Made by a program: the position numbers and the translations under genes. A DNA stretch of 64,000 bases, taken from the IMG/VR virus record IMGVR_UViG_3300006752_000009, one strand, 5' to 3'. Positions 1 to 64,000 of the stretch are shown here, piece by piece (within the stretch, counting starts at the first letter, position 1; every line of letters starts with the position of its first letter). The notes below the pieces were generated by a model. That model was not told the DNA's origin and did not search any database. It was given only the letters and a program-made list of their open reading frames with translations. This DNA is from a virus. Lineage: Duplodnaviria > Caudoviricetes.

Positions 1-521
1 GCCATTATTTGACGACCATCCTCTGTAATCTCACGCTCAATCATAAGAGCAGGTCTGCGTACTAAATAGTTAGGCCATTTCTCATACCACTTAGAGTAGA
101 AATCATCTTCGGACACTTCACGAGTGGTCTTGTCGGGATTAGGCATATTGGGATCAGCCACATGAACAACATAGCTTCCCTTTTCACCAGTCACATCAAA
201 GATTAAGCTCGCATGACTCCAATCCCTACCTTCTGGATTCCAAGCGATGAGGACAGGTTTGCCTTGATCAGTCCATGCTTTTACTTGGGTGAGTGTAGCA
301 GGTGTAGTGAGTGTAGCTCTGCAACCAAAGTATTGGGCACAGGCTAATACTTCTTCCCATCTAGCCCCTTGCATGGGTTTAGCACCGATGACTTGATTGA
401 CTTGATCTTCGTTACATTTAACACCCACAGCATTAAGTGCCATGCAGGTAGATGTAGATACGCAACTAAACTGTGAACGCTGTCGTATTGGGTTCACATC
501 AGCTTTTGCTAATCTTTTCAT
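1..521 (-). CDS. C39-like (papain-fold) cysteine peptidase, 3'-truncated by the window edge
   Basis: Absent from the ORF track; translated by hand from ATG 521 (SD AAAGGG): MKRLAKADVNPIRQRSQFSC...DWSHASLIF...VHVADPN. Q14-x5-C20, H103 and D123 match the C39 catalytic arrangement; the frame stays open to position 1. Confidence 0.8.
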   Translation of the reverse strand, partial: MKRLAKADVNPIRQRSQFSCVSTSTCMALNAVGVKCNEDQVNQVIGAKPMQGARWEEVLACAQYFGCRATLTTPATLTQVKAWTDQGKPVLIAWNPEGRDWSHASLIFDVTGEKGSYVVHVADPNMPNPDKTTREVSEDDFYSKWYEKWPNYLVRRPALMIEREITEDGRQIM

Positions 522-522
522 A

Positions 523-561
523 ATAGGTCGCCCTTTCTATTGTTAGAAAAGTGCCACCTAT
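523..561 (-). promoter_or_regulatory. RBS-occluding hairpin in the leader of the C39 peptidase gene
   Basis: mRNA AUAGGU-GGCAC-UUUUCUA-acaa-UAGAAAG-GGCG-ACCUAU-u-AUG: two 6-bp stems enclose the SD. Confidence 0.6.
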
Positions 562-574
562 AAAGAGTTTACAA
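560..574 (-). promoter_or_regulatory. Class-2 (putative late) promoter motif TTGTAAACTCTTTAT
   Basis: Fits TA-N5-TTTAT; 38 nt upstream of ATG 521. Confidence 0.5.
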
Positions 575-592
575 ATCTAGTTTCTCTTAAAC

Positions 593-1318
593 TTATTGTT
601 CTTCCAAGTCAGCAGAATCTGTGTGGAGTATCGCATTAAAAATAGAGTCCTCGTCATACACACCATCTCTGTCCTGTTTGATAGACCTAATAGGAACAGT
701 AAGGTGGAATACAGTTCGCTCTGATTTCTCTTGGTCATCAGCTCGATCAATGTATTCAAGCTCCACATTTAGTTTCACATAAGTGCCTTCTACATCTGAG
801 CTTGATGGATCATCAAAGAACTCAACTTGATCTTCAACATCAACAGCGACATATTGTTTGAGGTCATCCCCATAAGACCCTAGCCATTCAAAGATTTGAG
901 TGTTTACATGATCTCGACCTCTACGGCCCAGCTCAACGAGAGCTTGAGGGGTTTCTCTCCTTCGGGCTGATCTTTCGAGTCTTGCGATCCGACCTTCAAG
1001 CTCATGGATAACATCAGACGCTCTGCGAGTCCTAATGCCACTGAGTCGATCTTCGAGTTCTTGCAGTTGTAAGGCATCAAGATTGACTCTTTGCTCTTGA
1101 GCTTCAAGCCCTTCAAGACGCTCTTGCTCTCGGATCAAAGGCTCAAAGTGCTGAATGTCAGCAATGAAGTCTCTGACCCTTCTGATTTCTTCTTCGACAT
1201 CTTCAAGATCAAGGCTCTTGATATAGCCGACATTAACTTTACTAGCATCGCCATCAAGTTGTTTGTACATTTTGATGAGATTATAGAGGTCGATTCTTTT
1301 ACCTGCGTTTCTTCGCAT
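593..1318 (-). CDS. Hypothetical coiled-coil protein, probable virion/head protein
   Basis: 241 aa, SD AGGAGA; heptad-rich middle region containing RRASDVIHELEGRIARLERSA. Confidence 0.7.
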   Translation of the reverse strand: MRRNAGKRIDLYNLIKMYKQLDGDASKVNVGYIKSLDLEDVEEEIRRVRDFIADIQHFEPLIREQERLEGLEAQEQRVNLDALQLQELEDRLSGIRTRRASDVIHELEGRIARLERSARRRETPQALVELGRRGRDHVNTQIFEWLGSYGDDLKQYVAVDVEDQVEFFDDPSSSDVEGTYVKLNVELEYIDRADDQEKSERTVFHLTVPIRSIKQDRDGVYDEDSIFNAILHTDSADLEEQ

Positions 1319-1329
1319 GATTATTCTCC

Positions 1330-1890
1330 TTAGTATTTGAGATCTAGTCCGAGTTTACCGTCAGTACTTGGAACTTTACAGCAGATACCTACGACAGTGG
1401 GGTCAACACCGAGAGCGGCGTTGAGGTTAGCATCGGGATCATTACACAACAATCCATTTTCGCTAACCTTGAGTGGGTCATTAAGGTTGTAGGTGATAGG
1501 ACCAGCGTTGCGTTGTCCATTGACAGCTAAGGCTGTTGTTTCAAACTCTTTGAAGAGTATCCTCGCTCCACCATTCACGAGAGTGAGTACAGCCGCTCCC
1601 GAAGCAGAAGCTAAAGCACCTGTGTTTTGATATGAGGTGAAGTTCCGATAAGTAGACTGTCTCGCTGAAGCGTAGTTCTCTGAACCGTACAAAACAAACC
1701 CTGCCACATATTTCCCATCAGATTTCTCTACAGTAAACTCGGACACCTTATCATCGTTAGGTACATAATAGACCCAAGTTCCACCCTTCCAACCTGTCCT
1801 ACGCATAATAGGACCTGCTGTGCAGGGAGTCTTGTCACCATTCTTTAAAACATCTATGTCATCATTCGTTAAGTTAAGATCAATAGACAC
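1330..1890 (-). CDS. Putative capsid decoration/cement-type protein
   Basis: 186 aa, GTG start with GGAGG SD; Gly-rich beta-type sequence ending VVGICCKVPS..LGLDL, resembling beta-tulip head decoration proteins. The function is inferred. Confidence 0.4.
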   Translation of the reverse strand: MSIDLNLTNDDIDVLKNGDKTPCTAGPIMRRTGWKGGTWVYYVPNDDKVSEFTVEKSDGKYVAGFVLYGSENYASARQSTYRNFTSYQNTGALASASGAAVLTLVNGGARILFKEFETTALAVNGQRNAGPITYNLNDPLKVSENGLLCNDPDANLNAALGVDPTVVGICCKVPSTDGKLGLDLKY

Positions 1891-2408
1891 TATGCCTTAC
1901 CTCCATTTTCTATCTCACCCTTTTGCTTCTTGTCTTGCAAAACATTTTGGACAGCCCTTGCCTTTTCTTTTTTAGAAAGGTGTCTCTCAACCACTTTTTC
2001 TACTAGACTCTTCTTCACTTCAGATTTGGTCTTATCTTTGGTGATAGGCTTGGATTTAGGTAATTCTTCACGACAGGTCGGCACACCCTTGATTTTTTCT
2101 TCGGTTTTAATGATAAACTGATTGAGTGTACTAAGTTCTTTACCACCAGGCTTCTTAACGATTTCTTCGGGTGGTGGTGGAGCGAGGACAGCTTCGCTTT
2201 CAATGAGCTTGTCGTCCTTCTTCATCTCACCCGATTGGATTGCTTTTTCGGCAGTGTCTACCTTGTTGGTTATTGCTTTTGACTCAGCAAGATTTCTAAC
2301 CGATCTCTTGGTCGGGTTGTCAAAGAAGGCAGACTCGGCAGATTGTGCTTTTTCAAGCTCTGCGACTCTTCTCATTAATGAGGCTATTCTGTATTTAAGG
2401 TTGCTCAT
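1890..2408 (-). CDS. Hypothetical Lys/Glu-rich protein (possible scaffold/head protein)
   Basis: 172 aa, SD AGGAG; N-terminus MSNLKYRIASLMRRVAELEKA; PPPP tract; highly charged. Confidence 0.65.
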   Translation of the reverse strand: MSNLKYRIASLMRRVAELEKAQSAESAFFDNPTKRSVRNLAESKAITNKVDTAEKAIQSGEMKKDDKLIESEAVLAPPPPEEIVKKPGGKELSTLNQFIIKTEEKIKGVPTCREELPKSKPITKDKTKSEVKKSLVEKVVERHLSKKEKARAVQNVLQDKKQKGEIENGGKA

Positions 2409-2442
2409 ACTAAACTCCTAAAGGTCTAGTATAGGCAACCTC

Positions 2443-2457
2443 ATAAATAAACTATTA
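2443..2457 (-). promoter_or_regulatory. Class-2 promoter motif TAATAGTTTATTTAT
   Basis: TA-N5-TTTAT, 34 nt upstream of ATG 2408. Confidence 0.6.
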
Positions 2458-2784
2458 CTTTGCTATGTATCGTGGGGAGTCAAAGCTACTATGGATAAAC
2501 TTATCAAAGGGAACACTCCACTGATAATCGGAGTAGTATTCCTCGACTAGATGCACCCGATCATCTCTTGACCAAACCACAGTATCCCCAAAATCATCTG
2601 CATCCACAGGACAAGAGCAGATGTACTTAGTGTCGGACTCTTTTAGTAGTTGCCTGATTGTGTCCATAAAGTCTTTTGGTTCAACCCAACCTATCTCTCT
2701 ACCATGCCCAAAAGGAGTGCCTTTTGGTTGGTACTCACTGATGTGATAGCATAGGTCTTGGTATTCGTCTTGGTCGTAAGTCAT
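2455..2784 (-). CDS. Hypothetical acidic protein
   Basis: 109 aa; ATGA overlap with the AlkB-like gene. Confidence 0.65.
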   Translation of the reverse strand: MTYDQDEYQDLCYHISEYQPKGTPFGHGREIGWVEPKDFMDTIRQLLKESDTKYICSCPVDADDFGDTVVWSRDDRVHLVEEYYSDYQWSVPFDKFIHSSFDSPRYIAK

Positions 2785-3326
2785 GCTACGCTCCTAAAAG
2801 TTAGATTGATTCTACTGTTCACTACCTTTCTTCTAGGTGGTACACAGTGTTCATGATTCAACTGAAATGGGTGTCTCATCACTAAGAGACTCCCATGTTC
2901 TAAAGATATGGTTTTTACTAGACCCTTGTCGTTGTAGGGTCTGTACTTGAAATCCCGACTCGCACCCAAAGAGATAGATGCAATGTTAATCTCATCGCCT
3001 AGTTCTTTTTCGTTATCAGAGTGCCAGCCGACTTTGTGAGATCCATCTTCATACAAGTTAAGTAAGACGGAGTTAAACTCTAGCCCAAGAAAGCTCTCTA
3101 CCCTGCTATTAAGGTCATCAATAACCTTACAGTAAGGTTGTATCTCTTGGGTTGTGTTGGAGTACGAATAAGACTTGCTGTCTTTGCTGTACCAAGCAGT
3201 TTTTCTGGGTGTAAGGTGTGTTTTCCCAAACACTCTGATCTCTTTTTGTTCCCAAGGTACATGAGTCATCAAGTATTTAAAGACACCATCAGCGTCTTCC
3301 AAGAAGTGTGGGTTGTACTGGATCAT
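2781..3326 (-). CDS. alkB: AlkB-family 2OG-Fe(II) dioxygenase (ALKBH2/3-like)
   Basis: PRKTAWY, FNSVLLNLYEDG, HxD (WHSDNE), IASISLGASRDF, LEHGSLLVM, distal H (HEHCVP), RINLTFR. Confidence 0.92.
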   Translation of the reverse strand: MIQYNPHFLEDADGVFKYLMTHVPWEQKEIRVFGKTHLTPRKTAWYSKDSKSYSYSNTTQEIQPYCKVIDDLNSRVESFLGLEFNSVLLNLYEDGSHKVGWHSDNEKELGDEINIASISLGASRDFKYRPYNDKGLVKTISLEHGSLLVMRHPFQLNHEHCVPPRRKVVNSRINLTFRSVA

Positions 3327-4438
3327 ACACGATACCTTTCGATCTCTTGGGTAGGGGCAAGGTTAGGGTCTTGAGTAAACTCATGCCACAACTTGATCTT
3401 GACCCATGTCTTGGTGGTATCTCCTGCTTTATAGGTTCGGGTTCGATCTTCGATGTCGATGATGTCTTCATCTACTACTTGGTGCTTCTCTACATAAGCT
3501 AGGGTTACCCATCGCTCTCTGTAGTGGCTACGCACATTGCGTGGAGTGTAGTGTTCGGGTACAGTGTAGCTTCTAGCACCTGTCTCTTTTGGTTCGCTGT
3601 CTACATGGCGAAAGTAGGTGGTGCGAAACTCACGATACTTCTGCTTGTACCTTGCCCCTTTTGGCTTGCTCTTGCCCTTTTTGGCTTTATGTTTGATCTT
3701 TGTCCGTCCATTAGGGAAGCCGTTGTCTTGGTACACACTTGTGTCCTTGACGAACTGACCCTCGCTGATCATCTCAAGTGCTGTCAAGCCGAAGGCTGCC
3801 GCCTTAGAGTATCCCATCTTTGGAGAGACCTCACCTCGCTGTTCGTGAGCTACGAACTCACCAAACGAAAGCTCCTCATTCAAAGGGAAAGCATAAAAGT
3901 AGCCATTGGTAGCGTGGACATAACACCAATACTCTGGCTGAGTATCTGCAAACTTTTCTTGGGAGAGGTCAGAGATATATGGTCTTTTATCCTCTACCCA
4001 AGATGGTGTTTTCACTAAGAGGATGCCTTTCACCCTTTCAAGTTTTGCATTTTCACCTGTGATGTCGGGGTTGACAGGCATACCCCAACTTGAGAGGTCA
4101 ATCCACACCATGTCTTTATCAAGGTGTGGGATTTTGATCTCTTCTTTTAAGGGTGTGTTCTTAAGGTACTCTTTGACGCTACGATCAAGAACTATGTCAG
4201 CAGGTCGCTTTTTGAGGTAGTTTAAGGCACAGTACAACTCCATTAACGGACTACTCTCCCCCTCAACGAACTCATAAAAGTCATCAGAGGGCTTTCTGAA
4301 CCCTGTGATTGATAGAGCGAACTCGGCTTGTTCTTTGGTTGACCCTTTGTGCTTTAGGGACGCATTGAGTACATCGTGGGTGAGCGTCTGCTTAAGGTGT
4401 GCAAGGTATGAGCCTCTTGGTAGTTTATGTGAACGCAT
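3323..4438 (-). CDS. Hypothetical protein with basic tract and C-terminal RxVRSHYR motif
   Basis: 371 aa, SD AAAGGAG; KHKAKKGKSKPKG; PRNVRSHYRERW resembles the RGHWR-type C-terminus common in phage hypotheticals. Confidence 0.7.
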   Translation of the reverse strand: MRSHKLPRGSYLAHLKQTLTHDVLNASLKHKGSTKEQAEFALSITGFRKPSDDFYEFVEGESSPLMELYCALNYLKKRPADIVLDRSVKEYLKNTPLKEEIKIPHLDKDMVWIDLSSWGMPVNPDITGENAKLERVKGILLVKTPSWVEDKRPYISDLSQEKFADTQPEYWCYVHATNGYFYAFPLNEELSFGEFVAHEQRGEVSPKMGYSKAAAFGLTALEMISEGQFVKDTSVYQDNGFPNGRTKIKHKAKKGKSKPKGARYKQKYREFRTTYFRHVDSEPKETGARSYTVPEHYTPRNVRSHYRERWVTLAYVEKHQVVDEDIIDIEDRTRTYKAGDTTKTWVKIKLWHEFTQDPNLAPTQEIERYRV

Positions 4439-4462
4439 CTTGGTTCTCCTTTCAGAGTGTTG

Positions 4463-4478
4463 ATAAGTAAGGGGTTAC
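4463..4478 (-). promoter_or_regulatory. Class-1 (putative early) promoter GTAACCCCTTACTTAT
   Basis: Invariant 11-mer, 24 nt upstream of ATG 4438. Confidence 0.75.
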
Positions 4479-4693
4479 AGTTTGTGTTGTTGCTTATATG
4501 ACTTTAAATCGAACCTCTCATCTCTTAGCGTTCGCCTAATCTTCTCAAGAGCTTTAGCGACAACCCGATCACCTTTAGGGTAGTAATCCCCATTGGTTTC
4601 AAGCCATGCTGACACTCGGCTCTTGTCCTTAAAGGAGCAAATAACCACCCTAGCTAACACGCTAGACTCTTGGCTGATCTGTTCTGCTGTCAT
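4475..4693 (-). CDS. Hypothetical protein
   Basis: 72 aa, in operon context. Confidence 0.6.
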   Translation of the reverse strand: MTAEQISQESSVLARVVICSFKDKSRVSAWLETNGDYYPKGDRVVAKALEKIRRTLRDERFDLKSYKQQHKL

Positions 4694-4702
4694 ACACTAA
4701 CC

Positions 4703-5320
4703 TTATGCGAGTCGGATGTTTGCTCGGCAATCCCAATATGCCTTTGAGATGACCATTTGAGCCTCGTACTCGTCCTCACTCATGTCGGTGAGCGTACCTC
4801 CATCAAGACCCTTGTAGTTGGCCTCTAGTGCTGTAGGGGTGATGGGAGGAGCGTCCATGCACTCGTCCTCCGAAGCGTTGATGCTTACAAGTTCCCAGTT
4901 GTCGGGAGACAACTCGCTGATGTTATCTCCATCTTGAGCCAACGCTACAGCGTTATAAAACACCAAGTCCACAGTTTTAGCGACTGGCTTCTCATCACGC
5001 ACTACCTCTCGGAAAGGGCGAGGATCTTCCCCCTCGACACGAGAGCGAAAGCCTTCGATGACCTGCTCACCTTCTCGGATGAGAGTGATTGCAGAGAAGA
5101 ACCGATCCATCACCTGCTCATCTGTAAGACGAGCGATGATCACTCGTCCACCTTGATCGTAGCTTGCAGGGCGATAGCCTTCGGAAAGGTTCTCAGACTC
5201 GACCTCGTGGAGAAGGAGAGCGACCTCCTCAAAGGTCATGGAACTGTGAGAGAAAGGACTCTCAGCAGTTTGTCGTTGGCAGAAAGGATTTACTGTTGCG
5301 TTGTTGATTGTGATGTTCAT
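4703..5320 (-). CDS. DUF3228-like protein
   Basis: FRSRVEGEDPRPFR, AKTVDLVFY, WELVSINA, PPITP, GLDGG, AYW follow, in order, the DUF3228 blocks as recalled (YxxRREGELPVL, LDLILYS, WGIVSI, PMxPIT, GGSG, FW). Confidence 0.55.
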   Translation of the reverse strand: MNITINNATVNPFCQRQTAESPFSHSSMTFEEVALLLHEVESENLSEGYRPASYDQGGRVIIARLTDEQVMDRFFSAITLIREGEQVIEGFRSRVEGEDPRPFREVVRDEKPVAKTVDLVFYNAVALAQDGDNISELSPDNWELVSINASEDECMDAPPITPTALEANYKGLDGGTLTDMSEDEYEAQMVISKAYWDCRANIRLA

Positions 5321-5363
5321 CTTGTCTCCCTTTCGTGGAGTGGTTGGTTGATGATGTTTTGTA

Positions 5364-5379
5364 ATAGATAAGGGGTTAC
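5364..5379 (-). promoter_or_regulatory. Class-1 promoter GTAACCCCTTATCTAT
   Basis: 43 nt upstream of ATG 5320. Confidence 0.8.
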
Positions 5380-5431
5380 GATTTACCTAACGACTCGACA
5401 GAGAGCTTTCGGACAGCGAACCTAAAGTTTT

Positions 5432-5611
5432 TTATCCGAGATCGTTTGCGAGGTCATTGGCCTCGATCTCAGCGTCTATCTCATCGAGGTCAAAGATGAC
5501 CACACGCTCTGCTTTGAGCTTGGCTCGCATCTCTTTGACGGTGTAGACCTCGTTGAGATGGAACAGGAAGAGTCGGCAGAGAGCATTTAGTTCTGTGAGA
5601 GAGTGTGTCAT
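5432..5611 (-). CDS. Small acidic hypothetical protein (59 aa, not in the ORF track)
   Basis: MTHSLTELNALCRLFLFHLNEVYTVKEMRAKLKAERVVIFDLDEIDAEIEANDLANDLG; SD AAGGAGA; class-1 motif upstream. Confidence 0.75.
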   Translation of the reverse strand: MTHSLTELNALCRLFLFHLNEVYTVKEMRAKLKAERVVIFDLDEIDAEIEANDLANDLG

Positions 5612-5666
5612 GTGTTCTCCTTGTAAGAGTAGTTGGGGTTGGTAATCAGCCCCTCGACACTATGAC

Positions 5667-5682
5667 ATAGATAAGGGGTTAC
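5667..5682 (-). promoter_or_regulatory. Class-1 promoter GTAACCCCTTATCTAT
   Basis: 55 nt upstream of ATG 5611; back-to-back with the copy at 5736. Confidence 0.8.
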
Positions 5683-5735
5683 GATTTGTCTTTTGTGAGC
5701 CAAATCAAACACTTACGCAAGGTTGAGGTTAATCC

Positions 5736-5751
5736 GTAACCCCTTATCTAT
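5736..5751 (+). promoter_or_regulatory. Class-1 promoter GTAACCCCTTATCTAT
   Basis: 56 nt upstream of ATG 5808. Confidence 0.8.
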
Positions 5752-5807
5752 TGTCTTGTATCGGGGCAGACGATGCCTCCCTAACTCACTCCCAATGGAG
5801 AACAGAC

Positions 5808-5951
5808 ATGACAGTTTCACAAATCATCCTCGCAGTCATCGCAGTCATCGGAACTAGTTTCCTCATGCTCACGATGTACGCTGTATGGCAAGGTCTGATG
5901 GAGGACACAGCGAGGCTTACGATTAAGGTTCGCAACTACACTAAGAGGTAA
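5808..5951 (+). CDS. Small single-pass membrane protein (47 aa)
   Basis: Start moved to ATG 5808 (SD GGAGA); IILAVIAVIGTSFLMLTMYAVW is a hydrophobic helix. Confidence 0.65.
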   Translation: MTVSQIILAVIAVIGTSFLMLTMYAVWQGLMEDTARLTIKVRNYTKR

Positions 5952-5954
5952 AGC

Positions 5955-5970
5955 GTAACCCCTTAATCAT
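5955..5970 (+). promoter_or_regulatory. Class-1 promoter GTAACCCCTTAATCAT
   Basis: 53 nt upstream of ATG 6024. Confidence 0.75.
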
Positions 5971-6023
5971 ATAAGGGTGTAGGTACAGTGCTTACACCCC
6001 CCCACTCTAACAAGGAGATCAAT

Positions 6024-6743
6024 ATGAGTGCCGAGACAATCCTTTACATCATCTTAAGTCTGCTTCGTGCAGACAACGCAACGAACTTGGATACCCCTGT
6101 TGTTCACGACCACTTGGTCGAGGTGAGCCAAGCGATTGAAGCTCACGCTTCACGCACAGTACCAGCAGAGCGTCTTATAAGCCTTGCATACAATGAATCC
6201 CGCTTTGGGTATCGTCATATTCAAAGAGGGTCATTCCCGAAAAGCAGTTGGGGTGCTTGCGGTATATACCAACAAGTAGTGAAATATAGTAAGATCTCCA
6301 CTACCTGTAGGAAACTAGGGACAGATGTTGATCACGCTACCGAAGTCGCTGTTGCTTACCTTGACTACATGATTGATCGTTGGTCAATCCGAGGTAGTAG
6401 TCGTATGGACGAGCGTATGTGTCATTATTTCAGTGGTAATGACTGCGATGACAATAGAGATGGGGAGTTGAACCTTAAAGATGACGCTATGCAATACGCA
6501 TCACGACATCGTAAGATACGCTTAAAGGCTCTTAAAGCTCGTTCTAAGGCTCGTAGAGCTTCTACCTCTCGTAGAGCTAGAAACGCTCGTAGGATCACCA
6601 AAGAGAGCCTTTTCGCAGGTGTCTCAACTCGCAGAAAGACTCGACAAGAGATGACTCGTGAGGAGTGGCTACACGCTCTACGACATGAGCAAGATGAAGA
6701 TCGTAGACGAGAGCTTGCTCTCCCACCTCTAACCTTAGACTAA
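6024..6743 (+). CDS. Lytic transglycosylase (SLT/lysozyme-like) with Arg-rich C-terminal tail
   Basis: Start at ATG 6024 (SD AAGGAG); hydrophobic N-terminus; AYNESRF (catalytic E-S) and GACGIYQ (GAxGLMQ-like). Confidence 0.75.
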   Translation: MSAETILYIILSLLRADNATNLDTPVVHDHLVEVSQAIEAHASRTVPAERLISLAYNESRFGYRHIQRGSFPKSSWGACGIYQQVVKYSKISTTCRKLGTDVDHATEVAVAYLDYMIDRWSIRGSSRMDERMCHYFSGNDCDDNRDGELNLKDDAMQYASRHRKIRLKALKARSKARRASTSRRARNARRITKESLFAGVSTRRKTRQEMTREEWLHALRHEQDEDRRRELALPPLTLD

Positions 6744-6755
6744 GGGAGAGTAGAT

Positions 6756-7313
6756 ATGAGGTTCATGCAAGCATACGACTACTACGAGGTCTTAATGAAC
6801 TACACTTTGCCCTTTGCGTTAAATAAGAGCGACCTAGAGGAAGATGAGGTCTTAGACTACATACATGACTTTTACATCGACCTTCAAGATAATGAAGAGA
6901 GATGGGTAGATGGTGTTCGTCAAGGTACTTATGACCTTGAGAAGTTGAACCCTAAGAACATGAAGCCAATCATCACTAGGTTCTTCTTTCAGTATGTGAC
7001 GAGATCCAAGTACACAGAGGGTAAGTGGGTAGATAGGAGAGCATGGGGTCGCAGGACACAACAAGAACAAATCAAAGGGTGCGACCTTACACCACATCAC
7101 ATCCCACCACCAATGAGTTACGAGATGCACTTAAAGGGAGACTGTGAGCAGTTCATTCAATCGCTATCTCAAGATGAAGCTATAGTGTTAAATCAGCTTG
7201 TTCGTGAGAACAGCAAAAAAGATGTGAGTGGTACAGGTAAGTCAATTTCTAAGAACAAATACTATAAGGTATTTAAGAGTCTACAGACCAAAGCAAGAGA
7301 GCAGTTAATGTAA
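6756..7313 (+). CDS. Divergent sigma-like putative transcription factor, paralogue of 46395..47267
   Basis: Region-2-like DEVLDYIHDFYIDL and region-4-like IQSLSQDEAIVLNQL...HTH; shares FxQYVxRxKYxEG...GxRTQxE with 46395. Confidence 0.5.
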   Translation: MRFMQAYDYYEVLMNYTLPFALNKSDLEEDEVLDYIHDFYIDLQDNEERWVDGVRQGTYDLEKLNPKNMKPIITRFFFQYVTRSKYTEGKWVDRRAWGRRTQQEQIKGCDLTPHHIPPPMSYEMHLKGDCEQFIQSLSQDEAIVLNQLVRENSKKDVSGTGKSISKNKYYKVFKSLQTKAREQLM

Positions 7314-7322
7314 GGAAAGATA

Positions 7323-7754
7323 ATGAGTTATACAAAGAAAGTTGGATCACAGAGGACAATGAAAAGCATAGAAGATTGGTACGGACTCAATAAGACGACA
7401 CCAGATAAATGGTTTGATCGTTGGGGAGGGTTTTTAGCCACCCTCATGGAAGAGATTGGTTATCGACAACAAACCAACCCCCCGATACAAAAAAAGAGGG
7501 GCAAGGATTGGACTGTGGAACTGAGGTTCTCCCACCCTCACTTGGAGAATACTACTCTTTTTCTATCTCGTAAGCGTAGGCAAGAGGGTGGGGAGATACA
7601 CTTTGTGTATGGTCTTGCATATGATGTCATTATTGATACAATGAGTGCTAAGTCGGGGTATCAAATCATGTCGAGGCAAAAGGTCGGAGATGAGATCGTG
7701 CACCATGTCAGAGAGGGATGGTCTAAGAGCAGGAATGTTGACCAAGAAGATTAA
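7323..7754 (+). CDS. Hypothetical protein, tandem paralogue A
   Basis: WYGLNKTTPDKWFDRWGGFLATLMEEIGY aligns with the next ORF. Confidence 0.7.
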   Translation: MSYTKKVGSQRTMKSIEDWYGLNKTTPDKWFDRWGGFLATLMEEIGYRQQTNPPIQKKRGKDWTVELRFSHPHLENTTLFLSRKRRQEGGEIHFVYGLAYDVIIDTMSAKSGYQIMSRQKVGDEIVHHVREGWSKSRNVDQED

Positions 7755-7767
7755 AGGCAAGAGGGTA

Positions 7768-8139
7768 ATGAGAAGTCTCCCTGTGTGGAGATGCGTGAAT
7801 AAGAAAACACCAATGAAATGGTTTTCCAAGTATGAGGAGTTCCTCACCGAGTTGGCTTATGAGTTAGGCTTTACCTCTATTGGCATAAGCGAGGTTGAGG
7901 AGATTAGTGAGAGCTTCTTTATCACTATGACATTTCGTCATAGTGAGGGAAAAACTTTCATGTTCAATCTTATGAGGAACAAAGATTTCGTTGGTGGTGG
8001 AATAAGTCTTAAAGTTAAGGGTGTGGAAACAGGCATCTTTGTGACAGCCTCCCCATCAAACGGATCACTCCAAGAATCAAGGACAGACACAGGGAACTGG
8101 TTTATCGAGCAGATCCGAGATCATTGGAACTTAGTTTAG
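7768..8139 (+). CDS. Hypothetical protein, tandem paralogue B
   Basis: Start moved to ATG 7768; WRCVNKKTPMKWFSKYEEFLTELAYELGF. Confidence 0.7.
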   Translation: MRSLPVWRCVNKKTPMKWFSKYEEFLTELAYELGFTSIGISEVEEISESFFITMTFRHSEGKTFMFNLMRNKDFVGGGISLKVKGVETGIFVTASPSNGSLQESRTDTGNWFIEQIRDHWNLV

Positions 8140-8712
8140 TCCAAACTTTTTCCTCGACACAGGGAGAAATCCAAATCCAGGTGAGATTGAATCACCAGTT
8201 GAGATTTGGTTGCCGACCTCATCAATCTTCATGTTGAAGGTAGCTTTCTCCACAGTTCCTGGAGAGAATGTGGCAACTTCTTCAATATGGTCAGCCCATG
8301 CGAGTAGATACCGACTGCCCTCAAAGGGTTCACCTTTAAAATCGGTTCGTAGTCCATAAGCGAACACAGGGATTTCTAGTTCATCGACAATCTTTGTCAG
8401 ACCGAGAACTTGTTCACGATTAAAGAACTGAGCTTCGTCAACAAAGACAACTTGGATGCCCTCAGAACCGACATCTTTCCTAAAGATCACCTCTTGCATA
8501 ATAATGCTGAAGGGATCTTCACCTGTTCCGACAGTGGTAGCTTTTTGTTCAAATCCGATCCTTGATGCGACCTTTGATTTTCCATCTCGACCTTGTGCCA
8601 CTTCGGGTACAAGGATGCGAAACTCGATTTCTCTCTCTTTACAGGAATGTGCCCTCATAATGAGATTTGCAGACTTTCCTGCATTGACTGTGGAGTAGAT
8701 AAAATTCAACAA
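8131..8712 (-). CDS. tdk: Thymidine kinase (type II)
   Basis: P-loop YSTVNAGKS, Walker B VFVDEAQF, YGLRTDFKGEPFEGSRYLLAWAD. Confidence 0.95.
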   Translation of the reverse strand: MLNFIYSTVNAGKSANLIMRAHSCKEREIEFRILVPEVAQGRDGKSKVASRIGFEQKATTVGTGEDPFSIIMQEVIFRKDVGSEGIQVVFVDEAQFFNREQVLGLTKIVDELEIPVFAYGLRTDFKGEPFEGSRYLLAWADHIEEVATFSPGTVEKATFNMKIDEVGNQISTGDSISPGFGFLPVSRKKFGLN

Positions 8713-9311
8713 AGTAGTAAGTCCTCTCGTTCAAGTAAGTAAGCGACCTTTTCACGCACCTGCTTAACATACTTATTAACGAGTCTGATCTCCCAACCGT
8801 ACTCACGACTGATATGGGCTTTCTTTAATCCGTTCATAAGGGCATCATACACTTTGAGCAAAACTCCAGAAAAGTTAGCTCGGATTTCTTGTAAGAAGAT
8901 TGCGTCTGAGGGGTCTTCCTCATAAGACGCATTATATGAACAAGCCACATCATCTTCCACACCAGTTACAAATCTATCGCTCGTCCGATTAAACTTGTTC
9001 ATATAGTTCATTGTGATGCAATCAACGACCATAACAATGTAGGTAGACATCGCTGACTTTTCTGGATCATAGGGGCATGAGCCTCTATTTCGGATGAGTA
9101 ATCCTTTGTAGACCTCTTGTAACACCTCTTCAGTATTAACACCTGTTTTCATCAACTTCTGTCCTTGTCTTTTATAGAACAGATTTTTGATGTCCTCCTT
9201 GTGCTTTTCTACATCAATGCCTAGCGTCTTCACTTTGAAAGTATAAGAAAAAATAGTCGGTAAACCCTCTTGCCACTTAAATTTTGGCGAGAGGTCAGTA
9301 TAATCATACAT
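8706..9311 (-). CDS. ECF-type RNA polymerase sigma factor-like protein
   Basis: Region 2: TEEVLQEVYKGLL...YDPEKSAMSTYIVMVV..ITMNYMNK; region 4 HTH: GLKKAHISREYGWEIRLVNKYVKQVREKV. Confidence 0.75.
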   Translation of the reverse strand: MYDYTDLSPKFKWQEGLPTIFSYTFKVKTLGIDVEKHKEDIKNLFYKRQGQKLMKTGVNTEEVLQEVYKGLLIRNRGSCPYDPEKSAMSTYIVMVVDCITMNYMNKFNRTSDRFVTGVEDDVACSYNASYEEDPSDAIFLQEIRANFSGVLLKVYDALMNGLKKAHISREYGWEIRLVNKYVKQVREKVAYLLEREDLLLC

Positions 9312-9369
9312 TAAACCCCCTTTGCGTTTGGTTGGTTGATGTATTCTTCATGCAGAAAGGTTGTTGTCA

Positions 9370-10356
9370 ATGAAAAAGACATCTCAAATAGAAATACTAC
9401 ATTGGGCTAAGTCTAAGCACAATGTAGACACTAAATATATACATAAATCTCTATCTGACAAGGATTTTAATAGCCTTTGCTTACTTTTGCAGAAAAATAG
9501 GTACATTGGCTCGATAGTAGATACCAAAGAGATGGTAAGTGAATACATCAAAGAACATGGCATACAGTACATACCTCAATCCTTTAAAGGGGTAGATGTA
9601 GACCTAAACTTTTTCTTTAACACCCACCCTCTTCAAGAAGATGATTCGATTGAAGTCGATCTGTACCATATACTTTTACATTCATGGTGCAAGCCAAGCA
9701 GAACGAACTACAGGATACTTAAGAAGCATCTTAAAGAGTTAGGGTACGATCTAAAGACTTCATTTCCAACCTACTCTATCCGCACAGAAAACTGTGTCGT
9801 GTATCTTAAAGCCAACTACCCTCTAAGTTTGCCAAAGACTTTGGTAAGAAATACCAAAGCTATCAAATGGTATACCGAGATACATAGTTGGCTATATTTG
9901 GACACACCTAAAATCGAGTTAAAGGGCGAACTTTATACTTTGAGGGGCTTGGGAGATCGTTGGGAAGCCTACTTTACGAAGCGTTTTATAGATCTTTTTG
10001 TTATGTCGGAAGCACCTTACCTACATAAGCACCCTCAAGTGAGAGGTGCTTATGAGAACGCACCTCCTGTATTAGCTTTGTGTGAGCTGACACTTCGAGA
10101 TGTATTTAAGCCGACCAAGTTAAAGGACTGGATAGATACAGCTCTAAGGACTTCTTACCTTGAGACATACGGTAAGGAGTCTGAAGTGGACGAGATCTTT
10201 TTGGACACAGTTTATGAGGAGGTTTGTGGCAAACTCTCCAAGACTATGATAAAAGGCAACCCGATTAAAAGTTTTGATGTCGTTGGGGGTTGGATTTCTA
10301 TAATAGTGATTGCTTACCTCAATGACATTTTGAAGGAATACCGATCACTACTATAA
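9370..10356 (+). CDS. Hypothetical protein
   Basis: About 328 aa open frame; no recognisable motif. Confidence 0.7.
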   Translation: MKKTSQIEILHWAKSKHNVDTKYIHKSLSDKDFNSLCLLLQKNRYIGSIVDTKEMVSEYIKEHGIQYIPQSFKGVDVDLNFFFNTHPLQEDDSIEVDLYHILLHSWCKPSRTNYRILKKHLKELGYDLKTSFPTYSIRTENCVVYLKANYPLSLPKTLVRNTKAIKWYTEIHSWLYLDTPKIELKGELYTLRGLGDRWEAYFTKRFIDLFVMSEAPYLHKHPQVRGAYENAPPVLALCELTLRDVFKPTKLKDWIDTALRTSYLETYGKESEVDEIFLDTVYEEVCGKLSKTMIKGNPIKSFDVVGGWISIIVIAYLNDILKEYRSLL

Positions 10357-10364
10357 GGACCAAG

Positions 10365-11162
10365 ATGAATTTACTGATAATTTTAGGACTCTCTTTTCAA
10401 TGTATGGTGAACCATATGTCTTATGCTTCATCCGTACACATTAGACCAGGTTGGGAGATGGTTGTTTCAAGACCTACCTCCGAGAGACAACTGAAGCGAT
10501 TTTTAAGAGAACTGACAAAAGATGATGCAGATTATGTTGACCCACGCATCCTAGCATTATCTTGGATTGAGTCTCGTATCAGACCAAGAGTACGCAGGGG
10601 TGATCGTGGCAAAGCCTGCGGTATGTTCCAAATCCATGCTCGTTATTCTTACCCTCTGTTTAGGAGGAGGAGAGGCTTCAATGGATGGGTCGAGGAAGAA
10701 CAACAAGAAGAAATCGGTCGTGAATGTAGACGACTAGAGTCTATAAGGTACTCTGTAAATACTATGGGGAGACTCTTAAGTATGATGGACAAGAGAGATT
10801 TGCACCCTTGTCATCATAACAGTGGCTTCTATGGTCGATGTAATACATGGTATAGACAACGAGTCGATTATTGGACTGCTTACTTTGAGATCGCCAACTT
10901 CATGTGCAATGAAAGGACAATAGAGATTATGGCTATGATGAGAACAGGAAACCCTATACCCACAGCACCAGCTACGATGATGCAAGGCTATCTTGATGCT
11001 ATGGGAGGTAGAGAACCACAAAACGAAGATGACCCTACTTATAAGGCAGGATACGACCTCGCAAAGCTCGTTCAAGAAGGTAAGGCACAAGCACCCTCTT
11101 GGGCGACTGAAAGCTCAAATAATACCTCGACAGCAAGCGAGGAAACTGAGCGTGAAGGATGA
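10365..11162 (+). CDS. Lytic transglycosylase (SLT-like) with N-terminal signal/anchor
   Basis: MNLLIILGLSF; SWIESRI (E-S); GKACGMFQI (GAxGLMQI-like). Confidence 0.75.
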   Translation: MNLLIILGLSFQCMVNHMSYASSVHIRPGWEMVVSRPTSERQLKRFLRELTKDDADYVDPRILALSWIESRIRPRVRRGDRGKACGMFQIHARYSYPLFRRRRGFNGWVEEEQQEEIGRECRRLESIRYSVNTMGRLLSMMDKRDLHPCHHNSGFYGRCNTWYRQRVDYWTAYFEIANFMCNERTIEIMAMMRTGNPIPTAPATMMQGYLDAMGGREPQNEDDPTYKAGYDLAKLVQEGKAQAPSWATESSNNTSTASEETEREG

Positions 11163-11823
11163 TTGGATAAGGCAGGGGTTAATAGGGGCGAACCCTATAC
11201 ACCTACCTTATCTCGTATCAAGAGGGGTGAGCGAAGGTTGTCGGGTATATTTCTATTCTTGGCAACCTCACCCCAATGTTCAATGTCCTAAGTTCAAGGC
11301 TAACTTCGGACAATCGGGTGAGCGTATCAGAGACTCACTCATCATCCCTATCACATCACCTCGTGGAGAAATCATAGGGATGGAGACTCGTCAGATCAAA
11401 GAAGATGGTTCTAAACGAGTTCATCAATACCGAACCCTTAATGCTCAATGGAATCCCTACGCACTTGGTGCAGAAGAAGGATTTAAAGCTCTGTGGGATC
11501 AAGGAGACTTATGGGTAGTCGAGGGGATCTTCGACAAGGTAGCTCTTGATAAGGTCATACCTAGATGTGATGCAGTCATCTGCACTTTAAGAGCAGGTAT
11601 GGACGCTAACACTATGGACATGATAGAGCGTTTCTACACACCTGCTTCAACTATATACATCTGTTATGATAATGATGAGACAGGTCAGAAGAAATCATAT
11701 TGGCTTCAGCGTGAGATGAAGAAGCGAGGTATGAGAGCCGTTGTGTGGAAGTATCGAGGGAAAGACCCTAACGATGTGTGGACACAAGGAGGAGATCAAG
11801 CTCTAAGGAAGATGTTCCTTTAA
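11152..11823 (+). CDS. DnaG-type primase catalytic core (Toprim), no zinc-binding domain
   Basis: Likely GTG start at 11152; YLVSRG, LIIPITSPRGEIIGMETR, VVEGIFD, CYDNDETG, KDPND. Confidence 0.85.
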   Translation: MKDDWIRQGLIGANPIHLPYLVSRGVSEGCRVYFYSWQPHPNVQCPKFKANFGQSGERIRDSLIIPITSPRGEIIGMETRQIKEDGSKRVHQYRTLNAQWNPYALGAEEGFKALWDQGDLWVVEGIFDKVALDKVIPRCDAVICTLRAGMDANTMDMIERFYTPASTIYICYDNDETGQKKSYWLQREMKKRGMRAVVWKYRGKDPNDVWTQGGDQALRKMFL

Positions 11824-12248
11824 CTTGATCTCCAAGCCGTTCTGATAAAATTAGGTAGCTTGAACCAATGCTCGCTATTAGGTTGACGATTGATCTTAGC
11901 TTGACTGATGATAGTTTTAAACCCATTTACTTCGCCCATGATGCGTATCTCATACCCTTGTTCATGGACGAAAGCAAAGGTATGACCAGGAGTGGGAGTC
12001 GCATAGGGGCAACCGTCCCAACCATGAGAACCTGTAGGGCATGGTACAGATATAATAATCTTACGAGAGTCGATATGGGTAAATAAGATAGGGCTATCCC
12101 ATCTAGTTTTGCCACACCCGAAGGTCATCTCTCCAAGCATATCCATGAGGATAGCATCTTTGCAATCCACAGGTGCGTTTTTAAAGTCATTTTTAGCTGT
12201 GGCTGTAAATTTAGTGTGTCCATGTTCGTCTTTAATCAAGTAGCTCAT
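11820..12248 (-). CDS. Hypothetical protein
   Basis: Start moved to ATG 12248 (AAGGAGAACAAT-ATG); 142 aa. Confidence 0.7.
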   Translation of the reverse strand: MSYLIKDEHGHTKFTATAKNDFKNAPVDCKDAILMDMLGEMTFGCGKTRWDSPILFTHIDSRKIIISVPCPTGSHGWDGCPYATPTPGHTFAFVHEQGYEIRIMGEVNGFKTIISQAKINRQPNSEHWFKLPNFIRTAWRSS

Positions 12249-12265
12249 ATTGTTCTCCTTGTTCT

Positions 12266-12281
12266 GTAACCCCTTATTTAT
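12266..12281 (+). promoter_or_regulatory. Class-1 promoter GTAACCCCTTATTTAT
   Basis: 25 nt upstream of ATG 12307, in a divergent intergenic region. Confidence 0.75.
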
Positions 12282-12306
12282 ATGATACAGAGCAAAGGAG
12301 AACAAT

Positions 12307-12552
12307 ATGAACAAGGTCTTTAACGGATCTATAATAGATCTCGCACAATCAATCCCCGACCACGAGGTACGAGGCAAACTCATCGGAGAGTCTTTTGACT
12401 TTGAACTGATCGAGTATGGTACTCGTGAACCTCGATACAGTCTTAGCAAGGAGTGGTTTGGAGGGCGACAGGAGGTCGCCCGATGGGTGCAACTTTTGCC
12501 GAACACATGGGAGAGTCGAGAGATCCCTCAGAAATGGGATTGGGTAGATTAG
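12307..12552 (+). CDS. Hypothetical protein
   Basis: 81 aa, SD AAAGGAG, Trp-rich C-terminus. Confidence 0.7.
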   Translation: MNKVFNGSIIDLAQSIPDHEVRGKLIGESFDFELIEYGTREPRYSLSKEWFGGRQEVARWVQLLPNTWESREIPQKWDWVD

Positions 12553-12594
12553 CGAGTAGACTTGATAGCAAAGTATAAGATACTACAAAAGAGC

Positions 12595-12640
12595 AAGACC
12601 CCGATGATAAAGAGTCCTAAGCTCTCGTTGGGGTTTTCTT
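12595..12640 (+). terminator. Rho-independent terminator
   Basis: AAGACCCCGATGA...TCGTTGGGGTTTTCTT: 13-bp stem with G-U pairs and a U-rich tail, between convergent genes. Confidence 0.7.
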
Positions 12641-12666
12641 CGAGGTATTTCCACCCCATGTAGTAT

Positions 12667-13047
12667 CTAAACATTCTCGCCACCTAGAGGGTATTTCCTC
12701 CAAGCAAATCTAGTGCGAGTTTCAAGGTAATCTTCATAGTCATCACAATGCCATGCTTCCTGTTCAAATCGGATAGCGAGATATGAGTCTCTTGTGAACC
12801 CTTTTCGCTTGATGATAGCGGCGTAGAGGTAGTCATATAGGTAGATGACTAAAAATCCGATGAACAGAAGCTCGATGTACTGCTGATAGTGGATAGTCTC
12901 GTGCCTTTTTGTTTTCTCTGAGATAACACCCCTTGAGAAAACTAAAGGCCCTAGTGTGATAGCAGAGATCTCGATTGGTGCTAACTTTGAGAGCCAAACA
13001 GGTACTTTTGAGTTCTCAAAGAAGAATGGTTTTGCGTTCTTGAACAT
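12667..13047 (-). CDS. HExxH-motif protein (putative metallopeptidase-like)
   Basis: AITLGPLVF...RHETIHYQQ, hydrophobic helix, IRFEQEAW; start moved to ATG 13047. Confidence 0.6.
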   Translation of the reverse strand: MFKNAKPFFFENSKVPVWLSKLAPIEISAITLGPLVFSRGVISEKTKRHETIHYQQYIELLFIGFLVIYLYDYLYAAIIKRKGFTRDSYLAIRFEQEAWHCDDYEDYLETRTRFAWRKYPLGGENV

Positions 13048-13124
13048 GGCTTTTTTCCTGTGTCTGAGGTTAATCATATATGTATGGGTGTATTTAACTT
13101 TTACAAATGACAAAAGGAGGGATT

Positions 13125-13952
13125 ATGTCACAGAAATCAAAGATCGACCTTGAAGCCATCGCTAAACAAGTTATCGGAGAGGTCAAACAACTTGAGGATC
13201 AAAGAGCAAAGCACCGAGAAATGATCAACGACCACCTTAATAAAGTTCAGACTGCTTTGAGGTCAAAGTCCAAAAAAGAGATCCGTCTTTGGTTATATGA
13301 ATACAAAAAGTTAGTCAAAGGCATAGCGAGAGAAGTAAACCCTAAAATGCTTCTAGGGTTTACAGAATGGGAACTAGCCGAGACTTATCCAGAGATGAAG
13401 TTCTTGATTGGGGATGCCTCATATCTTTCAAAGTTGGTAGATATGTGGGATGGTATTTATTATGATGGGAACACTGAATGGTTCAAAGCAGTATTGCCCT
13501 TTTACCATCGCATTCTAGTGGAATACTATTCCTCATTTTTTGAGCGATATGGTGAGGGTAGGTATTTGATTAGATTTAAAAAGTGGGGTAAAGCTCAGTC
13601 AATGTATGATCAGTATGATTATCTTACCTTAAACAAAGGGCTAGAACACATGGCAGAGTTTTTAGACGAAAGGGCATTTCAAGAAGTGCATGAATGTCGA
13701 GACTATAAATGGGAGTGGGAGATTGGTACACACCATTATCAAAAACTACAACATGAGGTTTTGAGGCTTACTAACATCAAAAGACCCGACCCACTTAAAA
13801 GGTTTTGTAAAAATTTACGAGAGGCTTATAACCCTTATACCTTTTTGGATGGTATAGATGATCTACGCACTATCTTAAAGGAGATGAAAGATCATGGGGC
13901 GACCAAAGAAGAACAAGAAGGCAGAAATCAGAGCGAAGAGAAAAGCTCGTAA
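13125..13952 (+). CDS. Hypothetical helical protein
   Basis: SD AAGGAGG; N-terminal coiled coil. Confidence 0.7.
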   Translation: MSQKSKIDLEAIAKQVIGEVKQLEDQRAKHREMINDHLNKVQTALRSKSKKEIRLWLYEYKKLVKGIAREVNPKMLLGFTEWELAETYPEMKFLIGDASYLSKLVDMWDGIYYDGNTEWFKAVLPFYHRILVEYYSSFFERYGEGRYLIRFKKWGKAQSMYDQYDYLTLNKGLEHMAEFLDERAFQEVHECRDYKWEWEIGTHHYQKLQHEVLRLTNIKRPDPLKRFCKNLREAYNPYTFLDGIDDLRTILKEMKDHGATKEEQEGRNQSEEKSS

Positions 13953-14151
13953 AGCGAATGAGCGTATCGCAGATTTGAAGCGTAGAGAGAAGATGATTAA
14001 GTCGTATCTTAAAGTCATCGCTGAGAACGCTCAAACCTTACAAAAACTCGCAGACTCGGAAGCCGAAGAATCTACCACCGAAGAAGCTACTGATCTTGAC
14101 GAGCCTTCTTCTTCTCAAGACGATCAAAGTAGCCAATCGACTTCCGAATAG
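13894..14151 (+). CDS. Small basic/acidic bipartite protein
   Basis: MGRPKKNKKAEIRAKRKARK followed by a Ser/Glu-rich tail. Confidence 0.55.
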   Translation: MGRPKKNKKAEIRAKRKARKANERIADLKRREKMIKSYLKVIAENAQTLQKLADSEAEESTTEEATDLDEPSSSQDDQSSQSTSE

Positions 14152-14275
14152 TGTAGAGGCATTTGGCACACATACCAGTACCATCTTGCCAATTTAATCC
14201 CCAACCTCTAGTGCTTTCGGGGAGTTCATGTCCACAGCAAGTACAGTGTCCTTCAACACGCTTGTCCTTAGCCAT
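14087..14275 (-). CDS. Small zinc-finger protein
   Basis: CTCC...CAKC in 62 aa; last gene of the virion operon. Confidence 0.55.
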   Translation of the reverse strand: MAKDKRVEGHCTCCGHELPESTRGWGLNWQDGTGMCAKCLYTIRKSIGYFDRLEKKKARQDQ

Positions 14276-14286
14276 GACATAATACT

Positions 14287-17200
14287 TTAGTTGCTAGAGT
14301 TATACGGAGCAGGTACTACACTTAGGTTAGAGGCTTGGCTGTAGACCTTAACTAAAGGCTTACCTTTGATCCTAAAACGATCAGCAGAAGCTAGTCCTTC
14401 TCCATATCCCGATGGGGAAATGTCTCCACCAAGTGTGATTGATGATGTTCCTCCATCTACTGCATGAGTAACAACAACGAGTTGAAGCTCACTCCCATAG
14501 CTCTTAGGGTTTGAGAGTCTATCTTCTTCATAGTTGTTTGATACGAGTAATGCTCTACCGACCAAAGCACTTCCCTTCAATACAGGTTGTAAGGACTCAT
14601 TGAATGAAGTCGCAAGGAAGCTCAAAGGACCTCCTGGTACATTGCCACCTGCATTGAACACAGCCCCACCACCTCGTGCTATGGTGTATTTAGGGTCAGC
14701 GGCTGGAGTTGAACCATTGAAGATCTTTCCATCATTCATTTGGATAGTATCTCCACTGACACCTAGAGCGATAGTATATGGAATACCATCGGGGCTTACA
14801 GGTACAGGATTAGAAATCGTAGTGTATGACCCCGAAGATGAGAACAGGTAGCTAGAACTATTGTTTAAGATGTCCTCACACACAAAGTCCGAGTCTCTTA
14901 CGAGTGATCCAATGGGTAATCTTGATGTAATCCCTGTTAAGGAGATCGGGGTATTACCATTACCTGCGTTGATCTTTGGTGCATTTCTCTTTGAGAAATG
15001 CACACGACTCATGCTTCGAGAGTTGAGTCTGTCTTCAAAGTTGAAACGGAAAGGATTTATTTGAAACCACATCTCGAAGCTCATGGGTGATTCTCTAAGA
15101 CCCTCAAAGATTTGAATGTCTTGACCATTCCTCAAGTCTTTCCAATCAACCTCTAACTCAAAGGTATCTGTTGGATTAGGTGCTTGGATTAAAACACCTA
15201 AATAGGTTTGATTGATCGTAGCGTTCTGTCTGATCTCACCTCTGATTTGGAAGCAGTTATATCCTAATCCTTGAAGCCACTCCATAGCATAAGATACTTG
15301 AGTTTCAAGAATCCGACCATCTCCGTTATCAGATAAGGTATGCGTATCTACAAGACTATTATTTTTATAGAGTTTAAGGTCTACAATTGTCCGAACGACA
15401 GTTTCAGCTTGCTCGAATAGGAATAGGCTCGCCCAACCTCCCCTTAGAGATGACTCTTCTGTAAAGGTAGATGTCTTTAAAGTGATATAACTAAAACCAT
15501 CTGCCAATAACGCAGTAGGATCTCGATTGATTGGGAATGGGGTGTGACCAACATCAGTAATTGTTGTCGGGTAAACCACACCACCAATCTTACCTGTTCC
15601 GAGTGTAGTGTAGAAATCAATACTTGCGAGAACTTCGAGATTACGCTCGTTGGTGTTTGAGAGGTTGACTGGTTGTACTTTAGTACCTAGCCTTAACTTA
15701 TTTAAACTCTTTCGACCTTGAGGTACTGTTTGGTCAGATTGTCCGAGAGTACCTAAAGGGTCGCCTTGATATGGAGTACGCTTGTAAGAAACAGTTATGT
15801 GAGATCCGATAGGAGGGGCGAAAGGAATAACTGTCGATACAACTGCTTTCTGTTCATCTGTCGCAAGCAAAGCAGACCCCGAACCATTATGCTTTCTAGG
15901 TAGTACATAACGGTTGTGTGAGATGAAACCATCGGCAAACATGAACACTACAGCTTCAACGACATAGTTAAAGCTAGTAAAGACAGAACCCTCAGACCAA
16001 ATATCTTGTTGAGGGTTGTTTGGGTCTTTTAGACCCTCTAATCTGGAGATGTCGATAGCGTGTTCGGTGATCATATAGGTATGTGCGTGTAAATAATCAG
16101 TGTTAGACTGACCGTCCACACCATTAACTAGCTCTTTACCTCCATTTTGTCGAATATACATTGTGAATGCAGAGGTATCTGTTCTAAGTAGGTTAGGGCA
16201 GTTTCCATTTGTCACATTGTTCGCAACATCTACTCGATTAACTGCGTGTCCTGCAAGTTGGTTTTGGTTAGTCAGATGAGTCGCAAATAGATCTCTCTCA
16301 TAAACACCATAGACTCGAACGATGCCATAGTAAGGTGGAAGCTCAATACCATTAAGCGTAGATCCGAAGTCGCTTGAAGGCACATCGGTAAATGTTGTTC
16401 TTCTAGCACCAATACCAATCTTGCTGTTTATGGTGTTGATTGCTTGTCTTTGACCCCATGCAGTATTTGGATCTCCTGTTACAAAGAGTACATTATTAGT
16501 TCCTGGACTACCACCATTATCAAGACCCCCGATGATGTTAAATACTTGATCAGACTGTGATAGTGGTTTATCTATAAAGATGTGGTTTAGACCATTTCTA
16601 AACTGATCTTCTGTTCCTGTATAGGTGTGTAATGGGATGTCTTGTCTGCCGAAGCGAGGCATGATTGCTTCGGGTAGGACAAAGGCCGCGTTCTTGGTTG
16701 GGAGGAACATCTCATCTGCTTCAAGGTCTACATCAATGTTTGTGTTGTTCCAATGCTCTGGAACAAGAGATGTCTTTGTTTGTGTAACTACACCATTTGC
16801 AGTGAGGTTATTTGCAGTCGCTTTGTTGATGATGACAGTTTTATTTTGGAAAGGTCGAAGAACGACTGTCTTGCTGTTTTCATCTGTAAATGCTTCTGCT
16901 TCACGATCTGCTTCCTCGTTGATGATCCGACCACCCATTTGACTAGGTTGTGCAACACCGATAGGGAGATTTGATGATGGCAGTCTATTCCAAAGGGAAA
17001 CATGGTTCTTCGTTGGTAAATCAATCTCGTTTCCTACGAGGGGTAGGTTAGAGAAATCATTCCCATGTAGGACAGACTTAGAGTTATTAAGGAACTCGCC
17101 TGTAGAGATGTCGGGAATTAAACCGATTTTGTGGATGTCATCAGCAACATTAGCTGTACCACCTGTTGCAGAAGGGTATAGGACAGAGACACCAAGCTGG

Positions 17201-19686
17201 AACTCACTTGTGATAGAGAGTTTACCTAGAGTAGTGTTAGCAATGTCATGATCTACAGATTCGGTAATGGCGACCATAACCTCATCGTCTTTATTGGATA
17301 GTTCTTGTGTTCTGAACTCGATTTTCAAAAGTCTGTCACCTAAACCTGCTGATCGAACAATGTCGTCAATAGGTTTGAGTATTACCCAACCCACTTTGCT
17401 TCCACCACCAGTTGAAGGGTCCCAAACATCAGCAGTATCACTTGTTTTGTAATAAGTAGCATTAGGTGTGTCTAAATCATCGTTTAAGAGGTCTACTACT
17501 TTGAACACACCGTTGTTTTGTTGGAAGTTATCTCTAGGGTCGCCATAGATGACAGCATATAGGCTAGAGTGATCCCCACTCGTGTCATACCCATTGTTTG
17601 TCACGAGGCTTTCGAGATTTCTTACAGCGAGAGGCAAATCAACTCCACTCGCACCCAATCTGACGGCAACGACCTGTTCTACGAAACTTGGGGGGAGGTT
17701 GCCTGTTTGTTGTTCAGAAACAACACTTGATTGGTTGATCGCTTGTGGTCGATACAGGTAGCGATAATTCTGATTTACAACATCACTGGGTGTACTTGCT
17801 AGGAATGTATCACTGTACTTTGTTTTTCCTAGAACGATGAAAGGCTTTTCAAAATTAGAAGCGAGGGTTGGGTAGTGTAGTTGACCATGATTTACACCTA
17901 CTTCTTCGATGGTGAATGGTGATCTTTTTGTTGATGGGTCTCTGGTTTCGCTTGGGGCGATAAATCGAACACCCTTTTCTTGGGGTGTATTCGCTTTGTC
18001 AATCTCATTGACTCCATAAGCTAAGTTTGAGGCTGTTGCGTCAAGAGTGAGCTTGACCCAAGACCCCGACTTCATTTTAAGACCATCATAGATGAAAGCA
18101 CTAGGTTCGAGGTCAGGCCCTATAGTCCATGATGCAAGGTTAGCTTGATTGAGATTTGTGGTTGTCACCCCAAAGTTATCTCTAGCACTTGGCAGGTTAA
18201 GGTACATGGTCAATCCCATTTGAGGAACAGAAGCATCTGACCATGCGTCTCTAAACCCATTTGGCCAGTCCATGTGGTGTGTCTGCATCGGGGTGCTTTG
18301 GTCTATTGTAGATACTTCTTCAACAGTCCCACCTGCTGTGGTGTTGTTTTGTTGGTTCTGCTTATAAGCTGTCTTTAGATTTCCGAACAGGAGATCAGAG
18401 AGAGAACTTTCAAGAAGAGACTGATAATCCCACTCACCGATAGTGGTAGCATGACGCATATCGAATAGATCATCAGCATGGATCTCATCGGCATATTTAC
18501 CATCTGGTCGGTTGTTAAAGAGAACAACATTCGTACCTGCCGAATGGTACTTAGCTTGTGTACCACCTTCACCTCTAGCAACAACAGTGAGAGCATTGTT
18601 TGCAAACCCACTTACTCTGATGATTTCTTTGTTAAGACCTTGACCAAGCACCAAGTATCTTTCAGATCCATAGAGTTGTGCATCGTCAAGACCCGAACCG
18701 TCACCGTTAGAGATTGCTACATTACCTTCTTTTAAAGCGTCTAAGGGGCTACTAAGAGTTGCTTGTAGGAGGGATGTAGCGTCTGTGCTTGTGTTTGATG
18801 ATGGCTTACGGTCTATTGCCCCATTCTGATTGGCATTACCTGTGTTTGTAGAAGCAACATAAGAGTTATCATTCCTACGAGTGATTGCACAGATAGGGAT
18901 ACCATAAACGATGTTCTCAGATAAGAAATCGCTCAGTGCTGTGTTAGGCACATTAGGGTCACAAGGTTGACCAAGAGGACATCCATCACTTGTCATGTGG
19001 GCGATCCAAAGACCTGCATCCCCATTAGCGTGTTGGTTATTGAATACACAGTTATTGTCGGGTGCATCTAGTGGTCCTTGACCTTTTACTAAAGTGCTAG
19101 ACATACCTTCAAGGTGATCGTAGATGTTTATCTCTTTAACGACTCTAAAGCGATACTGAACTTGAATACGCTTTGTGGTTTCAAATCCAACATTGGAGTC
19201 TACCATCTCATCGTCTAGTCCTGCACCGCTGAGGTTACCATTGGAATAAACGGTAGTGGTGGTAGGTTTAACTTTTTCTAGGGTAGCATCGGGAAGTGCG
19301 TTGTCGGCAGATATGATGGTTTTCCACACCTCAAGAAATACGAAATCTACTCGGTTATCTTGGGTAGGGGGAGGATCTAGTTTAATCATAGACTCTTCAA
19401 TGTCGAGAACGAGTCCGTTGACTAGGGCTTTAAGTGGCTTGACCTTTAAGAAGTTTGACCACAGGGGGTGAAACTCAAAGTCTCGATCAGCAGTTCTAGG
19501 GTTCATTAAGATACCACTATGTGCTGTTGCAGATACTGTCTTTGAGAGGTTATCTGTAGCGAGTTGACCCACGAGGTTAAGCTCACTATCGAGAGGTGGC
19601 TTTCCTGCTTGCCATACTACATTTGTGTATTGGCGATTGGTCGTATCTAGTGTCCTACTAACTGTACTCTTAAAATCGTCAGCCAT
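14287..19686 (-). CDS. Large virion structural protein (baseplate/tail-fibre hub type), paralogue of 26649..29930
   Basis: 1799 aa, Asn/Thr/Gly-rich; VVWQAGKPPLDSELNL, RIQVQYR, GIPICAITRR, RPDGKYAD shared with the 1093-aa protein; the N-terminus is DUF4815-like as recalled. Confidence 0.7.
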   Translation of the reverse strand: MADDFKSTVSRTLDTTNRQYTNVVWQAGKPPLDSELNLVGQLATDNLSKTVSATAHSGILMNPRTADRDFEFHPLWSNFLKVKPLKALVNGLVLDIEESMIKLDPPPTQDNRVDFVFLEVWKTIISADNALPDATLEKVKPTTTTVYSNGNLSGAGLDDEMVDSNVGFETTKRIQVQYRFRVVKEINIYDHLEGMSSTLVKGQGPLDAPDNNCVFNNQHANGDAGLWIAHMTSDGCPLGQPCDPNVPNTALSDFLSENIVYGIPICAITRRNDNSYVASTNTGNANQNGAIDRKPSSNTSTDATSLLQATLSSPLDALKEGNVAISNGDGSGLDDAQLYGSERYLVLGQGLNKEIIRVSGFANNALTVVARGEGGTQAKYHSAGTNVVLFNNRPDGKYADEIHADDLFDMRHATTIGEWDYQSLLESSLSDLLFGNLKTAYKQNQQNNTTAGGTVEEVSTIDQSTPMQTHHMDWPNGFRDAWSDASVPQMGLTMYLNLPSARDNFGVTTTNLNQANLASWTIGPDLEPSAFIYDGLKMKSGSWVKLTLDATASNLAYGVNEIDKANTPQEKGVRFIAPSETRDPSTKRSPFTIEEVGVNHGQLHYPTLASNFEKPFIVLGKTKYSDTFLASTPSDVVNQNYRYLYRPQAINQSSVVSEQQTGNLPPSFVEQVVAVRLGASGVDLPLAVRNLESLVTNNGYDTSGDHSSLYAVIYGDPRDNFQQNNGVFKVVDLLNDDLDTPNATYYKTSDTADVWDPSTGGGSKVGWVILKPIDDIVRSAGLGDRLLKIEFRTQELSNKDDEVMVAITESVDHDIANTTLGKLSITSEFQLGVSVLYPSATGGTANVADDIHKIGLIPDISTGEFLNNSKSVLHGNDFSNLPLVGNEIDLPTKNHVSLWNRLPSSNLPIGVAQPSQMGGRIINEEADREAEAFTDENSKTVVLRPFQNKTVIINKATANNLTANGVVTQTKTSLVPEHWNNTNIDVDLEADEMFLPTKNAAFVLPEAIMPRFGRQDIPLHTYTGTEDQFRNGLNHIFIDKPLSQSDQVFNIIGGLDNGGSPGTNNVLFVTGDPNTAWGQRQAINTINSKIGIGARRTTFTDVPSSDFGSTLNGIELPPYYGIVRVYGVYERDLFATHLTNQNQLAGHAVNRVDVANNVTNGNCPNLLRTDTSAFTMYIRQNGGKELVNGVDGQSNTDYLHAHTYMITEHAIDISRLEGLKDPNNPQQDIWSEGSVFTSFNYVVEAVVFMFADGFISHNRYVLPRKHNGSGSALLATDEQKAVVSTVIPFAPPIGSHITVSYKRTPYQGDPLGTLGQSDQTVPQGRKSLNKLRLGTKVQPVNLSNTNERNLEVLASIDFYTTLGTGKIGGVVYPTTITDVGHTPFPINRDPTALLADGFSYITLKTSTFTEESSLRGGWASLFLFEQAETVVRTIVDLKLYKNNSLVDTHTLSDNGDGRILETQVSYAMEWLQGLGYNCFQIRGEIRQNATINQTYLGVLIQAPNPTDTFELEVDWKDLRNGQDIQIFEGLRESPMSFEMWFQINPFRFNFEDRLNSRSMSRVHFSKRNAPKINAGNGNTPISLTGITSRLPIGSLVRDSDFVCEDILNNSSSYLFSSSGSYTTISNPVPVSPDGIPYTIALGVSGDTIQMNDGKIFNGSTPAADPKYTIARGGGAVFNAGGNVPGGPLSFLATSFNESLQPVLKGSALVGRALLVSNNYEEDRLSNPKSYGSELQLVVVTHAVDGGTSSITLGGDISPSGYGEGLASADRFRIKGKPLVKVYSQASNLSVVPAPYNSSN

Positions 19687-19707
19687 TTTTTGATTTCCTT
19701 TATGTTA

Positions 19708-20526
19708 TCAATACATCAGAGTGTATGAGAGGAGGATGAGATCAGCGTCTGTGTAGTTTACCCATGCTAGTCTGATCGTATCGACCTTACCATTGAATGA
19801 GAAAACATTTAGATTGTCGATCTCTTGGTATGTACTACCATCACTAGATATAAAACATCTAAGACGATTGGACGCATCATATTCGGTGTTTGTGTAAGCC
19901 ACTGAACCTTTTCGGTTTGCTGTATATGTAGAAGTCGTTCTCTCTGTGTCAGACAAAGAGCGATCTTTGGTGTAGCTCTTTAAGGCACTCCTAAAGTACA
20001 CAAAGAAATCGTTTCGACCTAGACCATCGGATGTACTACTAGCTATATCAATCTCTTTTGTGATGATACATCTATTTCCCGAAGCTGTAGAGTCGGAGGT
20101 AATTGTAGCCCCTTCTTTATGCCCCACATTTGGAAACCGACCTATCACAGAGGTTGTGTTTGGTAGCGTCCCACTCTTGTAAGAGTTGAGAAAGTTAAAC
20201 TCTGGATTAGCTGGACTCACAGGAAGGAAAAGATTATCGACTACAGAGATAGATTGGTTTGCTTCATCTTCAAAGTTGTTTGTGAAATCAGCCTCACTTA
20301 AAAGGTTGTTCGTGATGAAGTGATCAAACGCCACAAACCTAGATGTCATCATCTCGCTGATCTTGCTGATGACATCGGCTCTTGTAGGCTTTGTTGTATT
20401 CAGTTTTAGATCGAAATGGTCTGGAAAGTCCACTACATACCTACCAGAGATAGGTAATGTGTTTGGATATGTAGGGATGATTTCTACTAAGGTGTCTGTA
20501 GCATCTCTATGGAATATAGCAGGCAT
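19708..20526 (-). CDS. Putative virion structural protein
   Basis: 272 aa inside the tail operon; beta-rich. Confidence 0.6.
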   Translation of the reverse strand: MPAIFHRDATDTLVEIIPTYPNTLPISGRYVVDFPDHFDLKLNTTKPTRADVISKISEMMTSRFVAFDHFITNNLLSEADFTNNFEDEANQSISVVDNLFLPVSPANPEFNFLNSYKSGTLPNTTSVIGRFPNVGHKEGATITSDSTASGNRCIITKEIDIASSTSDGLGRNDFFVYFRSALKSYTKDRSLSDTERTTSTYTANRKGSVAYTNTEYDASNRLRCFISSDGSTYQEIDNLNVFSFNGKVDTIRLAWVNYTDADLILLSYTLMY

Positions 20527-20529
20527 ATT

Positions 20530-23500
20530 TTACCCCTTACCTTTTGAGGCTAAAGTTGATTGACTAGAGCCACCTGTACCTATTGTGTATGTAATCTGAT
20601 TTGTATATTCAGATTCTACCTTTTGATATGACACAACTGTATTTGTACTTGTCAAATAAGCCATATATAAAGACCTGTTCTCACCGAAAAGATCTGTAAG
20701 ACAGAAATCGGGTCTGTCTACTACTTCGTCATAATCGTAGTTAGAGCCATCTTGCCGGAGAACCTCAATTCCCATTAAGCCTCTCCTAGCCCATGTGGGA
20801 GCACGATCATCGGGTGGGGATGAGTGTCCACGATAGGACTTATTGGGTGCAGACCGTATATCATAAACGGTTTCATTTGTAGGTGTTCCATTAGCGATGT
20901 CAGCTACCCTTAAATCTGTTGAAGTTAGATCATTACGATCTACGAGTCTTGTAGCGTCAGATGGATGTACCTCATAACTAGGGAACTCTGGTGGACTAAG
21001 GACGACCTTCACAAGAATGGGGGCTTCTTTATCCCCTGCCCCCCACTTTTTGAACTTACTGTCTCCGTAATGGCGAGTTGAGTTTCCAACCCATATCACC
21101 TTTTCTTCTTGGATAAGAGTGTCTTTACAACCAAGCCAATTTTCGCTGTTAGTGTTACCTAAAAAGTCTTTTGTTCCTAGAGTGTTGAAGGCAGGTATAT
21201 ACCCAACATCAAGTTCGAGGTCGAGTGCGACAAGACCTTCTTCGACAAGGAAGGTTTCTTTGTAAGATATACAACAGCCTGCACCATCAATGCTTGCGTG
21301 TGTCTTATCCGATGTCGCACCCCCTTCGCTCATGCCACCAAATGTTCCTGTCGGATCACCTGCATATTGGACATAAGACTCTCCAACCTCTCCATCCATC
21401 ACACCGACATCAAGCCATGTAGTCAATCCTGGAACTTTTACAAAGATCCTCATCACTCGCTTACGCATGAGATACTTTTTAGAGTCTATCGTGTAAACAG
21501 TTCCATCTTTTCGAGCAGTGGGGTGTTGTGGGTCAACATAAGAAATCATATCCCAATCTATTCCCACAAGCCTTAGCTTGATTGGTGTCGGGGATACAGA
21601 TCCACCCTCACTGATGCGATGCCTTTTCCAAGCACCCGACTCTATTTGACCTTGAGGTTCTACATCAATAGCGTTTCGGTCAATGATTGTGCCATCGCTC
21701 GTCTGCTCCACCCAATCATTATTCCAATAAGGGAGATGAGGAGAACGCTCTTTGCTCTTACCGAAGTTGAGGTCAAATGCTCTTAGATAGCCCACATCTG
21801 GATAGGTGTTATCGACACCACTGTAGTTTGGCTGTGCATATCTTAATGGTGGGAACTCTGCTGTACCTCCATTGTTTGCATCATCATCTATCCAAGTCGG
21901 ACTGCCACCATGATGGTCAGAGTCGATTTGATTTACATTTTGAGGTATTGTCGCATTGGAGTTAGGTAAGAAGAATCCCACTTCTGAGTCCAATAGTGGG
22001 TTTGTAGTTCCGGCTCCAGAGTTAGATAGATTATATCCATGAGATGTGGTGGTATTGCCATTGAAGTCTTGATATGGGTAGATCAGAACTCCCCTTGGAG
22101 GTGTGCCATATTTAGCACCAGACAAATGATTTCTAGTCATGTTAGGGAAACCACTTACTTGTGCTTCATACCAATCGTTAGCACCACCTGGAGTGATTGT
22201 AATCCTTTTCATGTGGAGGCTGTTTCTTAGATACCCTGCATAACCATGAAAAGAGAACTCTGGAAATATGGTCTGCGTCCATGCTTTATTCACACTCACA
22301 CCATCGAGGTTGTGTAGTGATGTCCAATAAAGATAGGCATAGTTTGTCATGACGAGTTCATCTCGAACAGGGAATGAAATATACCCACCATTCGCTCCCG
22401 ATCCGAAGTTAGGGATGCCTGGTCCCATGAGATTTTCTTGGAGTTGATTATTCCCTCCTATTGGTGGGTCTACAGTAACATTGGTATGGTTTCCAAACTG
22501 ATAGGATGAGTCCACATCACCGTTTTTGAATAGGTTATTTAAGCTGTGTTCAATACGATAAGACTCATCAAGAAATCTTTCTTGCGTGTCTTTTCTAGGG
22601 GTAAATAAAGATACAAGAGCCATTCTTTCAAACTTACTATTACCATCGGGATAAAGATCCTCTATCGGTGATTGATTAGAAGTATTACCCATACCACTGA
22701 CTGTTATATACCCTCTCCTATCCATCGTGAAGTTTCCATATTCGGGTAGTTCTCTATTACCCGTTGGTTTCACTTCAAGAATAGAATGCCCGAAGCTCCT
22801 AAGTCCATTTTCATCTGTACTCCTTCTATCTTGAGGGTGAAATGATCTGCTAGGGGGTACGGCATTACCTGTAAGTACACCATTAGTCATGGATAATCTT
22901 ATGAAAAAGCTGTTTAGGTGAACTGTCGCCCCTTCTTCTGCTGTGAATGTTCCACCTCCTGTGATGTCGGGAGTTCCCCCATTAACTGTAAATGCACTAG
23001 GTAATGGCTCACCTCTGAAAGTATTTTCAGCAACCCCTGTGTCATTATCATAATGTCCAGAACCTAAATCTTTATATATTTCTCTTCTAGTGTAGATAGA
23101 TGGAGAGGCAGGAGTCTCCCCAAGTTGAGCATCTTGGATTTTCAACCCCAAGTCTGCTGTTGCATCAGCGTTCCCAAGTGTAAAGATCGAGCTTTTAGAT
23201 TCTGTTTTAGGATCAGCGTTTTGAATGAGCGGTCCACCTAAAGGGTTTACAACATAGTCATAAGGGATAGAAGGGTGGCACTCAATGTAATAACGCTCAT
23301 CAATAACGGCTGTGTATTTTGCATCCCAATGAGTGTTAGCCGATGTCCTAGTGTGGTTGTTTTCTACAGGACGATATACAGGTACATCCTGCTTGTATTT
23401 GAACTCGGTCTTTGTGTTGACATTACTATCAGTATTATCTACCCAATCCCAACCCGAACATAACTCAAGGGCATATCCATTAGCTTCATCTCCACCTATT

Positions 23501-26500
23501 GGTAAGAGTTCTAGTTCTACATAGACTTTATATCCTTCTTCATCATAGCGATAGATTGAGAAGGCTTGGCCAGATGTTTTAGGGTTATAAACTTGAGTTG
23601 CATTGTTTGTATTTTCCCAGTCTGCGAATAAGTGTATATCCACAAAGCTGTTGTCGCTATCTCGGTATTCTTGCCCTAAAAGGTCATTAGATTCGTAACT
23701 ACCTGGTCCTGCAAGTGCAGGGATTGCAGAGAAAGGGTCTACCTCAGATGGTGAATACACATCACCAATAGAGGCTACAGCATTTTCTCGATCTGCTTTT
23801 AATCCCGATGGGGTAAACCTTTCACCACATAGTTCTAACAAGGATACTTTACGAGCTGAATGGTAAAGCAACTTTTTAATCTCTGAAGAAGCATTTTCAT
23901 CTAGGTTGTCCATGATATGATGAACACCTAAGTTCTCAAACTGTCTATGAGGCTTATTGACTATAACTGAGGGTCTTAACCCATTAGTCGAGAAAGTACA
24001 TAAACCGTCTTTAGGGTCATACTTTGTGAGATCAGAGAATGGTTTAACAGCATCTCCTTTTGGTCTAACACTAATCTCTATAAGAGCTGTGTCAGTGGGA
24101 GCGAGGTCTCCAGAACTAGCCCATATCTGTTGATGTTTAGATTGTGTCGGATATACAGGGAGTCCTGTGTTATCTGAAGAATGGTAGTTCCACCTATCAT
24201 CAGATACTAAGTTGTTAGTAGCTGTGAGATCGCTCGATAGTAATTGGTATGTAGGTCGAACTGTTGTGAATGGTTTAACTGTAGTTGGGCTTGACCCATC
24301 CCATTCTGAAATGGAATCGTTGCCTTGAGAGTCTTTAGGTTCAATTTGTGCTGTATACTGAAACTTTGAGTAGTCCCTTCCCTCATTAGCGTAGTTAAAA
24401 GACCCCCCCATATTGCTTCTGTGTTCTTTGTAGGCGTACCAGCTTGATGGGTTCACATAGATAACACCCGAAGCCCACATAAAGTAAGTGTTGGATCTTT
24501 CTATTGTGTTGTAGTTGTTAAGAGGATAGACACCTATAGACCTTGCCTCAGAACGAAGAGTGATGTTCTTAGGGTAGGATTTGATCTTTTGCATGAAGTT
24601 GAGGTTCGGTCTAAACACAGACATAGCGTTTTCTTTGCTATAAGACGCTACTCCGTCATCTAGTCCATCACCACCACTATTGCCTAAATCTCTCCCGACA
24701 TTCTTGTTGAGGTTCGTGTAGTCGATAAGGTTCTTACTGTAGACATCTTCATCGCTAGGTGCGACACCATCTCTGATAAGGGCTTCAAAGGCTCTTTCTG
24801 TTTTGAAGTGGATCAAAGCTAGTGAACCAAAGTTGTATTCTGGTTCACTATCGTCTGCCGAAAGTCCAATGATTCCACCAGGTGGATTATTTGGATTTGC
24901 ATAATGGTAGTCTCTCGTAAGGGTAATGACCTGCCTATATCGAGCAACTTGGAAAGAGTAGTTATTTTCCTCACCAAAAGTAATATACCCACCAGCAGTT
25001 TCGAGGTTAGGGTCATACTGAGGTAGGTCTTGATCTGTATTAGGCTTACGCTTGATGAAGAAACGATCTCGTTCTACTTGAGGTGTATCTAAACCATTGG
25101 GGGAGTAGTCTTTTAAGACAGGCAGTCGATATGAGAGGAAGTTTCGGTTTTCTATCTTTACATACGCATAGTAGGTGTAAGGGGTATTCCCATTAGGAGC
25201 ATCAATGTCGATGGCACTTGTTGCCGCATTTATAGTTGCTGACAGAGTAGCCCCTGTATTGTCGATAACATACGCACCTAATCCTGCTATCGGGTTTGAG
25301 AAGGAGTAAAAGTCATCCCAATCAAGAGAGTTGAGATCGCTCTCCCTATAAATCTTTTCATAGGGAGAGAACAGAACAGGGATGCCACCTACTCTTGTTG
25401 TAGATCCATCGAAGGCATTAGCGTCCGTTAGTAATCTAACTTTCCCTATTCTGTGTTTATTCAGAACACCTGCTAACTCTGGAATAGCTCCAAGGTTCGA
25501 TCTTGTAGACTCAGATGTGTAGTTTCCTGTGTGTAACTCGTATAGATCGTATTGACCTGTTTTTCTTGAGGGGAATGTGTCTGTATATGAGGTGTTAAAA
25601 ATAACACTTCCAGGTAGACCATCTTCTGGACCTGCACCTTTACCTAGATTGATAGCAGATATGACTCTTGACTCTATATCTGCTACAGTTGTAGATGGTG
25701 ATCCTACGAAAGAGGAAGCTACATCATTCGGATTGCTAGGGAATCTGACGAGTGCGAGAACACCCCGATCAGCAGGGAATAACACACCCGAAATCACCAC
25801 ACCTACATCTCTAGGGGGAGGCTCTTCGACACCTGCATTACTTAGATCCTCAGTCTTATAGGGGCTATATGAGGTAGTCCTTAAAGGAGATCCCAAGTTG
25901 ATAGACGCTTGTCCATTCTTTACACCTAACGATGCAGTACCTGCTCCTGCATTTAACCCTAGTGTTGTATCTGTGGATGCGTTGAAGAAATCGTTTGATT
26001 CATCATTAACAAAAGGCTCTTGGTAGAGGTATGGGTATATCTCATAAGGGTTTAAGAGGCTGAATGATCTACGGGGTACTGATTGCATCGGTACAGGAAA
26101 GTTATTAAACCGATATGCCATCTCACTAAAGTTAGGGTTAATTCCAAAAACATTTAGTCCATGATCTGAGTCGTCATCTAAATCTCTATAGTTGATGTTT
26201 ACAGTATCATAAACTCCACCATCGTTAACCCACTTTGGGTTAAAGGATGGGTTCACAGCAGTTTTGAGTCCAACTCCATAGTGTGGCATCTCAAATTTTT
26301 CTGCCCACTTTTTACGCAAGGTTAACCAAGGTGGAGCATCTACAACTTTTGCTTGACCCCAATCTGGTCGTCCATCATGTGTGATTGAAACAGAACCGTT
26401 TGAGAAGATAACAGGTCCAAAACCAACTCGTGGGGGCTGACCCTCAAGTACATCTGATGTGAGGTCATCTAAGTTTAACTGAACATTATTCCCTAAGTAT

Positions 26501-26646
26501 TCGCTAGTATTGTTTGATGAGATTACTTCTGATGCGACCACGCTTGTGTCAAGACCCCCGATAAGGGAGGTGTCTGATCCCGAAGCATCTGTTCCTTGAC
26601 TTGAAACAATAGTGATTGGGTTTCTATCTATGGACTTCTTAGGCAT
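20530..26646 (-). CDS. Very large virion structural protein (tail/baseplate associated)
   Basis: 2038 aa; G/N/D/T/P-rich; fibre-like GNNVQLNLDDL near the N-terminus; operon context. Confidence 0.65.
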   Translation of the reverse strand: MPKKSIDRNPITIVSSQGTDASGSDTSLIGGLDTSVVASEVISSNNTSEYLGNNVQLNLDDLTSDVLEGQPPRVGFGPVIFSNGSVSITHDGRPDWGQAKVVDAPPWLTLRKKWAEKFEMPHYGVGLKTAVNPSFNPKWVNDGGVYDTVNINYRDLDDDSDHGLNVFGINPNFSEMAYRFNNFPVPMQSVPRRSFSLLNPYEIYPYLYQEPFVNDESNDFFNASTDTTLGLNAGAGTASLGVKNGQASINLGSPLRTTSYSPYKTEDLSNAGVEEPPPRDVGVVISGVLFPADRGVLALVRFPSNPNDVASSFVGSPSTTVADIESRVISAINLGKGAGPEDGLPGSVIFNTSYTDTFPSRKTGQYDLYELHTGNYTSESTRSNLGAIPELAGVLNKHRIGKVRLLTDANAFDGSTTRVGGIPVLFSPYEKIYRESDLNSLDWDDFYSFSNPIAGLGAYVIDNTGATLSATINAATSAIDIDAPNGNTPYTYYAYVKIENRNFLSYRLPVLKDYSPNGLDTPQVERDRFFIKRKPNTDQDLPQYDPNLETAGGYITFGEENNYSFQVARYRQVITLTRDYHYANPNNPPGGIIGLSADDSEPEYNFGSLALIHFKTERAFEALIRDGVAPSDEDVYSKNLIDYTNLNKNVGRDLGNSGGDGLDDGVASYSKENAMSVFRPNLNFMQKIKSYPKNITLRSEARSIGVYPLNNYNTIERSNTYFMWASGVIYVNPSSWYAYKEHRSNMGGSFNYANEGRDYSKFQYTAQIEPKDSQGNDSISEWDGSSPTTVKPFTTVRPTYQLLSSDLTATNNLVSDDRWNYHSSDNTGLPVYPTQSKHQQIWASSGDLAPTDTALIEISVRPKGDAVKPFSDLTKYDPKDGLCTFSTNGLRPSVIVNKPHRQFENLGVHHIMDNLDENASSEIKKLLYHSARKVSLLELCGERFTPSGLKADRENAVASIGDVYSPSEVDPFSAIPALAGPGSYESNDLLGQEYRDSDNSFVDIHLFADWENTNNATQVYNPKTSGQAFSIYRYDEEGYKVYVELELLPIGGDEANGYALELCSGWDWVDNTDSNVNTKTEFKYKQDVPVYRPVENNHTRTSANTHWDAKYTAVIDERYYIECHPSIPYDYVVNPLGGPLIQNADPKTESKSSIFTLGNADATADLGLKIQDAQLGETPASPSIYTRREIYKDLGSGHYDNDTGVAENTFRGEPLPSAFTVNGGTPDITGGGTFTAEEGATVHLNSFFIRLSMTNGVLTGNAVPPSRSFHPQDRRSTDENGLRSFGHSILEVKPTGNRELPEYGNFTMDRRGYITVSGMGNTSNQSPIEDLYPDGNSKFERMALVSLFTPRKDTQERFLDESYRIEHSLNNLFKNGDVDSSYQFGNHTNVTVDPPIGGNNQLQENLMGPGIPNFGSGANGGYISFPVRDELVMTNYAYLYWTSLHNLDGVSVNKAWTQTIFPEFSFHGYAGYLRNSLHMKRITITPGGANDWYEAQVSGFPNMTRNHLSGAKYGTPPRGVLIYPYQDFNGNTTTSHGYNLSNSGAGTTNPLLDSEVGFFLPNSNATIPQNVNQIDSDHHGGSPTWIDDDANNGGTAEFPPLRYAQPNYSGVDNTYPDVGYLRAFDLNFGKSKERSPHLPYWNNDWVEQTSDGTIIDRNAIDVEPQGQIESGAWKRHRISEGGSVSPTPIKLRLVGIDWDMISYVDPQHPTARKDGTVYTIDSKKYLMRKRVMRIFVKVPGLTTWLDVGVMDGEVGESYVQYAGDPTGTFGGMSEGGATSDKTHASIDGAGCCISYKETFLVEEGLVALDLELDVGYIPAFNTLGTKDFLGNTNSENWLGCKDTLIQEEKVIWVGNSTRHYGDSKFKKWGAGDKEAPILVKVVLSPPEFPSYEVHPSDATRLVDRNDLTSTDLRVADIANGTPTNETVYDIRSAPNKSYRGHSSPPDDRAPTWARRGLMGIEVLRQDGSNYDYDEVVDRPDFCLTDLFGENRSLYMAYLTSTNTVVSYQKVESEYTNQITYTIGTGGSSQSTLASKGKG

Positions 26647-26648
26647 TT

Positions 26649-29600
26649 TTATTCTCCGAGCAAAAGCTGGTTGCGTGTTCTATAAACACAAGCGGCAACA
26701 TAGTTGTCAGATAAGGTTTCTCTCATGTCCACAGCGACACCTTGACCCCATTCGTTAGTTTTGACGAACACTACTAAAACAACCTCACCTTTTCGATAGA
26801 GGTCATGGTTGGCATCTACTACACGCATGAGGCATGGGAGGGCAGTTTTGTAGTTGCTGTGTATTCCACCCATATTCTTTGCGAAGGCAGAGGGGAAATA
26901 ACTAGAGTCCTCCATCGTAGGGTAGTAAGCTCTGCTCTCATCGTCTTTTCTTGGAACTTGACCTACATTGGTATCTCCAAGAGTAACATTTACAGAAGAT
27001 ACAAAAGGAACAAACGAAGGTAGACTGATTGAACCTGTATTGATCTTAAGATCGTCTAAGATCACTTCGGGTGAACCTAGAGTTTTATACTCTTCATAGT
27101 TAGAAGCATTTGTGTGAGTGGCGAGTTGATCAGTAGGGTTGAAGAACGGATAATGTTCGCCTGTTTTTAAGTATGCCCCTATTTCCTTACCTATAACGAG
27201 GGGTTGGAGGTTCAACTCGTCTGGTATCACTCCACCTGCATTAACTCCAACATCGGGAACGGTAATGGCAAAGTCTGAACCCACAGTTTTGGGTGCGTGT
27301 CTACGATAATAAACGAAGATCGTGCTATCGGTTGGTGCATCGGGATAAGGTTCAAGAGGATAAGCTGTGATTTCTATCAATCTCTGCCCTGTGTTCCAAG
27401 CAGGACCAGAGTTAGACCAACCAATCTTTGACTCAGCGTGTTGATAATTAGTGCTAGTATTATCAAGAGTAAGGGTTGTACCTATACCACTTTCATCTGT
27501 AATAGTAGGTGCAAGGCTAGAGTTGTAATAGAGTCTCCAAGGTAAATAAGTGCTTGTGGGGCTACCCGATACAAGTTGTATCGTTTGCTGTGCGTACACA
27601 TACTCTAGCGACACTTCTTTGGTGTTAGGTATGACATTTGAGATAGGAGGTGCGTTTCCATTCCCTTGACCTGGATATGGGTCGTAAGCGTTCGTGGGGG
27701 GCAACTCTGTGAGTACAGCCGATCCTGTAGGGTATCCCGATGAGTCGGGCATAGGAGCTTCAGCTACAGTTCCACTAAGACCACGATCAATAGATGGGTA
27801 GTCAAAGATCAGCTCGATAAAGATTTCCCTGTTACTTGCTGTGGACTCTGCGTTAGCATCTCCTACGAGTTTGTAATCAGCAACACCAGCTTGCATACCA
27901 CTATTGGCAGTGATCGGGTTTGCATCTAAAGTGATCACGACTTGGTTTGAACCTAAACCTGTGATGTTTTGAATACGAACTTGTTGCTCAATAGCGTTAA
28001 CAAAATGTCCATCATTGTGCCAGCAATACCCGATGTCAATGAGCTTCGGTAGTATCGTGTTATTGTCAGCAGGTAAGGGGTCATTATTGTTCTGAACCCA
28101 ACCTAGATGCCCCGATATATCAAGAGTAGTCAGATCAATGGTGATCTGATCTCCCTCATACCAAAAGTTTCCAGTACCCCCTACATGAGCAACAGATATA
28201 CCTGTTGATGGTTGAGGGTTAGTGTTTGCAGGTTTGGCGATGATGTAAATTCGTTCTGTAGTAGGTTCGTTTGACCATCTACGAGCGATGTGGTCAAAGT
28301 TCTGTCTCCATTGACCTAAGTTTGGAGCTATGTTTGCGTCATTCCTACCATACGCATCACACACAAGTGGTGTATGACTGATACCACTCGAACCATCTCC
28401 TGTGGCTTGTAAGTTATGTGCCTTAGCATACCAAGTCTTATTCGTGTCATCTAACAGCGAGTGGTACTGATAGTCTAGCTCTGCCGAGAAATCAATTCCT
28501 CTAGGGTACACCCTTCGCCTTAAATCAAGGACATCGTATTCCGAGATTTGATCTGCGAATAGTCCATCGGGTCGATCAGAACTTCCTACAGTGACATTAC
28601 CCACATAGTCGTTATCTGCCAAAGTACCGTCATGGTCATGTAATGCACCTGTATTAAAAGCACCTAGAGTATTGAACCCATCAGCACCTAGATTGTCTGC
28701 TGTCCATCTACGAAAGACATAACAGATAGGGATAGCGTAGACATACCCATCAACAGTTCCGAGAGCAGTAGCGTCAGCCGAAGAACCTGTTCCTGCATAC
28801 CATAGACCAGTATCGGTAGGGTGTTTAATAAAGTTGTATCCTCCGACAGTCCCACCTTGTGAGCCTTGAGCTTCAACATTGACATTCTCAAATCCAAAGA
28901 TATGTTGAGACAAGTCAGTTGAAAAAGTGTCCATTCTAAGTCGGTATTGAACTTGGACTCTACGGGTAGAGGACACTGCTACATTTGGATCTTGGATTTT
29001 ATCATCAAGGTATGTCGAGGAGTCTGAGAGTACATTCCCTGCAAAGTAAACTTTATTTGCGTTGGGTTTACCCTCGCCATTAGACCCACCTGCTGGCTGA
29101 TTAAGAACCCTCATACCAGCATTATTTGAGCTTATAAGAGTGAAACTATCTGCTGTGCCATCATGGTTTCCATCTATTCCTCCATTATGGTTGAGGAATA
29201 GGTATTCTGTACCTCTAGTTTCAGCGAATGTGGTGACACCATCAACAGTCAGTCCAAGATTAGCACCGTCATAATCATTGATGGCTTGAGCTAGGTTGCG
29301 AGCTGTTTCGGCAGGGGTAGCACCAACTTGAAACTCATTTACCCCAATAACACCATTAGGGTCATCAAATGCAGTTAAGATTTTGGTATCTTGGTTTTGC
29401 CCATTTAGAGGTGGTGGGTTGGATTGCCCATTTATTTGAAATTTGAATGTATCATTATGGAGAGGTGCGATGACCTTGATCCTAGACTTAGATTGCATAG
29501 CAGGAGTGACTTCTCTCCTCCATACTTCAAGGAATACAAATTCGCCTCTGTTTCCAGCACCAGCACCAGGTATGGGTCCAGGTAAAGTGATCTTGTTCGT

Positions 29601-29930
29601 ACCATCAGTAGCATCGGTATTGCGAACATCAATGACCATTCCATTAACCATAGCTTTGAATGGGTTAATGACGAAGCTGTTTGCTGTAAAGTCAGCGTTT
29701 AAGACTCCACCGACATAAGGATCTTCAAAAGAGAATGATCCTATAGTGTCATCTTGTCCTTGATAAGAAATCATGCCACTAGGGAGCGTGTTCTTCTTAT
29801 TGAGGATGTCTTGGGTAAGGTTGAGTTCACTATCAAGCATAGGTCTACCTGCTTGATATACGACACTATCCCACGCATAGTTTGTAGGGTCGAGATCCCG
29901 ACTTGTAGAGGGAAGGTATTTTTTAGACAT
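26649..29930 (-). CDS. Virion structural protein (baseplate/tail-fibre hub type)
   Basis: 1093 aa; VVYQAGRPMLDSELNL, RVQVQYR, AIPICYVFRR, RPDGLFAD. Confidence 0.7.
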   Translation of the reverse strand: MSKKYLPSTSRDLDPTNYAWDSVVYQAGRPMLDSELNLTQDILNKKNTLPSGMISYQGQDDTIGSFSFEDPYVGGVLNADFTANSFVINPFKAMVNGMVIDVRNTDATDGTNKITLPGPIPGAGAGNRGEFVFLEVWRREVTPAMQSKSRIKVIAPLHNDTFKFQINGQSNPPPLNGQNQDTKILTAFDDPNGVIGVNEFQVGATPAETARNLAQAINDYDGANLGLTVDGVTTFAETRGTEYLFLNHNGGIDGNHDGTADSFTLISSNNAGMRVLNQPAGGSNGEGKPNANKVYFAGNVLSDSSTYLDDKIQDPNVAVSSTRRVQVQYRLRMDTFSTDLSQHIFGFENVNVEAQGSQGGTVGGYNFIKHPTDTGLWYAGTGSSADATALGTVDGYVYAIPICYVFRRWTADNLGADGFNTLGAFNTGALHDHDGTLADNDYVGNVTVGSSDRPDGLFADQISEYDVLDLRRRVYPRGIDFSAELDYQYHSLLDDTNKTWYAKAHNLQATGDGSSGISHTPLVCDAYGRNDANIAPNLGQWRQNFDHIARRWSNEPTTERIYIIAKPANTNPQPSTGISVAHVGGTGNFWYEGDQITIDLTTLDISGHLGWVQNNNDPLPADNNTILPKLIDIGYCWHNDGHFVNAIEQQVRIQNITGLGSNQVVITLDANPITANSGMQAGVADYKLVGDANAESTASNREIFIELIFDYPSIDRGLSGTVAEAPMPDSSGYPTGSAVLTELPPTNAYDPYPGQGNGNAPPISNVIPNTKEVSLEYVYAQQTIQLVSGSPTSTYLPWRLYYNSSLAPTITDESGIGTTLTLDNTSTNYQHAESKIGWSNSGPAWNTGQRLIEITAYPLEPYPDAPTDSTIFVYYRRHAPKTVGSDFAITVPDVGVNAGGVIPDELNLQPLVIGKEIGAYLKTGEHYPFFNPTDQLATHTNASNYEEYKTLGSPEVILDDLKINTGSISLPSFVPFVSSVNVTLGDTNVGQVPRKDDESRAYYPTMEDSSYFPSAFAKNMGGIHSNYKTALPCLMRVVDANHDLYRKGEVVLVVFVKTNEWGQGVAVDMRETLSDNYVAACVYRTRNQLLLGE

Positions 29931-29942
29931 ATTCCACTCCCC

Positions 29943-30584
29943 TTAAAAAGTCAATCGCCAAGTGATTGCTAAGATTGCACCACTTGGTTTATTGATCACA
30001 GGGAATGTGAGGTAGTTTACGAGGATGTCGCTATTTGTAATGTTAATGTTCAGATCACGATCTGGAAATACTTCAGCGATTTGACTAAACTCATTAGCCC
30101 CTCCCGACACACCCGAAACGGTACACATCAGACCCATCTCTGTTAACGCACCCACAGCGTCTGCCGACTCAAATGTGGTTGTAAAGTCAACGATGTTTGT
30201 AGGTACAGCACTCAAATCACCATTTGGTTTGCGATATACACGACTCGTAAATATCTTTCTAAACAGAGGTGTGTTGAGATTGCGTTGTCTGTAATCTGCA
30301 ATGTCGGGGCTTGCAGATGAACCCGAAGCACCTGTACCAACAGCGAGCATATCAATACCACGAGCGAACCCTGCTCCTAAGTTCTTGGAGAACAAGACAG
30401 CCGCTAAGATACCACCATCGAGGGTATAGACATTCGATTTGTCTAAGACTATTTCTTCTCGTCCATCCTCATATTGGAGGACACCAAAGACATCACCTTT
30501 GACCCTAACTCCGAGCGTTTCCTCAAAGCCAAACCCAAAGTTAACAGCAGTTGTTTTAGGGGGTGGGATTTTTGTAGAGATCAT
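29943..30584 (-). CDS. Baseplate/tail-fibre attachment-type protein, paralogue of 30665..31381
   Basis: Start moved to ATG 30584 (GGAGG); AVGTG, FTTTFES..ALTEMGL, AITWRLTF. Confidence 0.6.
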   Translation of the reverse strand: MISTKIPPPKTTAVNFGFGFEETLGVRVKGDVFGVLQYEDGREEIVLDKSNVYTLDGGILAAVLFSKNLGAGFARGIDMLAVGTGASGSSASPDIADYRQRNLNTPLFRKIFTSRVYRKPNGDLSAVPTNIVDFTTTFESADAVGALTEMGLMCTVSGVSGGANEFSQIAEVFPDRDLNINITNSDILVNYLTFPVINKPSGAILAITWRLTF

Positions 30585-30589
30585 ATTTT

Positions 30590-30623
30590 CCTCCATTTGA
30601 AGATATGGGGCTGACAATGGAGG
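30590..30623 (-). promoter_or_regulatory. RBS-occluding hairpin
   Basis: CCUCCAUU / AAUGGAGG, a perfect 8-bp stem containing the GGAGG SD. Confidence 0.65.
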
Positions 30624-30626
30624 GTT

Positions 30627-30641
30627 ATTTAAGACTTACAA
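30627..30641 (-). promoter_or_regulatory. Class-2 promoter variant TTGTAAGTCTTAAAT
   Basis: TA-N5-TAAAT variant, 3 nt before the hairpin 5' arm. Confidence 0.4.
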
Positions 30642-30664
30642 ATCTCCCACCCTCCTACCTTAAT

Positions 30665-31381
30665 TTACGCACCGAAAGTTAAGGTGTAGCTGATGTCTAG
30701 TGTACCATCATCAGTCTTTGTGATCGTGTTACCGAGAACTTTTCTTGCGAACAACCTCATGTTAGTAGTTTCTGTAGGCACTTCTGCTGATACGAAGCCC
30801 TCAATGTCAACATTGTCTCCTACTGTCCAGAGAGCGATTTCTGAAATACCTTGAGCTATATTTCCTTGGGCTGTTCCAAAAGTGGTGGTGAACCTAATGG
30901 ATTTAGCAGAGGGGAAAGTAACAGAGTCTATAATCCGACTTCTGACTGCGGCATCGGTATGATCGTGGTTTGTGTCTACCATATCAACTTGTTTTGCAGG
31001 TTGTGCTACATCAGCATTAGCGTTAGCGTGTGGGTTATTGAGTGAGTCAGCACCGTTGTTATTTCCCACACAGATATAACCGATTTGGTTTATGTTTGAG
31101 GTCTCTTGAGTATGAAGTAAACCATTACCAATCCCAGTAGGGCCGATGTATAGACCACCAGTAGGATGAGTGGCATTATTAGTTATCGGTGCAGTAACAG
31201 GTCTTACAGCGGCGGCAATTCCATTACCAGCAGTTCCAAGTCTGGGGTAGATAGCGTCCATAACGATGTTATTCGACATCTCTACGACAGTGTTTTCACC
31301 TTTTTCATAGGCGATAACATTCCCATCAAGGTCTCTGAGTGTTGCTTCTACGAAGCCTTTGATTACGAGTGTACTTTTCAT
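30665..31381 (-). CDS. Baseplate/tail-fibre attachment-type protein
   Basis: KGFVEATL..ENTVV, FTTTFG..ISEIALW, LDISYTLTF. Confidence 0.6.
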   Translation of the reverse strand: MKSTLVIKGFVEATLRDLDGNVIAYEKGENTVVEMSNNIVMDAIYPRLGTAGNGIAAAVRPVTAPITNNATHPTGGLYIGPTGIGNGLLHTQETSNINQIGYICVGNNNGADSLNNPHANANADVAQPAKQVDMVDTNHDHTDAAVRSRIIDSVTFPSAKSIRFTTTFGTAQGNIAQGISEIALWTVGDNVDIEGFVSAEVPTETTNMRLFARKVLGNTITKTDDGTLDISYTLTFGA

Positions 31382-31426
31382 GGTTGATTCCTTCAGTTAA
31401 GGGTTGTTTGCATTATACTGACCATA

Positions 31427-31441
31427 ATAAATAAAGTATTA
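31427..31441 (-). promoter_or_regulatory. Class-2 promoter motif TAATACTTTATTTAT
   Basis: 45 nt upstream of ATG 31381. Confidence 0.6.
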
Positions 31442-34400
31442 AGGTCTTGAAGCTGGATCATGTTCCCATGCTACAAATCCATCATCTCTAATGTAGAAAT
31501 AATGCCTATATGTAACAGTTCCAGTATTTACATCCTTTTGGAACAGGTTTGTGTATGTGAGTGTGTCAGAAGAGTTATATACAGTGTTGTAAGAAGCTCC
31601 AGTATCAATGACTGGATTAGCTCTGATGAACAATCCCACATCTACACCTGGGTGGTCTGCTGATACTGCGATCATTTTATACCTCTTCGCTCTGAGAAGT
31701 GAATAAGACAAAGGGGCTATATTGTCTGGGTTTGAGTAAGTTCTATATCCATATGTGGACAGGAAAGTACCATTGACTACTTGGTTGTTAAATGCATTTA
31801 TCCCATTAACAGGGGTTGTGTGTACAGTAGGCTCAATGAAGTTTGTCTCATTATTGAGGTTAGAGCTTGAAGCTACCTCTGTGTTGTCTGCTTCACATAT
31901 TCGTATTGACCAAAACTCATTATTAGCGTTTGCGTTCACAATCATGTAAAAGTAAACAGTAGTAAAATCGTTCCCATAATTTACAGAAGGTTCTGATACA
32001 TAAGACTGATCTTCTGTAAACAAGAGGTCTTGTTCCACAGACCTTAGTCTGAATGTGTGGTACTTGAAATAGCGATCATCAGCGTTCAGTGTACCTGTAC
32101 CAGTCGGTGAGTTTCCTAAATCTGTATAAGTTTCCCCACTCAAGTAGTTGACTGGATCTGTGTTCGCTCTACCCCTTTTCATTGCTAACGGGCAGATCTC
32201 TGCCACATCAGAAATAGCAGTGGCTTGGAAGAAGATCGTGTAATCTTTATCCTCATCAAGAGGTCCTATTCTCATCGTAGTTGTATCGTCTGCGTTATCA
32301 TACTCCACCCAAGCGTTCAGTGAAGGAATTGAGTAAGGATTTACAGGACTGACTACCTGTCTTGACCTCCCTAAAGTAGTCTCTTGAGTCCAAGTATAAG
32401 TATTTTGTCCTGCGTCTACATAGTTTACATAACTATTTACATAAACGAGGCTGTCCATATATGTCCCAGCTTCATATATGTGCAACTCGAACCCAAACCA
32501 TCCATTTGGGTATTTAAGTGCCATATAAACATAATCCCCTGCAATCACATTGTAAACAACATCGACATCATCAACCACAGTAATTGGGTTTTCTGAATTG
32601 CTCTGGTTTGTTGAAGAGATAAAGGCAATAGCATCTGCATTAAAAGTGAAGGTATCTTCTAAGGGGATGCCAATACCTAAGAGACAAGAATCAGTGGTTG
32701 TTGAAACTGTATCACCAGTAAATAACCTTAAGAATGATTCAATGTTACCATCCAGAACTTGGGGTGTTGTATCGTCTACATAAAGAGCTAGACTCGTGGC
32801 GATAAGATCACCAAGGGCTGGTATATCTCCCTTCATATCAAGAGACATATATCTTGGAACAATCAGTGAGTCGAGGATCTCTTCGGTCACATCCTCGATT
32901 GTGATTGATCTGCTTAGGCTAATACTATCTTGCAACGCACTAAAAGTGTCTTGGGCATTGAATGATGAAATATGAGAAGTTAAAGCGTCTTCTATGGGGT
33001 CAACGACATCATTAAAGTTGATGCTAGAGATATAAGAGATAACAGAGTCCTCACTAGCAAGAACATCATCATTCAAGAACACTGGTACAAATCCTTGTTG
33101 TGTACTTACCTCATCTGTGATGTCTGGTATCAAACTGCTTGTTGATCTAGGCAAGAACAGGTAACTGGCTAAGAACCCATCTTCATCTGAGATCTGCCTA
33201 AACTCACTAGACACACCAATGCCAGATATGTAAGTGGATACTTCGTCTGTAATCAGAGAGATTGTTGAAGAAGGAACTACCCTCATGAATACAGGAGCAT
33301 TTACTTCATCTTGAATCTCTGGGTAAATGTCCGAAACATTCCCATCGCTAAGTATATAGCTGTACTCAACAATTTCTTCTATTTGAGGGAAATCAGATTG
33401 TTCGAGGACGGCAATATAATTTAACGCCCAAAGCACACTGTCTTCAATGTCTGGGATACTTTGATTGATGTGTGATGGTGTAAGCAATAAGGTTGTTGTG
33501 AGAGCATCTGTGGGTAGATTAAATGAATCTGATAGATGTGTCCCAGGTATGATGATTTTATTTGCTTCAAGTTCTGCTATGATCGAGGGGAATCTGTCAT
33601 CTACGCTTGTAAAGAAGAAACCAGTCGTTTCAAAAGACCCTTTCCACCCTAGATTTATTGAGGGTGGAGTTGCATAGTTATCGTTAGCCGAGTACCCAAT
33701 GTTTTGGGAGTTATCTTCGATTAGATTAGTCGTTCTCCGATTGCTCCTCGTCAAAGATTCAAAAGATCTGATTTCACCTGGATTGAGTGTGAATGTAATC
33801 TCATAGGTATAGGTCACATTATTGACGGGAACCACAGCAGTGGATTGGTCTAGTCTGTACGCATGGGGAGATGTAGTCCAAGATGACTCAAGATCAAAGT
33901 TTGCATCAGTACCGCTTGTGAGGAAGTAAAGGTAATCAGCCCCATTATCTTCTTCCATGAAAACTTCAAGGAAGTATGTTTCATTAGCGAGGTGGTTAAA
34001 TGATGCGTTGATTTCTGCTAGGAAGTTTGGTGCTGGGGCATTGTCATAATCTATAGTGTTTGGTGAACCAAGACTGTCATCCCTAAACCTATAGGCGAGT
34101 GGTGATCCATTAGGTACAGGGTTGGGGTATTGTTCGAGGGCTGTAAACCCATTAGAGTCAGCTCTCAGTGATAGAGTTTGGTATTGTCTGTTTCCTTGAG
34201 CGTCTATCCTATATAGACTGAAATAGAATCCATCTCCACCCGAAGTATTTAGGTTGCTGTACCCGAAGAAGAAATGAGTGGGGATGTTGATTGGTCCTAA
34301 TATGTAAAGTGATGGGTCTGGATATAACCATTCATCTTGTGGTACATGGGGGTTGTAGTCGTTTGTAAACCCATCTCGTCCGTCTAGGTCGTAGCCTGTA

Positions 34401-37066
34401 ATGACATCCTCATAAAAAGTCAGCTCTCCTTCAACACCCGAAGTTTGAGTGTCCTCCATTGAATAGATAGATCGGATTTGATCTGGTGCTAGACCTAGAG
34501 GGTTGGTCATGTATTCTTCGGGAGTGGACTCGGTGAACGCACCTAAATCAACATTTACCTCTCCATTTACCTCATTGATTGTTGAGGTATGTTTAAAGAA
34601 CGCTTGCCCCTCTGCTAACTTTTCACCCTTGTACCAATCGAGATTCGAGTCAAAAGGGTTGGAAGAAATACCAGATAGTGTTAGTGTCTTTTCTTCGGTA
34701 AGCCCATTAATAAGTACATGATCTTTATTGAGTTGGTATGTGTAGCTGACTCCATCACTATCTATGACAGATGTGATATATGAAGGTCGGAAGCCTAACT
34801 GATAGAAAGAAATGTTAGGGTTGGCTGTATTGACTGTGCTAGAAGCAGGCTTGAATACCTGTTCTTGAGTAGCTGTTTGATTGAGTGAGAAGTTATTGAG
34901 TGTGTATGTGGTATTGAGCGTTTGATTGCTTGTATTGAGGAGGTCAGAACTACCTGCTGAATAGGTGGCAATCTTTTGCTCTTGCGTATAGGGAGTGATT
35001 GGTTGTGGTTCATTCAAGACATAAGAAATCGGGGATGTTGTCTCAATGATTCTGTTTTGCCTATCACCACCCCGACCAGACATAGAGACTTTACGAGTTG
35101 GTCTAGTAGCGTTGAGTGTCATTTCAATGCTATTTAGCTCTCTAAAGCGTCTGATCTCTGACTTGGCTTTAGGGTATGTAAGAGTGATCCTGTCATCAGC
35201 TTGAGCAAGAGGAATATAGCTTGGGTTTGCTTCGTGTGAAGTGTCGTATATCCTCAACACATGAAGATGAGGGTTTGTTATATTGGCATCTTCGGAGGTG
35301 TTCGTGTGTTCTAAAGATAGGGTGTGATAACTATAATCTACATCGACACCATTAACCTTAATCGTTAAGTCCTCAATACTAACAGGCAGTCCATCTTTAA
35401 CCTTGAGCATATCTTTAACGATGTATGCAGGTAGATTGATTGCGTAGTTATAAACTAAACCTAGTGCTGGCCACATCGGATCGGGGTTGTTTACAAACTC
35501 TACAGTCTCATAAGCCACTTGATCTCTAGTAGACCATACAGACGAGTCATTCTTCACAACCTGTAGACCAGTAGAGGTGATCTGAGCGTCAACTTCTACT
35601 TCAATATGGCTTAGTTTGATTGTGTGTCCACCTAATGATGTTTGTATGTTCCCTAACTCAGCGTCATCATTATCAGACATTAGATCACAGAAATAAACAG
35701 AGCCATTAAAGTCGATAGGCTCTCCGTCATTTAAGACTTCTGATCTTGTTAGTTCACCTCTGAAAAAAGGCGGCCCAATGTTCTCTGGTAGAAATGTGCC
35801 ATTTATTACCTCAATGTTGCTCGATGTAATTCTTTTATGTTTTTGAGGTCCTTTTTTTAAGTCTCTTATTGTCCTGTAGGTGTATGCTTCACCATTAGAG
35901 TCTACAATAGAGGAATAAATCCCATCTAGTGGGAATATGCGTTCAGAGACAGAGATGACCCTTAGCTTTTGTGTGCCGATGACAAGGGTATCTGCGACCT
36001 TAATGTTGGTTCTCCAAAAGCGTATGGTCTTACCCTCTACATAACCATAGTTGTTCGGCTCAAAAACACCCTCTCTCGCCTTTCTCATGTCCTCTTGGTA
36101 CAAACTACCTAGTGAGACACCAACGAGTCCATACTGAGCGTTTTGGTTGTAATATGGGAGTGATGGATCAATCTTGTTAGCTTCGATTATCTGCTCATCT
36201 GTCTGAGCAGGGTCGATACCGAGAATAGGACTAAATACATCCCCTTTGCCTTGAGCGAGGATAGGTGTGTCCTCATCAACGATAGAGGCAACTTCCCCTG
36301 TCTTAATGTGAGCAGGCTTGGTGATGTTGAGAACTTTGCGTAAGTTATTCTGTAGTCGAATAATGTTCTCTGGAATACCAAGATAAACTTCGTGAGAGTG
36401 GGAGTTCCCATCGGCATCAATGTACGGTTGAATGACACCATCCACTATGTCGTGCGTATGGAGTTCATCTCCCCATTTGTACTCAATAGGTTTGTTGGTA
36501 GAACCGAGGCCAGACTCGTCAGTGAAAGCAAAGTGTCTGTGTGTCCTAAAAACTCCATCTGTATTGTATTCTGTTGTCGCTAGGATGGAAGATTTGAGGT
36601 TAGCTATATACCCCTCAACGGTGCTGACAACTACAGCGTTTCCTTCTGCGATGTCATTCAACACTTCATCCACAGAGTTCTTGGTAGCCCCTTGTAGTAG
36701 AGCTTCATAAGTCTGTAGAAGAAACGAGATAGTCTCTTCATGTGTATCACCGACAGGTACAGATTCCTCATCGGGGAATACGAGATACAAGAGTCGAGTG
36801 GCTACGAACTCAGCTCGTAGTTGGGTGTATTCTACATCTTCAAGATTATCTAAGGTGTCTACTAATAGCTCTGCGAGGAGTCGTCCTACACCTTCATAAA
36901 TGATCCTATGATTCGGTCCATAACTACGAGTGAAGTAGTTTGAAGCTGTACCGAAAGACATAGAGTCTACGATTTTATTGGTGAGGATGTCTTCTAAGAG
37001 TCGTCTAGGATAGGACTTTGAGTTTAGATTTTCTCTGTTTGTGCGAGGGTCGAAATCATAAACCAT
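31439..37066 (-). CDS. Large baseplate wedge-type structural protein
   Basis: 1875 aa, directly downstream of the baseplate J-like gene; N-terminal ALLQGATKNSV wedge-like region and HxH repeats. Confidence 0.6.
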   Translation of the reverse strand: MVYDFDPRTNRENLNSKSYPRRLLEDILTNKIVDSMSFGTASNYFTRSYGPNHRIIYEGVGRLLAELLVDTLDNLEDVEYTQLRAEFVATRLLYLVFPDEESVPVGDTHEETISFLLQTYEALLQGATKNSVDEVLNDIAEGNAVVVSTVEGYIANLKSSILATTEYNTDGVFRTHRHFAFTDESGLGSTNKPIEYKWGDELHTHDIVDGVIQPYIDADGNSHSHEVYLGIPENIIRLQNNLRKVLNITKPAHIKTGEVASIVDEDTPILAQGKGDVFSPILGIDPAQTDEQIIEANKIDPSLPYYNQNAQYGLVGVSLGSLYQEDMRKAREGVFEPNNYGYVEGKTIRFWRTNIKVADTLVIGTQKLRVISVSERIFPLDGIYSSIVDSNGEAYTYRTIRDLKKGPQKHKRITSSNIEVINGTFLPENIGPPFFRGELTRSEVLNDGEPIDFNGSVYFCDLMSDNDDAELGNIQTSLGGHTIKLSHIEVEVDAQITSTGLQVVKNDSSVWSTRDQVAYETVEFVNNPDPMWPALGLVYNYAINLPAYIVKDMLKVKDGLPVSIEDLTIKVNGVDVDYSYHTLSLEHTNTSEDANITNPHLHVLRIYDTSHEANPSYIPLAQADDRITLTYPKAKSEIRRFRELNSIEMTLNATRPTRKVSMSGRGGDRQNRIIETTSPISYVLNEPQPITPYTQEQKIATYSAGSSDLLNTSNQTLNTTYTLNNFSLNQTATQEQVFKPASSTVNTANPNISFYQLGFRPSYITSVIDSDGVSYTYQLNKDHVLINGLTEEKTLTLSGISSNPFDSNLDWYKGEKLAEGQAFFKHTSTINEVNGEVNVDLGAFTESTPEEYMTNPLGLAPDQIRSIYSMEDTQTSGVEGELTFYEDVITGYDLDGRDGFTNDYNPHVPQDEWLYPDPSLYILGPINIPTHFFFGYSNLNTSGGDGFYFSLYRIDAQGNRQYQTLSLRADSNGFTALEQYPNPVPNGSPLAYRFRDDSLGSPNTIDYDNAPAPNFLAEINASFNHLANETYFLEVFMEEDNGADYLYFLTSGTDANFDLESSWTTSPHAYRLDQSTAVVPVNNVTYTYEITFTLNPGEIRSFESLTRSNRRTTNLIEDNSQNIGYSANDNYATPPSINLGWKGSFETTGFFFTSVDDRFPSIIAELEANKIIIPGTHLSDSFNLPTDALTTTLLLTPSHINQSIPDIEDSVLWALNYIAVLEQSDFPQIEEIVEYSYILSDGNVSDIYPEIQDEVNAPVFMRVVPSSTISLITDEVSTYISGIGVSSEFRQISDEDGFLASYLFLPRSTSSLIPDITDEVSTQQGFVPVFLNDDVLASEDSVISYISSINFNDVVDPIEDALTSHISSFNAQDTFSALQDSISLSRSITIEDVTEEILDSLIVPRYMSLDMKGDIPALGDLIATSLALYVDDTTPQVLDGNIESFLRLFTGDTVSTTTDSCLLGIGIPLEDTFTFNADAIAFISSTNQSNSENPITVVDDVDVVYNVIAGDYVYMALKYPNGWFGFELHIYEAGTYMDSLVYVNSYVNYVDAGQNTYTWTQETTLGRSRQVVSPVNPYSIPSLNAWVEYDNADDTTTMRIGPLDEDKDYTIFFQATAISDVAEICPLAMKRGRANTDPVNYLSGETYTDLGNSPTGTGTLNADDRYFKYHTFRLRSVEQDLLFTEDQSYVSEPSVNYGNDFTTVYFYMIVNANANNEFWSIRICEADNTEVASSSNLNNETNFIEPTVHTTPVNGINAFNNQVVNGTFLSTYGYRTYSNPDNIAPLSYSLLRAKRYKMIAVSADHPGVDVGLFIRANPVIDTGASYNTVYNSSDTLTYTNLFQKDVNTGTVTYRHYFYIRDDGFVAWEHDPASRP

Positions 37067-40000
37067 TATCTTCTCTCCTCTTCATAAGTGAAGCTGAGAT
37101 CGCCCACTTGAAAGTAACTAAAGTTGTTTAATCTAATCTCACCCACCACACCTGTTCCATTGCCACAAGTGTAGTTCACCTCAATGTCGTAATCCAAAGG
37201 TGTTTTACCTAACGGTAATGAGATCAGAAGTTTCCGAGCAGAGTTAGGGATCTCTGTTAGAACTCCGTTAGTGCTGATGTAGGCTTTCTCCAAACCTACG
37301 ATGCTTCCTTTCACTCCGATCCAGTTAGAGGCATTTTCTCTTTGTCCTAGCGATAGCGTTTCGATTTCTGTTCGGTTCAAAAACACCCGAACATTTGATC
37401 CACCGCTAGTGGCAGGAACATGGTCTAGTTGCACATCCATGAGCCACACTTTATGACTAGAGCTTGTAAACTCTGTAATCTCTATCGGCACTGTGGGGTT
37501 CACTTCTTCACGAAGGATTTGATCTCCTTCGGTCAATGAAAGCTCTGTCAAAGGAACAGACACATAAGAAACACCTCGTACAGAGTCAATCGCCCGAATG
37601 AAATCGGAGGGGTAAAGATTACCCCCAAGAGTTGTTTCTGTTATGAGGTTGAACAATGAGGCTTTGATGATCGAGTCAACACTCGTAGCAGATACCCCTT
37701 GTTCTAAGTAGACAAGACCTTTCACATTCACTCGAACAGGGGTCACTTCTTTTACGAGGACATCTGCTCCCATGTGCTTTTGCTCATCAACCTCTAGCTG
37801 TAAGTTAGAGACTACGAGGTTTGTCTGATAAGTAACTGTAATGTTTTCTAGGTACTCATAATCGACAAATACCGTCTGACCCGATGTGATTGTGCTTGTT
37901 GTAGTCCTCTTAATCGTTGTCAGATCACCATTCACTTCAATCACATAATCTGGTGTCGTAGAGGTGAGAGGGCTAGAAAAGGTATTGCCATTTGAGTCTT
38001 TGGCTACGATGGTTGTGATGTCGATCCCACGATTAGATAGGGTTTCGGTGTAGAGTTCATTGAGGGTCTGTTGTTCGGCTGTGATTGAGATGATCTTCTC
38101 TAATCCGTCATTATCAATGATGATGTAGTCTTGAGCTTTTGATGACTGTCCTTGCACAAGAGGATCTTCAGTTTTGTAAAAGGTGTAGCTGAGATCAGTA
38201 CCGTCTGCTTTACGAACAGAAATCACTTGTCTGACAGGTTGTCTATCTAGCACGACTTTATTAGTCACATCGGTTCGATAATCACCTAAGATAATGTCGG
38301 TCATACGATATGTGGGTTGAGGTATGGTGTCATCGAGGATAAGGGTTTTACCCTCAGAAATAGTTGCTCCTGTAAGGTCAAAGAACTGACCATTTGTTTG
38401 GTTTTTAAGTCCGAATGTACCTGCTCGATCAATCATTTGAAATAGGGGGTTCTCTGTGGTGGCATCAGATGCTTGGAACTTGTACGCACCCTCTGACTGT
38501 ATCGGGATGAACCTTGAGTCTCTTCTTGATTTGTAAGACGGAGCATATACATCGGTCACTCGGCTCAACAGCTCTCCCCTAACCCAAATGTCTACCTTAC
38601 CTCCTTGATCGTTGTCTCGGAGCATATATGGGTTGTCTGCATCTATAACCTCATAACCTAAGACACCTGCTGACTCTCTAGCTACTCGTTCATAACCAGC
38701 TCTTGTACCTACATCTACAGAAGATATGTAGGTCATTGCTCGTGTCATCAGTTCTTGGTTTGTCTCTCTTGTAGACCCACCGAATGTAGGTGCATTGTTA
38801 ATCACACTTAACCCCAATGGAGCACCTGTTGTGATTTGACCCGATGTTACATTCCCACTCAGACCAGCTGTGTCAGCTTGAATAGGTAAGGTGATTTCAT
38901 ATCTGCGTGTGATAGGGTTGTAAAAGTTAGGTGCTTCAGAAACTGTGATCGTTCCAGCTTGAACAGTCCGAAATCTGACACCACTACTAGAGATGAGTTG
39001 TCCAATAGGTACGATAAGGTCAAATGTAGGCAGACTCCTTGAGAAAAAAGTAGCTTCACCTCTCGCAACTTGCCCCGACAGTCTGACGATCCCTAGATTA
39101 GATGCTAGGCGATCAAAACAGATGTCGATAAGGTTTTGTACCTGTGTGTCGGTATCTAAGAAGTATGCCTCTTTTAAGAGCTGTTTGTAGCTAGAGTTTG
39201 ATACAAAGATGGAATCCCCTAATCCTGTAGGGTCATCTATATCGTTAAGAGACACAAAGTTGGTCGCCTTGTAACAGAAATCTAAGAGGACTCTAATACG
39301 AGAAACCTCAGAGACAACAGGGTCAATGAATAAGTCTCTTATAGCTGACCCTGCTTGAACAGACGCTGTGGGATCTGTATCATAAATAGCTGAGATCATA
39401 CTTTCTGTAATCTGTGAGTCAGTCACATTTGGTAAGGTCGTGTTGATGAGTTGTAAGTTGATAGGTGCTGACCCGACCTCAACACTAAATGCAGACTCCA
39501 CTGATTGGTTTTCTACAACTTTGACTGCTGTAATGACATAATAAAGAGGTGTGTTTACATTGAGAGAAGAAAATTCACCAATCTCTATTGTGTTCGCAGA
39601 GTTAGGACTAGTTCGATTGTGTCTGAAGGATACCTTTGTCTCCAACTCGATTGAGGAGACACTTGTTGCGACCCTTAATCGAGCCACGCTCTCAGCGATC
39701 TCTTGTGTTCCAACATCGCTCTCTGTCGTGTTCTGTAGGGCTTTTATAGTGAGAACATTCGGATCTTCTTCGATGGCTTCGATGTCACTTGAGAAATCTA
39801 CTAAGGGGGTAGCCTTCTCCGACTTGAACCCATAGGTGATCGGGTCGATAGGTATCTTGTTGACCTGTTGATAACCATTCCCTCCACCACTTACAGTTGA
39901 AGCGTACACATTATAAAAGCTAATCTCGGAGTCAGTATGCACCCAACTAAGGACTACATTATTATCAGCTCTTTCAGCTTTTATGTTGATGGGAGGTTGG

Positions 40001-40338
40001 GGTTTAGCTGTGTTTGAGTCTAAGCTAGAGATAACAATCAGTGTTAAAGAGGTCGTATTTGATCCATCCGTAGCTGAGATAAGGAAGCTGTTAGCTCCTT
40101 GATTTAAGTCAATCCCCTCTGAGGTATCGGGGTCTGGAAACACCCATGAACCATTACTAATAACGATGTCTGCGTCTACACCTACGGATGTAAACTCCTC
40201 ATCTAAGAATGACACTGTGATTTGGTCATACCCTTCAACAAGACCATGAATGAATACTTCTTCTTTGTCGGTTGAATAGCTAGTTGATGTTGTGGAGCTG
40301 ACCCCATCTGGCTTTACGATTTTTAAGCTATAACTCAT
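37066..40338 (-). CDS. Baseplate J-like (T4 gp6-type) wedge protein with N-terminal Ig/FN3 domains
   Basis: PPINIKAE..VLSW..YNVY (FN3-like); GSAIRDLFIDP, DRLASNLGIVR, ARGEATF, GNVTSGQIT, GGSTRETNQEL, GKVDIWV. Confidence 0.85.
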   Translation of the reverse strand: MSYSLKIVKPDGVSSTTSTSYSTDKEEVFIHGLVEGYDQITVSFLDEEFTSVGVDADIVISNGSWVFPDPDTSEGIDLNQGANSFLISATDGSNTTSLTLIVISSLDSNTAKPQPPINIKAERADNNVVLSWVHTDSEISFYNVYASTVSGGGNGYQQVNKIPIDPITYGFKSEKATPLVDFSSDIEAIEEDPNVLTIKALQNTTESDVGTQEIAESVARLRVATSVSSIELETKVSFRHNRTSPNSANTIEIGEFSSLNVNTPLYYVITAVKVVENQSVESAFSVEVGSAPINLQLINTTLPNVTDSQITESMISAIYDTDPTASVQAGSAIRDLFIDPVVSEVSRIRVLLDFCYKATNFVSLNDIDDPTGLGDSIFVSNSSYKQLLKEAYFLDTDTQVQNLIDICFDRLASNLGIVRLSGQVARGEATFFSRSLPTFDLIVPIGQLISSSGVRFRTVQAGTITVSEAPNFYNPITRRYEITLPIQADTAGLSGNVTSGQITTGAPLGLSVINNAPTFGGSTRETNQELMTRAMTYISSVDVGTRAGYERVARESAGVLGYEVIDADNPYMLRDNDQGGKVDIWVRGELLSRVTDVYAPSYKSRRDSRFIPIQSEGAYKFQASDATTENPLFQMIDRAGTFGLKNQTNGQFFDLTGATISEGKTLILDDTIPQPTYRMTDIILGDYRTDVTNKVVLDRQPVRQVISVRKADGTDLSYTFYKTEDPLVQGQSSKAQDYIIIDNDGLEKIISITAEQQTLNELYTETLSNRGIDITTIVAKDSNGNTFSSPLTSTTPDYVIEVNGDLTTIKRTTTSTITSGQTVFVDYEYLENITVTYQTNLVVSNLQLEVDEQKHMGADVLVKEVTPVRVNVKGLVYLEQGVSATSVDSIIKASLFNLITETTLGGNLYPSDFIRAIDSVRGVSYVSVPLTELSLTEGDQILREEVNPTVPIEITEFTSSSHKVWLMDVQLDHVPATSGGSNVRVFLNRTEIETLSLGQRENASNWIGVKGSIVGLEKAYISTNGVLTEIPNSARKLLISLPLGKTPLDYDIEVNYTCGNGTGVVGEIRLNNFSYFQVGDLSFTYEEERR

Positions 40339-41375
40339 GTCAAACTCCCATCTAATGAAATGCTACCTGGTACTTCAAAAACTATATTTACGCTTACTTG
40401 ACGGTTAGCACCACTACGAACTACGACATTACACAATAATGCAGTCGCATTGTCATTGAGTGCTGAAACCTCCACAGATTGAACGCTCATTAATCTTTCT
40501 TCTTGGCTGAGGTATTGTACCCTCTTGAGGTCTTGTTGCATTTTCTGCAACTTATCTAGTGCTTGTTGAACGCTCATCCTTAATGCGACACCTACCGAAG
40601 CATTGTTCTTTTGACCGATGAGTCGGTTAGCATTTGATCCATACCAAGCGTGATATGGGTTAGATCCGATCTCTGTAAGTAGAGTCTTAGCTATATTCTG
40701 ATATAGAAGGTCTGTATCTTGTACCTTTTTAATGTCTCCATCTGTGCCGAACCTAAAGTCGTTCTCTACTCCTGTTCCTCCACATCGCCTACAGTATCGC
40801 TTTTCGGTCGTGTAAGAGATTTCTAGTAGCCCCTCTGGTTCTAGTTCACTCTTGAACTGTATGTCGTGTCCGTTGAGTCGTGAAACCAGCCCCCAAGAAG
40901 GTGTGGTCTTTTTGGTCTTAGCGACTTGCTTTTGCCTCTTGAAACCTAGTGCTTTTAAAAGACTTCCTGTGAGGGTGAACCCAACCCCAAGTTTTTGGTC
41001 TGAAAACCTCAACGCTTTTGATGTAGTCTCTTCAACAAGGATAGCTCCGATTTGGTTTTGTATTACGGAGATGAGTGTCTTTGAGTTGTATATCTTTGGG
41101 GGTAAAGTGATTGTGTTGGAGAACCCTTCCGTAGTGGTGATTGTAAGCACATTAGATGTGCTTCTCACCCTAAAGGGAGACACATTAGGAGTGGTGATAG
41201 TAGCCTCTCGGTTATTGCCTTGAGGTTCAAGGACGACACCATCTCGTTTAATCACTACAAGTCCAGCACCATTGATCGGTGATGCTGGCATAATGTAGAT
41301 ACCATTTTGTAGCCCAACCCTCTCATATCGAATATAATGAGGGCAAGAATAAGAAATCTGTAGGTCTTCGCTCAT
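40335..41375 (-). CDS. Baseplate wedge gp25/GPW-like protein with N-terminal extension
   Basis: C-terminal DLLYQNIAKTLLTEIGSNPYHAWYGS..LIG; CRRCGG zinc motif. Confidence 0.75.
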   Translation of the reverse strand: MSEDLQISYSCPHYIRYERVGLQNGIYIMPASPINGAGLVVIKRDGVVLEPQGNNREATITTPNVSPFRVRSTSNVLTITTTEGFSNTITLPPKIYNSKTLISVIQNQIGAILVEETTSKALRFSDQKLGVGFTLTGSLLKALGFKRQKQVAKTKKTTPSWGLVSRLNGHDIQFKSELEPEGLLEISYTTEKRYCRRCGGTGVENDFRFGTDGDIKKVQDTDLLYQNIAKTLLTEIGSNPYHAWYGSNANRLIGQKNNASVGVALRMSVQQALDKLQKMQQDLKRVQYLSQEERLMSVQSVEVSALNDNATALLCNVVVRSGANRQVSVNIVFEVPGSISLDGSLT

Positions 41376-41376
41376 G

Positions 41377-41422
41377 TTATCACCAGTAGTCTAGTGGTTA
41401 TTTACTAGACTACCGATGATAA
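41377..41422 (-). promoter_or_regulatory. 19-bp RBS-occluding hairpin
   Basis: UUAUCAUCGGUAGUCUAGU / ACUAGACUACUGGUGAUAA; 17 Watson-Crick pairs plus 2 G-U pairs that form only on the minus strand; ends 1 nt before AUG 41375. Confidence 0.8.
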
Positions 41423-41433
41423 ATAAACTAACG
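41419..41433 (-). promoter_or_regulatory. Class-2 promoter motif CGTTAGTTTATTTAT
   Basis: Part of a 19-bp sequence (41419-41437) identical to 43811-43829. Confidence 0.65.
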
Positions 41434-41434
41434 A

Positions 41435-43765
41435 TTAGTCTAAATCCATAAATGCTTGGTAAAGCTCTGTGTCCTCTTTTATTCCCAACGCTTTAAATAG
41501 CTCTTTAGCTTGGTTATTGAATGTTCTCCTCTCGTCCCATTTGAGTCGTACCCTAGCATTCAACGCATCTTGTACTTCCTTCCCCCATTGAGTTAAAACT
41601 TCACCGTTATAAATCTCTTCTTTAACTTCGTTAATCGTAGAGGTAGGGATTGGACCCATTAATGAACGAACAGTATTATCACAATCGACCTTGCCTAGAC
41701 CTTTTGGTACTAGAGGACTAGTTGACTCGGTTAAGCCAAGATCAAGGTAAAAACGATAGCGAACAAGTTCACTAGCAATAGCCCCAAAGAACGCTCTTAA
41801 CTTGTTACCGCCTTTTGCACCTTTACCGACAATTTTTATTGCTTGGTTTCGATCTTTTTGGTTGGCGAGTTTTTCAACCCACATTTGACCGTTCATCTTG
41901 CTTGCTTTTGGTATAATCGGCTTGACTATTTGGTCAATCTTTCTAGCTAGTTCTTCTCTCTCTTTCTCACTCATCATCTTAACGAGATCGTAAAACCCTT
42001 TCTCTTTATTAGGGAGTGTTCCAATAGTGTGAGGTATAAAGTAGGTCAGGCTGTCAACTGTCACCTCTTTTTCAGATCCTGCTACATCGAACTTTAAACT
42101 TCCTCCATTCAACAGAATGGCACACTCTACATACCAAGAGAAAGGACCTGTATCACTAAGGAATAACTTAGAGACATCCATACAGTTATCAGCGAACTTT
42201 TTGATCGCCTTAACTTTATCTTCGTCTATGAATGTCTGTGAGTTTAAGATATATCTCAGACCGACAGGGAGGAGAGGTGCTTGATGTTCTTTGATGGTAT
42301 TTTGAAGGGCTACCATCGCATCTTTGTTGAAATAACGAATAGCGTAAGCCCATTCATCGTCCTTTAGATACAGATTGGAGTCAATCATCCAATGGAATTG
42401 ATCGTCCGAGAACAGCTTAGATAGCTTCTCTAACTCTACGATCTGTAGGTCGAGTTTGATTTTTTCTTCGACTACTTCTTGAAGCTCACCCTCACCCAAG
42501 TCCATACTATCAACTACAGCCTCAGCTCTTTCTTCGGCTGTTTCCACAATCATGTCAGCGGCTTCTTGAGCTTCGATAGAAGGCTCTATATTATTTATGA
42601 CCCAACCACTTTCGATGAGATTTTCTTTCATCTCTTCTTTGAGTTGAAGATCTTCATCAAATTCGCCTGCTTCAAAACGAGAGAGTAGATCAAGACCATC
42701 AGCAGTTGAAAGAGTGAGTTCACCTACTTCGACTAATATGTCTCTATATGCGTCTTTTAAATCCCCATCAAAACGACCTTCAGAGAAATCGTCATATAAA
42801 GTTTCAAAGTATTCGTGTCCAGACTTGAGGTTTCCATTTTTGACGAGTTGGTTGAGAATGACGAGCTTCTCATACAGATAATCCTCATCATCAAACTCAC
42901 CACTAATCAGACGAGCCTTTAGTCTCTCTAACTCTTCGTCAGTCATTTCGTTGAGTTCGTTTTTAGAATAGGTCTCAACCTGTTTTCTTGCGAGTCCTGG
43001 ATTGTCGAAAGTTTCATCCCCTTTGCTTACCTCAAGACCTACAGGTCTGTTAATACCACCTTCATTTTTAACAACACCGAACTCAATCCTTTGTGTCTGC
43101 GTTAAAAACCTCCCCTCATAAGACATGACATTAAAAACACCTTTTTTGATAGCGTCCATCACAGATTCTGCTACGCTGGATGACCTTTGGGTTTTCTTTT
43201 GTATAGACGGGAACACATACGCATCAGATCTCATCGTCCTGCCTTCTTCAACCCGATCAATGACATCAGTGTTGTGCGACATAGACCATGAGGTTGCGGT
43301 GAGCCACAAGTCCTCAAGTGTAGTACCCACATTATAGCGTCTGTTGTTTCCTATGAAATTAGAATAGGTATCGTCTATTCCTATTTTAAGATTATTTTTA
43401 ACCTTTTCATATAGGTCATTAACCATCACTGCGTGAGCATTTTTCCTTCTTAAACCTCTCATGACTTTCGACCCAAATTCAATCGCCTTATCCCCTGGAT
43501 GTGGTTCGAGTATATCAAGGCTTTGTAAACTTGGTTCTCCTAGCTCTTTGAGCTTAAGCAAAGACGCAGTAGCCCAATATGCGAAGATATGGAGAAGGCT
43601 ATTCTCATCTTCCTTGATAAGCCTCAGATCGGCTTGCTTTTTCATGCCAGCCGATCTGATGTAAAGCTCAAGCTCTCTTACAAGTTCTTGAGCAACTTTA
43701 GTCTTGGAGTGCAGATCAGATTTCTTGATCTGATCCAACATCTGTGTCGCTTGTTTTATATTCAT
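41435..43765 (-). CDS. Large hypothetical protein, tandem paralogue 1 (probable internal virion protein)
   Basis: 776 aa; first 49 aa are 44/49 identical to paralogue 2; acidic centre; shared C-terminal ELVRYRFYLD.GLTE...PKGLG. Confidence 0.75.
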   Translation of the reverse strand: MNIKQATQMLDQIKKSDLHSKTKVAQELVRELELYIRSAGMKKQADLRLIKEDENSLLHIFAYWATASLLKLKELGEPSLQSLDILEPHPGDKAIEFGSKVMRGLRRKNAHAVMVNDLYEKVKNNLKIGIDDTYSNFIGNNRRYNVGTTLEDLWLTATSWSMSHNTDVIDRVEEGRTMRSDAYVFPSIQKKTQRSSSVAESVMDAIKKGVFNVMSYEGRFLTQTQRIEFGVVKNEGGINRPVGLEVSKGDETFDNPGLARKQVETYSKNELNEMTDEELERLKARLISGEFDDEDYLYEKLVILNQLVKNGNLKSGHEYFETLYDDFSEGRFDGDLKDAYRDILVEVGELTLSTADGLDLLSRFEAGEFDEDLQLKEEMKENLIESGWVINNIEPSIEAQEAADMIVETAEERAEAVVDSMDLGEGELQEVVEEKIKLDLQIVELEKLSKLFSDDQFHWMIDSNLYLKDDEWAYAIRYFNKDAMVALQNTIKEHQAPLLPVGLRYILNSQTFIDEDKVKAIKKFADNCMDVSKLFLSDTGPFSWYVECAILLNGGSLKFDVAGSEKEVTVDSLTYFIPHTIGTLPNKEKGFYDLVKMMSEKEREELARKIDQIVKPIIPKASKMNGQMWVEKLANQKDRNQAIKIVGKGAKGGNKLRAFFGAIASELVRYRFYLDLGLTESTSPLVPKGLGKVDCDNTVRSLMGPIPTSTINEVKEEIYNGEVLTQWGKEVQDALNARVRLKWDERRTFNNQAKELFKALGIKEDTELYQAFMDLD

Positions 43766-43767
43766 AT

Positions 43768-43806
43768 ATATCTCTCTCTCTTTCCGATAGTTTACAAGAG
43801 AGATAT
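43768..43806 (-). promoter_or_regulatory. RBS-occluding hairpin
   Basis: AUAUCUCUCU / AGAGAGAUAU, a perfect 10-bp stem ending 2 nt before AUG 43765. Confidence 0.7.
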
Positions 43807-43810
43807 GAAT

Positions 43811-43825
43811 ATAAATAAACTAACG
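43811..43825 (-). promoter_or_regulatory. Class-2 promoter motif CGTTAGTTTATTTAT
   Basis: 45 nt upstream of ATG 43765. Confidence 0.65.
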
Positions 43826-43826
43826 A

Positions 43827-46217
43827 TTAACCTAACTGAACAAATGCCTCATATAGCTCAGTACCTTCCTCGATGCCGAACTCTTTGAATACCTTTTTAA
43901 CTAAGGTGTTTAAGTCCGATTTCTTCTTGATCAAGACAGACTCTCTCGCACTTATAGCACTTTGTACTTCATTAGTCCAGTGCGGTAAAATGAGCTGATC
44001 ATAACTTTCGCTCTTAACAGCGTTTAGTTCTTTTGTAGGGATGGGTCCGATGAGGTATAGGACACGACTATCGCAGTCATTATTACCTAGACCCTTTGGT
44101 AAGTTAGTTCCCTCAGTCAGACCAATGTCGAGATAGAAACGATAACGAACAAGCTCACTAGCGATACCACTGTAGAAGCCTTTAAGTTTACCACCACTGT
44201 TTGTGACGGTTTTATGAGCTTGCCCTGCTTTCGCTGGTATAGTTTTGTACTTTGGATTATTGTATATAGTAATGATGTTCTCCACAAAGTCAGACATCTT
44301 ATAATCCAAACCGTTTGGCCTATACGGAGCAATAAGATCTTCAAGGTCTTTCGTAATCTTTGCAACCTCAGCGTCAGATGCCACAGAAAGTGCTTCAACC
44401 AATCCTTTATAAACGGATCTCGTGACTTTGAAGAACCTTAATCCCTCGACTTCAACTTTGAAGGTCTTTCCACCTGCTTTTAAAGAGACAGACCCACCGT
44501 TTAAGACGATTGCTAACTCAAGATACCAACCTAGAGGTCCTTTATTGCCACCGATAATCTTTTCAACGACACCTTGATCCATACATTGGTCGGCAAACTC
44601 TTTGATCGCTACCACCTTTTTTTTGTCAGCAAAGACAGCAGGGTTAAAGATGTGCTTCAAACCTAGAGGTAAAAGAGGCTCTTGATGCTCTTCGATTGTG
44701 TCTTGGATAGCTCTCAAGGCTTGAGGGTCGGACTCTCTAAGAGCTAAAGCCCACTCTGTGTCATCAAGATACAGGTTAGCATCGAGCATCCAATGAAAGC
44801 CCTCTTCGGTGAACATCTTTGACAGCTTTTTCATTTGGTCTAACTTTAGGTTGACCTTAGCGAGATCAGCAATAGCTTCTCCGAGCTTACCATCGGGTAA
44901 ACTCATACCACTTACAGCGACTTCTGCCATCTCTTCAGCTTGATCTTCGATCATCTGAACAGCTTGATCGGCATCAGTAGAGACTTCGATGTTTTCAATC
45001 AACCAACCATCATTAATGAGGTCATACTCTGCATCAGTACGATCAAGCTCATCGAGTTCACCCGAATGATAGCTTCTGATAAGCTCATCAAGTTCATCGG
45101 TGACTGGGTTCCCTGTCAGTTCAAGAAGCTCTCTAGCGAGAGCATTTGACTCGACACTATCATATACACCATTAAAGAAATTTGGCTTCAAGGAGTCTGA
45201 GATCAGAGCGTCATTCTTATTAATATGGTCAGATAACAAAAGCCCCTGTAGCCCCTTGAGCCACTTTAGATGTTGGTTATCAAGACTTCCATCAGTTAAC
45301 TTTCCTTCGATTTCTTCCAAAGTCTCATCAGACAACCCTTGTTGTTCCATGTACTTTTGGCTGTCGGACACACCGAGTAAGTTTTCAAGATGTCCCTCAG
45401 CAGAGAGTTGATCAAGTCTGCTGTATTCTTCGCCAGAAGATGATTGACCCTCTGTGGACTCTTGTCTTATTTTCTTTCCGTCTACGAGAGCTATTCCTAA
45501 TGCCCTTCTCTCCTCAAGACTTAGGTAGCGTCCTTTAGAAGCCATCGCACTGAATACACCCTTACGAATAGCTTTCATAACTCTCTCAGCGATAGAGCTT
45601 CCCCCCTCGACCTTTTCCTCGATCCTTTTCCAAGGGGTTATATATGTTTCCCTACTTTCACTAGACTTAGGTATTCCACTTTTGCCTGTGACAGCCCACA
45701 TCGTAGATCTCTGCCAAAGATCGTCAAGAATGTCGCTTCTTAGTCGCCTAAATTCTTTGTTATTTTTAACAAATTGATTGAAGGTGATGTTGATGCTTTT
45801 AGAGAGAGCTGGTTTGATTTGCTCATAGAGACTGTTCAAGAAGTTTGCGTATCTTGCAACGCTTGCTTGTCGCCTTCTCATTCGACTTCTAAAACCACCT
45901 CCACCTCCACCAAGTTGGTTGAGGATCTTTGTCCCATACTCTGTGGGGGTATCAGAACCAACAGGAGGGATAGTCATCCCTTGTAACTCTGGTTCACCTG
46001 TCATCTGAGAAAGAGCGGCACTCGCCCAATAGAAGAAGATCTTCTTAAGATCTCCATCACTTTGAAGGTACAGCCTCAGATCAGCTTGCTTTTTCATTCC
46101 AGCCGATTTGATATACAGTTCAAGCTCTCTTACAAGCTCTTGAGCAACTTTAGTCTTGTTGTGGAGGTTAGATTTCTTGATCTGATTTAACATCTGATTT
46201 GCTTGTTTTATATTCAT
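43827..46217 (-). CDS. Large hypothetical protein, tandem paralogue 2 (probable internal virion protein)
   Basis: 796 aa; same architecture as 41435..43765, plus a GGGGGG-RSRMRRRQA insert. Confidence 0.75.
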   Translation of the reverse strand: MNIKQANQMLNQIKKSNLHNKTKVAQELVRELELYIKSAGMKKQADLRLYLQSDGDLKKIFFYWASAALSQMTGEPELQGMTIPPVGSDTPTEYGTKILNQLGGGGGGFRSRMRRRQASVARYANFLNSLYEQIKPALSKSINITFNQFVKNNKEFRRLRSDILDDLWQRSTMWAVTGKSGIPKSSESRETYITPWKRIEEKVEGGSSIAERVMKAIRKGVFSAMASKGRYLSLEERRALGIALVDGKKIRQESTEGQSSSGEEYSRLDQLSAEGHLENLLGVSDSQKYMEQQGLSDETLEEIEGKLTDGSLDNQHLKWLKGLQGLLLSDHINKNDALISDSLKPNFFNGVYDSVESNALARELLELTGNPVTDELDELIRSYHSGELDELDRTDAEYDLINDGWLIENIEVSTDADQAVQMIEDQAEEMAEVAVSGMSLPDGKLGEAIADLAKVNLKLDQMKKLSKMFTEEGFHWMLDANLYLDDTEWALALRESDPQALRAIQDTIEEHQEPLLPLGLKHIFNPAVFADKKKVVAIKEFADQCMDQGVVEKIIGGNKGPLGWYLELAIVLNGGSVSLKAGGKTFKVEVEGLRFFKVTRSVYKGLVEALSVASDAEVAKITKDLEDLIAPYRPNGLDYKMSDFVENIITIYNNPKYKTIPAKAGQAHKTVTNSGGKLKGFYSGIASELVRYRFYLDIGLTEGTNLPKGLGNNDCDSRVLYLIGPIPTKELNAVKSESYDQLILPHWTNEVQSAISARESVLIKKKSDLNTLVKKVFKEFGIEEGTELYEAFVQLG

Positions 46218-46265
46218 ATCTATCTCGCTTTCTGATGGGAATGAAGTTTACAGAAGATACCGACT

Positions 46266-46280
46266 ATAAACGAACTATAA
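46266..46280 (-). promoter_or_regulatory. Class-2 promoter motif TTATAGTTCGTTTAT
   Basis: 48 nt upstream of ATG 46217. Confidence 0.55.
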
Positions 46281-46309
46281 ATATCTGAAAGAGGATAAAA
46301 GTCTTGTCC

Positions 46310-46380
46310 TGTCGGGTTGTGTGTGATAAGGTAGGGGCTGACTTGGATAGATGTCCAATAAGTCAACCTTTAACCCGATA
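46310..46380 (+). other. Extended multi-stem hairpin in the 5' leader of a sigma-like gene
   Basis: Nested pairs tgtcgggtt/aacccgata, aaggt/acctt, tgac/gtca, ttggat/gtccaa. Confidence 0.45.
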
Positions 46381-46394
46381 ACTCGGAGACACAA

Positions 46395-47267
46395 ATGAAT
46401 AGAATAACTAAGGGTTTACAGTACCCTATTAGGAGTGGTGCGAGTACCCACTTCGACATGATGTTTGGAGTGTCAGCAGACGACCACTTCGACTTGATCT
46501 TCTCATATTTACAACCCAAAAAGGCAAAGCCTGTTGAGGTAGTGCGTAATGAGACTGAAAATTGGCTCTATGACGCACGATGTGAGAACTATGAGCGTGT
46601 GCTTGAGATGGTTCAGAGAAGAACCCCTTACAACAAGCGTTTCACGCTACCAGAGGATCAGATCGTAAGCTACTTCCATAGCTTCCTTACCGAACACTTC
46701 ATCGAGAAAAATCAGCTCAAAAAAGAGCTTGATAAAGGCAAGACGGTGAAGCCATCGGTGGTCTATGAGTGGTTCTTGCAGTATGTGGTGCGTGAAAAGT
46801 ACCAAGAAGGTCAAGATGCTCTCCAACGGACTCGTGGTGCGAGGACTCAATCAGAGGTGAATAAAATCAAGGCTTACGAGACAAAGCAGACTACGACCCC
46901 TTATGCTCCTGTCCATCATATCCAAAACCTTGAGTCAGAAGGTTGGCAGGTTGCTCAAGTGGTTTCCAAGACCGACTCTGAAACAGGTGTGCAAGTGGGA
47001 GAACCCGACTACTATGTAGATGGTGATACTCACAGTAGCGTTGAGGAGCGTTCGGAAAATGCGTACATGAAAGAGCTGTTGCTTGATCGCTTTGGTAAAG
47101 ACAAACTGAATATGTACTACTCGCTGTGGCTTGAGCTTCGCTATGATGAATACGAGAGCAAGAGGATGTGGGCTTCGGCTCGTAAGGTGTCATATAAAGT
47201 CTTGAATGCTCAAATCACTCAAGTCCGAGAGGTCTTTAAGGATAACCTAGAAGCCTTCGGTCATTGA
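46395..47267 (+). CDS. Divergent sigma-like putative transcription factor
   Basis: EDQIVSYFHSFLTE (region-2-like), VYEWFLQYVVREKYQEG, C-terminal HTH-like SKRMWASARKVSYKVLNAQITQVRE; paralogue of 6756. Confidence 0.5.
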   Translation: MNRITKGLQYPIRSGASTHFDMMFGVSADDHFDLIFSYLQPKKAKPVEVVRNETENWLYDARCENYERVLEMVQRRTPYNKRFTLPEDQIVSYFHSFLTEHFIEKNQLKKELDKGKTVKPSVVYEWFLQYVVREKYQEGQDALQRTRGARTQSEVNKIKAYETKQTTTPYAPVHHIQNLESEGWQVAQVVSKTDSETGVQVGEPDYYVDGDTHSSVEERSENAYMKELLLDRFGKDKLNMYYSLWLELRYDEYESKRMWASARKVSYKVLNAQITQVREVFKDNLEAFGH

Positions 47268-47286
47268 CGCTCTGAGAGCGTATAGG

Positions 47287-47658
47287 CTATCGCTTACCAC
47301 CATCGTAAGCGACAGCATGACCCATACGGATCATCTCATCATTAAGAGACTCACCTAGCTCATTCATGTCCTCTTCATAAGCCCATAGGACACCGAGCCA
47401 TCGACCAAACTTACCTTTTTTAACGGTATGAACGACAACCGTTTTACCCTCGATGCGAGATTTAAGGTACTCTTTGGCTTCATATCCTCTAGCCTTTTCA
47501 TCTAGGTCTTTGGTTCTGATCTCTGGTGTGTTGATCCCCACCATACGAACCTTGACTCTCGCAAAGTGTTTCATGCCTTGATCTATCATGAGGGTGACGG
47601 TATCTCCGTCATATACTGATAAAACTTCTGCTTTGTAGTGATATAAATTAAGCGACAT
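47287..47658 (-). CDS. Thermonuclease (staphylococcal nuclease-like)
   Basis: VYDGDTV, VRMVGINTPE, GKFGRWLG, LNDEMIRMGHA. Confidence 0.93.
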   Translation of the reverse strand: MSLNLYHYKAEVLSVYDGDTVTLMIDQGMKHFARVKVRMVGINTPEIRTKDLDEKARGYEAKEYLKSRIEGKTVVVHTVKKGKFGRWLGVLWAYEEDMNELGESLNDEMIRMGHAVAYDGGKR

Positions 47659-47667
47659 ATATTCCTC

Positions 47668-48036
47668 CTACGGTCTTAAGCCTAAATCTAACAGGGTCTT
47701 GTAAACGACTTTATTGACTTCTTTAAGGTCATCAGTCTTTTTAATGACCCGACCATTGACCTCTACGATTAAGTTTTTGTAGTCATATCCAGATCCACTG
47801 CTAGTGAAACCACTGATAGAAATCTTAGTCTTTGAGGCTTCAACTTTGATAACCTTCTCTCCCTTTCGGTCGAGGACACTAGTTACTTTGTGTTGCCCTT
47901 TCTTGAACATCCACTGTAGCTGTTTCTCAAATCGGCTGAGATCTTGCCACCCAATGTGGTTACTTAGTAGTCCAAAGAGCTTTGCTTCCATGTACCTAGA
48001 AGCGACTCTTTTACTAGAATTTTGATTACTCATCAT
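47668..48036 (-). CDS. Hypothetical protein with RVASRY leader
   Basis: MMSNQNSSKRVASRYMEAKLFGLLS; 122 aa. Confidence 0.7.
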   Translation of the reverse strand: MMSNQNSSKRVASRYMEAKLFGLLSNHIGWQDLSRFEKQLQWMFKKGQHKVTSVLDRKGEKVIKVEASKTKISISGFTSSGSGYDYKNLIVEVNGRVIKKTDDLKEVNKVVYKTLLDLGLRP

Positions 48037-48586
48037 CTGCCTCTTTCTTAGGTTCGGGTGTATCTTCTACACCTAGTGATTTCTTGACCTTTGCTTTGAA
48101 CATCTTGATTACGAACGCATTGATTGCACCAGCACAAGCACCCATATACACATCAATCATCATAAATGGCTTTGATAAGGTATAGGCGATCCCTGCTCCT
48201 GTTAGGACTGCAAAGAGTCTTATTACAGCGTCTGATTTCTCATTGCAGGTTTTGAAGATGAAAGGCTTAATGATCTGAGTCAGAGCGAGACTCAAGATAG
48301 CCGCTACCACTACAAGATAAGCATGACCTACAAAGACATCTTGCATCGTTGGTCTAGTTTCTGATTTCAAATCAATCGACTCTGCTATGTGTTTACAGGA
48401 AACACCACTTTCAGTGATCTCACATTCTTGGTTTTCTGATCCACACAGAAGTTCATTCCCCTCGATGATTTCGCAGAGGTCAGCTCCTTCTTCCCCTTTA
48501 CTACAGAGGATTGTATGAAGATCAACGAACTGACAGTTATCTGGTAGATTAACTAGTGGCTCACTTATTGGGATATACTTTTCCAT
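48026..48586 (-). CDS. Putative holin (3 TM helices) with a Cys-repeat N-terminal domain
   Basis: TMs AYLVVVAAILSLALTQII, IRLFAVLTGAGIAYTL, VYMGACAGAINAFVI; charged C-terminal tail; Cys at 18, 28, 38, 48, 55, 64. Confidence 0.55.
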   Translation of the reverse strand: MEKYIPISEPLVNLPDNCQFVDLHTILCSKGEEGADLCEIIEGNELLCGSENQECEITESGVSCKHIAESIDLKSETRPTMQDVFVGHAYLVVVAAILSLALTQIIKPFIFKTCNEKSDAVIRLFAVLTGAGIAYTLSKPFMMIDVYMGACAGAINAFVIKMFKAKVKKSLGVEDTPEPKKEADDE

Positions 48587-48593
48587 GTTTTTA

Positions 48594-48622
48594 CCTCGCT
48601 TCGATTTTTCAATAAAGCGAGG
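48594..48622 (-). promoter_or_regulatory. RBS-occluding hairpin on the holin-like gene
   Basis: CCUCGCUU / AAGCGAGG, a perfect 8-bp stem containing the GAGG SD. Confidence 0.7.
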
Positions 48623-48624
48623 CG

Positions 48625-48639
48625 ATAAAGAAACTATTA
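48625..48639 (-). promoter_or_regulatory. Class-2 promoter motif TAATAGTTTCTTTAT
   Basis: 2 nt before the hairpin 5' arm; 38 nt upstream of ATG 48586. Confidence 0.6.
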
Positions 48640-48646
48640 AGCTCTC

Positions 48647-49180
48647 TTACAAATGAGGGGTTCTGTCTATTACGATGACATCACCCTCTGAGTGATACTT
48701 TTTAGCGAATGACTTCCATACCCTTAGAGCCTTATCAGAGGTAGACTTTTTGTGGCAGTAGTTAGGCATGAACAGCAAAGGCAACCTACCATGTTTAAGG
48801 AACACTTCTTTGACCACCTCAACATACATTTGAACTCCACACCTCTGGCCTTGTAGGTCTGGGTGGAGATAAGAATTGACAACCTCTACAACAAGAACCA
48901 CAGGTTCATCTTTACTGCTATCATATCGAAACATCTCGTCCTCAAACCAATACTCTTCGGATAACTTTTCAATGTCATCTGCACAAGCAAAGTGTCCTCT
49001 ACCCATCTCCTCAAGAGTGTAAGTGCCTACATGGGCTTCACAGTGTCCTCTGTATTCACCATCGACTCTTAACTCAACACTAACTTTACCACCATCGCTA
49101 GACACAACTTCGATAGTGATGTTGCCCTTTTGGTATTTAGCTTTCATGTAGCGACTAGCGACTCTTTGATAAGGCTTCAT
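48647..49180 (-). CDS. GNAT-fold (acetyltransferase-like) protein with RVASRY leader
   Basis: MKPYQRVASRYMKA; YLHPDLQGQRCGVQMY is GNAT motif-A-like; TSDKALRVWKSF. Confidence 0.5.
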   Translation of the reverse strand: MKPYQRVASRYMKAKYQKGNITIEVVSSDGGKVSVELRVDGEYRGHCEAHVGTYTLEEMGRGHFACADDIEKLSEEYWFEDEMFRYDSSKDEPVVLVVEVVNSYLHPDLQGQRCGVQMYVEVVKEVFLKHGRLPLLFMPNYCHKKSTSDKALRVWKSFAKKYHSEGDVIVIDRTPHL

Positions 49181-50082
49181 ACTGGTTGTCCCTGTTCGTT
49201 TACTAAACCTTTAGTGTAGAGGGCATATAACTGTATGCCAACAGCAGGAACTAAGATAGCGTTCCAACCGATTGATAGAGACTTAGCGAGCCAACCACCA
49301 GGTATGCCTGGGAATAAAAGACTTACGATAAATCCAATCCCACTTTCGGGTAGACTTTCAAGTAAGTCCGTCCACGAGATCATGCCTAGAAATCCTTTTA
49401 TCAAGTCTGAGATCTTCCAACTGATCTCTGTAACATTGATCCATATGACCCAATAGAGATATGCTTTAGCAGGCATCGTAATGAGCTTCAGCAAAGGGTG
49501 CTTCTCTAAAAAGTTATCTATCCATTCCGACATATTTTTTGCTCTGCCGACCACAGGTGTGATCGTCTTTGACAACCATTTACCTAGTTCACCTGTCTTT
49601 CCTCCATGCTTTTCAAGTACGCTTTCAATAATGGAAGTGAAGGTAGGAGCGTTAGATGCGTATAGGAACAGAAAGTGAATGATCTTACTGTCTTTCTTCA
49701 TCTTCTTCTTTAGATTACCCCACCATCTCGCACCCTCGTCTAAGAGGTTTTGAAACTTCTTCGATAGTTCAAAGTAGAGCTTTGCAGGGTTCGTTGATGT
49801 GATCCCTAAAACCTCTTTGAACTTTTCCCAAAGTTTAGGAGCTTTTTGAAACGCTTGGTACAGCTCTCTTAGCTTCTTACCTAGACCTTTGATGATCGCT
49901 GTTTTGTTGTGAGCTTGTCGGAGCATACCCTCGCCAAACACGCTCAATACTCGGACATCTATCTCACGAGTGATTGTGCTTGAGACTCTAGTGTTGGGGC
50001 TGTTTTGGATCGCCCACATTGACGCTCTTAATGAAACATTTCTATGGTAATGTCGAGTAGCGACTCTCTGATATGGCTTCAT
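49177..50082 (-). CDS. Hypothetical helical protein with RVATRH leader and hydrophobic C-terminus
   Basis: MKPYQRVATRHY...LRQAHNKTA; C-terminal GIGFIVSLLFPGIPGGWLA. Confidence 0.7.
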   Translation of the reverse strand: MKPYQRVATRHYHRNVSLRASMWAIQNSPNTRVSSTITREIDVRVLSVFGEGMLRQAHNKTAIIKGLGKKLRELYQAFQKAPKLWEKFKEVLGITSTNPAKLYFELSKKFQNLLDEGARWWGNLKKKMKKDSKIIHFLFLYASNAPTFTSIIESVLEKHGGKTGELGKWLSKTITPVVGRAKNMSEWIDNFLEKHPLLKLITMPAKAYLYWVIWINVTEISWKISDLIKGFLGMISWTDLLESLPESGIGFIVSLLFPGIPGGWLAKSLSIGWNAILVPAVGIQLYALYTKGLVNEQGQPV

Positions 50083-50117
50083 ATTTATACTCCTTTAATA
50101 AGTACAATAGGATGCTC

Positions 50118-50132
50118 ATAAATAAGTTATTG
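50118..50132 (-). promoter_or_regulatory. Class-2 promoter motif CAATAACTTATTTAT
   Basis: 35 nt upstream of ATG 50082. Confidence 0.55.
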
Positions 50133-50145
50133 AAAGGAGTCGGTC

Positions 50146-50520
50146 ATGGGAGCAGGTGTAATGCTATTATGTGGAAACAAAACCCTCATAATGAAGAGGG
50201 ACCACTACAAACACGATAAATGGTCGGGTTATTGGAACTTTCCAGGAGGTCAAGGAGAGCCAAATGAAACGACCTATCAGACAGCTCTAAGAGAGACTGA
50301 AGAAGAGACAGGCATCACACCCGATCAATATAAAGTTGTAGATCATGTAGAGGACAAGATTTACACGATGTATGTCGGGGTGTGTAAGGAAGAGATCGTA
50401 CCTGTTTTAGATCACGAGCATACGGAGTGGGAGTGGATAGTCATCTCTAAGATACCTAGTATGACTCGTGAGATGCACCCCAAAGATTGGCGAGGGTTTA
50501 AGAAGTATTATCGGCTTTAG
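50146..50520 (+). CDS. NUDIX hydrolase
   Basis: Nudix box GGQGEPNETTYQTALRETEEETGI; WNFPGG; DHEHTEWEW. Confidence 0.92.
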   Translation: MGAGVMLLCGNKTLIMKRDHYKHDKWSGYWNFPGGQGEPNETTYQTALRETEEETGITPDQYKVVDHVEDKIYTMYVGVCKEEIVPVLDHEHTEWEWIVISKIPSMTREMHPKDWRGFKKYYRL

Positions 50521-50523
50521 AAA

Positions 50524-51621
50524 TCACCAGACTTGAAAGTGAACACCTAAAGACCAAGTGTTCGACCCATCAGTTCCGTAAACCCAACCAATACCAGGAG
50601 CGATGTTGAGGTTTTTACCCATGATGTAAGGATGCCATGTACCCATCAATCCTAGATACTGATTGGACTCGGTTAGAGAAAAGTTAGCACCTAAACGATA
50701 CTGACCTTTAACAAAGTTGACGAAACTCCCCCCTATAGATAGCCCAAACTCCCCCCCTTGATAAGTTGACCCTACAAGTAAGCTCGGCTCGAACATCTTT
50801 AGCGTTAACCCTAAACCACCTGCGGGTACTTGGGGTATATAGATGAGTTGAGGATCAAGATTGGGATCACCAGAATACATTTCGGACTCAAGACCCTCTA
50901 TATTAATAAACTTTCCTTGATCATCAAAGTACCCACCATAAATGTGTATGCCTTGGTTCTGTACAGCACCACTACCTAAACGAGATTGGTCTTCGCCATA
51001 ACTAATCGCTACTACTTTAAACGCTAAGTTGAAGTCTACACCCGAACCTTCACCAGTCCAAAGATTTCTACTTGTAAACGAGTAAACAGGTTTACCATGT
51101 AAACGGAAAGGTGATTCCCATGTAAACTTGAAAGGTTGACACCTTTCGTCTGTTCGGTTCTCACACCACTGTTGATCTTGTGTACTTACACCTCTCCAAT
51201 CTTGAGGTGGTGGGGTTGTGGGTTTTTCTCTGTCTGTGAAGTCTCCGATGCGTGTTACACCTGCTTCTACCCTTGACTCCATACGAACAAATCTTCGACT
51301 AATCGCATTGATTTTCGCTCCTGTCTCAGAGGTGTATCTGTCTATAGCCTGTTGTGTTCTTTGATCAAGACCACTAATGATTTCTGACGCTCTTTGTTCA
51401 AGCGTAGCTCGATCAACCATCTGAGACTGCACAGTTCCTAGTTTGGTATTTATCGCCGCAATTTTCGTAGCGTTATCATTAAGAACTCCATTTAGCTGAT
51501 CTTGGATCGTAGCGTCCATCTGTTGCATTTTGTAGACAGACCAAGCGTTGCCCCCTACAGAAACCAAGAACAGGCTCAATAGAGCGTAAATACCATATTT
51601 TAGGTTCGCCAACTCAACCAT
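50524..51621 (-). CDS. Envelope-spanning protein: N-terminal TM, coiled coil, C-terminal amphipathic beta-strands (spanin-like)
   Basis: YGIYALLSLFLVSVGGNAW; heptads at about aa 30-125; about six alternating beta-strands ending WSLGVHFQVW. Confidence 0.55.
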   Translation of the reverse strand: MVELANLKYGIYALLSLFLVSVGGNAWSVYKMQQMDATIQDQLNGVLNDNATKIAAINTKLGTVQSQMVDRATLEQRASEIISGLDQRTQQAIDRYTSETGAKINAISRRFVRMESRVEAGVTRIGDFTDREKPTTPPPQDWRGVSTQDQQWCENRTDERCQPFKFTWESPFRLHGKPVYSFTSRNLWTGEGSGVDFNLAFKVVAISYGEDQSRLGSGAVQNQGIHIYGGYFDDQGKFINIEGLESEMYSGDPNLDPQLIYIPQVPAGGLGLTLKMFEPSLLVGSTYQGGEFGLSIGGSFVNFVKGQYRLGANFSLTESNQYLGLMGTWHPYIMGKNLNIAPGIGWVYGTDGSNTWSLGVHFQVW

Positions 51622-51654
51622 AGTAAATCTCCTTCGTTTAGATGGAGATACTAT
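51620..51654 (-). promoter_or_regulatory. RBS/start-occluding hairpin
   Basis: AUAGU-AUCUCC ... GGAGAU-uu-ACUAU(G): buries GGAG and the AU of AUG. Confidence 0.6.
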
Positions 51655-51662
51655 ACCATGTC

Positions 51663-51995
51663 TTAATGAGCAAACACTCGTAGAACTGTTGTCCCCTCAA
51701 TAAGATAGAGTCCACCTAGTCGTAGATTTTGTGTAGTACGCTGAAGGCTGTGAACCATATCTTTGAAGGTATTCATCTCTTTTGGGTCTACTTTTAGTAC
51801 AATAAAACCACCATCGTGAATACCATCGTATGCAGACATAGTGGTCTTTTCCACAGAGATGAGATGAGGGTATGTGTGATCTTCAATGTAGTCTTGAGCA
51901 TGGAGTCCAAGCTCGTTGAGTTTTTCTTCAAAAGAAGCGTCCTGCATCGTGTTTACTTTTCTCGATCTACTCTCAAAGCGATTTATCATAGACAC
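51663..51995 (-). CDS. Hypothetical protein
   Basis: 110 aa. Confidence 0.6.
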   Translation of the reverse strand: MSMINRFESRSRKVNTMQDASFEEKLNELGLHAQDYIEDHTYPHLISVEKTTMSAYDGIHDGGFIVLKVDPKEMNTFKDMVHSLQRTTQNLRLGGLYLIEGTTVLRVFAH

Positions 51996-51996
51996 C

Positions 51997-52188
51997 CTAT
52001 TCTTTATCTTCTACGACAATGATCTCTCGTGTCGTCTTACCTGTGTTGTAGTCGATGTTCTCTCGAACCCGAAAGACAGGTTCGGGGGCAGGCTGTGGTG
52101 GTCGGCTGTAGTAGCGAACTTCATTTCGCCACCGACCACCAACTTCGACCCATACAGTCTCTCCATTTTCCATTCGTTTGTAAGGCAT
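51997..52188 (-). CDS. Small hypothetical protein (putative early operon)
   Basis: Start moved to ATG 52188 (SD AAAGGAG); MPYKRMENGETVWVEVGGRW. Confidence 0.6.
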   Translation of the reverse strand: MPYKRMENGETVWVEVGGRWRNEVRYYSRPPQPAPEPVFRVRENIDYNTGKTTREIIVVEDKE

Positions 52189-52202
52189 ATTCATTCTCCT
52201 TT

Positions 52203-52430
52203 TTAGATTGTTTTGATAACTTCCCACCAGCCTGGACCACATTGTTCGGTACGCTGTAGGACTAAGGTTTGTGAGCCAAGAGGTTCAAGGTATTCACGAT
52301 GTGTTTTGTCATATCCATCGCCACCTTTGGAGCGTAAGAGAGCGTCTGCTGAACAGACAAGCATCTCGTTAAGCCCAAAGTATTTAGCTCCGAATAATCC
52401 ACACTGATCGACATCTGTGTAGATCTGCAT
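52203..52430 (-). CDS. Small hypothetical protein (putative early operon)
   Basis: Start moved to ATG 52430 (SD AGGTGG); 75 aa. Confidence 0.6.
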   Translation of the reverse strand: MQIYTDVDQCGLFGAKYFGLNEMLVCSADALLRSKGGDGYDKTHREYLEPLGSQTLVLQRTEQCGPGWWEVIKTI

Positions 52431-52442
52431 ACTCGCCACCTG

Positions 52443-52835
52443 TCAATGCTGAAGCATTGAGAGGGGGATCTGCTGGATCACTTGGAAGATACACTCTTTA
52501 AAGTGTTCGACTACGAACTCTGTGTCGTTTCGTGAACTTGCTGAGGGCTGTATGATGACCACCACATCACCGTCAGAGAGGCTGACATTACCACCGACAC
52601 ACTCGCTCTTGGTCAGACCTTGAGCGAGAGCCACAGTAGACTCATGGCGAGGGTTGATAGCGTTGGAGAAGGTTATGTTCGACCCCATTTCAGCGAGACT
52701 GACGATAGCCTTAGCTTGGTCAACATCAATGTTGACTTTGTGGCATAGAGCTTCATCAATTAGCATCCGATTGCTGAAAGCCGAGCTGAGGATGATTCGT
52801 GATGTAGGTGCTTTGAAGATGTTTGCGATTGTCAT
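52443..52835 (-). CDS. DUF1874 / STIV B116 / AcrIII-1-like protein (candidate viral ring nuclease)
   Basis: ILSSAFSNRML, KVNID, SNAINPRHESTVAL, VSLSDGDVVVIIQ align colinearly with SIRV1 gp29 as recalled (YLANAFSINML, KVVID, INSIGHDSTIQL, IKLEKEDKLYVVQ). Confidence 0.7.
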   Translation of the reverse strand: MTIANIFKAPTSRIILSSAFSNRMLIDEALCHKVNIDVDQAKAIVSLAEMGSNITFSNAINPRHESTVALAQGLTKSECVGGNVSLSDGDVVVIIQPSASSRNDTEFVVEHFKECIFQVIQQIPLSMLQH

Positions 52836-52880
52836 GTGGTTCTCCTTTCAAGAGAGAGATTGTGTTGATGACATAAAGGT

Positions 52881-52896
52881 ATAAATAAGGGGTTAC
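52881..52896 (-). promoter_or_regulatory. Class-1 promoter GTAACCCCTTATTTAT
   Basis: 45 nt upstream of ATG 52835. Confidence 0.8.
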
Positions 52897-52956
52897 GCTT
52901 TGCCTTTTCTCATATAATAAGAGGATGCAAGCTGTACTTATAAGGAGGTGCGACAT

Positions 52957-55686
52957 ATGTTTGCCGATATGCTTGAGTCATTAAGACGACCAAATATACA
53001 ACCCAAGTTGTGGATGAAAGATTGCGAGTTAATCTTAGGCACAAAGGAAAACCTAGACCAATGTATTGATGAGTGTATCAACAGCGTTGCGTATGGGCTT
53101 GACCTTGAGACAACAGGTCTTGATAATCGTGTGTTCAACGGACGCACAAGAGATACGATTGTAGGGGTCTGCTTGTCAGCCCATAAGGATAAGGGGTACT
53201 ATTTCCCTGTTGGTCATCAAGAGGGTGTGGAACATAACATTCCTTGGAGATTGATGTATCCTGCACTTGAGCGTCTGCTTGACCTCTCTGTGAAAGCAGA
53301 GCCTATATTCCACAACGCCGCTTTTGACCAAGAGTTTTTGGAGTTCAACGAGTACAAGTCGGGTCTTGGTGAGGAGCGTTGGGACTCATTTGAATGGCAC
53401 GACACCTATATCATTCAGTATCTCTTGAACCCTCGTGAAAAAGGTGGTCGAGGACTAAAGCATTTAACTAATGCCCACCTTGAGCGAGAGATGATTGAGC
53501 TATCAGATCTTATGCCCGATGCTCCCGACAAGAACTACTCCAAACTTGATGTGAGTTGGGAACCATGTGTTTGGTATGCCGCTAGTGATGCAATGTGTAC
53601 GCTTGGACTATGGGAAGTACTTTATAAGAAGTACACCGAAGCTAAAGAACACACTAACTCGATGTATAAGTTAGAGCGTATGTGTCTACTTTCAACTCGT
53701 TGGATGCACAGAAATCGTGTCTACATTGATCGAGACACAGCCTTAAAGTATAGCCAACAGGGGCAGAAGCTATGGTTCGACTCTCTGATTGATGTCTATG
53801 ATGGAGCAAAAGAAATCTTAGGTCGAGACATTACCCCTAACTATGTTCGAGTCCTTAAAGGAGATCTGAAGGGAGAAAACAAGTTTAACCACATGGAAGT
53901 GGAGGGGATGAGCTATAAGACTCGTGTAGACGAAGCTCGTAAAGAAGCCTCTCGACTTTACCCCGATGAAAAGGGAGTAGTCACTAAGGCTGTGAAGATT
54001 ATCGGTAAGAGTGTAGGTACAGAGGAGATTGAGTTTCCACTTACTTATGACATCCTATCCCCTCAAAAGCTCGGCTTGTTATTTAGAGAGTTGAGTGTTC
54101 CAGGTCTTAAGGCGAGTGAAAAATCGGGTCAGGTCGTTACTTCCAAAGACATTCTTGAAGAGGTCATTGAGAAGGCTTCTGATGACTTTCCATTTATGGC
54201 TAAGGTTAAGACCTTTCGTGAGCTTGGGAAGGCAATGGGTCAGTATCTCATTCCATTTGTAGAAGATGTTGGACCAGATGGGACTCTCAAGCCTAAGTTT
54301 GATCAGTTTGCCGCTGACACAGGTCGTTTTTCATGTAAGACGAATAGTAAGCCTTGGAAAGTTAAAGATGGAGGGTGTCGTGTTCCCTTTCAAGGCATAC
54401 CTGCTACCTATGACCCAAATAAACCCGAAGCTGTTGCTAAGATGCGTTCTTGTGTGGCTGTGCGTGATGACGATTGGTGGTTAGCGGCCATTGATTACGC
54501 AGGTGTAGAGCTTCGGCTAGTTACGAACTTGAGTCTTGAGCCTAAGTGGATCAAGGCTTTCTTTGAATGTTCAGAATGTGGCACAGCTTACCCACAAGAA
54601 ATTCAAGAAGACGGATTCGCCAAAGCACCTCCATCTAACTGCGTGAACTGTGGGTCTGATAAGATTGGAGACTTACATACGATCACAGCAGTTGCGTTTT
54701 ATGGCGAGGGAGCTAAGAAGCGTGATGATTGGAAAGCGTTAAGAGGTAATGGTAAGGGTTGCAACTTTGCTTTGTCTTATGGTGGTACAGGTAAGGCTGT
54801 TCAGCGTACTATTGGTTGTTCAGCCGAAGAAGCAGATGAGAAGTTCAAGAAGTTTACATCAACTTATAGTGAACTGACTAAATGGTGGTCTAAGCAACAC
54901 AACTTTGGTCGTAAGCATGGATATGTAAAGACAGGTATGGGTCGTGTTCAACCATTACCCGACATCAAGTCTGATGACTTTAGGTTTAAATCCAAAGATG
55001 AGCGTAAGGCTGTTAATGGTCCAGTACAGGGTACGAGTGCTGATGTCACCAAGTTGGCGATGAGCTTCATCTACCAAGAGACTAAGAAGCGTGGTTGGCA
55101 AGATAAACTGATGATGATCTTGACCGTCCATGACGAAATCGTGTTCGAGATCCATAAGTCGATCTTGAAAGAGGCGATTGATATGATCTCCGAGATGATG
55201 ACTCGCAACAAAGTGATTAAGCGTCTAGGTTGGCGAGTGCCTTTACTTGTCGATGTTGAGCTTGGTAAGGATTGGACTGTTCCTTTTGATGTGAAAGATG
55301 TGATTGCAGGAGAAGCAGGGGATAAGGTCATTAACGCTAAGTACAAGTGCAAGGATTGTGGTGAAAAGACTCCTCGTGACCCTAAACCGACTGCGTGTAT
55401 GCACTGTGGTTCGACTAACATTAAAATTGATTACAAAGATGACTTCATTGCCAAGATCAAGAAGCAGACGGAACAACTTTATGCCGACTATGGGGTAAAT
55501 CCCGATGAAGTTGTCAAAGAGGTGGTTGTAGAAGACCCTGTTGAGAAATCGTCCGATAAGCCCACCTTTTGTGTTGAGGGACTGACGGAAGAAATCGCAA
55601 AAAACCTGTCCGATTGGATTAAATCGCAAGATGGTGAGTATGATGTGGTATATGAAGGACGGAGTATTATTGCATTATTAGAATGA
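52957..55686 (+). CDS. polA: Family A DNA polymerase with 3'-5' exonuclease and two zinc ribbons
   Basis: Start at ATG 52957 (AAGGAGG); Exo I DLETTG, Exo II HNAAFD, Exo III YAASDA; TGRFS; motif A IDYAGVELR, motif B RGNGKGCNFALSYG, motif C VHDEIVFE. Confidence 0.95.
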   Translation: MFADMLESLRRPNIQPKLWMKDCELILGTKENLDQCIDECINSVAYGLDLETTGLDNRVFNGRTRDTIVGVCLSAHKDKGYYFPVGHQEGVEHNIPWRLMYPALERLLDLSVKAEPIFHNAAFDQEFLEFNEYKSGLGEERWDSFEWHDTYIIQYLLNPREKGGRGLKHLTNAHLEREMIELSDLMPDAPDKNYSKLDVSWEPCVWYAASDAMCTLGLWEVLYKKYTEAKEHTNSMYKLERMCLLSTRWMHRNRVYIDRDTALKYSQQGQKLWFDSLIDVYDGAKEILGRDITPNYVRVLKGDLKGENKFNHMEVEGMSYKTRVDEARKEASRLYPDEKGVVTKAVKIIGKSVGTEEIEFPLTYDILSPQKLGLLFRELSVPGLKASEKSGQVVTSKDILEEVIEKASDDFPFMAKVKTFRELGKAMGQYLIPFVEDVGPDGTLKPKFDQFAADTGRFSCKTNSKPWKVKDGGCRVPFQGIPATYDPNKPEAVAKMRSCVAVRDDDWWLAAIDYAGVELRLVTNLSLEPKWIKAFFECSECGTAYPQEIQEDGFAKAPPSNCVNCGSDKIGDLHTITAVAFYGEGAKKRDDWKALRGNGKGCNFALSYGGTGKAVQRTIGCSAEEADEKFKKFTSTYSELTKWWSKQHNFGRKHGYVKTGMGRVQPLPDIKSDDFRFKSKDERKAVNGPVQGTSADVTKLAMSFIYQETKKRGWQDKLMMILTVHDEIVFEIHKSILKEAIDMISEMMTRNKVIKRLGWRVPLLVDVELGKDWTVPFDVKDVIAGEAGDKVINAKYKCKDCGEKTPRDPKPTACMHCGSTNIKIDYKDDFIAKIKKQTEQLYADYGVNPDEVVKEVVVEDPVEKSSDKPTFCVEGLTEEIAKNLSDWIKSQDGEYDVVYEGRSIIALLE

Positions 55687-55696
55687 GAGTAAGCAT

Positions 55697-56284
55697 ATGA
55701 AGCCCAATAAAGATTTCTTTTTAGAGTGTAATGAGGGTGGGTTAATGAGTCCACCAGAGTTTGAACGCACTTTTTGTAATCAATGTAAGAACCGACAATG
55801 TGTTCGAGCTGATTGGGCTTTTAGCACTTGGGATAAGCGTATCCTTACTCAAGTAGATCGCTTATTAACAAACCCTAACATCGTACTTCAAGCAGAAGCG
55901 AGTCGATGGGAAGGTGTTTCAGACTTTGAGGGTTTTCAAGAGCCACAAGAGATAGAGGTGTGGGGTGTCCCTCAAGAACCACAAGCACCTTTGATTGTAG
56001 ATGATGAGGAAGATACAATCCCTGCTCCTCCTGTAGAACCTCCAGAGATTGAAGAGGAAGAAGATGCTGTGGTAACCTCAGCACCTAAGATCGACTTACA
56101 GCCTCAGCCGATACCTCAACCACAGGTGTATCATAACCCTTTGAATACACCTCCACAAGAAATCACGATAGGTGAAGCACCTAAGCCTGCTCAAACACAG
56201 TCTCGCCCTAAGAGGTTTCAAGAAGACCCCTGGGCAGTTTCTGAAACGCTACCTGTAGGTGGCAAGTTTAAGATGGGGAAGTAA
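55697..56284 (+). CDS. Hypothetical protein: Cys-rich N-terminal domain and Pro/Glu-rich tail
   Basis: C..CNQC..C; PAPPVEPP low-complexity region. Confidence 0.65.
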   Translation: MKPNKDFFLECNEGGLMSPPEFERTFCNQCKNRQCVRADWAFSTWDKRILTQVDRLLTNPNIVLQAEASRWEGVSDFEGFQEPQEIEVWGVPQEPQAPLIVDDEEDTIPAPPVEPPEIEEEEDAVVTSAPKIDLQPQPIPQPQVYHNPLNTPPQEITIGEAPKPAQTQSRPKRFQEDPWAVSETLPVGGKFKMGK

Positions 56285-56286
56285 GT

Positions 56287-56490
56287 ATGATAGAGCTAGT
56301 AATATGTAAACACATCCGTAATGGGTACAAAGTCGTTTTACCTAAAAGCATGAATGTAAAGGTCTTACCTAAATACACTAAAGGGATTGTATCTAGCCCA
56401 TCCGAGTTGAAGCCTAATGATAAGATTAAGTTTGTAGGGTGGGTGTCAGCTTCAAATGATGATCGTTCATTATGGCGAGATTATCTTTGA
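56287..56490 (+). CDS. Hypothetical protein
   Basis: 67 aa, operon context. Confidence 0.5.
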   Translation: MIELVICKHIRNGYKVVLPKSMNVKVLPKYTKGIVSSPSELKPNDKIKFVGWVSASNDDRSLWRDYL

Positions 56491-56840
56491 AATATGAGCG
56501 TCTTGTTAAGCCATCTAAAGTCCTTCCTCCCGACCTTATAAGAGGCTATTATGAACAAGACCTTAAGAGTATTAAAGAGATCGAGGCTTGGCTCTCTAAG
56601 AATGGGTTGACCATATTATTTACGCTTGGGGAAGCCTACGGAAATGAGAGTGTTTATTTAGGTGAAGATAGTCGTGTCTATATAGGAACTGAAAAGATCC
56701 CTCGCATTGACTGGTTAAAGAAACAGATCTTAAGAGTAAGTACAGAGCTTTTACAACAAGCGATTAGAGAGGGTTGGACTCGCAAAAAAATGTTTGAAGT
56801 GCTTAAAAAAAGGTCTGAAGAAGAGAACAAGATAGTATAA
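56472..56840 (+). CDS. Hypothetical protein
   Basis: 122 aa. Confidence 0.6.
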   Translation: MARLSLKYERLVKPSKVLPPDLIRGYYEQDLKSIKEIEAWLSKNGLTILFTLGEAYGNESVYLGEDSRVYIGTEKIPRIDWLKKQILRVSTELLQQAIREGWTRKKMFEVLKKRSEEENKIV

Positions 56841-56902
56841 TGAGCGTGTTGAGTGGGCGATCCACTCATAAACTCAAACCATACACAACAGGAGAAATCA
56901 CT

Positions 56903-57091
56903 ATGAGTGGTATCGCTGATCGTATTGCAAATCTAAAGCAACTTCTCACTGACCTTGAGTCAGACGCAACCAAGACAGACAGTGGTAATAAGGCCGCAGG
57001 TACTCGTGTTCGTAAGACACTTCAAGAAGTGGTCAACGAGTCTAAAGAGATCCGTAAGGCTGTCATCGAGGCTCGTAATAGCGACAGCTAA
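56903..57091 (+). CDS. Histone H1-like Hc1-family protein
   Basis: Start moved to ATG 56903 (AGGAG); signature GNKAAGTRVRK..EIRK. Confidence 0.85.
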   Translation: MSGIADRIANLKQLLTDLESDATKTDSGNKAAGTRVRKTLQEVVNESKEIRKAVIEARNSDS

Positions 57092-57106
57092 TCGAACCTC
57101 TATACA

Positions 57107-57122
57107 ACACACACACACACAC
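57107..57122 (+). repeat. (AC)8 dinucleotide tract
   Basis: acacacacacacacac directly before the SD (AGAAAGGA) of ORF 57139. Confidence 0.9.
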
Positions 57123-57138
57123 AGAAAGGACATGACCT

Positions 57139-57447
57139 ATGTCTAACTTAAAAGGCGATCTAGCCCCTAAGCCAAATAAGACACCTTATGAGCTTCGGCT
57201 TGAGATTTTACATCTCGCTCAACACATCGTTGAAGACAATGTTGAAAAACAAATTCAGTATATGCACTCACAAGGCGACATTGCAGGTAGCTTTTATGAT
57301 CGTCATGAAGATACGATTGGTGTAGCTGCCGCTGAGTTGATTGCCTCAGCGAAAGAAAACATTGAGGGTTTGAAAATGCCCCCAATGGGGGTTGACGAAG
57401 TTTTGAGTATTGCGAAAAAGTTAAATAACTTTGTCTCCAATGGGTGA
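57139..57447 (+). CDS. Conserved phage hypothetical protein
   Basis: KTPYELRLEIL..A and DEVLSIAKKLNNFV motifs, recalled from marine T4-like phage proteins. Confidence 0.6.
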   Translation: MSNLKGDLAPKPNKTPYELRLEILHLAQHIVEDNVEKQIQYMHSQGDIAGSFYDRHEDTIGVAAAELIASAKENIEGLKMPPMGVDEVLSIAKKLNNFVSNG

Positions 57448-57484
57448 CAAGTCATATAACTAAAGCATATTCATTTGTGTCGGA

Positions 57485-57526
57485 GAAACCCTCGATTGCC
57501 CCAGTGGTGGTCGGGGGTTTTTCTTT
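57485..57526 (+). terminator. Rho-independent terminator
   Basis: GAAACCCTCGATT...GGTCGGGGGTTTTTCTTT, a stem with G-U pairs and a U tail, between convergent genes. Confidence 0.75.
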
Positions 57527-57881
57527 AGAGGTCGCAGAACTGACCCCACCAATCAGTATAGGTGACTTTGACCACATTAGATTTCTCGATGTGCCTTCGG
57601 CAATACTTACAAGGTCGAGCCATTGTCATCGTACCGTCTTTGAGAAATCTAATGACCTCAAGGCGATCTCCTTTTTGAGTATGCCTAAGAGCATCCATTT
57701 CAGCGTGTAGGTTGGAAACGAGAGTTCCGTCTTTAACCCTCCGAGCAAACCTTAAGTCTGTCTTGCTTGAGTTTACACCGATGTAAACAGGCTTCTTTTT
57801 TCTGAATACAATACAAGCGACATGGTACTTTTCACCATTAGACAATGCCATTCTCATAGCTTGTTTATAAATGCGTTTCAT
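57525..57881 (-). CDS. Zinc-dependent cytidine/dCMP deaminase-fold protein
   Basis: HVACIV..IGVNS, LHAEMDAL (HAE), ARPCKYC (PCxxC). Confidence 0.88.
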   Translation of the reverse strand: MKRIYKQAMRMALSNGEKYHVACIVFRKKKPVYIGVNSSKTDLRFARRVKDGTLVSNLHAEMDALRHTQKGDRLEVIRFLKDGTMTMARPCKYCRRHIEKSNVVKVTYTDWWGQFCDL

Positions 57882-57950
57882 AATAGGAGGTACATTATGT
57901 GTTATTATGACCCGATACTTTTGATGTGTATATGCGAGATTATTGAAGAG

Positions 57951-58379
57951 CTACTTGTAGTTTGATTTATCGAGAGCGTCCTCTAAGGCTTTCGCATTGA
58001 AGCCATAGTCGTGATACTTTTTAAGGACTCTCCAAAGATACTCTTCTTCTGGAGATATGAGATTTTTGTTCTCGGTGTAATAGACATGGGCTGTTACATA
58101 TTCACCATTATCACACATGACATCCATGATTGAACAAGAACACCCTTCAAATGGTTCGGGTAGCTCCCAATGATCTACGGTATAGAGGACACCCTCTAAG
58201 TAGTCGTTCATCTTCCCTGCTATCATAGAGCAGAAGCCTTGCTCCCCTTCGCTTTTGTTCGAGAAGATCAGTTTGAACCCTCTAATCATTGCAAACTTAT
58301 AAAATCGTGCTGATGGGTATTGATCGACCATAGTGTGTTCTTCGAGGCTTAATCCGTAAGCAAAGTAGAGTGCTTTCAT
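57951..58379 (-). CDS. Gamma-glutamylcyclotransferase (GGCT/AIG2-like) fold protein
   Basis: Start moved to ATG 58379; YFAYGLSL (cf. YFAYGSNL), LEGVLY, PEEEYL. Confidence 0.7.
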   Translation of the reverse strand: MKALYFAYGLSLEEHTMVDQYPSARFYKFAMIRGFKLIFSNKSEGEQGFCSMIAGKMNDYLEGVLYTVDHWELPEPFEGCSCSIMDVMCDNGEYVTAHVYYTENKNLISPEEEYLWRVLKKYHDYGFNAKALEDALDKSNYK

Positions 58380-58390
58380 CGCATTTCCTT

Positions 58391-58711
58391 TCAGTGATGA
58401 ACGACAAGGGCTGCCGCTCCGCATAGACAAAGTGCTAAAACACCTTTCCAGTTAAACCCGAAAAAGTAGCAGTTAAGAATAAGGTCTACAGTTAAGCTAC
58501 ACAATCCCCAAGTAACTCCTGCTTTCCACACATCACCCATTTCAATAAGTTTCCACCAAGCGTACAGGGTCATATAGTTGGTGAACAAGCTCGTGTAGAG
58601 CCACCATTTAAATGGCGACCAATCGAACCCATAAATGACTTTGGCATTTCCTTTGAACCAAAACACTATATTAGCGAGGCATAACAGACCCACAGGGATG
58701 ATATAATTCAT
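58391..58711 (-). CDS. Small 4-TM membrane protein (SMR/DMT-like topology)
   Basis: 106 aa with four hydrophobic helices, Trp-rich; ends KGVLALCLCGAAALVV. Confidence 0.55.
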   Translation of the reverse strand: MNYIIPVGLLCLANIVFWFKGNAKVIYGFDWSPFKWWLYTSLFTNYMTLYAWWKLIEMGDVWKAGVTWGLCSLTVDLILNCYFFGFNWKGVLALCLCGAAALVVHH

Positions 58712-59164
58712 TTAATGCACCAGACAGTCTACTTCAAAATCGTACCCCAAGAAAGAGGGTACAATCTGATGTGGGTCTGTTAACAGTGAAGGTTCTGATT
58801 GAAAATCTATGTCCGATAGAAATCCCTCGAACCCTTCTCCTTTAAAGTAAGACATCCCAAAAATTGACTGTTCTCCACTCCTGCTATCTTCAATCAAGCA
58901 CCAAAAAACGAAACCTATACTTTTTTCTTCTTCGTACATTTTTTGATGTGCTATAAAAGACCAAAATTCAGGATTAACATCTTGCAGGATTTCTGGTAAA
59001 GAGAATCCGAGCATAACTTTATTATGAAGTAAATCATCACCTGTCATAATAGACAAATGAGGAGGTAAAGTAGATACATCAAGACCGTAATCTCTAGCAC
59101 CCGTTACCGTTGTGCTTATCATGTTATAGGCTTCGTTATGAAAGTCAAAAGGGGAAATGTTCAT
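58712..59164 (-). CDS. Hypothetical acidic protein
   Basis: Start moved to ATG 59164; 150 aa. Confidence 0.55.
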   Translation of the reverse strand: MNISPFDFHNEAYNMISTTVTGARDYGLDVSTLPPHLSIMTGDDLLHNKVMLGFSLPEILQDVNPEFWSFIAHQKMYEEEKSIGFVFWCLIEDSRSGEQSIFGMSYFKGEGFEGFLSDIDFQSEPSLLTDPHQIVPSFLGYDFEVDCLVH

Positions 59165-59417
59165 GTCAACTCCATTAAGATCTGCTAGGTCTATCCAACA
59201 AAAACTCCTCACAAGCAAGGAAGCTATCAGATCAGTTATTTCTTATTGTACTTATAGAAAAGACGATAGGGTATGCTCCGATAAAGATTTAGCGAAAAAA
59301 CTCAAGCAAGTAGATCGAGAGATTGGTAGATTACTAGAGTATGTTCAATCCTTAGAGGGTCAAACTCGAAGAACACTGCGAGAAGAACGACTTAAAAAAG
59401 AAAGAGAGAATAGATAA
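59157..59417 (+). CDS. Hypothetical basic coiled-coil protein
   Basis: 86 aa; stop/start overlap with the FmdB-like gene; start uncertain. Confidence 0.5.
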   Translation: MFMSTPLRSARSIQQKLLTSKEAIRSVISYCTYRKDDRVCSDKDLAKKLKQVDREIGRLLEYVQSLEGQTRRTLREERLKKERENR

Positions 59418-59599
59418 TGCCTACTTATAACTACAGATGCAAAAACGAAGAGTGTAAACATGAGTTTCAAGCGATGCACAAGATGAGCGACCCACCACCC
59501 CCATGCCCTAAATGTAGTGGTGAACAGGTTGAGAAGCTGATAAAGGGTATGAACTTTGTCTTAAAAGGTAGTGGATGGTTCAATTCTGGTGGATACTGA
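59417..59599 (+). CDS. FmdB-family zinc-ribbon protein
   Basis: MPTYNYRC...C.HEF...CPKC...KLI..FVLKGSGWF. Confidence 0.9.
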   Translation: MPTYNYRCKNEECKHEFQAMHKMSDPPPPCPKCSGEQVEKLIKGMNFVLKGSGWFNSGGY

Positions 59600-59879
59600 T
59601 CTGCTTAAGTCTCTTGTCAACCATCCCAAATGGGTATGGCAAATGGGCCTGCTAGGTTTCCCCTACTTTAAACCGACACAGAGGGTTAGGAAGATAGGAG
59701 TTGGGGATGACTCTTGGCTTCCTGCTTTAGATGATCCTGTGACTCTCGGCTACTTACACCACCTGTATGTAATCAATAATGGGTCTGTAAGGCGAGATGG
59801 TGAGCTATGGGTAAGCTCACATGGGGTTGAGGGAAAAGACTTAGCAGATGTGCTTGTAGAGTCTTTCCTCAAACTTTAA
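59571..59879 (+). CDS. Conserved phage hypothetical protein
   Basis: HPKWVWQMG and LPALDDPVTLGYL resemble the PDLxDPATLG motif of phage hypotheticals. Confidence 0.55.
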   Translation: MDGSILVDTDLLKSLVNHPKWVWQMGLLGFPYFKPTQRVRKIGVGDDSWLPALDDPVTLGYLHHLYVINNGSVRRDGELWVSSHGVEGKDLADVLVESFLKL

Positions 59880-59883
59880 TAGT

Positions 59884-60210
59884 TTAAAATCTAGGTTCTC
59901 TACCTCGACACCACTTAGACTGTTCCTCTGTCCAATAGAGCCTAGCCTTACCACGCTTCTTCTTTAGAGCCATTTCAGCTTTCATGGCTTCTGATCTGTT
60001 AGCGTATGGACCATAGGTACACATTAACACCCAAGGTCGGTGCTTTGATGTGTACTTAGCACCACCTTTGATTTCTCCCTGGTGCTGTCTCAGCCTACGG
60101 TTAACATCTGTAGTGCAACCCACATAGAAAAAACCTGGTAGTTGTTTACCTGTCTTAGCTGATCTTCTCATCTGCTGACTCTGAATAACATATACGACCC
60201 ATTCGCTCAT
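59884..60210 (-). CDS. GIY-YIG nuclease, SLX1-like
   Basis: Start moved to ATG 60210; VVYVIQS..FYVGCTTDVNRRLRQHQGEIKGGAKYT..RPW..EAMKAE. Confidence 0.88.
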   Translation of the reverse strand: MSEWVVYVIQSQQMRRSAKTGKQLPGFFYVGCTTDVNRRLRQHQGEIKGGAKYTSKHRPWVLMCTYGPYANRSEAMKAEMALKKKRGKARLYWTEEQSKWCRGREPRF

Positions 60211-60225
60211 TTGTAGTTCCTTTAT
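60211..60225 (+). promoter_or_regulatory. Class-2 promoter motif TTGTAGTTCCTTTAT
   Basis: 36 nt upstream of ATG 60262; followed by a 6-bp CTTTAG/CTAAAG stem (60232-60256) overlapping the SD. Confidence 0.55.
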
Positions 60226-60261
60226 ACACTGCTTTAGGTGATCTATTATACTAAAGGAAAT

Positions 60262-60717
60262 ATGATGAGAAATCATAACAAGATGGCAAGTCGAGTTGCA
60301 TATCGCTACATGAAACAAGCAGGTCTATTGAGTAAGATCGTAGATTTCTTTACCGAGAGTCCTCGTGAGAAAGAGAAGAAGCCTGTGTTTGATGTCGCTA
60401 AAGTCTGGGTGACAGCAGGTATCTATGGGGCTACTATGGGTTGGGTATCAAAGACTCTTAAGCTCAAAGGCAAAGATACTGCGATCATTGACTACAAAGG
60501 GGATAATCTCAAGCTCTCCATCTCACAAGAACGAGTTAGGGGGATGAAGGACAATGGGGGCATCAAAGGAGACTTCTTTGTAGTGATTTCTTTGACTGGT
60601 GTTGATAAGAACATACCTAAGAGTCAGTTAGATAAAGTCTTAGCAGGTATTCTTAGAGAGGTTCGGCTTGAACCCGACTTTACCGAAACTCCTGTTGAAC
60701 ACCCCAATATGCGTTAG
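60262..60717 (+). CDS. Hypothetical protein with RVAYRY leader
   Basis: Start moved to ATG 60262; MMRNHNKMASRVAYRYMKQAGLLSK. Confidence 0.7.
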   Translation: MMRNHNKMASRVAYRYMKQAGLLSKIVDFFTESPREKEKKPVFDVAKVWVTAGIYGATMGWVSKTLKLKGKDTAIIDYKGDNLKLSISQERVRGMKDNGGIKGDFFVVISLTGVDKNIPKSQLDKVLAGILREVRLEPDFTETPVEHPNMR

Positions 60718-61313
60718 ACCTCTAAGCTCACTCCAAAGAGCCGACCCTCTGATACCCTGTCGATCTTAATTGACTTCATTCCTTGCAGGTTCAGTGACTC
60801 TGTGGACAGCTCACCAATCGTGAGGCTTGACCCTTTAGTGAGGGTGAACATTAGACCCCCGATGTTCACCTCTTTAGTGCTTGTATCAGTAGGCTCTTGT
60901 GGTGAGAGGAGTACAGGTTCTTCGCTAGAGGATGCCTCACCACCTTCCATGATGTTATACATCTGATCCCTAAACTTCTTTGGAAGCTCACAACCGTACA
61001 ACCCTTTGAGGTGGTAGTTGAGCTGATTGACCGATTTAAACTTGTGGCATACCATCTTTGAGTATTTGAGGATTGAGGTATGGATGAGGTCTTTCTCCTC
61101 TCCCACAGCACCCCTCTGAGAAGCGTACTTACGGATAGACATAAGTGCTTTCACAAAGACCTCTTTACTGAGGACACCTGTTGCTAGATAGTTCTTGCGA
61201 TGCTTGAGAGTCCAAATGTGCGTGGAGTCTACAACATCTTTTTGACCATGATTAAGGTCGAGGTATTTCATTGGTTCATTTAAGAGGAGGCAAGCCTCTG
61301 AGGATAGGTTCAT
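60714..61313 (-). CDS. Hypothetical protein sharing a C-terminal beta module with 61316..62554
   Basis: IGGLMFTL..LTIGEL..DRVSEGRLFGVSLEV. Confidence 0.65.
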   Translation of the reverse strand: MNLSSEACLLLNEPMKYLDLNHGQKDVVDSTHIWTLKHRKNYLATGVLSKEVFVKALMSIRKYASQRGAVGEEKDLIHTSILKYSKMVCHKFKSVNQLNYHLKGLYGCELPKKFRDQMYNIMEGGEASSSEEPVLLSPQEPTDTSTKEVNIGGLMFTLTKGSSLTIGELSTESLNLQGMKSIKIDRVSEGRLFGVSLEV

Positions 61314-61315
61314 GT

Positions 61316-62554
61316 TTAACCTTTCTTGATCTTAACCCCATACAGGGTGTTGTTTTCAATGCGATCTACTTCGAGGTTGATGCCACCATAGATGTGGACT
61401 CCCCCTTCAATCTGTACCTCCCCAATACAGATCACATTGTCGTTGGGAGTGAGTTTAAGAGTACCGAGCAGGACATAAGGCTCTGCCGATGATTGTTCTT
61501 CATTTGAGACAAGAGGCTCAACAGGAGGTTGCTCCACTTCCACTTTGGGGATTGGGTTTTGAGCCATTAAGTCATCGCATTCCTCTTGAGTCATAGGTAC
61601 GACCATGTTCTCCTCTGCTGTGGCTTCAATGACAGCAACAAAGCTATCTTCTCGCTCTTGCCTGTTCTTCTTAGCCTTCTTTGGACGACCAGGCTTTGGG
61701 AAGTGTTCCTCAATAACCTCTAAGGTTTCAGCCGACAAGTTATCAAGGCTCAAGCCAAAGATCAGTTTCAAAGCGTAGTTGAGGTTGTTCTTAGCTGTAA
61801 AGTCTCGTAGGTTCGTTCCTAGATAAGCATCTCGCACCCATTGATCAGCGATCATCTTTACTTGACCTCGACCTAAGCTATCCTCTTTGAAAGACTTAAA
61901 GACATCAAGGAGTTTGATGTACGGAGACTTGCCTTTATTGACCATATGGAGAGGTTGAAGGGTTGCCTTTCGACCTTCGAGCGATGCTACACGATTGAGC
62001 ATATTCCGAGTTTCCTCTGAACTCTCTTTGGAGTAGCTGACCCAAAGTCGATCCCACTTGGAGATCATTTTTTTCTTGCCCTCTCGAACCCAAGGCATAC
62101 GCTCATAGGCATCTTTACCGTTAAACACACCCTCATCTTCCATGCCGAGAAGGGGTAATATGAAGGTGTGTTCGCCTAGAAACTCGTTCCAAGTCTCATA
62201 AAGGTCAAGCTCCTCTTGAGTGGTATCGAGGTCGGTGTTTATTGGTAGCTGATAACAGTGTCGTATGTCTGTTTCTGCGATAGCTGTCTTATGACTGCAC
62301 TCGATAAACTTGACATTGGACTTAGTAGCCTCTTGTCTAGCCCAGTTTCTTAAACTGTGGTTGCAGTTGGATTTGAGAACCAACACTAAGTCAGTGTTAG
62401 ATGGGATGTTCTCTCTTCGATCTGCCGACTGATCCCAAGTCTTGTGGTTGCTGATGATGAGCTTTAGCTCTTTGCCGAAACGCTTGTTAAGACGCTCAAC
62501 AAACTTAGAGGCGAACTTAGACTCGCCACCTATAACGAATGTGTTTTGTTGCAT
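61316..62554 (-). CDS. Protein with DUF2325-like N-terminal domain
   Basis: FVIGG..IPSNTDLVLVLKSNCNHSL..A..SNVKFI; GRPKK; C-terminal LGTLKLT..IGEV..DRIENNTLYGV. Confidence 0.55.
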   Translation of the reverse strand: MQQNTFVIGGESKFASKFVERLNKRFGKELKLIISNHKTWDQSADRRENIPSNTDLVLVLKSNCNHSLRNWARQEATKSNVKFIECSHKTAIAETDIRHCYQLPINTDLDTTQEELDLYETWNEFLGEHTFILPLLGMEDEGVFNGKDAYERMPWVREGKKKMISKWDRLWVSYSKESSEETRNMLNRVASLEGRKATLQPLHMVNKGKSPYIKLLDVFKSFKEDSLGRGQVKMIADQWVRDAYLGTNLRDFTAKNNLNYALKLIFGLSLDNLSAETLEVIEEHFPKPGRPKKAKKNRQEREDSFVAVIEATAEENMVVPMTQEECDDLMAQNPIPKVEVEQPPVEPLVSNEEQSSAEPYVLLGTLKLTPNDNVICIGEVQIEGGVHIYGGINLEVDRIENNTLYGVKIKKG

Positions 62555-62594
62555 AATACTCCTTTCGAGAGTCGTTGAAGGTAAGGTACTTATA

Positions 62595-62873
62595 TTATTC
62601 GGACTCGATTACTGCCGAACATTTGCTCGCAAACACCGACCTTCCGTCTGTGGTCAAGAACTTCCACACACCCGACCTGTACACACTAGCGTTTGTAGGG
62701 TGTCGGAGGGTCTGAAAGTTGACCCACCCATTCGGCATCTCGCACGAGATGGTGTAGACCTTACCTGCTTCGACCGAAGTCGATGGTTTGGTTTCGAGAT
62801 GGTTCTCGTATTGTGGGCTTCTTCCACAGCCCACAGCGAGTAAGGCTAAGAGTGTAAAAGTAAGGGCTTTCAT
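62595..62873 (-). CDS. Lipoprotein
   Basis: MKALTFTLLALLAVG-C: positively charged n-region, h-region and lipobox. Confidence 0.8.
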   Translation of the reverse strand: MKALTFTLLALLAVGCGRSPQYENHLETKPSTSVEAGKVYTISCEMPNGWVNFQTLRHPTNASVYRSGVWKFLTTDGRSVFASKCSAVIESE

Positions 62874-62924
62874 GTATAATGTCCTTTCAAGACTATTAAG
62901 AGCAAGATCGCTCGATACTAGACG

Positions 62925-62940
62925 ATAGATAAGGGGTTAC
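62925..62940 (-). promoter_or_regulatory. Class-1 promoter GTAACCCCTTATCTAT
   Basis: 51 nt upstream of ATG 62873. Confidence 0.8.
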
Positions 62941-62942
62941 CC

Positions 62943-63176
62943 ATGTATTATGTTCAGAATAAATCTACAGGACAACCACTCTACTACACGCATAAAGGCA
63001 AGGTAGAGAAGGTCTATTCGCTACGCATCGTGGCAGAAATCGAAGCCGAGAAGGTGGATCAAGCAACTCACTTAAAGACAGCTAGGGTTGATGTCGTTGA
63101 GTTATCTAAGTCAGCTCGTCTATATATGGAGAATCAATCAAGAATGTGTGGTTGTAACCCCTTATCTAGCACTTAG
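62943..63176 (+). CDS. Hypothetical protein
   Basis: 77 aa; no clear SD. Confidence 0.45.
   Translation: MYYVQNKSTGQPLYYTHKGKVEKVYSLRIVAEIEAEKVDQATHLKTARVDVVELSKSARLYMENQSRMCGCNPLSST
63154..63169 (+). promoter_or_regulatory. Class-1 promoter GTAACCCCTTATCTAG
   Basis: 57 nt upstream of ATG 63227. Confidence 0.8.
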
Positions 63177-63226
63177 TGTCGAGGGCAATGAAGCCCACCA
63201 ACTTCCACTCCACTAAGGAGAACGAA

Positions 63227-63784
63227 ATGACAGCAACCCCAACATACATCATCGGTGATCCATGCTACTCTCTGCACACAGTTGAGGCAGAGGGTACTCC
63301 ACACTCTGAGGGTCTTTGGGTCAAGAGCTTCTGCGAGGCTCTTTGGTCTGCTCAAGAAACAGAGGACTTTGACGGACACTTCACCTACATGGGTCATCCC
63401 ATCTTTGTGCATAGCACAGCGTATGGTGATGGTCAGTATGAGGGTAGTGATGGTCGATCTTACTCTGTTGACGCAGGGATCATCGGGGCAATCCCTGTGG
63501 ATCTGATCGAAGATGAGGTCGCTCAAGAGATGCTCAAACAACCTTATGTCCGAACAGTGAGCATGACCAAGAGTCAGCTTAGTAAGGCTGACTACTATGA
63601 TGGTACTTTCACCTTCCACACAAGCGAGGGTCGCCTTGAGATCGAGACTGATCCAGAGGAGGAGTACGAGTGCGAGGACTGTGGCTCAGAGATCAGCGAG
63701 TACGAGTACAACGATGATGGTGTCTGTAAGTGGTGTCGAGCTGACCGAGAGGAGCAGGAGCGAGAGGAGAAAGATGAGGACTAA
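63227..63784 (+). CDS. Conserved phage protein (GDPCY...YGDG...VDAG.IG family) with C-terminal zinc finger
   Basis: Start moved to ATG 63227 (AAGGAG); IGDPCY, TAYGDGQY, VDAGIIG; CEDC..CKWC; very acidic. Confidence 0.7.
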   Translation: MTATPTYIIGDPCYSLHTVEAEGTPHSEGLWVKSFCEALWSAQETEDFDGHFTYMGHPIFVHSTAYGDGQYEGSDGRSYSVDAGIIGAIPVDLIEDEVAQEMLKQPYVRTVSMTKSQLSKADYYDGTFTFHTSEGRLEIETDPEEEYECEDCGSEISEYEYNDDGVCKWCRADREEQEREEKDED

Positions 63785-63795
63785 GGGAGGAAACC

Positions 63796-63811
63796 GTAAC
63801 CCCTTATCTAT
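63796..63811 (+). promoter_or_regulatory. Class-1 promoter GTAACCCCTTATCTAT
   Basis: 51 nt upstream of ATG 63863. Confidence 0.8.
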
Positions 63812-63862
63812 AACCTTACATGAGGAATGAACCTCACCAACTACTCTTACAAGGAGAACAAT

Positions 63863-64000
63863 ATGAGCATGGCTTGGGATCACTATCGTGAAGTAATGGC
63901 TGACAATGGGTACTTTGATGACGATGGACTCGTTCGTGGTCATCTCGCTGACAATGGGTATTACTACGAGGACGGTTATTGGGTATCCACCTTTGTTAAC
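63863..64000 (+). CDS. Small acidic protein, truncated by the window edge (not in the ORF track)
   Basis: MSMAWDHYREVMADNGYFDDDGLVRGHLADNGYYYEDGYWVSTFVN; SD AAGGAG; ADNGY repeated with 16-aa period. Confidence 0.7.
   Translation, partial: MSMAWDHYREVMADNGYFDDDGLVRGHLADNGYYYEDGYWVSTFVN

Follow-up and report, generated by a model that had tools for sequence, protein, structure and literature searches.

Motif sites and Shine–Dalgarno hairpins in the window

The window analysed here is a stretch of 64,000 nucleotides from a virus (Duplodnaviria; Caudoviricetes; IMG/VR record IMGVR_UViG_3300006752_000009). It carries ten sites of a short motif, each upstream of a gene, together with hairpins that bury the Shine–Dalgarno sequence (SD) of several of these genes (Table 1). 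All ten sites that the initial annotation had listed by the loose pattern TA-N5-TTTAT were present, with the plus-strand site lying at 60214–60225 and not at 60211, and the spacing of 34–48 nt given there between the end of the motif and the ATG was confirmed when the sites were remeasured. The tight form of the motif, TAGTTNNTTTAT, occurs in six exact copies in the window, as compared to about 0.3 expected from base composition, and all six are found 34–48 nt upstream of gene starts. The count of the loose pattern was not enriched in the window (18 matches versus 11.4 ± 3.6 in shuffles); eight of the matches are intragenic chance matches, and the 11th loose match, at 57857 (+) inside a minus-strand gene, is probably a chance match too. 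At the variant site 30627 the gene starts at the ATG at 30584 and not at the TTG at 30617. The gene at 41435–43765 is a paralogue of that at 43827–46217.

Table 1. Late-class motif sites and SD-burying hairpins in the window.
Feature	Position	Strand	Remarks
Late-class motif TAAACTCTTTAT	560..571	-	38 nt upstream of ATG at 521
Late-class motif TAGTTTATTTAT	2443..2454	-	Upstream of gene 1890-2408; SD free, AUG paired
Variant motif TAAGTCTTAAAT (TAAAT)	30627..30638	-	Upstream of gene 29943-30584; promoter status doubtful
Late-class motif TACTTTATTTAT	31427..31438	-	Upstream of gene 30665-31381; no lock
Late-class motif TAGTTTATTTAT	41419..41430	-	Upstream of baseplate-wedge gene 40335-41375
Late-class motif	43811..43822	-	Upstream of gene 41435-43765
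Late-class motif TAGTTCGTTTAT	46266..46277	-	Upstream of gene 43827-46217; divergent intergenic region; no lock
Late-class motif TAGTTTCTTTAT	48625..48636	-	Upstream of gene 48026-48586
Late-class motif TAACTTATTTAT	50118..50129	-	Upstream of gene 49177-50082; no significant lock
Late-class motif TAGTTCCTTTAT	60214..60225	+	Upstream of gene 60262-60717
Hairpin over SD (AAGGG) of gene 3-521	523..561	-	z -5.9; begins at motif's last bases
8-bp hairpin CCTCCATT/AATGGAGG over SD of gene 29943-30584	30590..30623	-	z -3.0
Hairpin over SD (GGTG) and AUG of gene 40335-41375	41367..41428	-	41377-41422 scored z -6.8 to -8.0
11-bp hairpin over purine-rich SD region of gene 41435-43765	43768..43806	-	z -2.2 to -2.4
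Hairpin over SD (GAGGT) of gene 48026-48586	48593..48623	-	z -4.9 to -5.1
Weak 6-bp hairpin CTTTAG/CTAAAG before gene 60262-60717	60232..60256	+	z -1.4
SD hairpin ATCTCC/GGAGAT before gene 50524-51621	51620..51654	-	z -3.65; no late motif; kept in relatives

Leader hairpins of the window were scored against dinucleotide shuffles (z). Folding of each leader, which had been proposed as a check, gave z < -2 in 5 of the 10 motif leaders versus 3 of 40 other leaders (Mann–Whitney p = 0.003). The significant SD hairpins belong to the starts at 521, 30584, 41375, 43765 and 48586 (SD unpaired ≤0.04), and no SD lock was found in the leaders of 2408, 31381, 46217 and 50082 (4/10 motif leaders). At least six motif sites had been credited with an SD hairpin: five are significant, and the one at 60232–60256 is weak. 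The additional hairpin described at the spanin-like gene is real, and stands without a motif. The 5' arms lie near the motif, as claimed, starting at -4 to +7 relative to its end.

The individual hairpins differ in how they involve the motif (positions with a sign are relative to the motif). In the leader of 521 the SD was unpaired at 0.00 both on read-through RNA and on RNA starting from +1, and at 0.25 from +8; this hairpin is kept in the near relative G001. In the leader of 48586 the anti-SD occupies +3 to +6 after the motif, and the SD was unpaired at 0.01, and at up to 0.54 from +8. The anti-SD of the 30584 leader can pair instead with GGAGGGT at 30649–30655, which forms a competing upstream helix. 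At the plus-strand site the motif's own TTCCTTTA is complementary to the downstream SD TAAAGGAA, and the SD before 60262 was unpaired at 0.02 on read-through RNA and at 0.36 from +1. The helix before 41375 has a core of 15 bp and extends to 19 bp with the TTAT of the motif; it reaches 25 bp (-32 kcal/mol, z -7.6) when most of the motif pairs with the AUG region, taking in 10 of the 12 motif bases and the AUG. The 19 bp with two G-U pairs described at 41377–41422 were recovered. Strand-specific G-U pairing, also claimed there, was seen in single cases but not across the 32 locked leaders of a relative, in which sense and antisense folds were equally stable.

The motif in related genomes

The motif was followed in the near relative G001 (complete, 375,691 bp) and in a distant relative, G002. 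G001 has 48 exact copies of the tight motif versus none of the reversed control, and about 80 motif sites, each followed by an SD and an ORF. The logo is 16–17 nt wide, and its two halves are mutually dependent. This late-class motif precedes baseplate, tail and lysin genes, while another motif, GTAACCCCTTATCTAT, is found before the DNA polymerase and neighbouring genes. Judged by position, gene class and conservation, the late-class motif acts like a promoter specific to one gene class, that of virion, tail and lysis genes, and TTwrTAGTTTnTTTAT(a) would then be the late-class promoter of a marine giant-phage clade. An RNase E-type processing site was rejected as an alternative: 30 of 71 sites occupy short intergenic regions between divergent genes that show no other conserved element, and each of the two motif classes goes with its own class of genes.

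Two further candidates were set aside. A second late element, (G/A)TA(A/G)G at +9/+10, was present in 31 of 71 leaders versus 41 of 319 controls. This element had been picked post hoc; its excess came partly from paralogous cassette leaders, and no sharp peak was left once those were removed. The 15-nt leader before 50146 (+) does not serve as a bound on the start site, as the plus motif there is the reverse complement of the minus-strand motif, and this plus-strand motif is absent in other lineages.

Among 20 late-motif genes, PHROG annotation returned mostly orphans. A phage database gave no nucleotide or structural-protein match to the window, and its match for the DNA polymerase only was to an unannotated 485-kb uncultured phage (46%). 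The gp55 families phrog_234 and phrog_12791 and Sigma70_r2 had no match in the genomes of three relatives. Genome searches with the Pfam models RNA_pol, Sigma70_r2, Rpb2_6 and Rpb1_2 likewise gave no match, the T7-type model having been run without a positive control, and Pfam scans of the five largest unassigned G001 proteins found nothing recognisable as transcription machinery.

Coupling of motif and hairpin across genomes

A third to half of the late-class motifs are directly followed by an SD-hiding hairpin. In G001 the SD was buried in 45% of 71 late leaders (32/71), compared to 10% in the early class and 15% in the remaining leaders (p = 1.3e-7); without the paralogous cassette leaders the values were 40% versus 14% (odds ratio 4, p = 3e-5). 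In G002 the SD was buried in 32% (19 of 59 late leaders) versus 19% (p = 3.6e-5), and the same metric on T4 gave 32% versus 12%. The initial annotation had proposed a hairpin switch generalised across the morphogenesis and lysis genes of this phage. The coupling of motif and hairpin does extend over the window and the genomes of two relatives, but with only this share of leaders locked, 'systematically' was too strong a word.

Most locked leaders have stems of 6–13 bp with loops of 10–38 nt. The 5' arms occupy a zone of about -10 to +11, the anti-SD sits at different places between -1 and +14, and the motif either adjoins the arm or overlaps it by 2–10 nt. Stems of at least 4 bp beginning exactly at +1 were found in 35 of 137 leaders versus 16 in shuffles, and helices beginning there run on into the motif, with an A(-2):U pair in 80% versus 26% in the null; only the last two motif bases show a clear excess of such pairing. 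Leaders with no same-strand gene upstream were locked almost as often as others (18 of 44 after a strand switch), and lock frequency was 54% with a co-directional versus 33% with a divergent upstream gene (p = 0.10). A DNA-level palindrome or cruciform was rejected, since neither arm sequence nor loop size is constant and the SD takes part in every case.

Co-evolution of the baseplate-gene hairpin

The baseplate leader keeps a hairpin of 9–22 bp from 94% down to 42% protein identity, on stem sequences that are unrelated. Native baseplate leaders folded at -20.0 kcal/mol versus -7.2 ± 3.6 for arm-swapped chimeras, and the hairpin before 41375 shows covariation in more than 20 lineages, so that the covariation looked for in related genomes was borne out for this leader. 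No structure came out of RNAalifold when the baseplate leaders were aligned with MAFFT, since their stems are of different lengths. In this series the helix is maintained by selection via compensatory change. The loop sequence GTGAGAnAnnAT is conserved across lineages with wholly different stems. It contains a -10-like hexamer, but a promoter inside the loop was rejected, the sequence being specific to the baseplate leader and not enriched genome-wide. Long helices were found at 41375 in the window (25 bp) and in leaders L047 (18 bp), L048 (21 bp) and L067 (22 bp).

Where the RNA might start

Cutting 7–8 nt after the motif raised the median SD accessibility of the 32 locked leaders from 0.16 to 0.45–0.48, which matches the genome background of about 0.42, and the scan of truncations is consistent with RNA beginning at +8 or further downstream. 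As the SD never begins before +15, a start at +8 to +14 would unlock leaders and keep every SD. Some anti-SDs at +8 to +14 (L051, L078 and G002 204959) would survive a start at +8, and the window leaders of 521, 30584 and 41375 reach an SD accessibility of only about 0.25 from there. The sole position-specific pyrimidine–purine step of the late class is at +1 (A/G in 69–74% after an invariant T), a T/A step that the other promoter class has also, and positions +4 to +9 of the logo are purine-poor and pyrimidine-rich. With RNA beginning at +1 or -2, the hairpin would be retained in full. Two metatranscriptome runs yielded five short intragenic contigs. A T4-like switch would place the start site in the 5' arm and would presuppose read-through RNA. 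The helix often takes in motif bases and reaches the AUG, so the complete structure is possible only on RNA coming from upstream.

Discussion

The best reading of these data is a T4-like switch in which only RNA from a gene's own promoter is translated, and we give it somewhat less than an even chance. At a third to half of the putative promoters, the 10–12 nt immediately behind the motif can pair with the SD region of the gene 27–60 nt downstream, sometimes with its AUG as well, and the motif's own last bases join the pairing in some cases. RNA from upstream would form a stable hairpin and block ribosome binding; RNA from the own promoter would begin within the 5' arm or immediately beyond it, around +7 to +10, would be without the anti-SD and would be translated. 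Read-through would thereby be kept from affecting each late unit, as happens at T4 e, soc, 49 and I-TevI; the RBS-hairpin mechanism is documented for T4 e and I-TevI (PMC3014915, PMC2988022). Against such a switch, the sole start-like step in the sequence is at +1, some anti-SDs would survive a start at +8, searches for a gp55-like or sigma-70-like factor and for a phage RNA polymerase were negative, lock frequency is only weakly tied to a same-strand upstream gene, and at least half of the late leaders are unlocked.

In T4, RBS hairpins with a nested late promoter are found at e, soc, 49, I-TevI/II/III and segB, and in Aeh1 at mobE. As there, the SD and/or AUG of a gene expressed late is hidden in a stable helix, an AT-rich, here putative, late promoter lies at or in the 5' arm, and the helix pairs promoter bases with the spacer and AUG. 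When T4 gene 49 was folded, its promoter made up the base of the 5' arm and was immediately followed by the anti-SD, the same layout as here. Unlike T4, the motif is TAGTTTnTTTAT and not TATAAATA, no gp55 homologue was found in the three relatives' genomes, and leaders measure 27–60 nt compared to 12–25 nt. Here the 5' arm is mostly downstream of the motif, so that release would need a start 7–10 nt further on. About 20–30 units per genome are involved, including baseplate and head-cargo genes, compared to a handful in early units in T4, and some locked units here have no same-strand gene upstream.

It is also possible, if rather unlikely, that late mRNAs are born locked: they would start at the 3' edge of the motif (A at -2 or +1), with the hairpin as the exact 5' end, protecting it and holding translation off or low until the hairpin is opened, either by a phage-encoded helicase or RNA-binding activator in the manner of Com on Mu mom, or by a gene-specific loop-reading protein. 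The T/A step at +1, the excess of stems beginning exactly there, pairing into the motif that is clearly enriched only at its last two bases, and a lock frequency nearly independent of upstream context all speak for this. The loop GTGAGAnAnnAT, conserved on differing stems though not genome-wide, would fit a protein-binding operator. As in the stabilising 5'-terminal stem-loops of the ompA and T7 gene 10 leaders, the stem begins 0–5 nt from the possible RNA start; there the ribosome site is free, whereas here the SD of locked leaders sits in the 3' arm. As in the MS2 coat protein operator and the Com site of mom mRNA, the hairpin contains the start region, and at the baseplate gene a conserved loop stands on a co-varying stem, but the loops of the other leaders share nothing and the MS2 operator is much less stable than the stems seen here. 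If the SD of conserved structural genes were covered by hairpins of -15 to -30 kcal/mol, translation would be nearly abolished; a much weaker structure in T4 e already cuts it 100-fold (PMC3014915). Moreover, there is no common loop or sequence for a general activator to read, no candidate activator was found, and in several lineages (window 41375, L048, L063/L067) the helix reaches 4–10 bases into the motif and cannot form on RNA starting at -2 or +1. That late mRNAs start at the motif edge with a locked ribosome site, and that a phage factor or processing step then unlocks dozens of unrelated late messages, seems to us unlikely.

A processing role was weighed for the long helices. T7 pairs several promoters with RNase III sites, and RNase III processing activates translation of some T7 and lambda genes. 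Sites of this type just after the promoters would let read-through and promoter-started RNA be cut to a common end, with the ribosome site freed or destroyed. The hairpins do lie directly downstream of a putative phage promoter and between genes, and some helices of 18–25 bp, the longest of substrate length, reach into the motif through weak A-U pairs that a lock would not require. The T7 sites, however, consist of two-part helices, about 20 bp long, that contain an internal loop and usually leave out the ribosome site, while here short stems with the SD as 3' arm prevail; most locked stems are too short for the enzyme, helices of about 20 bp or more occur in a few leaders only (41375, L047, L048, L067), and it would be left unexplained why the 3' arm is nearly always the SD. 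We regard this role as improbable. It is very improbable that the pairing is a by-product, either of a pyrimidine-rich promoter stretch that complements any purine-rich SD or of chance hairpins. The pyrimidine-rich +4 to +9, the loose motif that is not enriched in the window and the similar excess in T4 by the same crude metric are in its favour, but complementarity reaches well past the SD core into gene-specific flanks, the anti-SD position varies, fold z-scores reach -5 to -8, and the arms co-vary across lineages, as the arm-swap test shows.

Two clean putative promoter classes and about 130 natural promoter–leader pairs with co-varying stems are now available from an uncultured clade. They can help in annotation and in predicting expression timing, and can serve as test cases for RNA-based insulation. 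Should late RNAs be born locked, a new global step of translational activation must exist on top of late transcription. If the T4-like switch operates, hiding the ribosome site on RNA of foreign origin would not be a curiosity of a few T4 genes but a general strategy by which very large phage genomes with few terminators shield dozens of late units from read-through, so that each unit's own promoter would set its expression.

Coupling of the late motif to SD-burying hairpins

We confirmed in substance that the late motif, a promoter-like signal before virion genes, goes together with RNA hairpins that bury the SD of the downstream gene (locks), and extended this observation to a genome-wide, clade-wide and co-varying pattern. 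No match to the window at the nucleotide level was found in the phage database. Close relatives were found in IMG/VR, and two genomes were taken whole for the genome-wide tests, namely G001 (375,691 bp), which is rated as complete and runs collinear to the window with 82-92% identical nucleotides, and the distant G002 (296,642 bp, baseplate protein 42% identical). Genes for these tests came from a simple gene caller, and a leader was called locked when the mean unpaired probability of its 16S-tail-pairing bases, folded in the context from -50 to +6, was below 0.2.

By this metric 45% of the 71 late leaders of G001 were locked, compared to 10% of 51 leaders of a second promoter-like class and 15% of 292 others (p = 1.3e-7). 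Without 16 paralogous cassette leaders the figures were 22/55 late leaders versus 49/343 (p = 3e-5, odds ratio 4). Similarly, 32% of 59 late leaders were locked in G002 versus 19% of 249 (p = 3.6e-5), and T4, used as calibration, gave 9/28 versus 21/170 (p = 0.02). The coupling, which the initial annotation had called systematic, is real and found across the clade, but it reaches only a third to half of the late units. The approximately 16 cassette leaders of G001 (95373, 95861, 142391, 145240, 280874, 314171, 365934 and others) share a common module, TTCTCCATTGG...AATGGAGAA or TCTCATAAGT...ACTTATGAGA, so that the 5' arm finds its partner in the SD or in the start codon. In their loops lies TAACCCTTAACC, which is similar to the second class.

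Two promoter-like classes

All ten motif sites reported by the initial annotation were present in the window. The loose pattern TA-N5-TTTAT itself was not enriched by count (18 matches versus 11.4+-3.6 in shuffles); eight of the 18 are intragenic and the site at 57857 is probably a chance match too. The tight form TAGTTNNTTTAT has six exact copies in the window, all located 34-48 nt upstream of starts, and 48 copies in G001 compared to none for the reversed control. Based on 80 G001 sites with an SD and an ORF downstream, the logo is TTwrTAGTTTnTTTAT, followed by A at +1, the first nucleotide after the motif, in 55%. The two halves are interdependent, with N+T(T/C)TAT following 42 of 52 upstream TAGTT[TC] halves. 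The genes behind the motif include baseplate, tail and lysin genes. As 30 of 71 late sites in G001 lie in short divergent intergenic regions without other conserved element, a promoter is the economical reading, and we infer that the late motif is one. In searches of the relatives for a factor that reads TAGTTTnTTTAT, a T7-type polymerase, sigma-70 region 2, the beta and beta' subunits and a gp55-like factor all went undetected. Several large G001 proteins without Pfam match, including one of 3,049 aa and others above 1,300 aa, may be candidates for an N4-type virion RNA polymerase.

The second motif, GTAACCCCTTATCTATA followed by the conserved CCTAGTGT, lies upstream of the DNA polymerase, its neighbours and other non-structural genes, and SD-locked leaders are rare behind it. 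Its TTGTAA and TAGTGT are 16 nt apart, an arrangement that resembles -35 and -10 elements with a conserved spacer between them. In the relative, (T)TGTAACCCCTTATCTATA is followed by CCTAGTGT, with T-R-T at +8 to +10 (R in 89%).

Hairpins in the window

Most window genes are on the minus strand; they include tail-type proteins and giant proteins of 1,090 to 2,038 aa. Window leaders, named here by gene start, were folded from motif end to ATG. Motif leaders were more structured than 40 other window leaders and their SD was less accessible (p = 0.002-0.003). With explicit SD positions on read-through RNA, which would arrive from upstream across the motif, the SD was unpaired with a probability of 0.04 or less at 521, 30584, 41375, 43765, 48586 and 60262, its partner at 60262 being the motif's own TTCCTTTA. 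The leader 30584, which has only a TAAAT variant motif, does not fit the simple model cleanly. Its ACCCTCC anti-SD has an alternative partner, GGAGGGT, just past the upstream stop codon. The hairpin that the initial annotation had placed at the spanin-like gene is real as well, and has no motif. A further strong hairpin without late motif, spanning a stop codon and the next SD, looks like translational coupling. Since G001 carries a single copy of the large paralogous pair, this pair is a recent tandem duplication.

Features of the window and, where stated, of G001
Feature	Coordinates	Strand	Observation
Baseplate_J protein	37066-40338		
gp25-like baseplate wedge protein	40335-41375		
Family A DNA polymerase	52948-55686		
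Second class, (T)TGTAACCCCTTATCTATA	4471-4477, 5372-5378, 5675-5681, 52889-52895, 62933-62939	minus	
Second class, (T)TGTAACCCCTTATCTATA	5737-5743, 5956-5962, 12267-12273, 63155-63161, 63797-63803	plus	
Leader	521		z -5.9
Leader	41375		z -6.8 to -8.0
Leader	48586		z -5.1
Leader	30584		z -3.0
Leader	43765		z -2.2 to -2.4
Leader	60262		z -1.4
Leaders	2408, 31381, 46217, 50082		fold z not significant
Hairpin	51620-51654		z -3.65
Hairpin	6715-6753		-17.5 kcal/mol, z -3.4; covers stop of 5988-6743 and SD of 6756-7313
Three-part alternative structure	30619-30655		between two paralogous tail-type genes; anti-SD pairs with GGAGGGT or SD of 29943-30584
Large paralogues	41435-43765, 43827-46217		both begin MNI, both with late motif; SD hairpin in one copy, none in the other
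Deaminase-like ORF	57525-57881	minus	cytidine/deoxycytidylate deaminase-like zinc motif (HAE...PCxxC)
(CA)n run, short	57107-57125		leader of gene 57139-57447
HNH-type homing endonuclease gene (G001 65723)	L018:5723-6664		late motif, SD buried (unpaired 0.07); recalls T4 I-TevI
3,049-aa protein (G001)	L031:3166-12312		no Pfam match

Co-evolution of the hairpin arms

Leaders of the baseplate-wedge gene were gathered from more than 20 lineages, at 94% to 42% protein identity, and the late motif was kept across them. They form a helix of 9-22 bp. Its 5' end is at +1 in 9 of 12 lineages, its 3' end is separated from the ATG by 1-9 nt, and its 3' arm holds the SD; the stem sequences are unrelated from lineage to lineage. 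In AT-rich lineages at 36-38% identity the hairpin was absent upstream of this gene. Because MAFFT could not align the leaders, we swapped arms between lineages: native pairs had a mean of -20.0 kcal/mol versus -7.2+-3.6 for the chimeras. Covariation, proposed by the initial annotation as a check, was thus found, and the two arms of this leader are strongly co-evolved. Many distant lineages share the loop GTGAGAnAnnAT despite wholly different stems (L043, L046, L047, L049, L051, L054, L061, L063, L067 and L078). As it showed no enrichment elsewhere in the genomes, the loop is a gene-specific element, and it may be a protein-binding site.

Possible fates of read-through and promoter-started RNA

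In G001 and G002, stems begin exactly at +1 in 35 of 137 leaders, compared to 16 of 137 in shuffles, and helices from +1 extend into the motif, with the informative A(-2):U pair in 80% versus 26% for the null. The averaged pairing profile places the 5'-arm zone at about -10 to +11. On read-through RNA, 41375 forms a 25-bp helix that includes 10 of 12 motif bases and the AUG (-32 kcal/mol, z -7.6); eight motif bases are paired in L048 and five to seven in L063 and L067. If the motif is a promoter, such pairs form only on RNA from upstream.

Whether promoter-started RNA escapes the lock depends on the position of its start. A T4-like two-key switch, in which the hairpin blocks the SD on read-through RNA and promoter-started RNA without the anti-SD is translated, is the best supported reading, which we hold tentatively, at slightly under an even chance. 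As the SD never starts before +15, an RNA beginning anywhere from +8 to +14 would have its SD opened yet retained. With 7-8 nt deleted after the motif, the 32 locked leaders of G001 reached a median SD accessibility of 0.45-0.48 instead of 0.16, in line with the genome background (about 0.42). The T4 gene 49 fold has an AT-rich late promoter at the base of the 5' arm with the anti-SD directly after it, and late transcripts of T4 e and I-TevI miss the 5' segment of their inhibitory structure (reviews PMC3014915, PMC2988022). However, within the late class a position-specific pyrimidine-purine step occurs only at +1 and +4 to +9 is purine-poor, some leaders have their anti-SD at +8 to +14, three window leaders reach only about 0.25 SD accessibility from +8, and locks are almost equally frequent without a same-strand upstream gene.

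That late RNA is instead born with the full hairpin and needs activation appears less likely: helices of -15 to -30 kcal/mol would stand in front of conserved structural genes, and an unlocking factor, for which there is no sign, would be required. RNase III-type processing of the long helices seems improbable to us, and that the pairing is a by-product hardly credible.

Relation to the T4 design

On the same SD-accessibility metric T4 scores similarly, with a comparable proportional excess, and the position of the motif at the base of the 5' arm, with the anti-SD next, is like that of gene 49. In contrast to the known kind, the promoter is different and no gp55-like factor is detected in the relatives, the leaders are longer, their 5' arm lies past the motif, and the design is found at many more units. 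The locked late leaders of this phage and its relatives therefore carry a variant of the known RBS-sequestering design that differs in promoter, leader length, arm position and number of units.

Follow-up and report, generated by a model that had tools for sequence, protein, structure and literature searches.

R-V-A-x-R-Y-M, a short helical peptide common to many unrelated enzymes and membrane proteins of an uncultured phage of approximately 350 kb

Tagged genes of the window and their promoter-like boxes

The window analysed here is a stretch of 64,000 nucleotides from an uncultured phage of approximately 350 kb (Caudoviricetes; IMG/VR record IMGVR_UViG_3300006752_000009), in which many unrelated enzymes and membrane proteins have in common a short helical peptide, R-V-A-x-R-Y-M, hereafter the tag. 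A first-pass annotation of this DNA had placed four core instances of the tag in p301, p177, p122 and p144, and all four were found where it put them, within the first 6–19 residues of each protein (Table 1). Our comparison genome, G001, is a complete relative of 375.7 kb that is collinear with the window phage at 72–92% nucleotide identity; LR745208.1 (485 kb) is an independent relative.

Table 1. Coordinates of tagged genes, tag codons, promoter-like boxes and associated features in the window
Feature	Position	Strand	Description
p301	49177..50082	-	Begins MKPYQRVATRHY; leader MKPYQRVATRHYHRNVSLRAS; first gene of the p301-p177 operon
p301 core tag codons	50050..50067	-	RVATRH
p177	48647..49180	-	Leader MKPYQRVASRYMKA, then GNAT-like body; start overlaps p301 stop (ATGA)
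p177 core tag codons	49148..49165	-	RVASRY
p122	47668..48036	-	Leader MMSNQNSSKRVASRYMEA, then small alpha/beta domain
p122 core tag codons	47992..48009	-	RVASRY
p186	48026..48586	-	Untagged; hydrophobic segments that look membrane-spanning by eye; co-transcribed with and upstream of p122
p144/p151	60262..60717	+	Begins MMRNHNKMASRVAYRYMKQA; leader MMRNHNKMASRVAYRYMKQAGLLS, then small protein with one hydrophobic segment
p144 core tag codons	60292..60309	+	RVAYRY
Promoter-like box TAACTTATTTAT, late-type	50118..50129	-	Upstream of p301
Promoter-like box TAGTTTCTTTAT	48625..48636	-	Upstream of p186-p122
Promoter-like box TAGTTCCTTTAT	60214..60225	+	Upstream of p144
Non-RVAxRY ORF	593..1318	-	Internal copy of second leader family, RRASDVIHELEGRIARLERSA, at residue 103
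Non-RVAxRY ORF	1890..2408	-	N-terminus RIASLMRRVAELEKAQS, a divergent member of the second leader family; TAGTTTATTTAT box at 2443

No Pfam or PHROGs family was found for p122, p177, p301, p144 or p186, nor for the G001 head-operon proteins p1171 and p344, and a megablast search of positions 46000–52000 against the phage collection returned no match. The C-terminal half of p301 is hydrophobic and by eye looks membrane-spanning; this protein is present in L001/L002 and absent from G001, and an atlas look-up gave weak, sub-threshold leads only, including clusters with phiKZ_IP in a minority of members. The body of p177 is homologous (E 3e-15) to a GNAT paralogue that lacks the leader entirely and that itself matches Pfam Acetyltransf_1 at 2e-5, and the top matches of p177 in a fold search of the PDB, all weak, are GNAT proteins. 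For p122 the atlas gave a sub-threshold lead to a MutL C-terminal-like fold. Translation of p144 likely begins at 60262, after an AAGGA ribosome-binding site, and its homologue in G001 retains the leader on a truncated protein. The window copies of the tag lie near a possible lysis region comprising p186 and a 365-aa protein ending HFQVW.

A TAGTNNNTTTAT promoter-like box is common to the tagged genes and to the head and baseplate operons. As previously annotated, the carriers lie at or downstream of a motif designated class 2, a box being present upstream of p301-p177, p186-p122 and p144; boxes of the TAGTNNNTTTAT type also precede baseplate genes at 41419, 43811 and 46266. Expressed as TA(G/A)NNNNTTTAT, the box stands 48–57 nt upstream of nearly all tagged genes, and is likewise found before the head operon, P0001 and the baseplate genes; the gene for a tagged ADP-ribosyltransferase in G001 has no box of its own and is apparently internal to an operon. 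These upstream sequences support co-regulation of the tagged genes with late or structural genes.

The looser relatives listed in the first-pass annotation, in the ORFs at 2408, 1318, 43765/46217 and 521, are not copies of this motif. Two of them (1318 and 2408) belong to a second leader family, MRRSASEIIRxLExRIARLERQAS, which is coiled-coil-like, 22 residues long and present in 30 ORFs of G001, and the ORFs at 43765 and 46217 are two paralogues with a common N-terminus of 50 residues.

Conservation, shape and spread of the tag

The pattern RVA.R[YH] occurs four times in the 71 ORFs of the window (20,957 aa), compared to a mean of 0.0135 and a maximum of 1 in 2000 shuffles, and chance is therefore rejected as an explanation. 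At the conserved tag residues the four copies use four Val, four Ala and five Arg codons, such that synonymous sites are saturated and conservation must reside at the protein level; selection targets the peptide and not the DNA. A nucleotide-level element, whether a regulatory RNA or a recombination site, was discarded on the basis of this saturation and of the internal and C-terminal copies of the motif.

The consensus [RK]-V-A-x-[RK]-Y-[ML]-x-x-A is best explained as a portable amphipathic helix of approximately 10–12 residues. In helical projection V, A, Y, M and A line up along a single face, and the two basic residues are next to that face. The conserved unit begins at the Arg of RVA and excludes MKPYQ; the MK.YQ prefix occurs in two of the four window carriers and is missing from p122, p144 and every internal or C-terminal copy. 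Given this boundary, the likeness of MKPYQ to the MKTYQ of T4 is probably coincidental, and the earlier view that the tag is distinct in sequence from the T4 capsid-targeting peptide is upheld, only MK.YQ being matched. DNA encoding MKPYQRVA was found in an IMG/VR search only in the narrow lineage of the window phage and in two chance internal matches (L062, L067).

In G001 at least 13 proteins carry the motif, and besides N-terminal copies there are copies between domains and C-terminal ones; the description of the tag as an N-terminal leader, which holds for the four window copies, is hence incomplete for the relatives. Its portability among unrelated proteins is borne out by the different folds represented in the window and in G001. 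The G001 carriers include an ART-PolyVal ADP-ribosyltransferase (358 aa; PF18760 at 48.6 bits, cut-off 31.2), GNAT-like proteins, a HAD-like protein, a protein with tandem CCA-type nucleotidyltransferase domains, and a 414-aa protein with hydrophobic segments that look membrane-spanning by eye; basic tails and a neighbouring Dps-like protein are also seen among carriers and their neighbours. That the carrier bodies are unrelated, as initially proposed, is mostly correct, with the qualification that p122 and p144 have in common, besides the tag, a GLLS extension and nothing more (E 0.02).

The boundary between tag and cargo is sharp. In G001 and L001 the tag and domain of p122 recur as the C-terminal part of a 948-aa protein that also has two CCA-type nucleotidyltransferase domains, and across three upstream contexts the homology starts exactly at the Arg codon of RVA. 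Among 37 homologues of p177 the leader is identical at 10–13 of 13 positions in most, even where body identity falls to 28–38%, and at a locus flanked by a NUDIX gene and a nuclease gene the cargo genes swap among relatives (80–90% identical) and the tag is kept. The AF2 model of p177 has a pTM of 0.79 for the body and a pLDDT below 50 for the leader helix (residues 3–16), predicting a tag helix that is detached from the cargo fold.

A DNA-pattern search for the tag gave nine matches in G001 against none in controls, and a scoring-matrix (PSSM) scan gave 12 matches against 0.25 in shuffled sequence, a figure that is partly circular. The same scan of LR745208.1 gave five matches against 0.35 in shuffled sequence; this excess is confined to the PSSM scan, the simple DNA pattern RVAxxY showing no enrichment there (11 matches against 15 in controls), and no VAxRY copy was found around the portal of that phage. 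Copies in LR745208.1 being few, weaker and not enriched for the simple pattern, the large-scale spread of the tag is lineage-specific. Variants of the tag also differ by lineage, with RVAxRYM in the window phage and RVAxR[IF]L or RVAxAY[IV] elsewhere. The tag is restricted to one clade of huge myophages, relatives of phage G, and the phage G multi-omics paper makes no mention of shared leaders or propeptides.

The head module and candidate roles of the tag

The head operon of G001 runs in the order p344, p1171 (both tagged), protease, scaffold, decoration protein and MCP, with the protease identified as phrog_18299 (5e-14) and the MCP as phrog_2522 (2e-51). The MCP is nearly invariant, with an identity of at least 87% among the 120 best of 2097 matches. 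Immediately after the portal gene (phrog_16240, 4e-32) come the genes for P0001 and P0002, both tagged; P0001, the first of them, contains a HELVH motif, and no Pfam or PHROG peptidase match was found for it. No match to Peptidase_S77 (PF03420, the T4 gp21-type protease) was found in G001.

The gene for p193, a core protein of the head module, lies directly upstream of the gene for the head-maturation protease. Proteins of this family consist of a KOW/SH3-like barrel, a linker, a helix and a Zn ribbon. The helix, RVAxA[FY][VI]KKALYW, is conserved throughout the clade, with its R and V present in at least 90% of 44 aligned homologues; a YW...DR.Y[RK] block, likewise conserved, comes after it. 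In the AF2 model the helix (residues 115–128) has a pLDDT of approximately 55, compared to approximately 90 for the two flanking domains, and Foldseek returned only weak matches to KOW/Tudor-like barrels (E of at least 0.02); the helix could simply be a part of the fold that AF2 does not pack. The p193-family helix is likely the prototype of the tag, and the distribution of carriers is best explained if, in the lineage of the window phage, at least 13 other proteins acquired a copy of this helix, at either terminus or between their domains. We conclude that the motif is real and non-random, selected as a peptide, portable, detached from its cargo by structure prediction, resident in head-module genes and, by its upstream boxes, co-regulated with structural genes.

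Sites of the form [KR]xA[SG] number 206 in the G001 proteome, compared to 116 ± 9 in shuffles; their density in scaffold and protease is among the highest in both G001 and LR745208.1, and they also flank internal tags. The pattern makes cleavage after Ala at such flanking sites plausible. The C-terminal copies stop 3–5 residues past the core, so cleavage after the tag is not general, and no LxE was found after the tags.

Our preferred interpretation, held with moderate confidence, is that the tag is a docking or targeting helix that loads cargo into the prohead and is possibly trimmed at flanking x-Ala sites. The tag helix would dock its carrier on whichever prohead component is bound by the p193 helix, for which scaffold, inner capsid surface, protease and portal are candidates, and enzymes, DNA-binding proteins and membrane-active proteins would thereby be enclosed in the head; the maturation protease may then cut at the flanking sites, and the cargo would leave the head with the DNA at infection. 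The evidence is circumstantial: ART-PolyVal carriers (as in T4 Alt), carriers beside portal and protease, co-regulation and portability together make head targeting the best available reading. Complex prediction for the G001 scaffold (513 aa) with residues 2–41 of the tagged ART scored 0.23 against a mark of 0.34, with both chains folded poorly and without controls, and carries no weight for or against binding. Proteins with apparent membrane segments, such as p301 and the 414-aa carrier of G001, are unusual head cargo; ejection proteins can, nonetheless, insert into membranes.

Among the alternatives, docking on a partner other than the capsid is one that we consider unlikely. The partner might be a host factor (a chaperone, a ClpX-type unfoldase, RNA polymerase or the ribosome), the cell membrane or another phage-built compartment, and the result a common localisation or regulation of the carriers, or their timed turnover. 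A detached, basic amphipathic helix that is independent of position would suit any short linear docking motif, and both the apparent membrane segments (by eye) of p301, p144 and the 414-aa protein and the closeness of the window copies to the possible lysis region fit such a role; however, the oldest and most conserved copy resides in a head-module gene adjoining the protease, and further copies belong to proteins adjoining portal and protease. Moreover, the hydrophobic face is poorly suited to binding membranes, the strictly kept R-V-A and R-Y residues suggest a specific protein partner, and degradation tags are not expected in protein interiors. It is very improbable that the peptide has no function and that the shared N-termini stem from common descent, or from cassette recombination at a conserved 5' segment (promoter, RBS and initial codons), after which the bodies would have diverged. 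Some carriers are indeed true paralogues (p177, p165, p179 and the C-terminal domain of P0001), and the MKPYQ prefix and promoter box travel jointly in several genes, yet the tag residues are fixed despite saturated synonymous sites, the motif sits on unrelated folds and also at C-termini, and in each of three contexts it is joined exactly at the Arg codon. The leader is, furthermore, approximately 80–100% identical in most homologues, even with the body at 28%, and is entirely missing from one GNAT paralogue.

The tag might instead be only a recognition or cleavage signal for the maturation protease, or for the portal-adjacent HExxH protein, marking the cuts between polyprotein domains with no targeting role. 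Herpesvirus assemblin, a homologue of prohead proteases, has the release site Y-[VL]-[KQ]-A/S, which the tag tail Y-M-K-A resembles. Internal copies occur at domain boundaries after K/S/A-rich linkers and KxAS-type sites (KKQAS/RVASKYM, KKKASAS/RVALRY, ARAAS/RVASRY), the enrichment of [KR]xA[SG] and its density in scaffold and protease point the same way, and P0001 has an HELVH motif; for polyvalent proteins, cutting by embedded zincin-like peptidases has been proposed (PMC5512222). A conserved helical core of ten residues is nevertheless long for a cleavage site, the spacing from RY to the next Ala varies, and cutting at the extreme C-terminal copies (RVASRYMSLAH-stop, RVARSYLNLRG-stop) would release almost nothing; the p193 helix, too, is conserved clade-wide with no conserved KxAS site before it. 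On balance we consider a pure cleavage signal quite unlikely.

A broader version of the head-targeting interpretation is more tentative, and we offer it as a possibility only. The clade might use two orthogonal, position-independent zip codes, RVAxRYM on approximately 13 proteins and the second leader on approximately 30, which between them would bring about one tenth of all phage proteins into the virion; the RVAxRY code would do so by imitating a helix found in a core head protein. If true, this would represent encapsulin-style cargo loading in a tailed phage, reusable for packaging proteins of choice.

Significance and comparison with known systems

We know of little, outside T4, about how huge phages choose the proteins that they enclose in the head. 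The tag is short and sharply bounded, its probable origin is traceable to a core head protein, and it is carried by effector enzymes (ART, GNAT-like, CCA-type nucleotidyltransferase and HAD-like proteins). It would provide a testable criterion for forecasting which proteins an uncultured megaphage clade injects, a route to the counter-defence and take-over factors of that clade, and a candidate small label with which proteins of choice could be loaded into capsids of very large size. As the MCP is nearly invariant, a tag receptor located on it would allow broad transfer of the tag among members of the clade.

In the C-terminal signal of the HK97 maturation protease and in encapsulin cargo-loading peptides, a short terminal peptide docks cargo in a shell of the HK97 fold and is transferable; the HK97 signal is the tail of one protein and the encapsulin peptides are extended C-terminal motifs. 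The tag is comparable in that it occurs at either terminus (and also internally) and, from the low pLDDT of its AF2 model, is predicted to be detached from the cargo fold. It differs in being a helical motif which, in a tailed phage, is carried by at least 13 proteins, and its docking receptor is hypothetical.

A comparable system is known in T4, where a capsid targeting sequence (CTS) sends its carriers to the core of the prohead, after which the prohead protease cuts it off (PMC9026906), and where Alt is a packaged ART (PMC9026906, PMC5512222). Both systems place a short peptide on otherwise unrelated proteins (IPI, IPII, IPIII and Alt in T4), one of them an ADP-ribosyltransferase, and both have their carrier genes in a locus whose content varies. 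There is no sequence relationship, the MK.YQ prefix of the CTS (MKTYQEFIAE as quoted in the first-pass annotation) being the one stretch in common, outside the tag core; and the tag occupies N-terminal, internal and C-terminal positions, looks copied from a helix of a core head protein, and is accompanied neither by an S77/gp21-type protease, which in T4 cuts after Glu in L/I-x-E, nor by an L/I-x-E site.

The giant phages phiKZ, 201phi2-1 and SPN3US similarly load many proteins into the head, with propeptides that are removed by the prohead protease and suspected of a targeting role (PMC10052503). Unlike the tag, these propeptides are mostly 111–254 residues long, do not have one short motif in common, are cleaved after Glu and belong to another lineage. 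Finally, polyvalent and MuF-fused effectors comprise portal-adjacent ART, peptidase and nucleotidyltransferase domains for which packaging, processing and injection have been predicted (Iyer et al. 2017; PMC5512222). The phages described here also encode effector domains beside the portal, and their tagged ART matches Pfam ART-PolyVal, but many of the effectors are separate genes with a common tag rather than fusions into a giant polypeptide or MuF.

The RVAxRY tag and its promoter-like context in the window

By gene content the window is a portion of a huge myophage genome, lying on a contig of ~348 kb, and besides the genes tabulated below it encodes a NUDIX protein and several proteins of 1100-2000 aa. 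Megablast of positions 46000-52000 against the phage collection found no DNA-level match. The nearest record by protein is the 485-kb uncultured phage LR745208.1 (PolA 46%, portal 72% identity), followed by portal by Tunturiibacter phage Tunturi_5 (37%) and then Bacillus phage G (27%). The complete IMG/VR relative G001 (375,691 bp) is collinear with the window over 207992-279949 at 72-92% nucleotide identity; G001 and LR745208.1 served as whole-genome comparators.

Features of the window and of related sequences
Feature	Sequence	Position	Strand	Remark
Second leader, internal copy	window	593-1318	-	
Second leader, divergent copy	window	1890-2408	-	
Baseplate_J protein	window	37066-40338		
gp25-like sheath initiator	window	40335-41375		
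Paralogue, 776 aa	window	41435-43765	-	adjacent to next
Paralogue, 796 aa	window	43827-46217	-	
p122	window	47668-48036	-	RVAxR[YH] match
p177	window	48647-49180	-	RVAxR[YH] match
p301	window	49177-50082	-	RVAxR[YH] match
365-aa protein	window	50524-51621	-	adjoins tagged genes
Family-A DNA polymerase	window	52948-55686	+	Zn-ribbon or HypA-like segment at C-terminal residues 795-829
Indel	window	57526-57549		vs G001 271122-272431; 414-aa protein in G001, absent from the window
p144/p151	window	60262-60717	+	RVAxR[YH] match
Second-leader examples	G001 (L015-L032)	191203-191916, 195282-195608, 45829-46200	-	
MCP	G001	48887-49765	-	proteins P0005-P0124; PF25209, 292 aa
Scaffold	G001 (L017:10555-12096)	50555-52096	-	EF-hand calcium-binding motif PF13202, 1e-7
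Dehydrogenase-like gene	G001 64804-67286 (L013)	4804-5670 and 6657-7286		phrog_9582, apparently split in two
P0003	G001	69426-71129	-	Dps/ferritin-like DNA-binding domain, phrog_3636, 4e-12
Long protease genes	L070-L074	about 3800-7600		766-1108 aa vs 482 aa in G001

The RVAxR[YH] leaders reported in the first-pass annotation are real: four window ORFs carry the motif, each 6-19 residues from the start, against a mean of 0.0135 and a maximum of one in 2000 shufflings of the 71 window ORFs. Judged by codon use, conservation acts on the peptide; across four related sequences, 20 non-redundant matches to a relaxed pattern exhaust the four Val and four Ala codons and draw on five for Arg. In p177 the first 13 residues are identical at 10-13 positions in most of 37 database homologues, even among those whose bodies have fallen to 28-38% identity. 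Its AlphaFold2 (AF2) model has a confident body (pTM 0.79), for which every PDB fold match, all of them weak, is a GNAT acetyltransferase, and a leader helix (residues 3-16) with pLDDT <50, which is thus not packed on the body. In the neighbouring 365-aa protein a hydrophobic segment at the N-terminus is accompanied by a coiled-coil-like stretch, and the C-terminal half, rich in Gly and aromatic residues, ends in HFQVW, resembling an outer-membrane beta-barrel signature; the protein is without a family match and may have a role in lysis or in the envelope.

A TAGTNNNTTTAT-type box recurs some 35-57 nt ahead of start codons. In the window it heads all three tagged transcription units as well as the gp25-like gene and the genes of the 776-aa and 796-aa proteins, bearing out the proposal that carriers share a promoter-like motif with late genes, here those of the baseplate region. 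In G001 it stands ahead of P0001, of nearly every tagged gene or operon and of p344, and hence ahead of the head operon; the exact box is found at 49 of 425 G001 ORFs overall.

The 'looser relatives' once grouped with this leader belong instead to a separate leader family or to a paralogue pair. The former is a 22-residue sequence, M[RK][RK]xASE[VI]I..LE.R[IV]ARLE[KR]QA[SG], present, mostly at the N-terminus, in 30 G001 ORFs; of the 26 ORFs that have it N-terminally, 17 follow the same promoter-like box. In LR745208.1 the pattern used gave no match. The ORFs starting at 43765 and 46217 are paralogues with about 50 near-identical N-terminal residues in common (MNIKQA..QIKKS.LH.KTKVAQELVRELE...MKKQADLRL), each behind a TAGTTTATTTAT box and adjoining baseplate genes.

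Carriers and tag positions in relatives

G001 contains nine matches to a degenerate RVAxRY DNA pattern, against zero for the control, and at least 13 carriers when slightly relaxed copies are included. The description of the tag as an N-terminal leader holds for the four window ORFs and is incomplete for relatives, where internal and C-terminal copies also occur. N-terminal carriers in G001 are a 358-aa protein with a Pfam ART-PolyVal domain (48.6 bits, cut-off 31.2), two GNAT-like proteins, a HAD-like protein, a p144 homologue and a 207-aa protein. Among internal carriers, a 948-aa protein has the tag ahead of its p122-type C-terminal domain and also contains two CCA-type nucleotidyltransferase domains, and P0001 (631 aa, with HELVH in its N-terminal part) has it ahead of a p177-type GNAT-like domain; the tag is also internal in P0002 (423 aa, with a very basic tail) and p1171 (1171 aa). 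C-terminal copies end a 414-aa protein in which hydrophobic segments are visible by eye (RVASRYMSLAH) and the 344-aa p344 (RVARSYLNLRG). In LR745208.1 copies are fewer and looser, for example AKRVATRILRAMA and SLRVAGRYLSAMD at N-termini and SPIKVAFRHLLQGA on the ART homologue.

The N-terminal edge of the tag unit is, from alignment, sharp. p122 stands alone in the window, is fused in G001 and has a third context in L063; upstream sequences are unrelated and alignment becomes possible precisely from the RVA Arg codon, so that MKPYQ is a subfamily prefix outside the tag. Between the NUDIX and nuclease genes, cargo genes have been exchanged between close relatives with the tag kept: the window has p301 and p177, L001 has p301, two tagged GNAT-like genes and one untagged GNAT, and G001, where p301 is absent, has two tagged and one untagged. 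The tag is a real, selected and portable peptide module.

The head operon, the portal neighbourhood and possible processing

The G001 head operon runs p344, p1171, maturation protease (phrog_18299, 5e-14), scaffold, decoration protein and MCP (phrog_2522, 2e-51). In other clade members a separate gene, the p193 family, corresponds to the last 190 residues of p1171 and is always found immediately upstream of the protease. This family has 461 database homologues and an invariant layout of barrel, linker, helix RVAxA[FY][VI]KKALYW and Zn ribbon, with R and V of the helix at least 90% conserved in 44 aligned sequences. In the AF2 model barrel and ribbon have pLDDT ~90, and helix 115-128 (pLDDT ~55) packs on neither. 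The p193-type helix of G001, RVASKYMKRAIYW, is essentially the tag consensus, and the simplest history would start from a partner-binding helix in a core head protein, later copied onto other proteins of this lineage.

Elsewhere in the operon, the scaffold contains acidic AELEADD-type helices as repeats, and its helical N-terminal domain is conserved. The long protease genes, which belong to several other clade members, include Hint or intein domains together with homing-endonuclease domains. The MCP is extraordinarily conserved: it has 2097 database matches, the best 120 all at least 87% identical, despite a GC range of 43% to 62% among the genomes.

P0001 and P0002 lie directly downstream of the G001 portal gene (phrog_16240, 4e-32), followed by P0003, which has an extremely basic N-terminus and a Dps/ferritin-like C-terminus and may bind DNA inside the head. 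The phrog_9582 gene appears to be split by an inserted HNH or homing-endonuclease ORF.

Sites of the form [KR]xA[SG] number 206 in G001 against 116 +/- 9 in shuffles, are more than three times as dense in the first 30 residues as elsewhere, and are among the densest in scaffold and protease, both in G001 and LR745208.1. Such sites precede internal tags (KKQAS-RVASKYM, KKKASAS-RVALRY, ARAAS-RVASRY), many tags end in x-A (YMKA-K, YMKA-S, YMKQA-G), and a KKA[SA] site at the edge of the scaffold C-terminal domain is conserved in four lineages. The specificity of herpesvirus assemblin is for cleavage between Ala and Ser. Assemblin is a homologue of prohead proteases (PMC9026906), and we infer that the flanking sites are compatible with a protease having Ala at P1.

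Reading of the tag and known systems

The best-supported reading, to which we give an even chance, is that the tag acts as a capsid-targeting or docking helix. The other half is shared between processing alone, docking to a partner other than the capsid, and absence of function. Cleavage at Ala would be inapplicable to C-terminal tags, which end 3-5 residues past the core.

For the capsid-targeting reading the closest parallel is the T4 CTS, a propeptide of 10-19 residues that directs the IPs, and probably Alt, to the prohead core and is afterwards removed by gp21 (PMC9026906). The logic is analogous to the role proposed for the tag, although the tag is unlike the CTS in sequence, positional freedom, origin and protease type. 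It also echoes the proposal that portal-adjacent effectors, the polyvalent proteins, are packaged and processed (PMC5512222), and the propeptides of giant phiKZ-like phages (PMC10052503). There is a good circumstantial case that the tag is a variant form of the known idea of a capsid-targeting or cargo-loading peptide.

What the first reader, a model, noticed from the sequence alone, without database searches (positions are those of the whole stretch)
52443..52896. Divergent AcrIII-1 (DUF1874) ring-nuclease homologue under a class-1 promoter
Seen: colinear matches to SIRV1 gp29 as recalled from memory, covering the AFS..ML N-terminal strand, the His motif (NPRH64EST vs IGH47DST) and the L..GD...Q strand. 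Known: DUF1874/AcrIII-1 proteins degrade cA4 and neutralise type III CRISPR signalling. Differences: the GH becomes PRH with an insertion, the NR arginine position reads VGG, and the distal R..E loop is shifted (SSRNDTE). Inference: an early anti-type-III factor, possibly with changed specificity (cA3, cA6 or CBASS-type messengers) or acting as a nucleotide sponge.
Basis: partly seen in the sequence, partly recalled or inferred. Interest (0 to 1): 0.85.

Follow-up and report, generated by a model that had tools for sequence, protein, structure and literature searches.

The report
Divergent viral ring-nuclease homologue, marine jumbo phage
A small gene next to the DNA polymerase of an uncultured marine giant phage encodes a very divergent relative of the viral enzyme AcrIII-1, which destroys the cyclic-nucleotide alarm signal of type III CRISPR. 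Standard family databases miss it, and part of its active site has been rebuilt, so its substrate needs testing.

Summary

- Kept: the AFS..M strand, catalytic His64 (=H47), Ser66/Thr67 and Gln96.
- Replaced: Asn8 becomes Ser18, and Asn65-Arg66 becomes Gly-Gly-Phe/Asn. Both original residues matter for Crn2 activity.
- The lid Arg/Glu pair is kept but shifted.
- New invariant residues appear, including Arg23; Arg63 is nearly invariant.

A homodimer through strand beta2 is predicted (0.82, best control 0.00).

The "class-1" motif GTAACCCCTTATYTAT is real: 12 copies against 0.04 expected, and one lies 46-61 nt upstream of this ATG. Early timing is not shown.

The family occurs only on marine phage contigs of up to 376 kb, always divergent from polA.

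The most likely function is a His-dependent cyclic-oligoadenylate ring nuclease. Substrate and anti-CRISPR role are untested. I class it as a new variant of a known kind, of moderate interest.

The parts
52443..52835 (-). CDS of a 130-aa DUF1874-fold protein (stop codon included). It is a divergent AcrIII-1/Crn2-like ring-nuclease homologue.
   Evidence: ORF list. 72 homologues in metagenomes. AF2 model pLDDT 93.5. Foldseek and VIA matches only to DUF1874 structures. hhalign 98.4% against PF08960 members.
52644..52646 (-). Codon of His64, the equivalent of the catalytic general acid His47 of SIRV1 gp29 and His495 of Csx1-Crn2.
   Evidence: Invariant in the 35-sequence alignment A2. Aligned to H47 by HMMER and hhalign. 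Role of H47/H495 from bioRxiv 10.1101/778746 and PMC11317161.
52518..52532 (-). Codons of the lid motif R102-N-D-T-E106. This is the shifted counterpart of R85..E88 in the mobile loop that closes over cA4.
   Evidence: R102 and E106 are invariant in A2. E106 is invariant and R102 nearly so in the wider family A3. The residue-by-residue equivalence with R85/E88 is not fixed by hhalign.
52842..52846 (-). Shine-Dalgarno AGGAG, with 6 nt between it and the ATG.
   Evidence: Sequence read directly. The same GAAAGGAGAAC context follows other copies of the motif.
52881..52896 (-). 'Class-1' promoter-like motif GTAACCCCTTATTTAT, 46-61 nt upstream of the ATG.
   Evidence: 12 matches in the window against 0.04 expected. 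10 of 12 precede an SD plus start codon. Exact copy at the orthologous place in L002, L004 and L005, with diverged variants in L006 and L008. It does not fit sigma-70.
52909..52918 (-). Conserved block ATTATATGAG (TCATATAAT on the + strand) in the divergent intergenic region shared with polA. It may be the -10 element of the polA promoter.
   Evidence: It is the only block invariant across four orthologous intergenic regions. It is not enriched in the window. Function is inferred.
52203..52430 (-). Co-oriented 75-aa ORF 12 nt downstream, conserved in the same position in all related phage contigs examined.
   Evidence: Synteny. 79% identity to the L008 orthologue. AF2 pLDDT 92.3 with no significant solved-structure match.

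Best explanation
The gene encodes a homodimeric DUF1874-fold enzyme of the AcrIII-1/Crn2 kind. Two subunits pair through strand beta2 and form a basket-shaped pocket on the two-fold axis. That pocket would bind a cyclic oligoadenylate, most likely cA4. His64, stabilised by lid residue Glu106, would act as general acid in a metal-independent cleavage by in-line 2'-OH attack. Lid residue Arg102 would close over the ligand. By destroying the second messenger, the phage would switch off cOA-activated effectors of type III CRISPR in its unknown marine host.

Shown here: fold, family-level homology, conservation of the His/Ser/Thr/Gln/Arg/Glu set, a predicted dimer, and a phage-specific promoter-like motif upstream.

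Inferred: ligand, chemistry, timing and biological role.

The scissile-phosphate clamp of canonical enzymes (Asn8, Arg66) is replaced. Invariant Arg23 and nearly invariant Arg63 may take over that role.
For: Fold:
- The AF2 model (pLDDT 93.5, pTM 0.88, no templates) matches only DUF1874 structures.
- AFDB and BFVD hits are also DUF1874 proteins.

Sequence:
- The family profile's top PDB hit is STIV B116 (E 0.053).
- hhalign against gp29 alone gives E 4.6e-6.
- hhalign against 17 PF08960 proteins gives 98.4-98.6% probability, E 6e-15 to 9e-15.

Residues:
- H64, S66, T67, S21, Q96, R102 and E106 are invariant or nearly so across the family.
- They align with H47, S49, T50, S11 and Q81, which contact cA4 in gp29 (bioRxiv 10.1101/778746).

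Dimer:
- ipSAE is 0.82, best of 3 controls 0.00. The mark was reached by 20 of 30 proteins solved as pairs of one chain and by 1 of 23 solved as single chains. These counts hold only roughly, because my own alignment was used.
- The three runs agree in at least 97% of contacts, and partner pLDDT is at least 90.
- The interface (residues 19-23, 27-35, 94, 96) uses beta2, as described for Crn2/AcrIII-1 (PMC11317161). This pass may reflect likeness to solved DUF1874 dimers.

Context:
- The family is found only on marine phage contigs.
- Type III CRISPR is known to act against jumbo phages (bioRxiv 10.1101/2022.06.20.496707).
Against: - Two residues that hold the scissile phosphate are replaced throughout the family. 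N8 (N451 in Crn2) becomes S18, and R66 (R514) becomes GG(F/N). Their mutation markedly lowers Crn2 activity (PMC11317161).
- Pfam's PF08960 model, NCBIfam and PHROGs do not recognise the protein or its distant relatives.
- No member was found in a type III CRISPR locus or in any of 185,579 species genomes. The single hit there is a chimeric contig end.
- The host is unknown, so whether it has a cOA-signalling system is unknown.
- The gene is kept in one syntenic position next to polA in every related contig examined. That is unlike typical variable anti-defence islands.
- In its native virus, the DUF1874 protein SIRV2 gp37 is middle/late and gives no anti-CRISPR effect (bioRxiv 10.1101/2023.01.10.523387).
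Confidence: 0.5

Rival explanations
1. The fold, dimer and His-dependent chemistry are the same, but the ligand is different. Candidates are cA3, cA6, a CBASS cyclic tri- or dinucleotide, or another oligonucleotide signal. The rebuilt pocket (S18, R23, R63, GGF) would recognise a ring of different size or base content.
For: - The phosphate-clamping residues N8 and N65-R66, invariant in 17 canonical proteins, are replaced in the whole family.
- New invariant residues appear near the active site: R23, N58, P97 and the NPR insertion before the His.
- The lid is longer and its R/E spacing has changed.
- Viral enzymes against cA3 and cA6 are expected but, per the 2021 review PMC8284326, had not been described.
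- Another first-reader note (e1-5373616, untested) reports a 2H phosphodiesterase in the same genome, suggesting interest in nucleotide signals.
Against: - Five of the side chains that contact cA4 in gp29 are kept (S11, H47, S49, T50, Q81 equivalents).
- The dimer geometry is predicted to be the same.
- All characterised DUF1874 enzymes are cA4-specific.
- No structure-based estimate of pocket size could be made here.
Confidence: 0.25
2. The protein does not degrade an immune signal in vivo. The DUF1874 scaffold serves another role in the replication module. It could bind or inhibit a host protein, as SIRV2 gp37 inhibits the lysine methyltransferase SiL_1451. It could also cleave some RNA or nucleotide substrate unrelated to defence.
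For: - The syntenic position beside polA is fixed in all related contigs.
- Divergence is moderate between the window and L008: 66% identity, against 87% for polA and 54% for the 365-aa neighbour.
- There is no recognisable anti-defence island around it.
- Native-system work shows a viral DUF1874 protein without Acr activity and with a second function (bioRxiv 10.1101/2023.01.10.523387).
Against: - The residues under the strictest conservation are the catalytic and ligand-contact set, not a surface patch.
- SIRV2 gp37 still cleaves cA4 and protects when expressed early.
- SiL_1451 homologues are restricted to Crenarchaeota, according to the same paper.
Confidence: 0.2
3. A non-catalytic sponge that sequesters a cyclic nucleotide in the dimer pocket without cleaving it.
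For: - Loss of the N8 and R66 equivalents could cripple catalysis while binding is kept. The Crn2 S452Y/R514A mutant still binds cA4 with KD of about 334 nM (PMC11317161).
- Sponges are a common phage strategy (PMC13148439 discussion).
Against: - H64 and E106 are invariant and R102 nearly so across a family that has diverged to about 31% identity. That is hard to explain without catalysis.
- Type III systems make large amounts of cOA, which makes sponging ineffective (argument in PMC13148439).
Confidence: 0.05

Closest known systems
AcrIII-1 viral ring nuclease (SIRV1 gp29, PDB 6SCF/2X4I; STIV B116, PDB 2J85; Pfam PF08960 STIV_B116-like, formerly DUF1874)
   Same: - Same predicted beta2-mediated homodimer.
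- Same N-terminal AFS..M strand, catalytic His followed by x-S-T, and Gln at the end of beta4.
- A mobile lid carrying an Arg and a Glu.
- Small size (130 against 114-116 aa) and viral origin.
   Different: - About 20% identity, and not detected by the Pfam, NCBIfam or PHROG models.
- N8 becomes S18 and N13 becomes R23. The 'G-H' becomes 'N-P-R-H' (2-residue insertion), and N65-R66 becomes G-G-F/N.
- The lid R/E pair is shifted by 2-3 positions, with R-x3-E instead of R-x2-E.
- There are 10-12 extra N-terminal residues and a conserved C-terminal P-L-S-M-L tail.
- The host range is uncultured marine jumbo phages rather than archaeal viruses or Firmicute phages.
Crn2 domain of Csx1-Crn2 (Marinitoga, PDB 8Y7F/8Y7G)
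   Same: - The His (H495) and lid Glu (E536) equivalents are kept.
   Different: - Crn2 is cellular, fused to a CARF-HEPN effector and located in a type III locus. This protein is stand-alone and found only in phages.
- The N451 and R514 equivalents, shown by mutagenesis to matter in Crn2 (PMC11317161), are absent here.
Csx16/Csx20 candidate ring nucleases

Membership tests
DUF1874 / STIV_B116-like (PF08960) superfamily | Characteristic alpha/beta fold: a five-stranded sheet with three helices on one face. | tested here: met
   [not shown]
DUF1874 / STIV_B116-like (PF08960) superfamily | Score above the curated threshold of the Pfam model (26 bits). | tested here: not met
   No hit at E<=10 for this protein or for 16 relatives. 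The positive control, SIRV1 gp29, scores 100.7 bits. A home-made HMM of 17 members gives 20.2 bits, E 8e-6 in the window.
DUF1874 / STIV_B116-like (PF08960) superfamily | Statistically significant sequence-profile homology to bona fide members. | tested here: met
   hhalign of A3 against A5: 98.4% probability, E 9e-15, 86 columns. Global mode: 98.6%, E 5.8e-15. A2 against A5: 97.2%, E 3.5e-11.
AcrIII-1 / Crn2 ring nucleases | Catalytic histidine (H47 of gp29, H495 of Crn2) followed by x-S-T. | tested here: met
   H64-E-S66-T67 is invariant in A2, nearly invariant in A3, and aligned to H47-D-S49-T50.
AcrIII-1 / Crn2 ring nucleases | Asn8 (N451) and Arg66 (R514), which stabilise the scissile phosphate. 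Both are invariant in canonical members. | tested here: not met
   The aligned positions are S18 and G81-G82-(F/N)83, with no basic residue in 78-85. Invariance of N8 and N65-R66 in 17 canonical proteins is shown. Their functional role is from PMC11317161.
AcrIII-1 / Crn2 ring nucleases | Mobile lid loop after beta4 with a conserved Arg (R85) and Glu (E88). | tested here: inconclusive
   An invariant R102 and E106 lie in the loop after Q96. They are shifted (Q+6 and Q+10 against Q+4 and Q+7), and hhalign does not pair them with R85 and E88.
AcrIII-1 / Crn2 ring nucleases | Homodimer through beta2, with the ligand pocket on the two-fold axis. | tested here: met
   This is a prediction only. ipSAE is 0.82, best of 3 controls 0.00. 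The mark was reached by 20 of 30 proteins solved as pairs of one chain and 1 of 23 solved as single chains, and these counts hold only roughly because my own alignment was used. Runs agree in at least 97% of contacts and pLDDT is at least 90. The interface is residues 19-23, 27-35, 94, 96, 118 and 120. The pass may stem from likeness to solved DUF1874 dimers.
AcrIII-1 / Crn2 ring nucleases | Metal-independent cleavage of cA4 to A2>P. | not testable with these tools
   This needs a biochemical assay.
Anti-CRISPR (functional class) | Expressed early enough, in a host with a cOA-signalling type III system, to relieve immunity. | not testable with these tools
   The host is unknown and no RNA run is listed. 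The upstream motif differs from the late-type motif, but its timing is unknown.

The most novel reading that the evidence does not exclude
This clade could be the first DUF1874-fold ring nuclease with a non-cA4 specificity. Candidate substrates are cA3, cA6 or a CBASS-type cyclic oligonucleotide. The change would come from replacing the canonical Asn8/Arg66 phosphate clamp with Ser18 plus the new arginines Arg23 and Arg63. The gene would be kept as a core gene by a whole lineage of marine jumbo phages. That would reveal both a new anti-defence specificity and the dominant signalling defence of their uncultured hosts.
Probability: 0.2. Interest if true: 0.8.

Novelty: new variant of a known kind. 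Interest (0 to 1): 0.5.

Why it matters
An HMM search recorded AcrIII-1 in only 36 of 28,114 phage genomes (bioRxiv 10.1101/2024.09.24.614671). This result shows that whole clades of the fold escape such HMM censuses. One of those clades is a conserved gene of abundant uncultured marine jumbo phages.

If the protein is active on cA4, cOA signalling would be a relevant defence in the marine hosts of these phages. It would also fit the view that type III CRISPR is the system that matters against jumbo phages.

If the rebuilt active site changes specificity, this would be the long-expected viral enzyme against another cyclic oligonucleotide. It would also be a useful reagent for dissecting such pathways.

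The family also gives a natural experiment on which AcrIII-1 active-site residues are dispensable.

Tried and rejected
Searches that found nothing:
- Single-sequence searches with Pfam, PHROGs, NCBIfam and phmmer against PDB gave nothing meaningful.
- tblastn against 50,697 GenBank phage records gave no match.
- The ESM Atlas feature search gave no usable lead.
- A sigma-70 promoter and terminator scan of 51600-53100 found nothing in the intergenic region.
- My first guesses at a repeated motif (CCTTATTTATACC, TCATATAATAAGAGG, ATTATATGAR) were not enriched. The true motif emerged only after listing all upstream regions.

Searches limited by the tools or data:
- The search for related loci with the wide alignment A3 failed because it had no conserved stretch.
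- With A2, the only hit in species genomes was the end of a Myxococcales MAG contig. There the C-terminal half of this protein is fused to a 4HBT thioesterase N-terminus (P0073). I read this as an assembly chimera.
- P0074 (1402 aa, 20 repeats) is a spurious low-complexity match.
- Distant relatives (P0078, P0081, P0084) lie on short marine contigs with no CRISPR genes nearby, so there is no guilt-by-association evidence.
- No whole genome is held for the window.
- No RNA holder is listed among the sequencing runs, so expression and timing could not be examined.
I therefore could not superpose on the cA4 complex or measure the pocket.
- The paper on divergent viral phosphodiesterases concerns 2H enzymes, not this fold.

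Full report
**What is there**

The finding covers a minus-strand ORF at 52443-52835 (130 aa) plus 61 nt upstream. The start is an ATG preceded by AGGAG. The gene points away from a family-A DNA polymerase gene (52948-55686 +; PF00476 E 8e-64). Small co-oriented ORFs follow it.

On its own the protein matches nothing in Pfam, PHROGs or NCBIfam, and phmmer against PDB sequences gives nothing meaningful. It has 72 homologues in metagenomic protein collections, all unannotated. They sit on contigs of up to 376 kb. The sources are marine metagenomes and viromes, including TARA, JGI marine viral communities and IMG/VR. The window therefore comes from an uncultured marine jumbo phage. The nearest polA in GenBank phages is a 485-kb uncultured phage at 45.6% identity.

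**Is it a DUF1874/AcrIII-1 homologue?**

Yes. Four independent lines support this.

1. *Family profile against PDB.* A profile of 35 family members (A2) has STIV B116 (2J85) as its top PDB hit. The alignment is colinear over residues 12-97 and pairs the AFS..ML strand and the His. The E-value is only 0.053.
2. *Structure.* A no-template AlphaFold2 model is confident (pLDDT 93.5, pTM 0.88).
   - Foldseek agrees, with E 6e-7 to 1e-5. So do AFDB clusters named DUF1874 and BFVD viral models.
3. *Profile-profile comparison.* I fetched the real SIRV1 gp29 (ORF114) and confirmed that it hits PF08960 at 5.5e-29. I then collected 17 true PF08960 proteins. Comparison with this family gives 98.4% probability and E 9e-15. 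Global mode gives 98.6%.
4. *Blind test in the window.* An HMM of those 17 canonical proteins was run without filters against all 341 stop-to-stop ORFs of at least 50 aa in the window. It picks this ORF alone (E 8e-6; next best 0.4).

Neither this protein nor its more distant relatives (P0075-P0087, down to about 31% identity) reach any reportable score with Pfam's own model. This is therefore a sister clade that family databases do not see.

**Active-site comparison**

From the gp29-cA4 structure (bioRxiv 10.1101/778746):
- H47 is the general acid.
- R85 on the mobile loop 82-94 locks the closed dimer.
- N8, S11, N13, S49, T50, R66 and Q81 contact cA4.

From Csx1-Crn2 (PMC11317161):
- N451 (=N8) and R514 (=R66) hold the scissile phosphate.
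- E536 (=E88) stabilises the His.
- The N451A, H495A, R514A and E536A mutants all lose much of their activity.

In the present family:

| Status | Residues here | Canonical equivalents |
|---|---|---|
| Kept | A19-F20-S21, M24, H64, S66, T67, Q96 | A9-F10-S11, M14, H47, S49, T50, Q81 |
| Replaced in every member | S18 | N8 |
| Replaced in the close family | R23 (invariant there) | N13 |
| Replaced | G81-G82-F/N83 | N65-R66 |
| Changed | N-P-R-H | G-H |
| New conserved residues | N58, R63, P97 | none |

The lid keeps E106 as invariant and R102 as nearly invariant. They sit at Q+6 and Q+10, against Q+4 and Q+7 in gp29.

The pattern is a retained general acid and lid with a rebuilt phosphate clamp. 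It is compatible with a working ring nuclease that uses different arginines. It also leaves room for a changed substrate.

**Quaternary structure**

A two-copy prediction passes. The score is 0.82 and the best of 3 controls is 0.00. The mark was reached by 20 of 30 proteins solved as pairs of one chain and by 1 of 23 solved as single chains. These counts hold only roughly, because my own alignment was used. The three runs agree in at least 97% of contacts and partner pLDDT is at least 90.

The interface pairs strand 28-35 antiparallel across the two-fold axis. It brings A19-R23, I94 and Q96 of both subunits together. That matches the beta2-mediated, basket-shaped dimer described for Crn2/AcrIII-1 (PMC11317161). 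Because similar complexes are solved, this shows likeness rather than proving that the protein dimerises.

**The promoter claim**

The sigma-70 scan finds nothing in the 112-nt divergent intergenic region.
- It has 12 matches with up to 2 mismatches, against 0.04 expected.
- Ten of the 12 lie 17-57 nt before an SD plus start codon on the same strand.
- The copy at 52881-52896 (-) is exact.
- It is conserved at the orthologous site of close relatives and drifts in more distant ones. That fits recognition by a phage-encoded factor.

The motif is real and promoter-like. Calling it 'early' is an inference.

Timing matters. SIRV2 gp37, a close homologue of gp29, cleaves cA4 but gives no anti-CRISPR effect in native infection because it is a middle/late gene. 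It has a second role as an inhibitor of a host lysine methyltransferase (bioRxiv 10.1101/2023.01.10.523387).

**Context and distribution**

In every related contig examined the gene lies divergent from polA and is followed by a conserved 75-aa ORF. Between the window and L008, identities are:

| Protein | Identity |
|---|---|
| polA | 87% |
| 75-aa ORF | 79% |
| This protein | 66% |
| 365-aa neighbour | 54% |

So it is a retained, moderately fast-evolving gene rather than a sporadic island gene.

No member was found in 185,579 species genomes, apart from one chimeric contig end. None of the distant relatives examined sits near CRISPR genes. The host is unknown, so whether it uses cOA signalling cannot be said.

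**Verdict**

The functional part (early, anti-type-III, altered specificity or sponge) remains inference.

My odds are:
- 0.5 for a cOA (most likely cA4) ring nuclease acting against type III signalling.
- 0.25 for the same chemistry on another cyclic oligonucleotide.
- 0.2 for a role unrelated to immune signals.
- 0.05 for a sponge.

AcrIII-1 in bacteriophages is known, so this is not a new kind of system. It is a new, database-invisible variant with a remodelled active site, conserved across a lineage of marine jumbo phages. I found no paper describing it.

Noticed in passing
[not shown]
   Followed up: partly
window 4463-63811 (12 sites; e.g. 5364-5379 -, 5667-5682 -, 5736-5751 +, 12266-12281 +, 62925-62940 -, 63796-63811 +): The phage-specific promoter-like motif GTAACCCCTTATYTAT heads small non-structural genes. 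It is often followed by a GAAAGGAGAAC-type SD. It does not fit sigma-70, which suggests a phage-encoded or phage-modified RNA polymerase specificity.
   Followed up: partly
window 52909-52918; L004, L006, L008 orthologous sites: ATTATATGA (TCATATAAT on the + strand) is the only block invariant in the polA/DUF1874 divergent intergenic region across four diverged phages. It may be the -10 element for polA.
   Followed up: partly
L015 (PBTG01000049.1, Myxococcales MAG) 8001-8192; protein P0073: At the end of a contig in a bacterial MAG, a 118-aa 'protein' joins a 4HBT thioesterase N-terminus (PF03061) to the C-terminal half of this phage protein. It is almost certainly an assembly chimera. It is the only 'cellular' hit of the family.
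   Followed up: partly
window 52948-55686 (+): The family-A DNA polymerase carries a 3'-5' exonuclease domain. It also has zinc-ribbon-like segments (HypA/Zn_ribbon hits at residues 795-829 and a weak MCM_OB hit at 529-571). It is 87% identical across the clade.
   Followed up: no
window 56840-57091 (+); 50146-50520 (+); 47287-47658 (-); 59884-60318 (-): The neighbourhood also encodes a chlamydial Hc1-type histone-like protein (PF07432, 2e-19), a NUDIX hydrolase (1e-17), an SNase-type endonuclease (phrog_452, 1e-35) and a GIY-YIG nuclease.
   Followed up: no
window 14287-40338 (-): A run of giant ORFs (1799, 2038, 1093, 1875 and 1090 aa) has no Pfam match, except a Baseplate_J domain in the last one. 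They are presumably baseplate or tail-fibre proteins of the jumbo virion.
   Followed up: no
BFVD hits: Erwinia jumbo phages (vB_EamM_Kwan, phiEaH2) have several uncharacterised proteins that match the DUF1874-like model weakly (TM about 0.5, E 1e-4 to 1e-2). Divergent copies of this fold may be common in jumbo phages.
   Followed up: no
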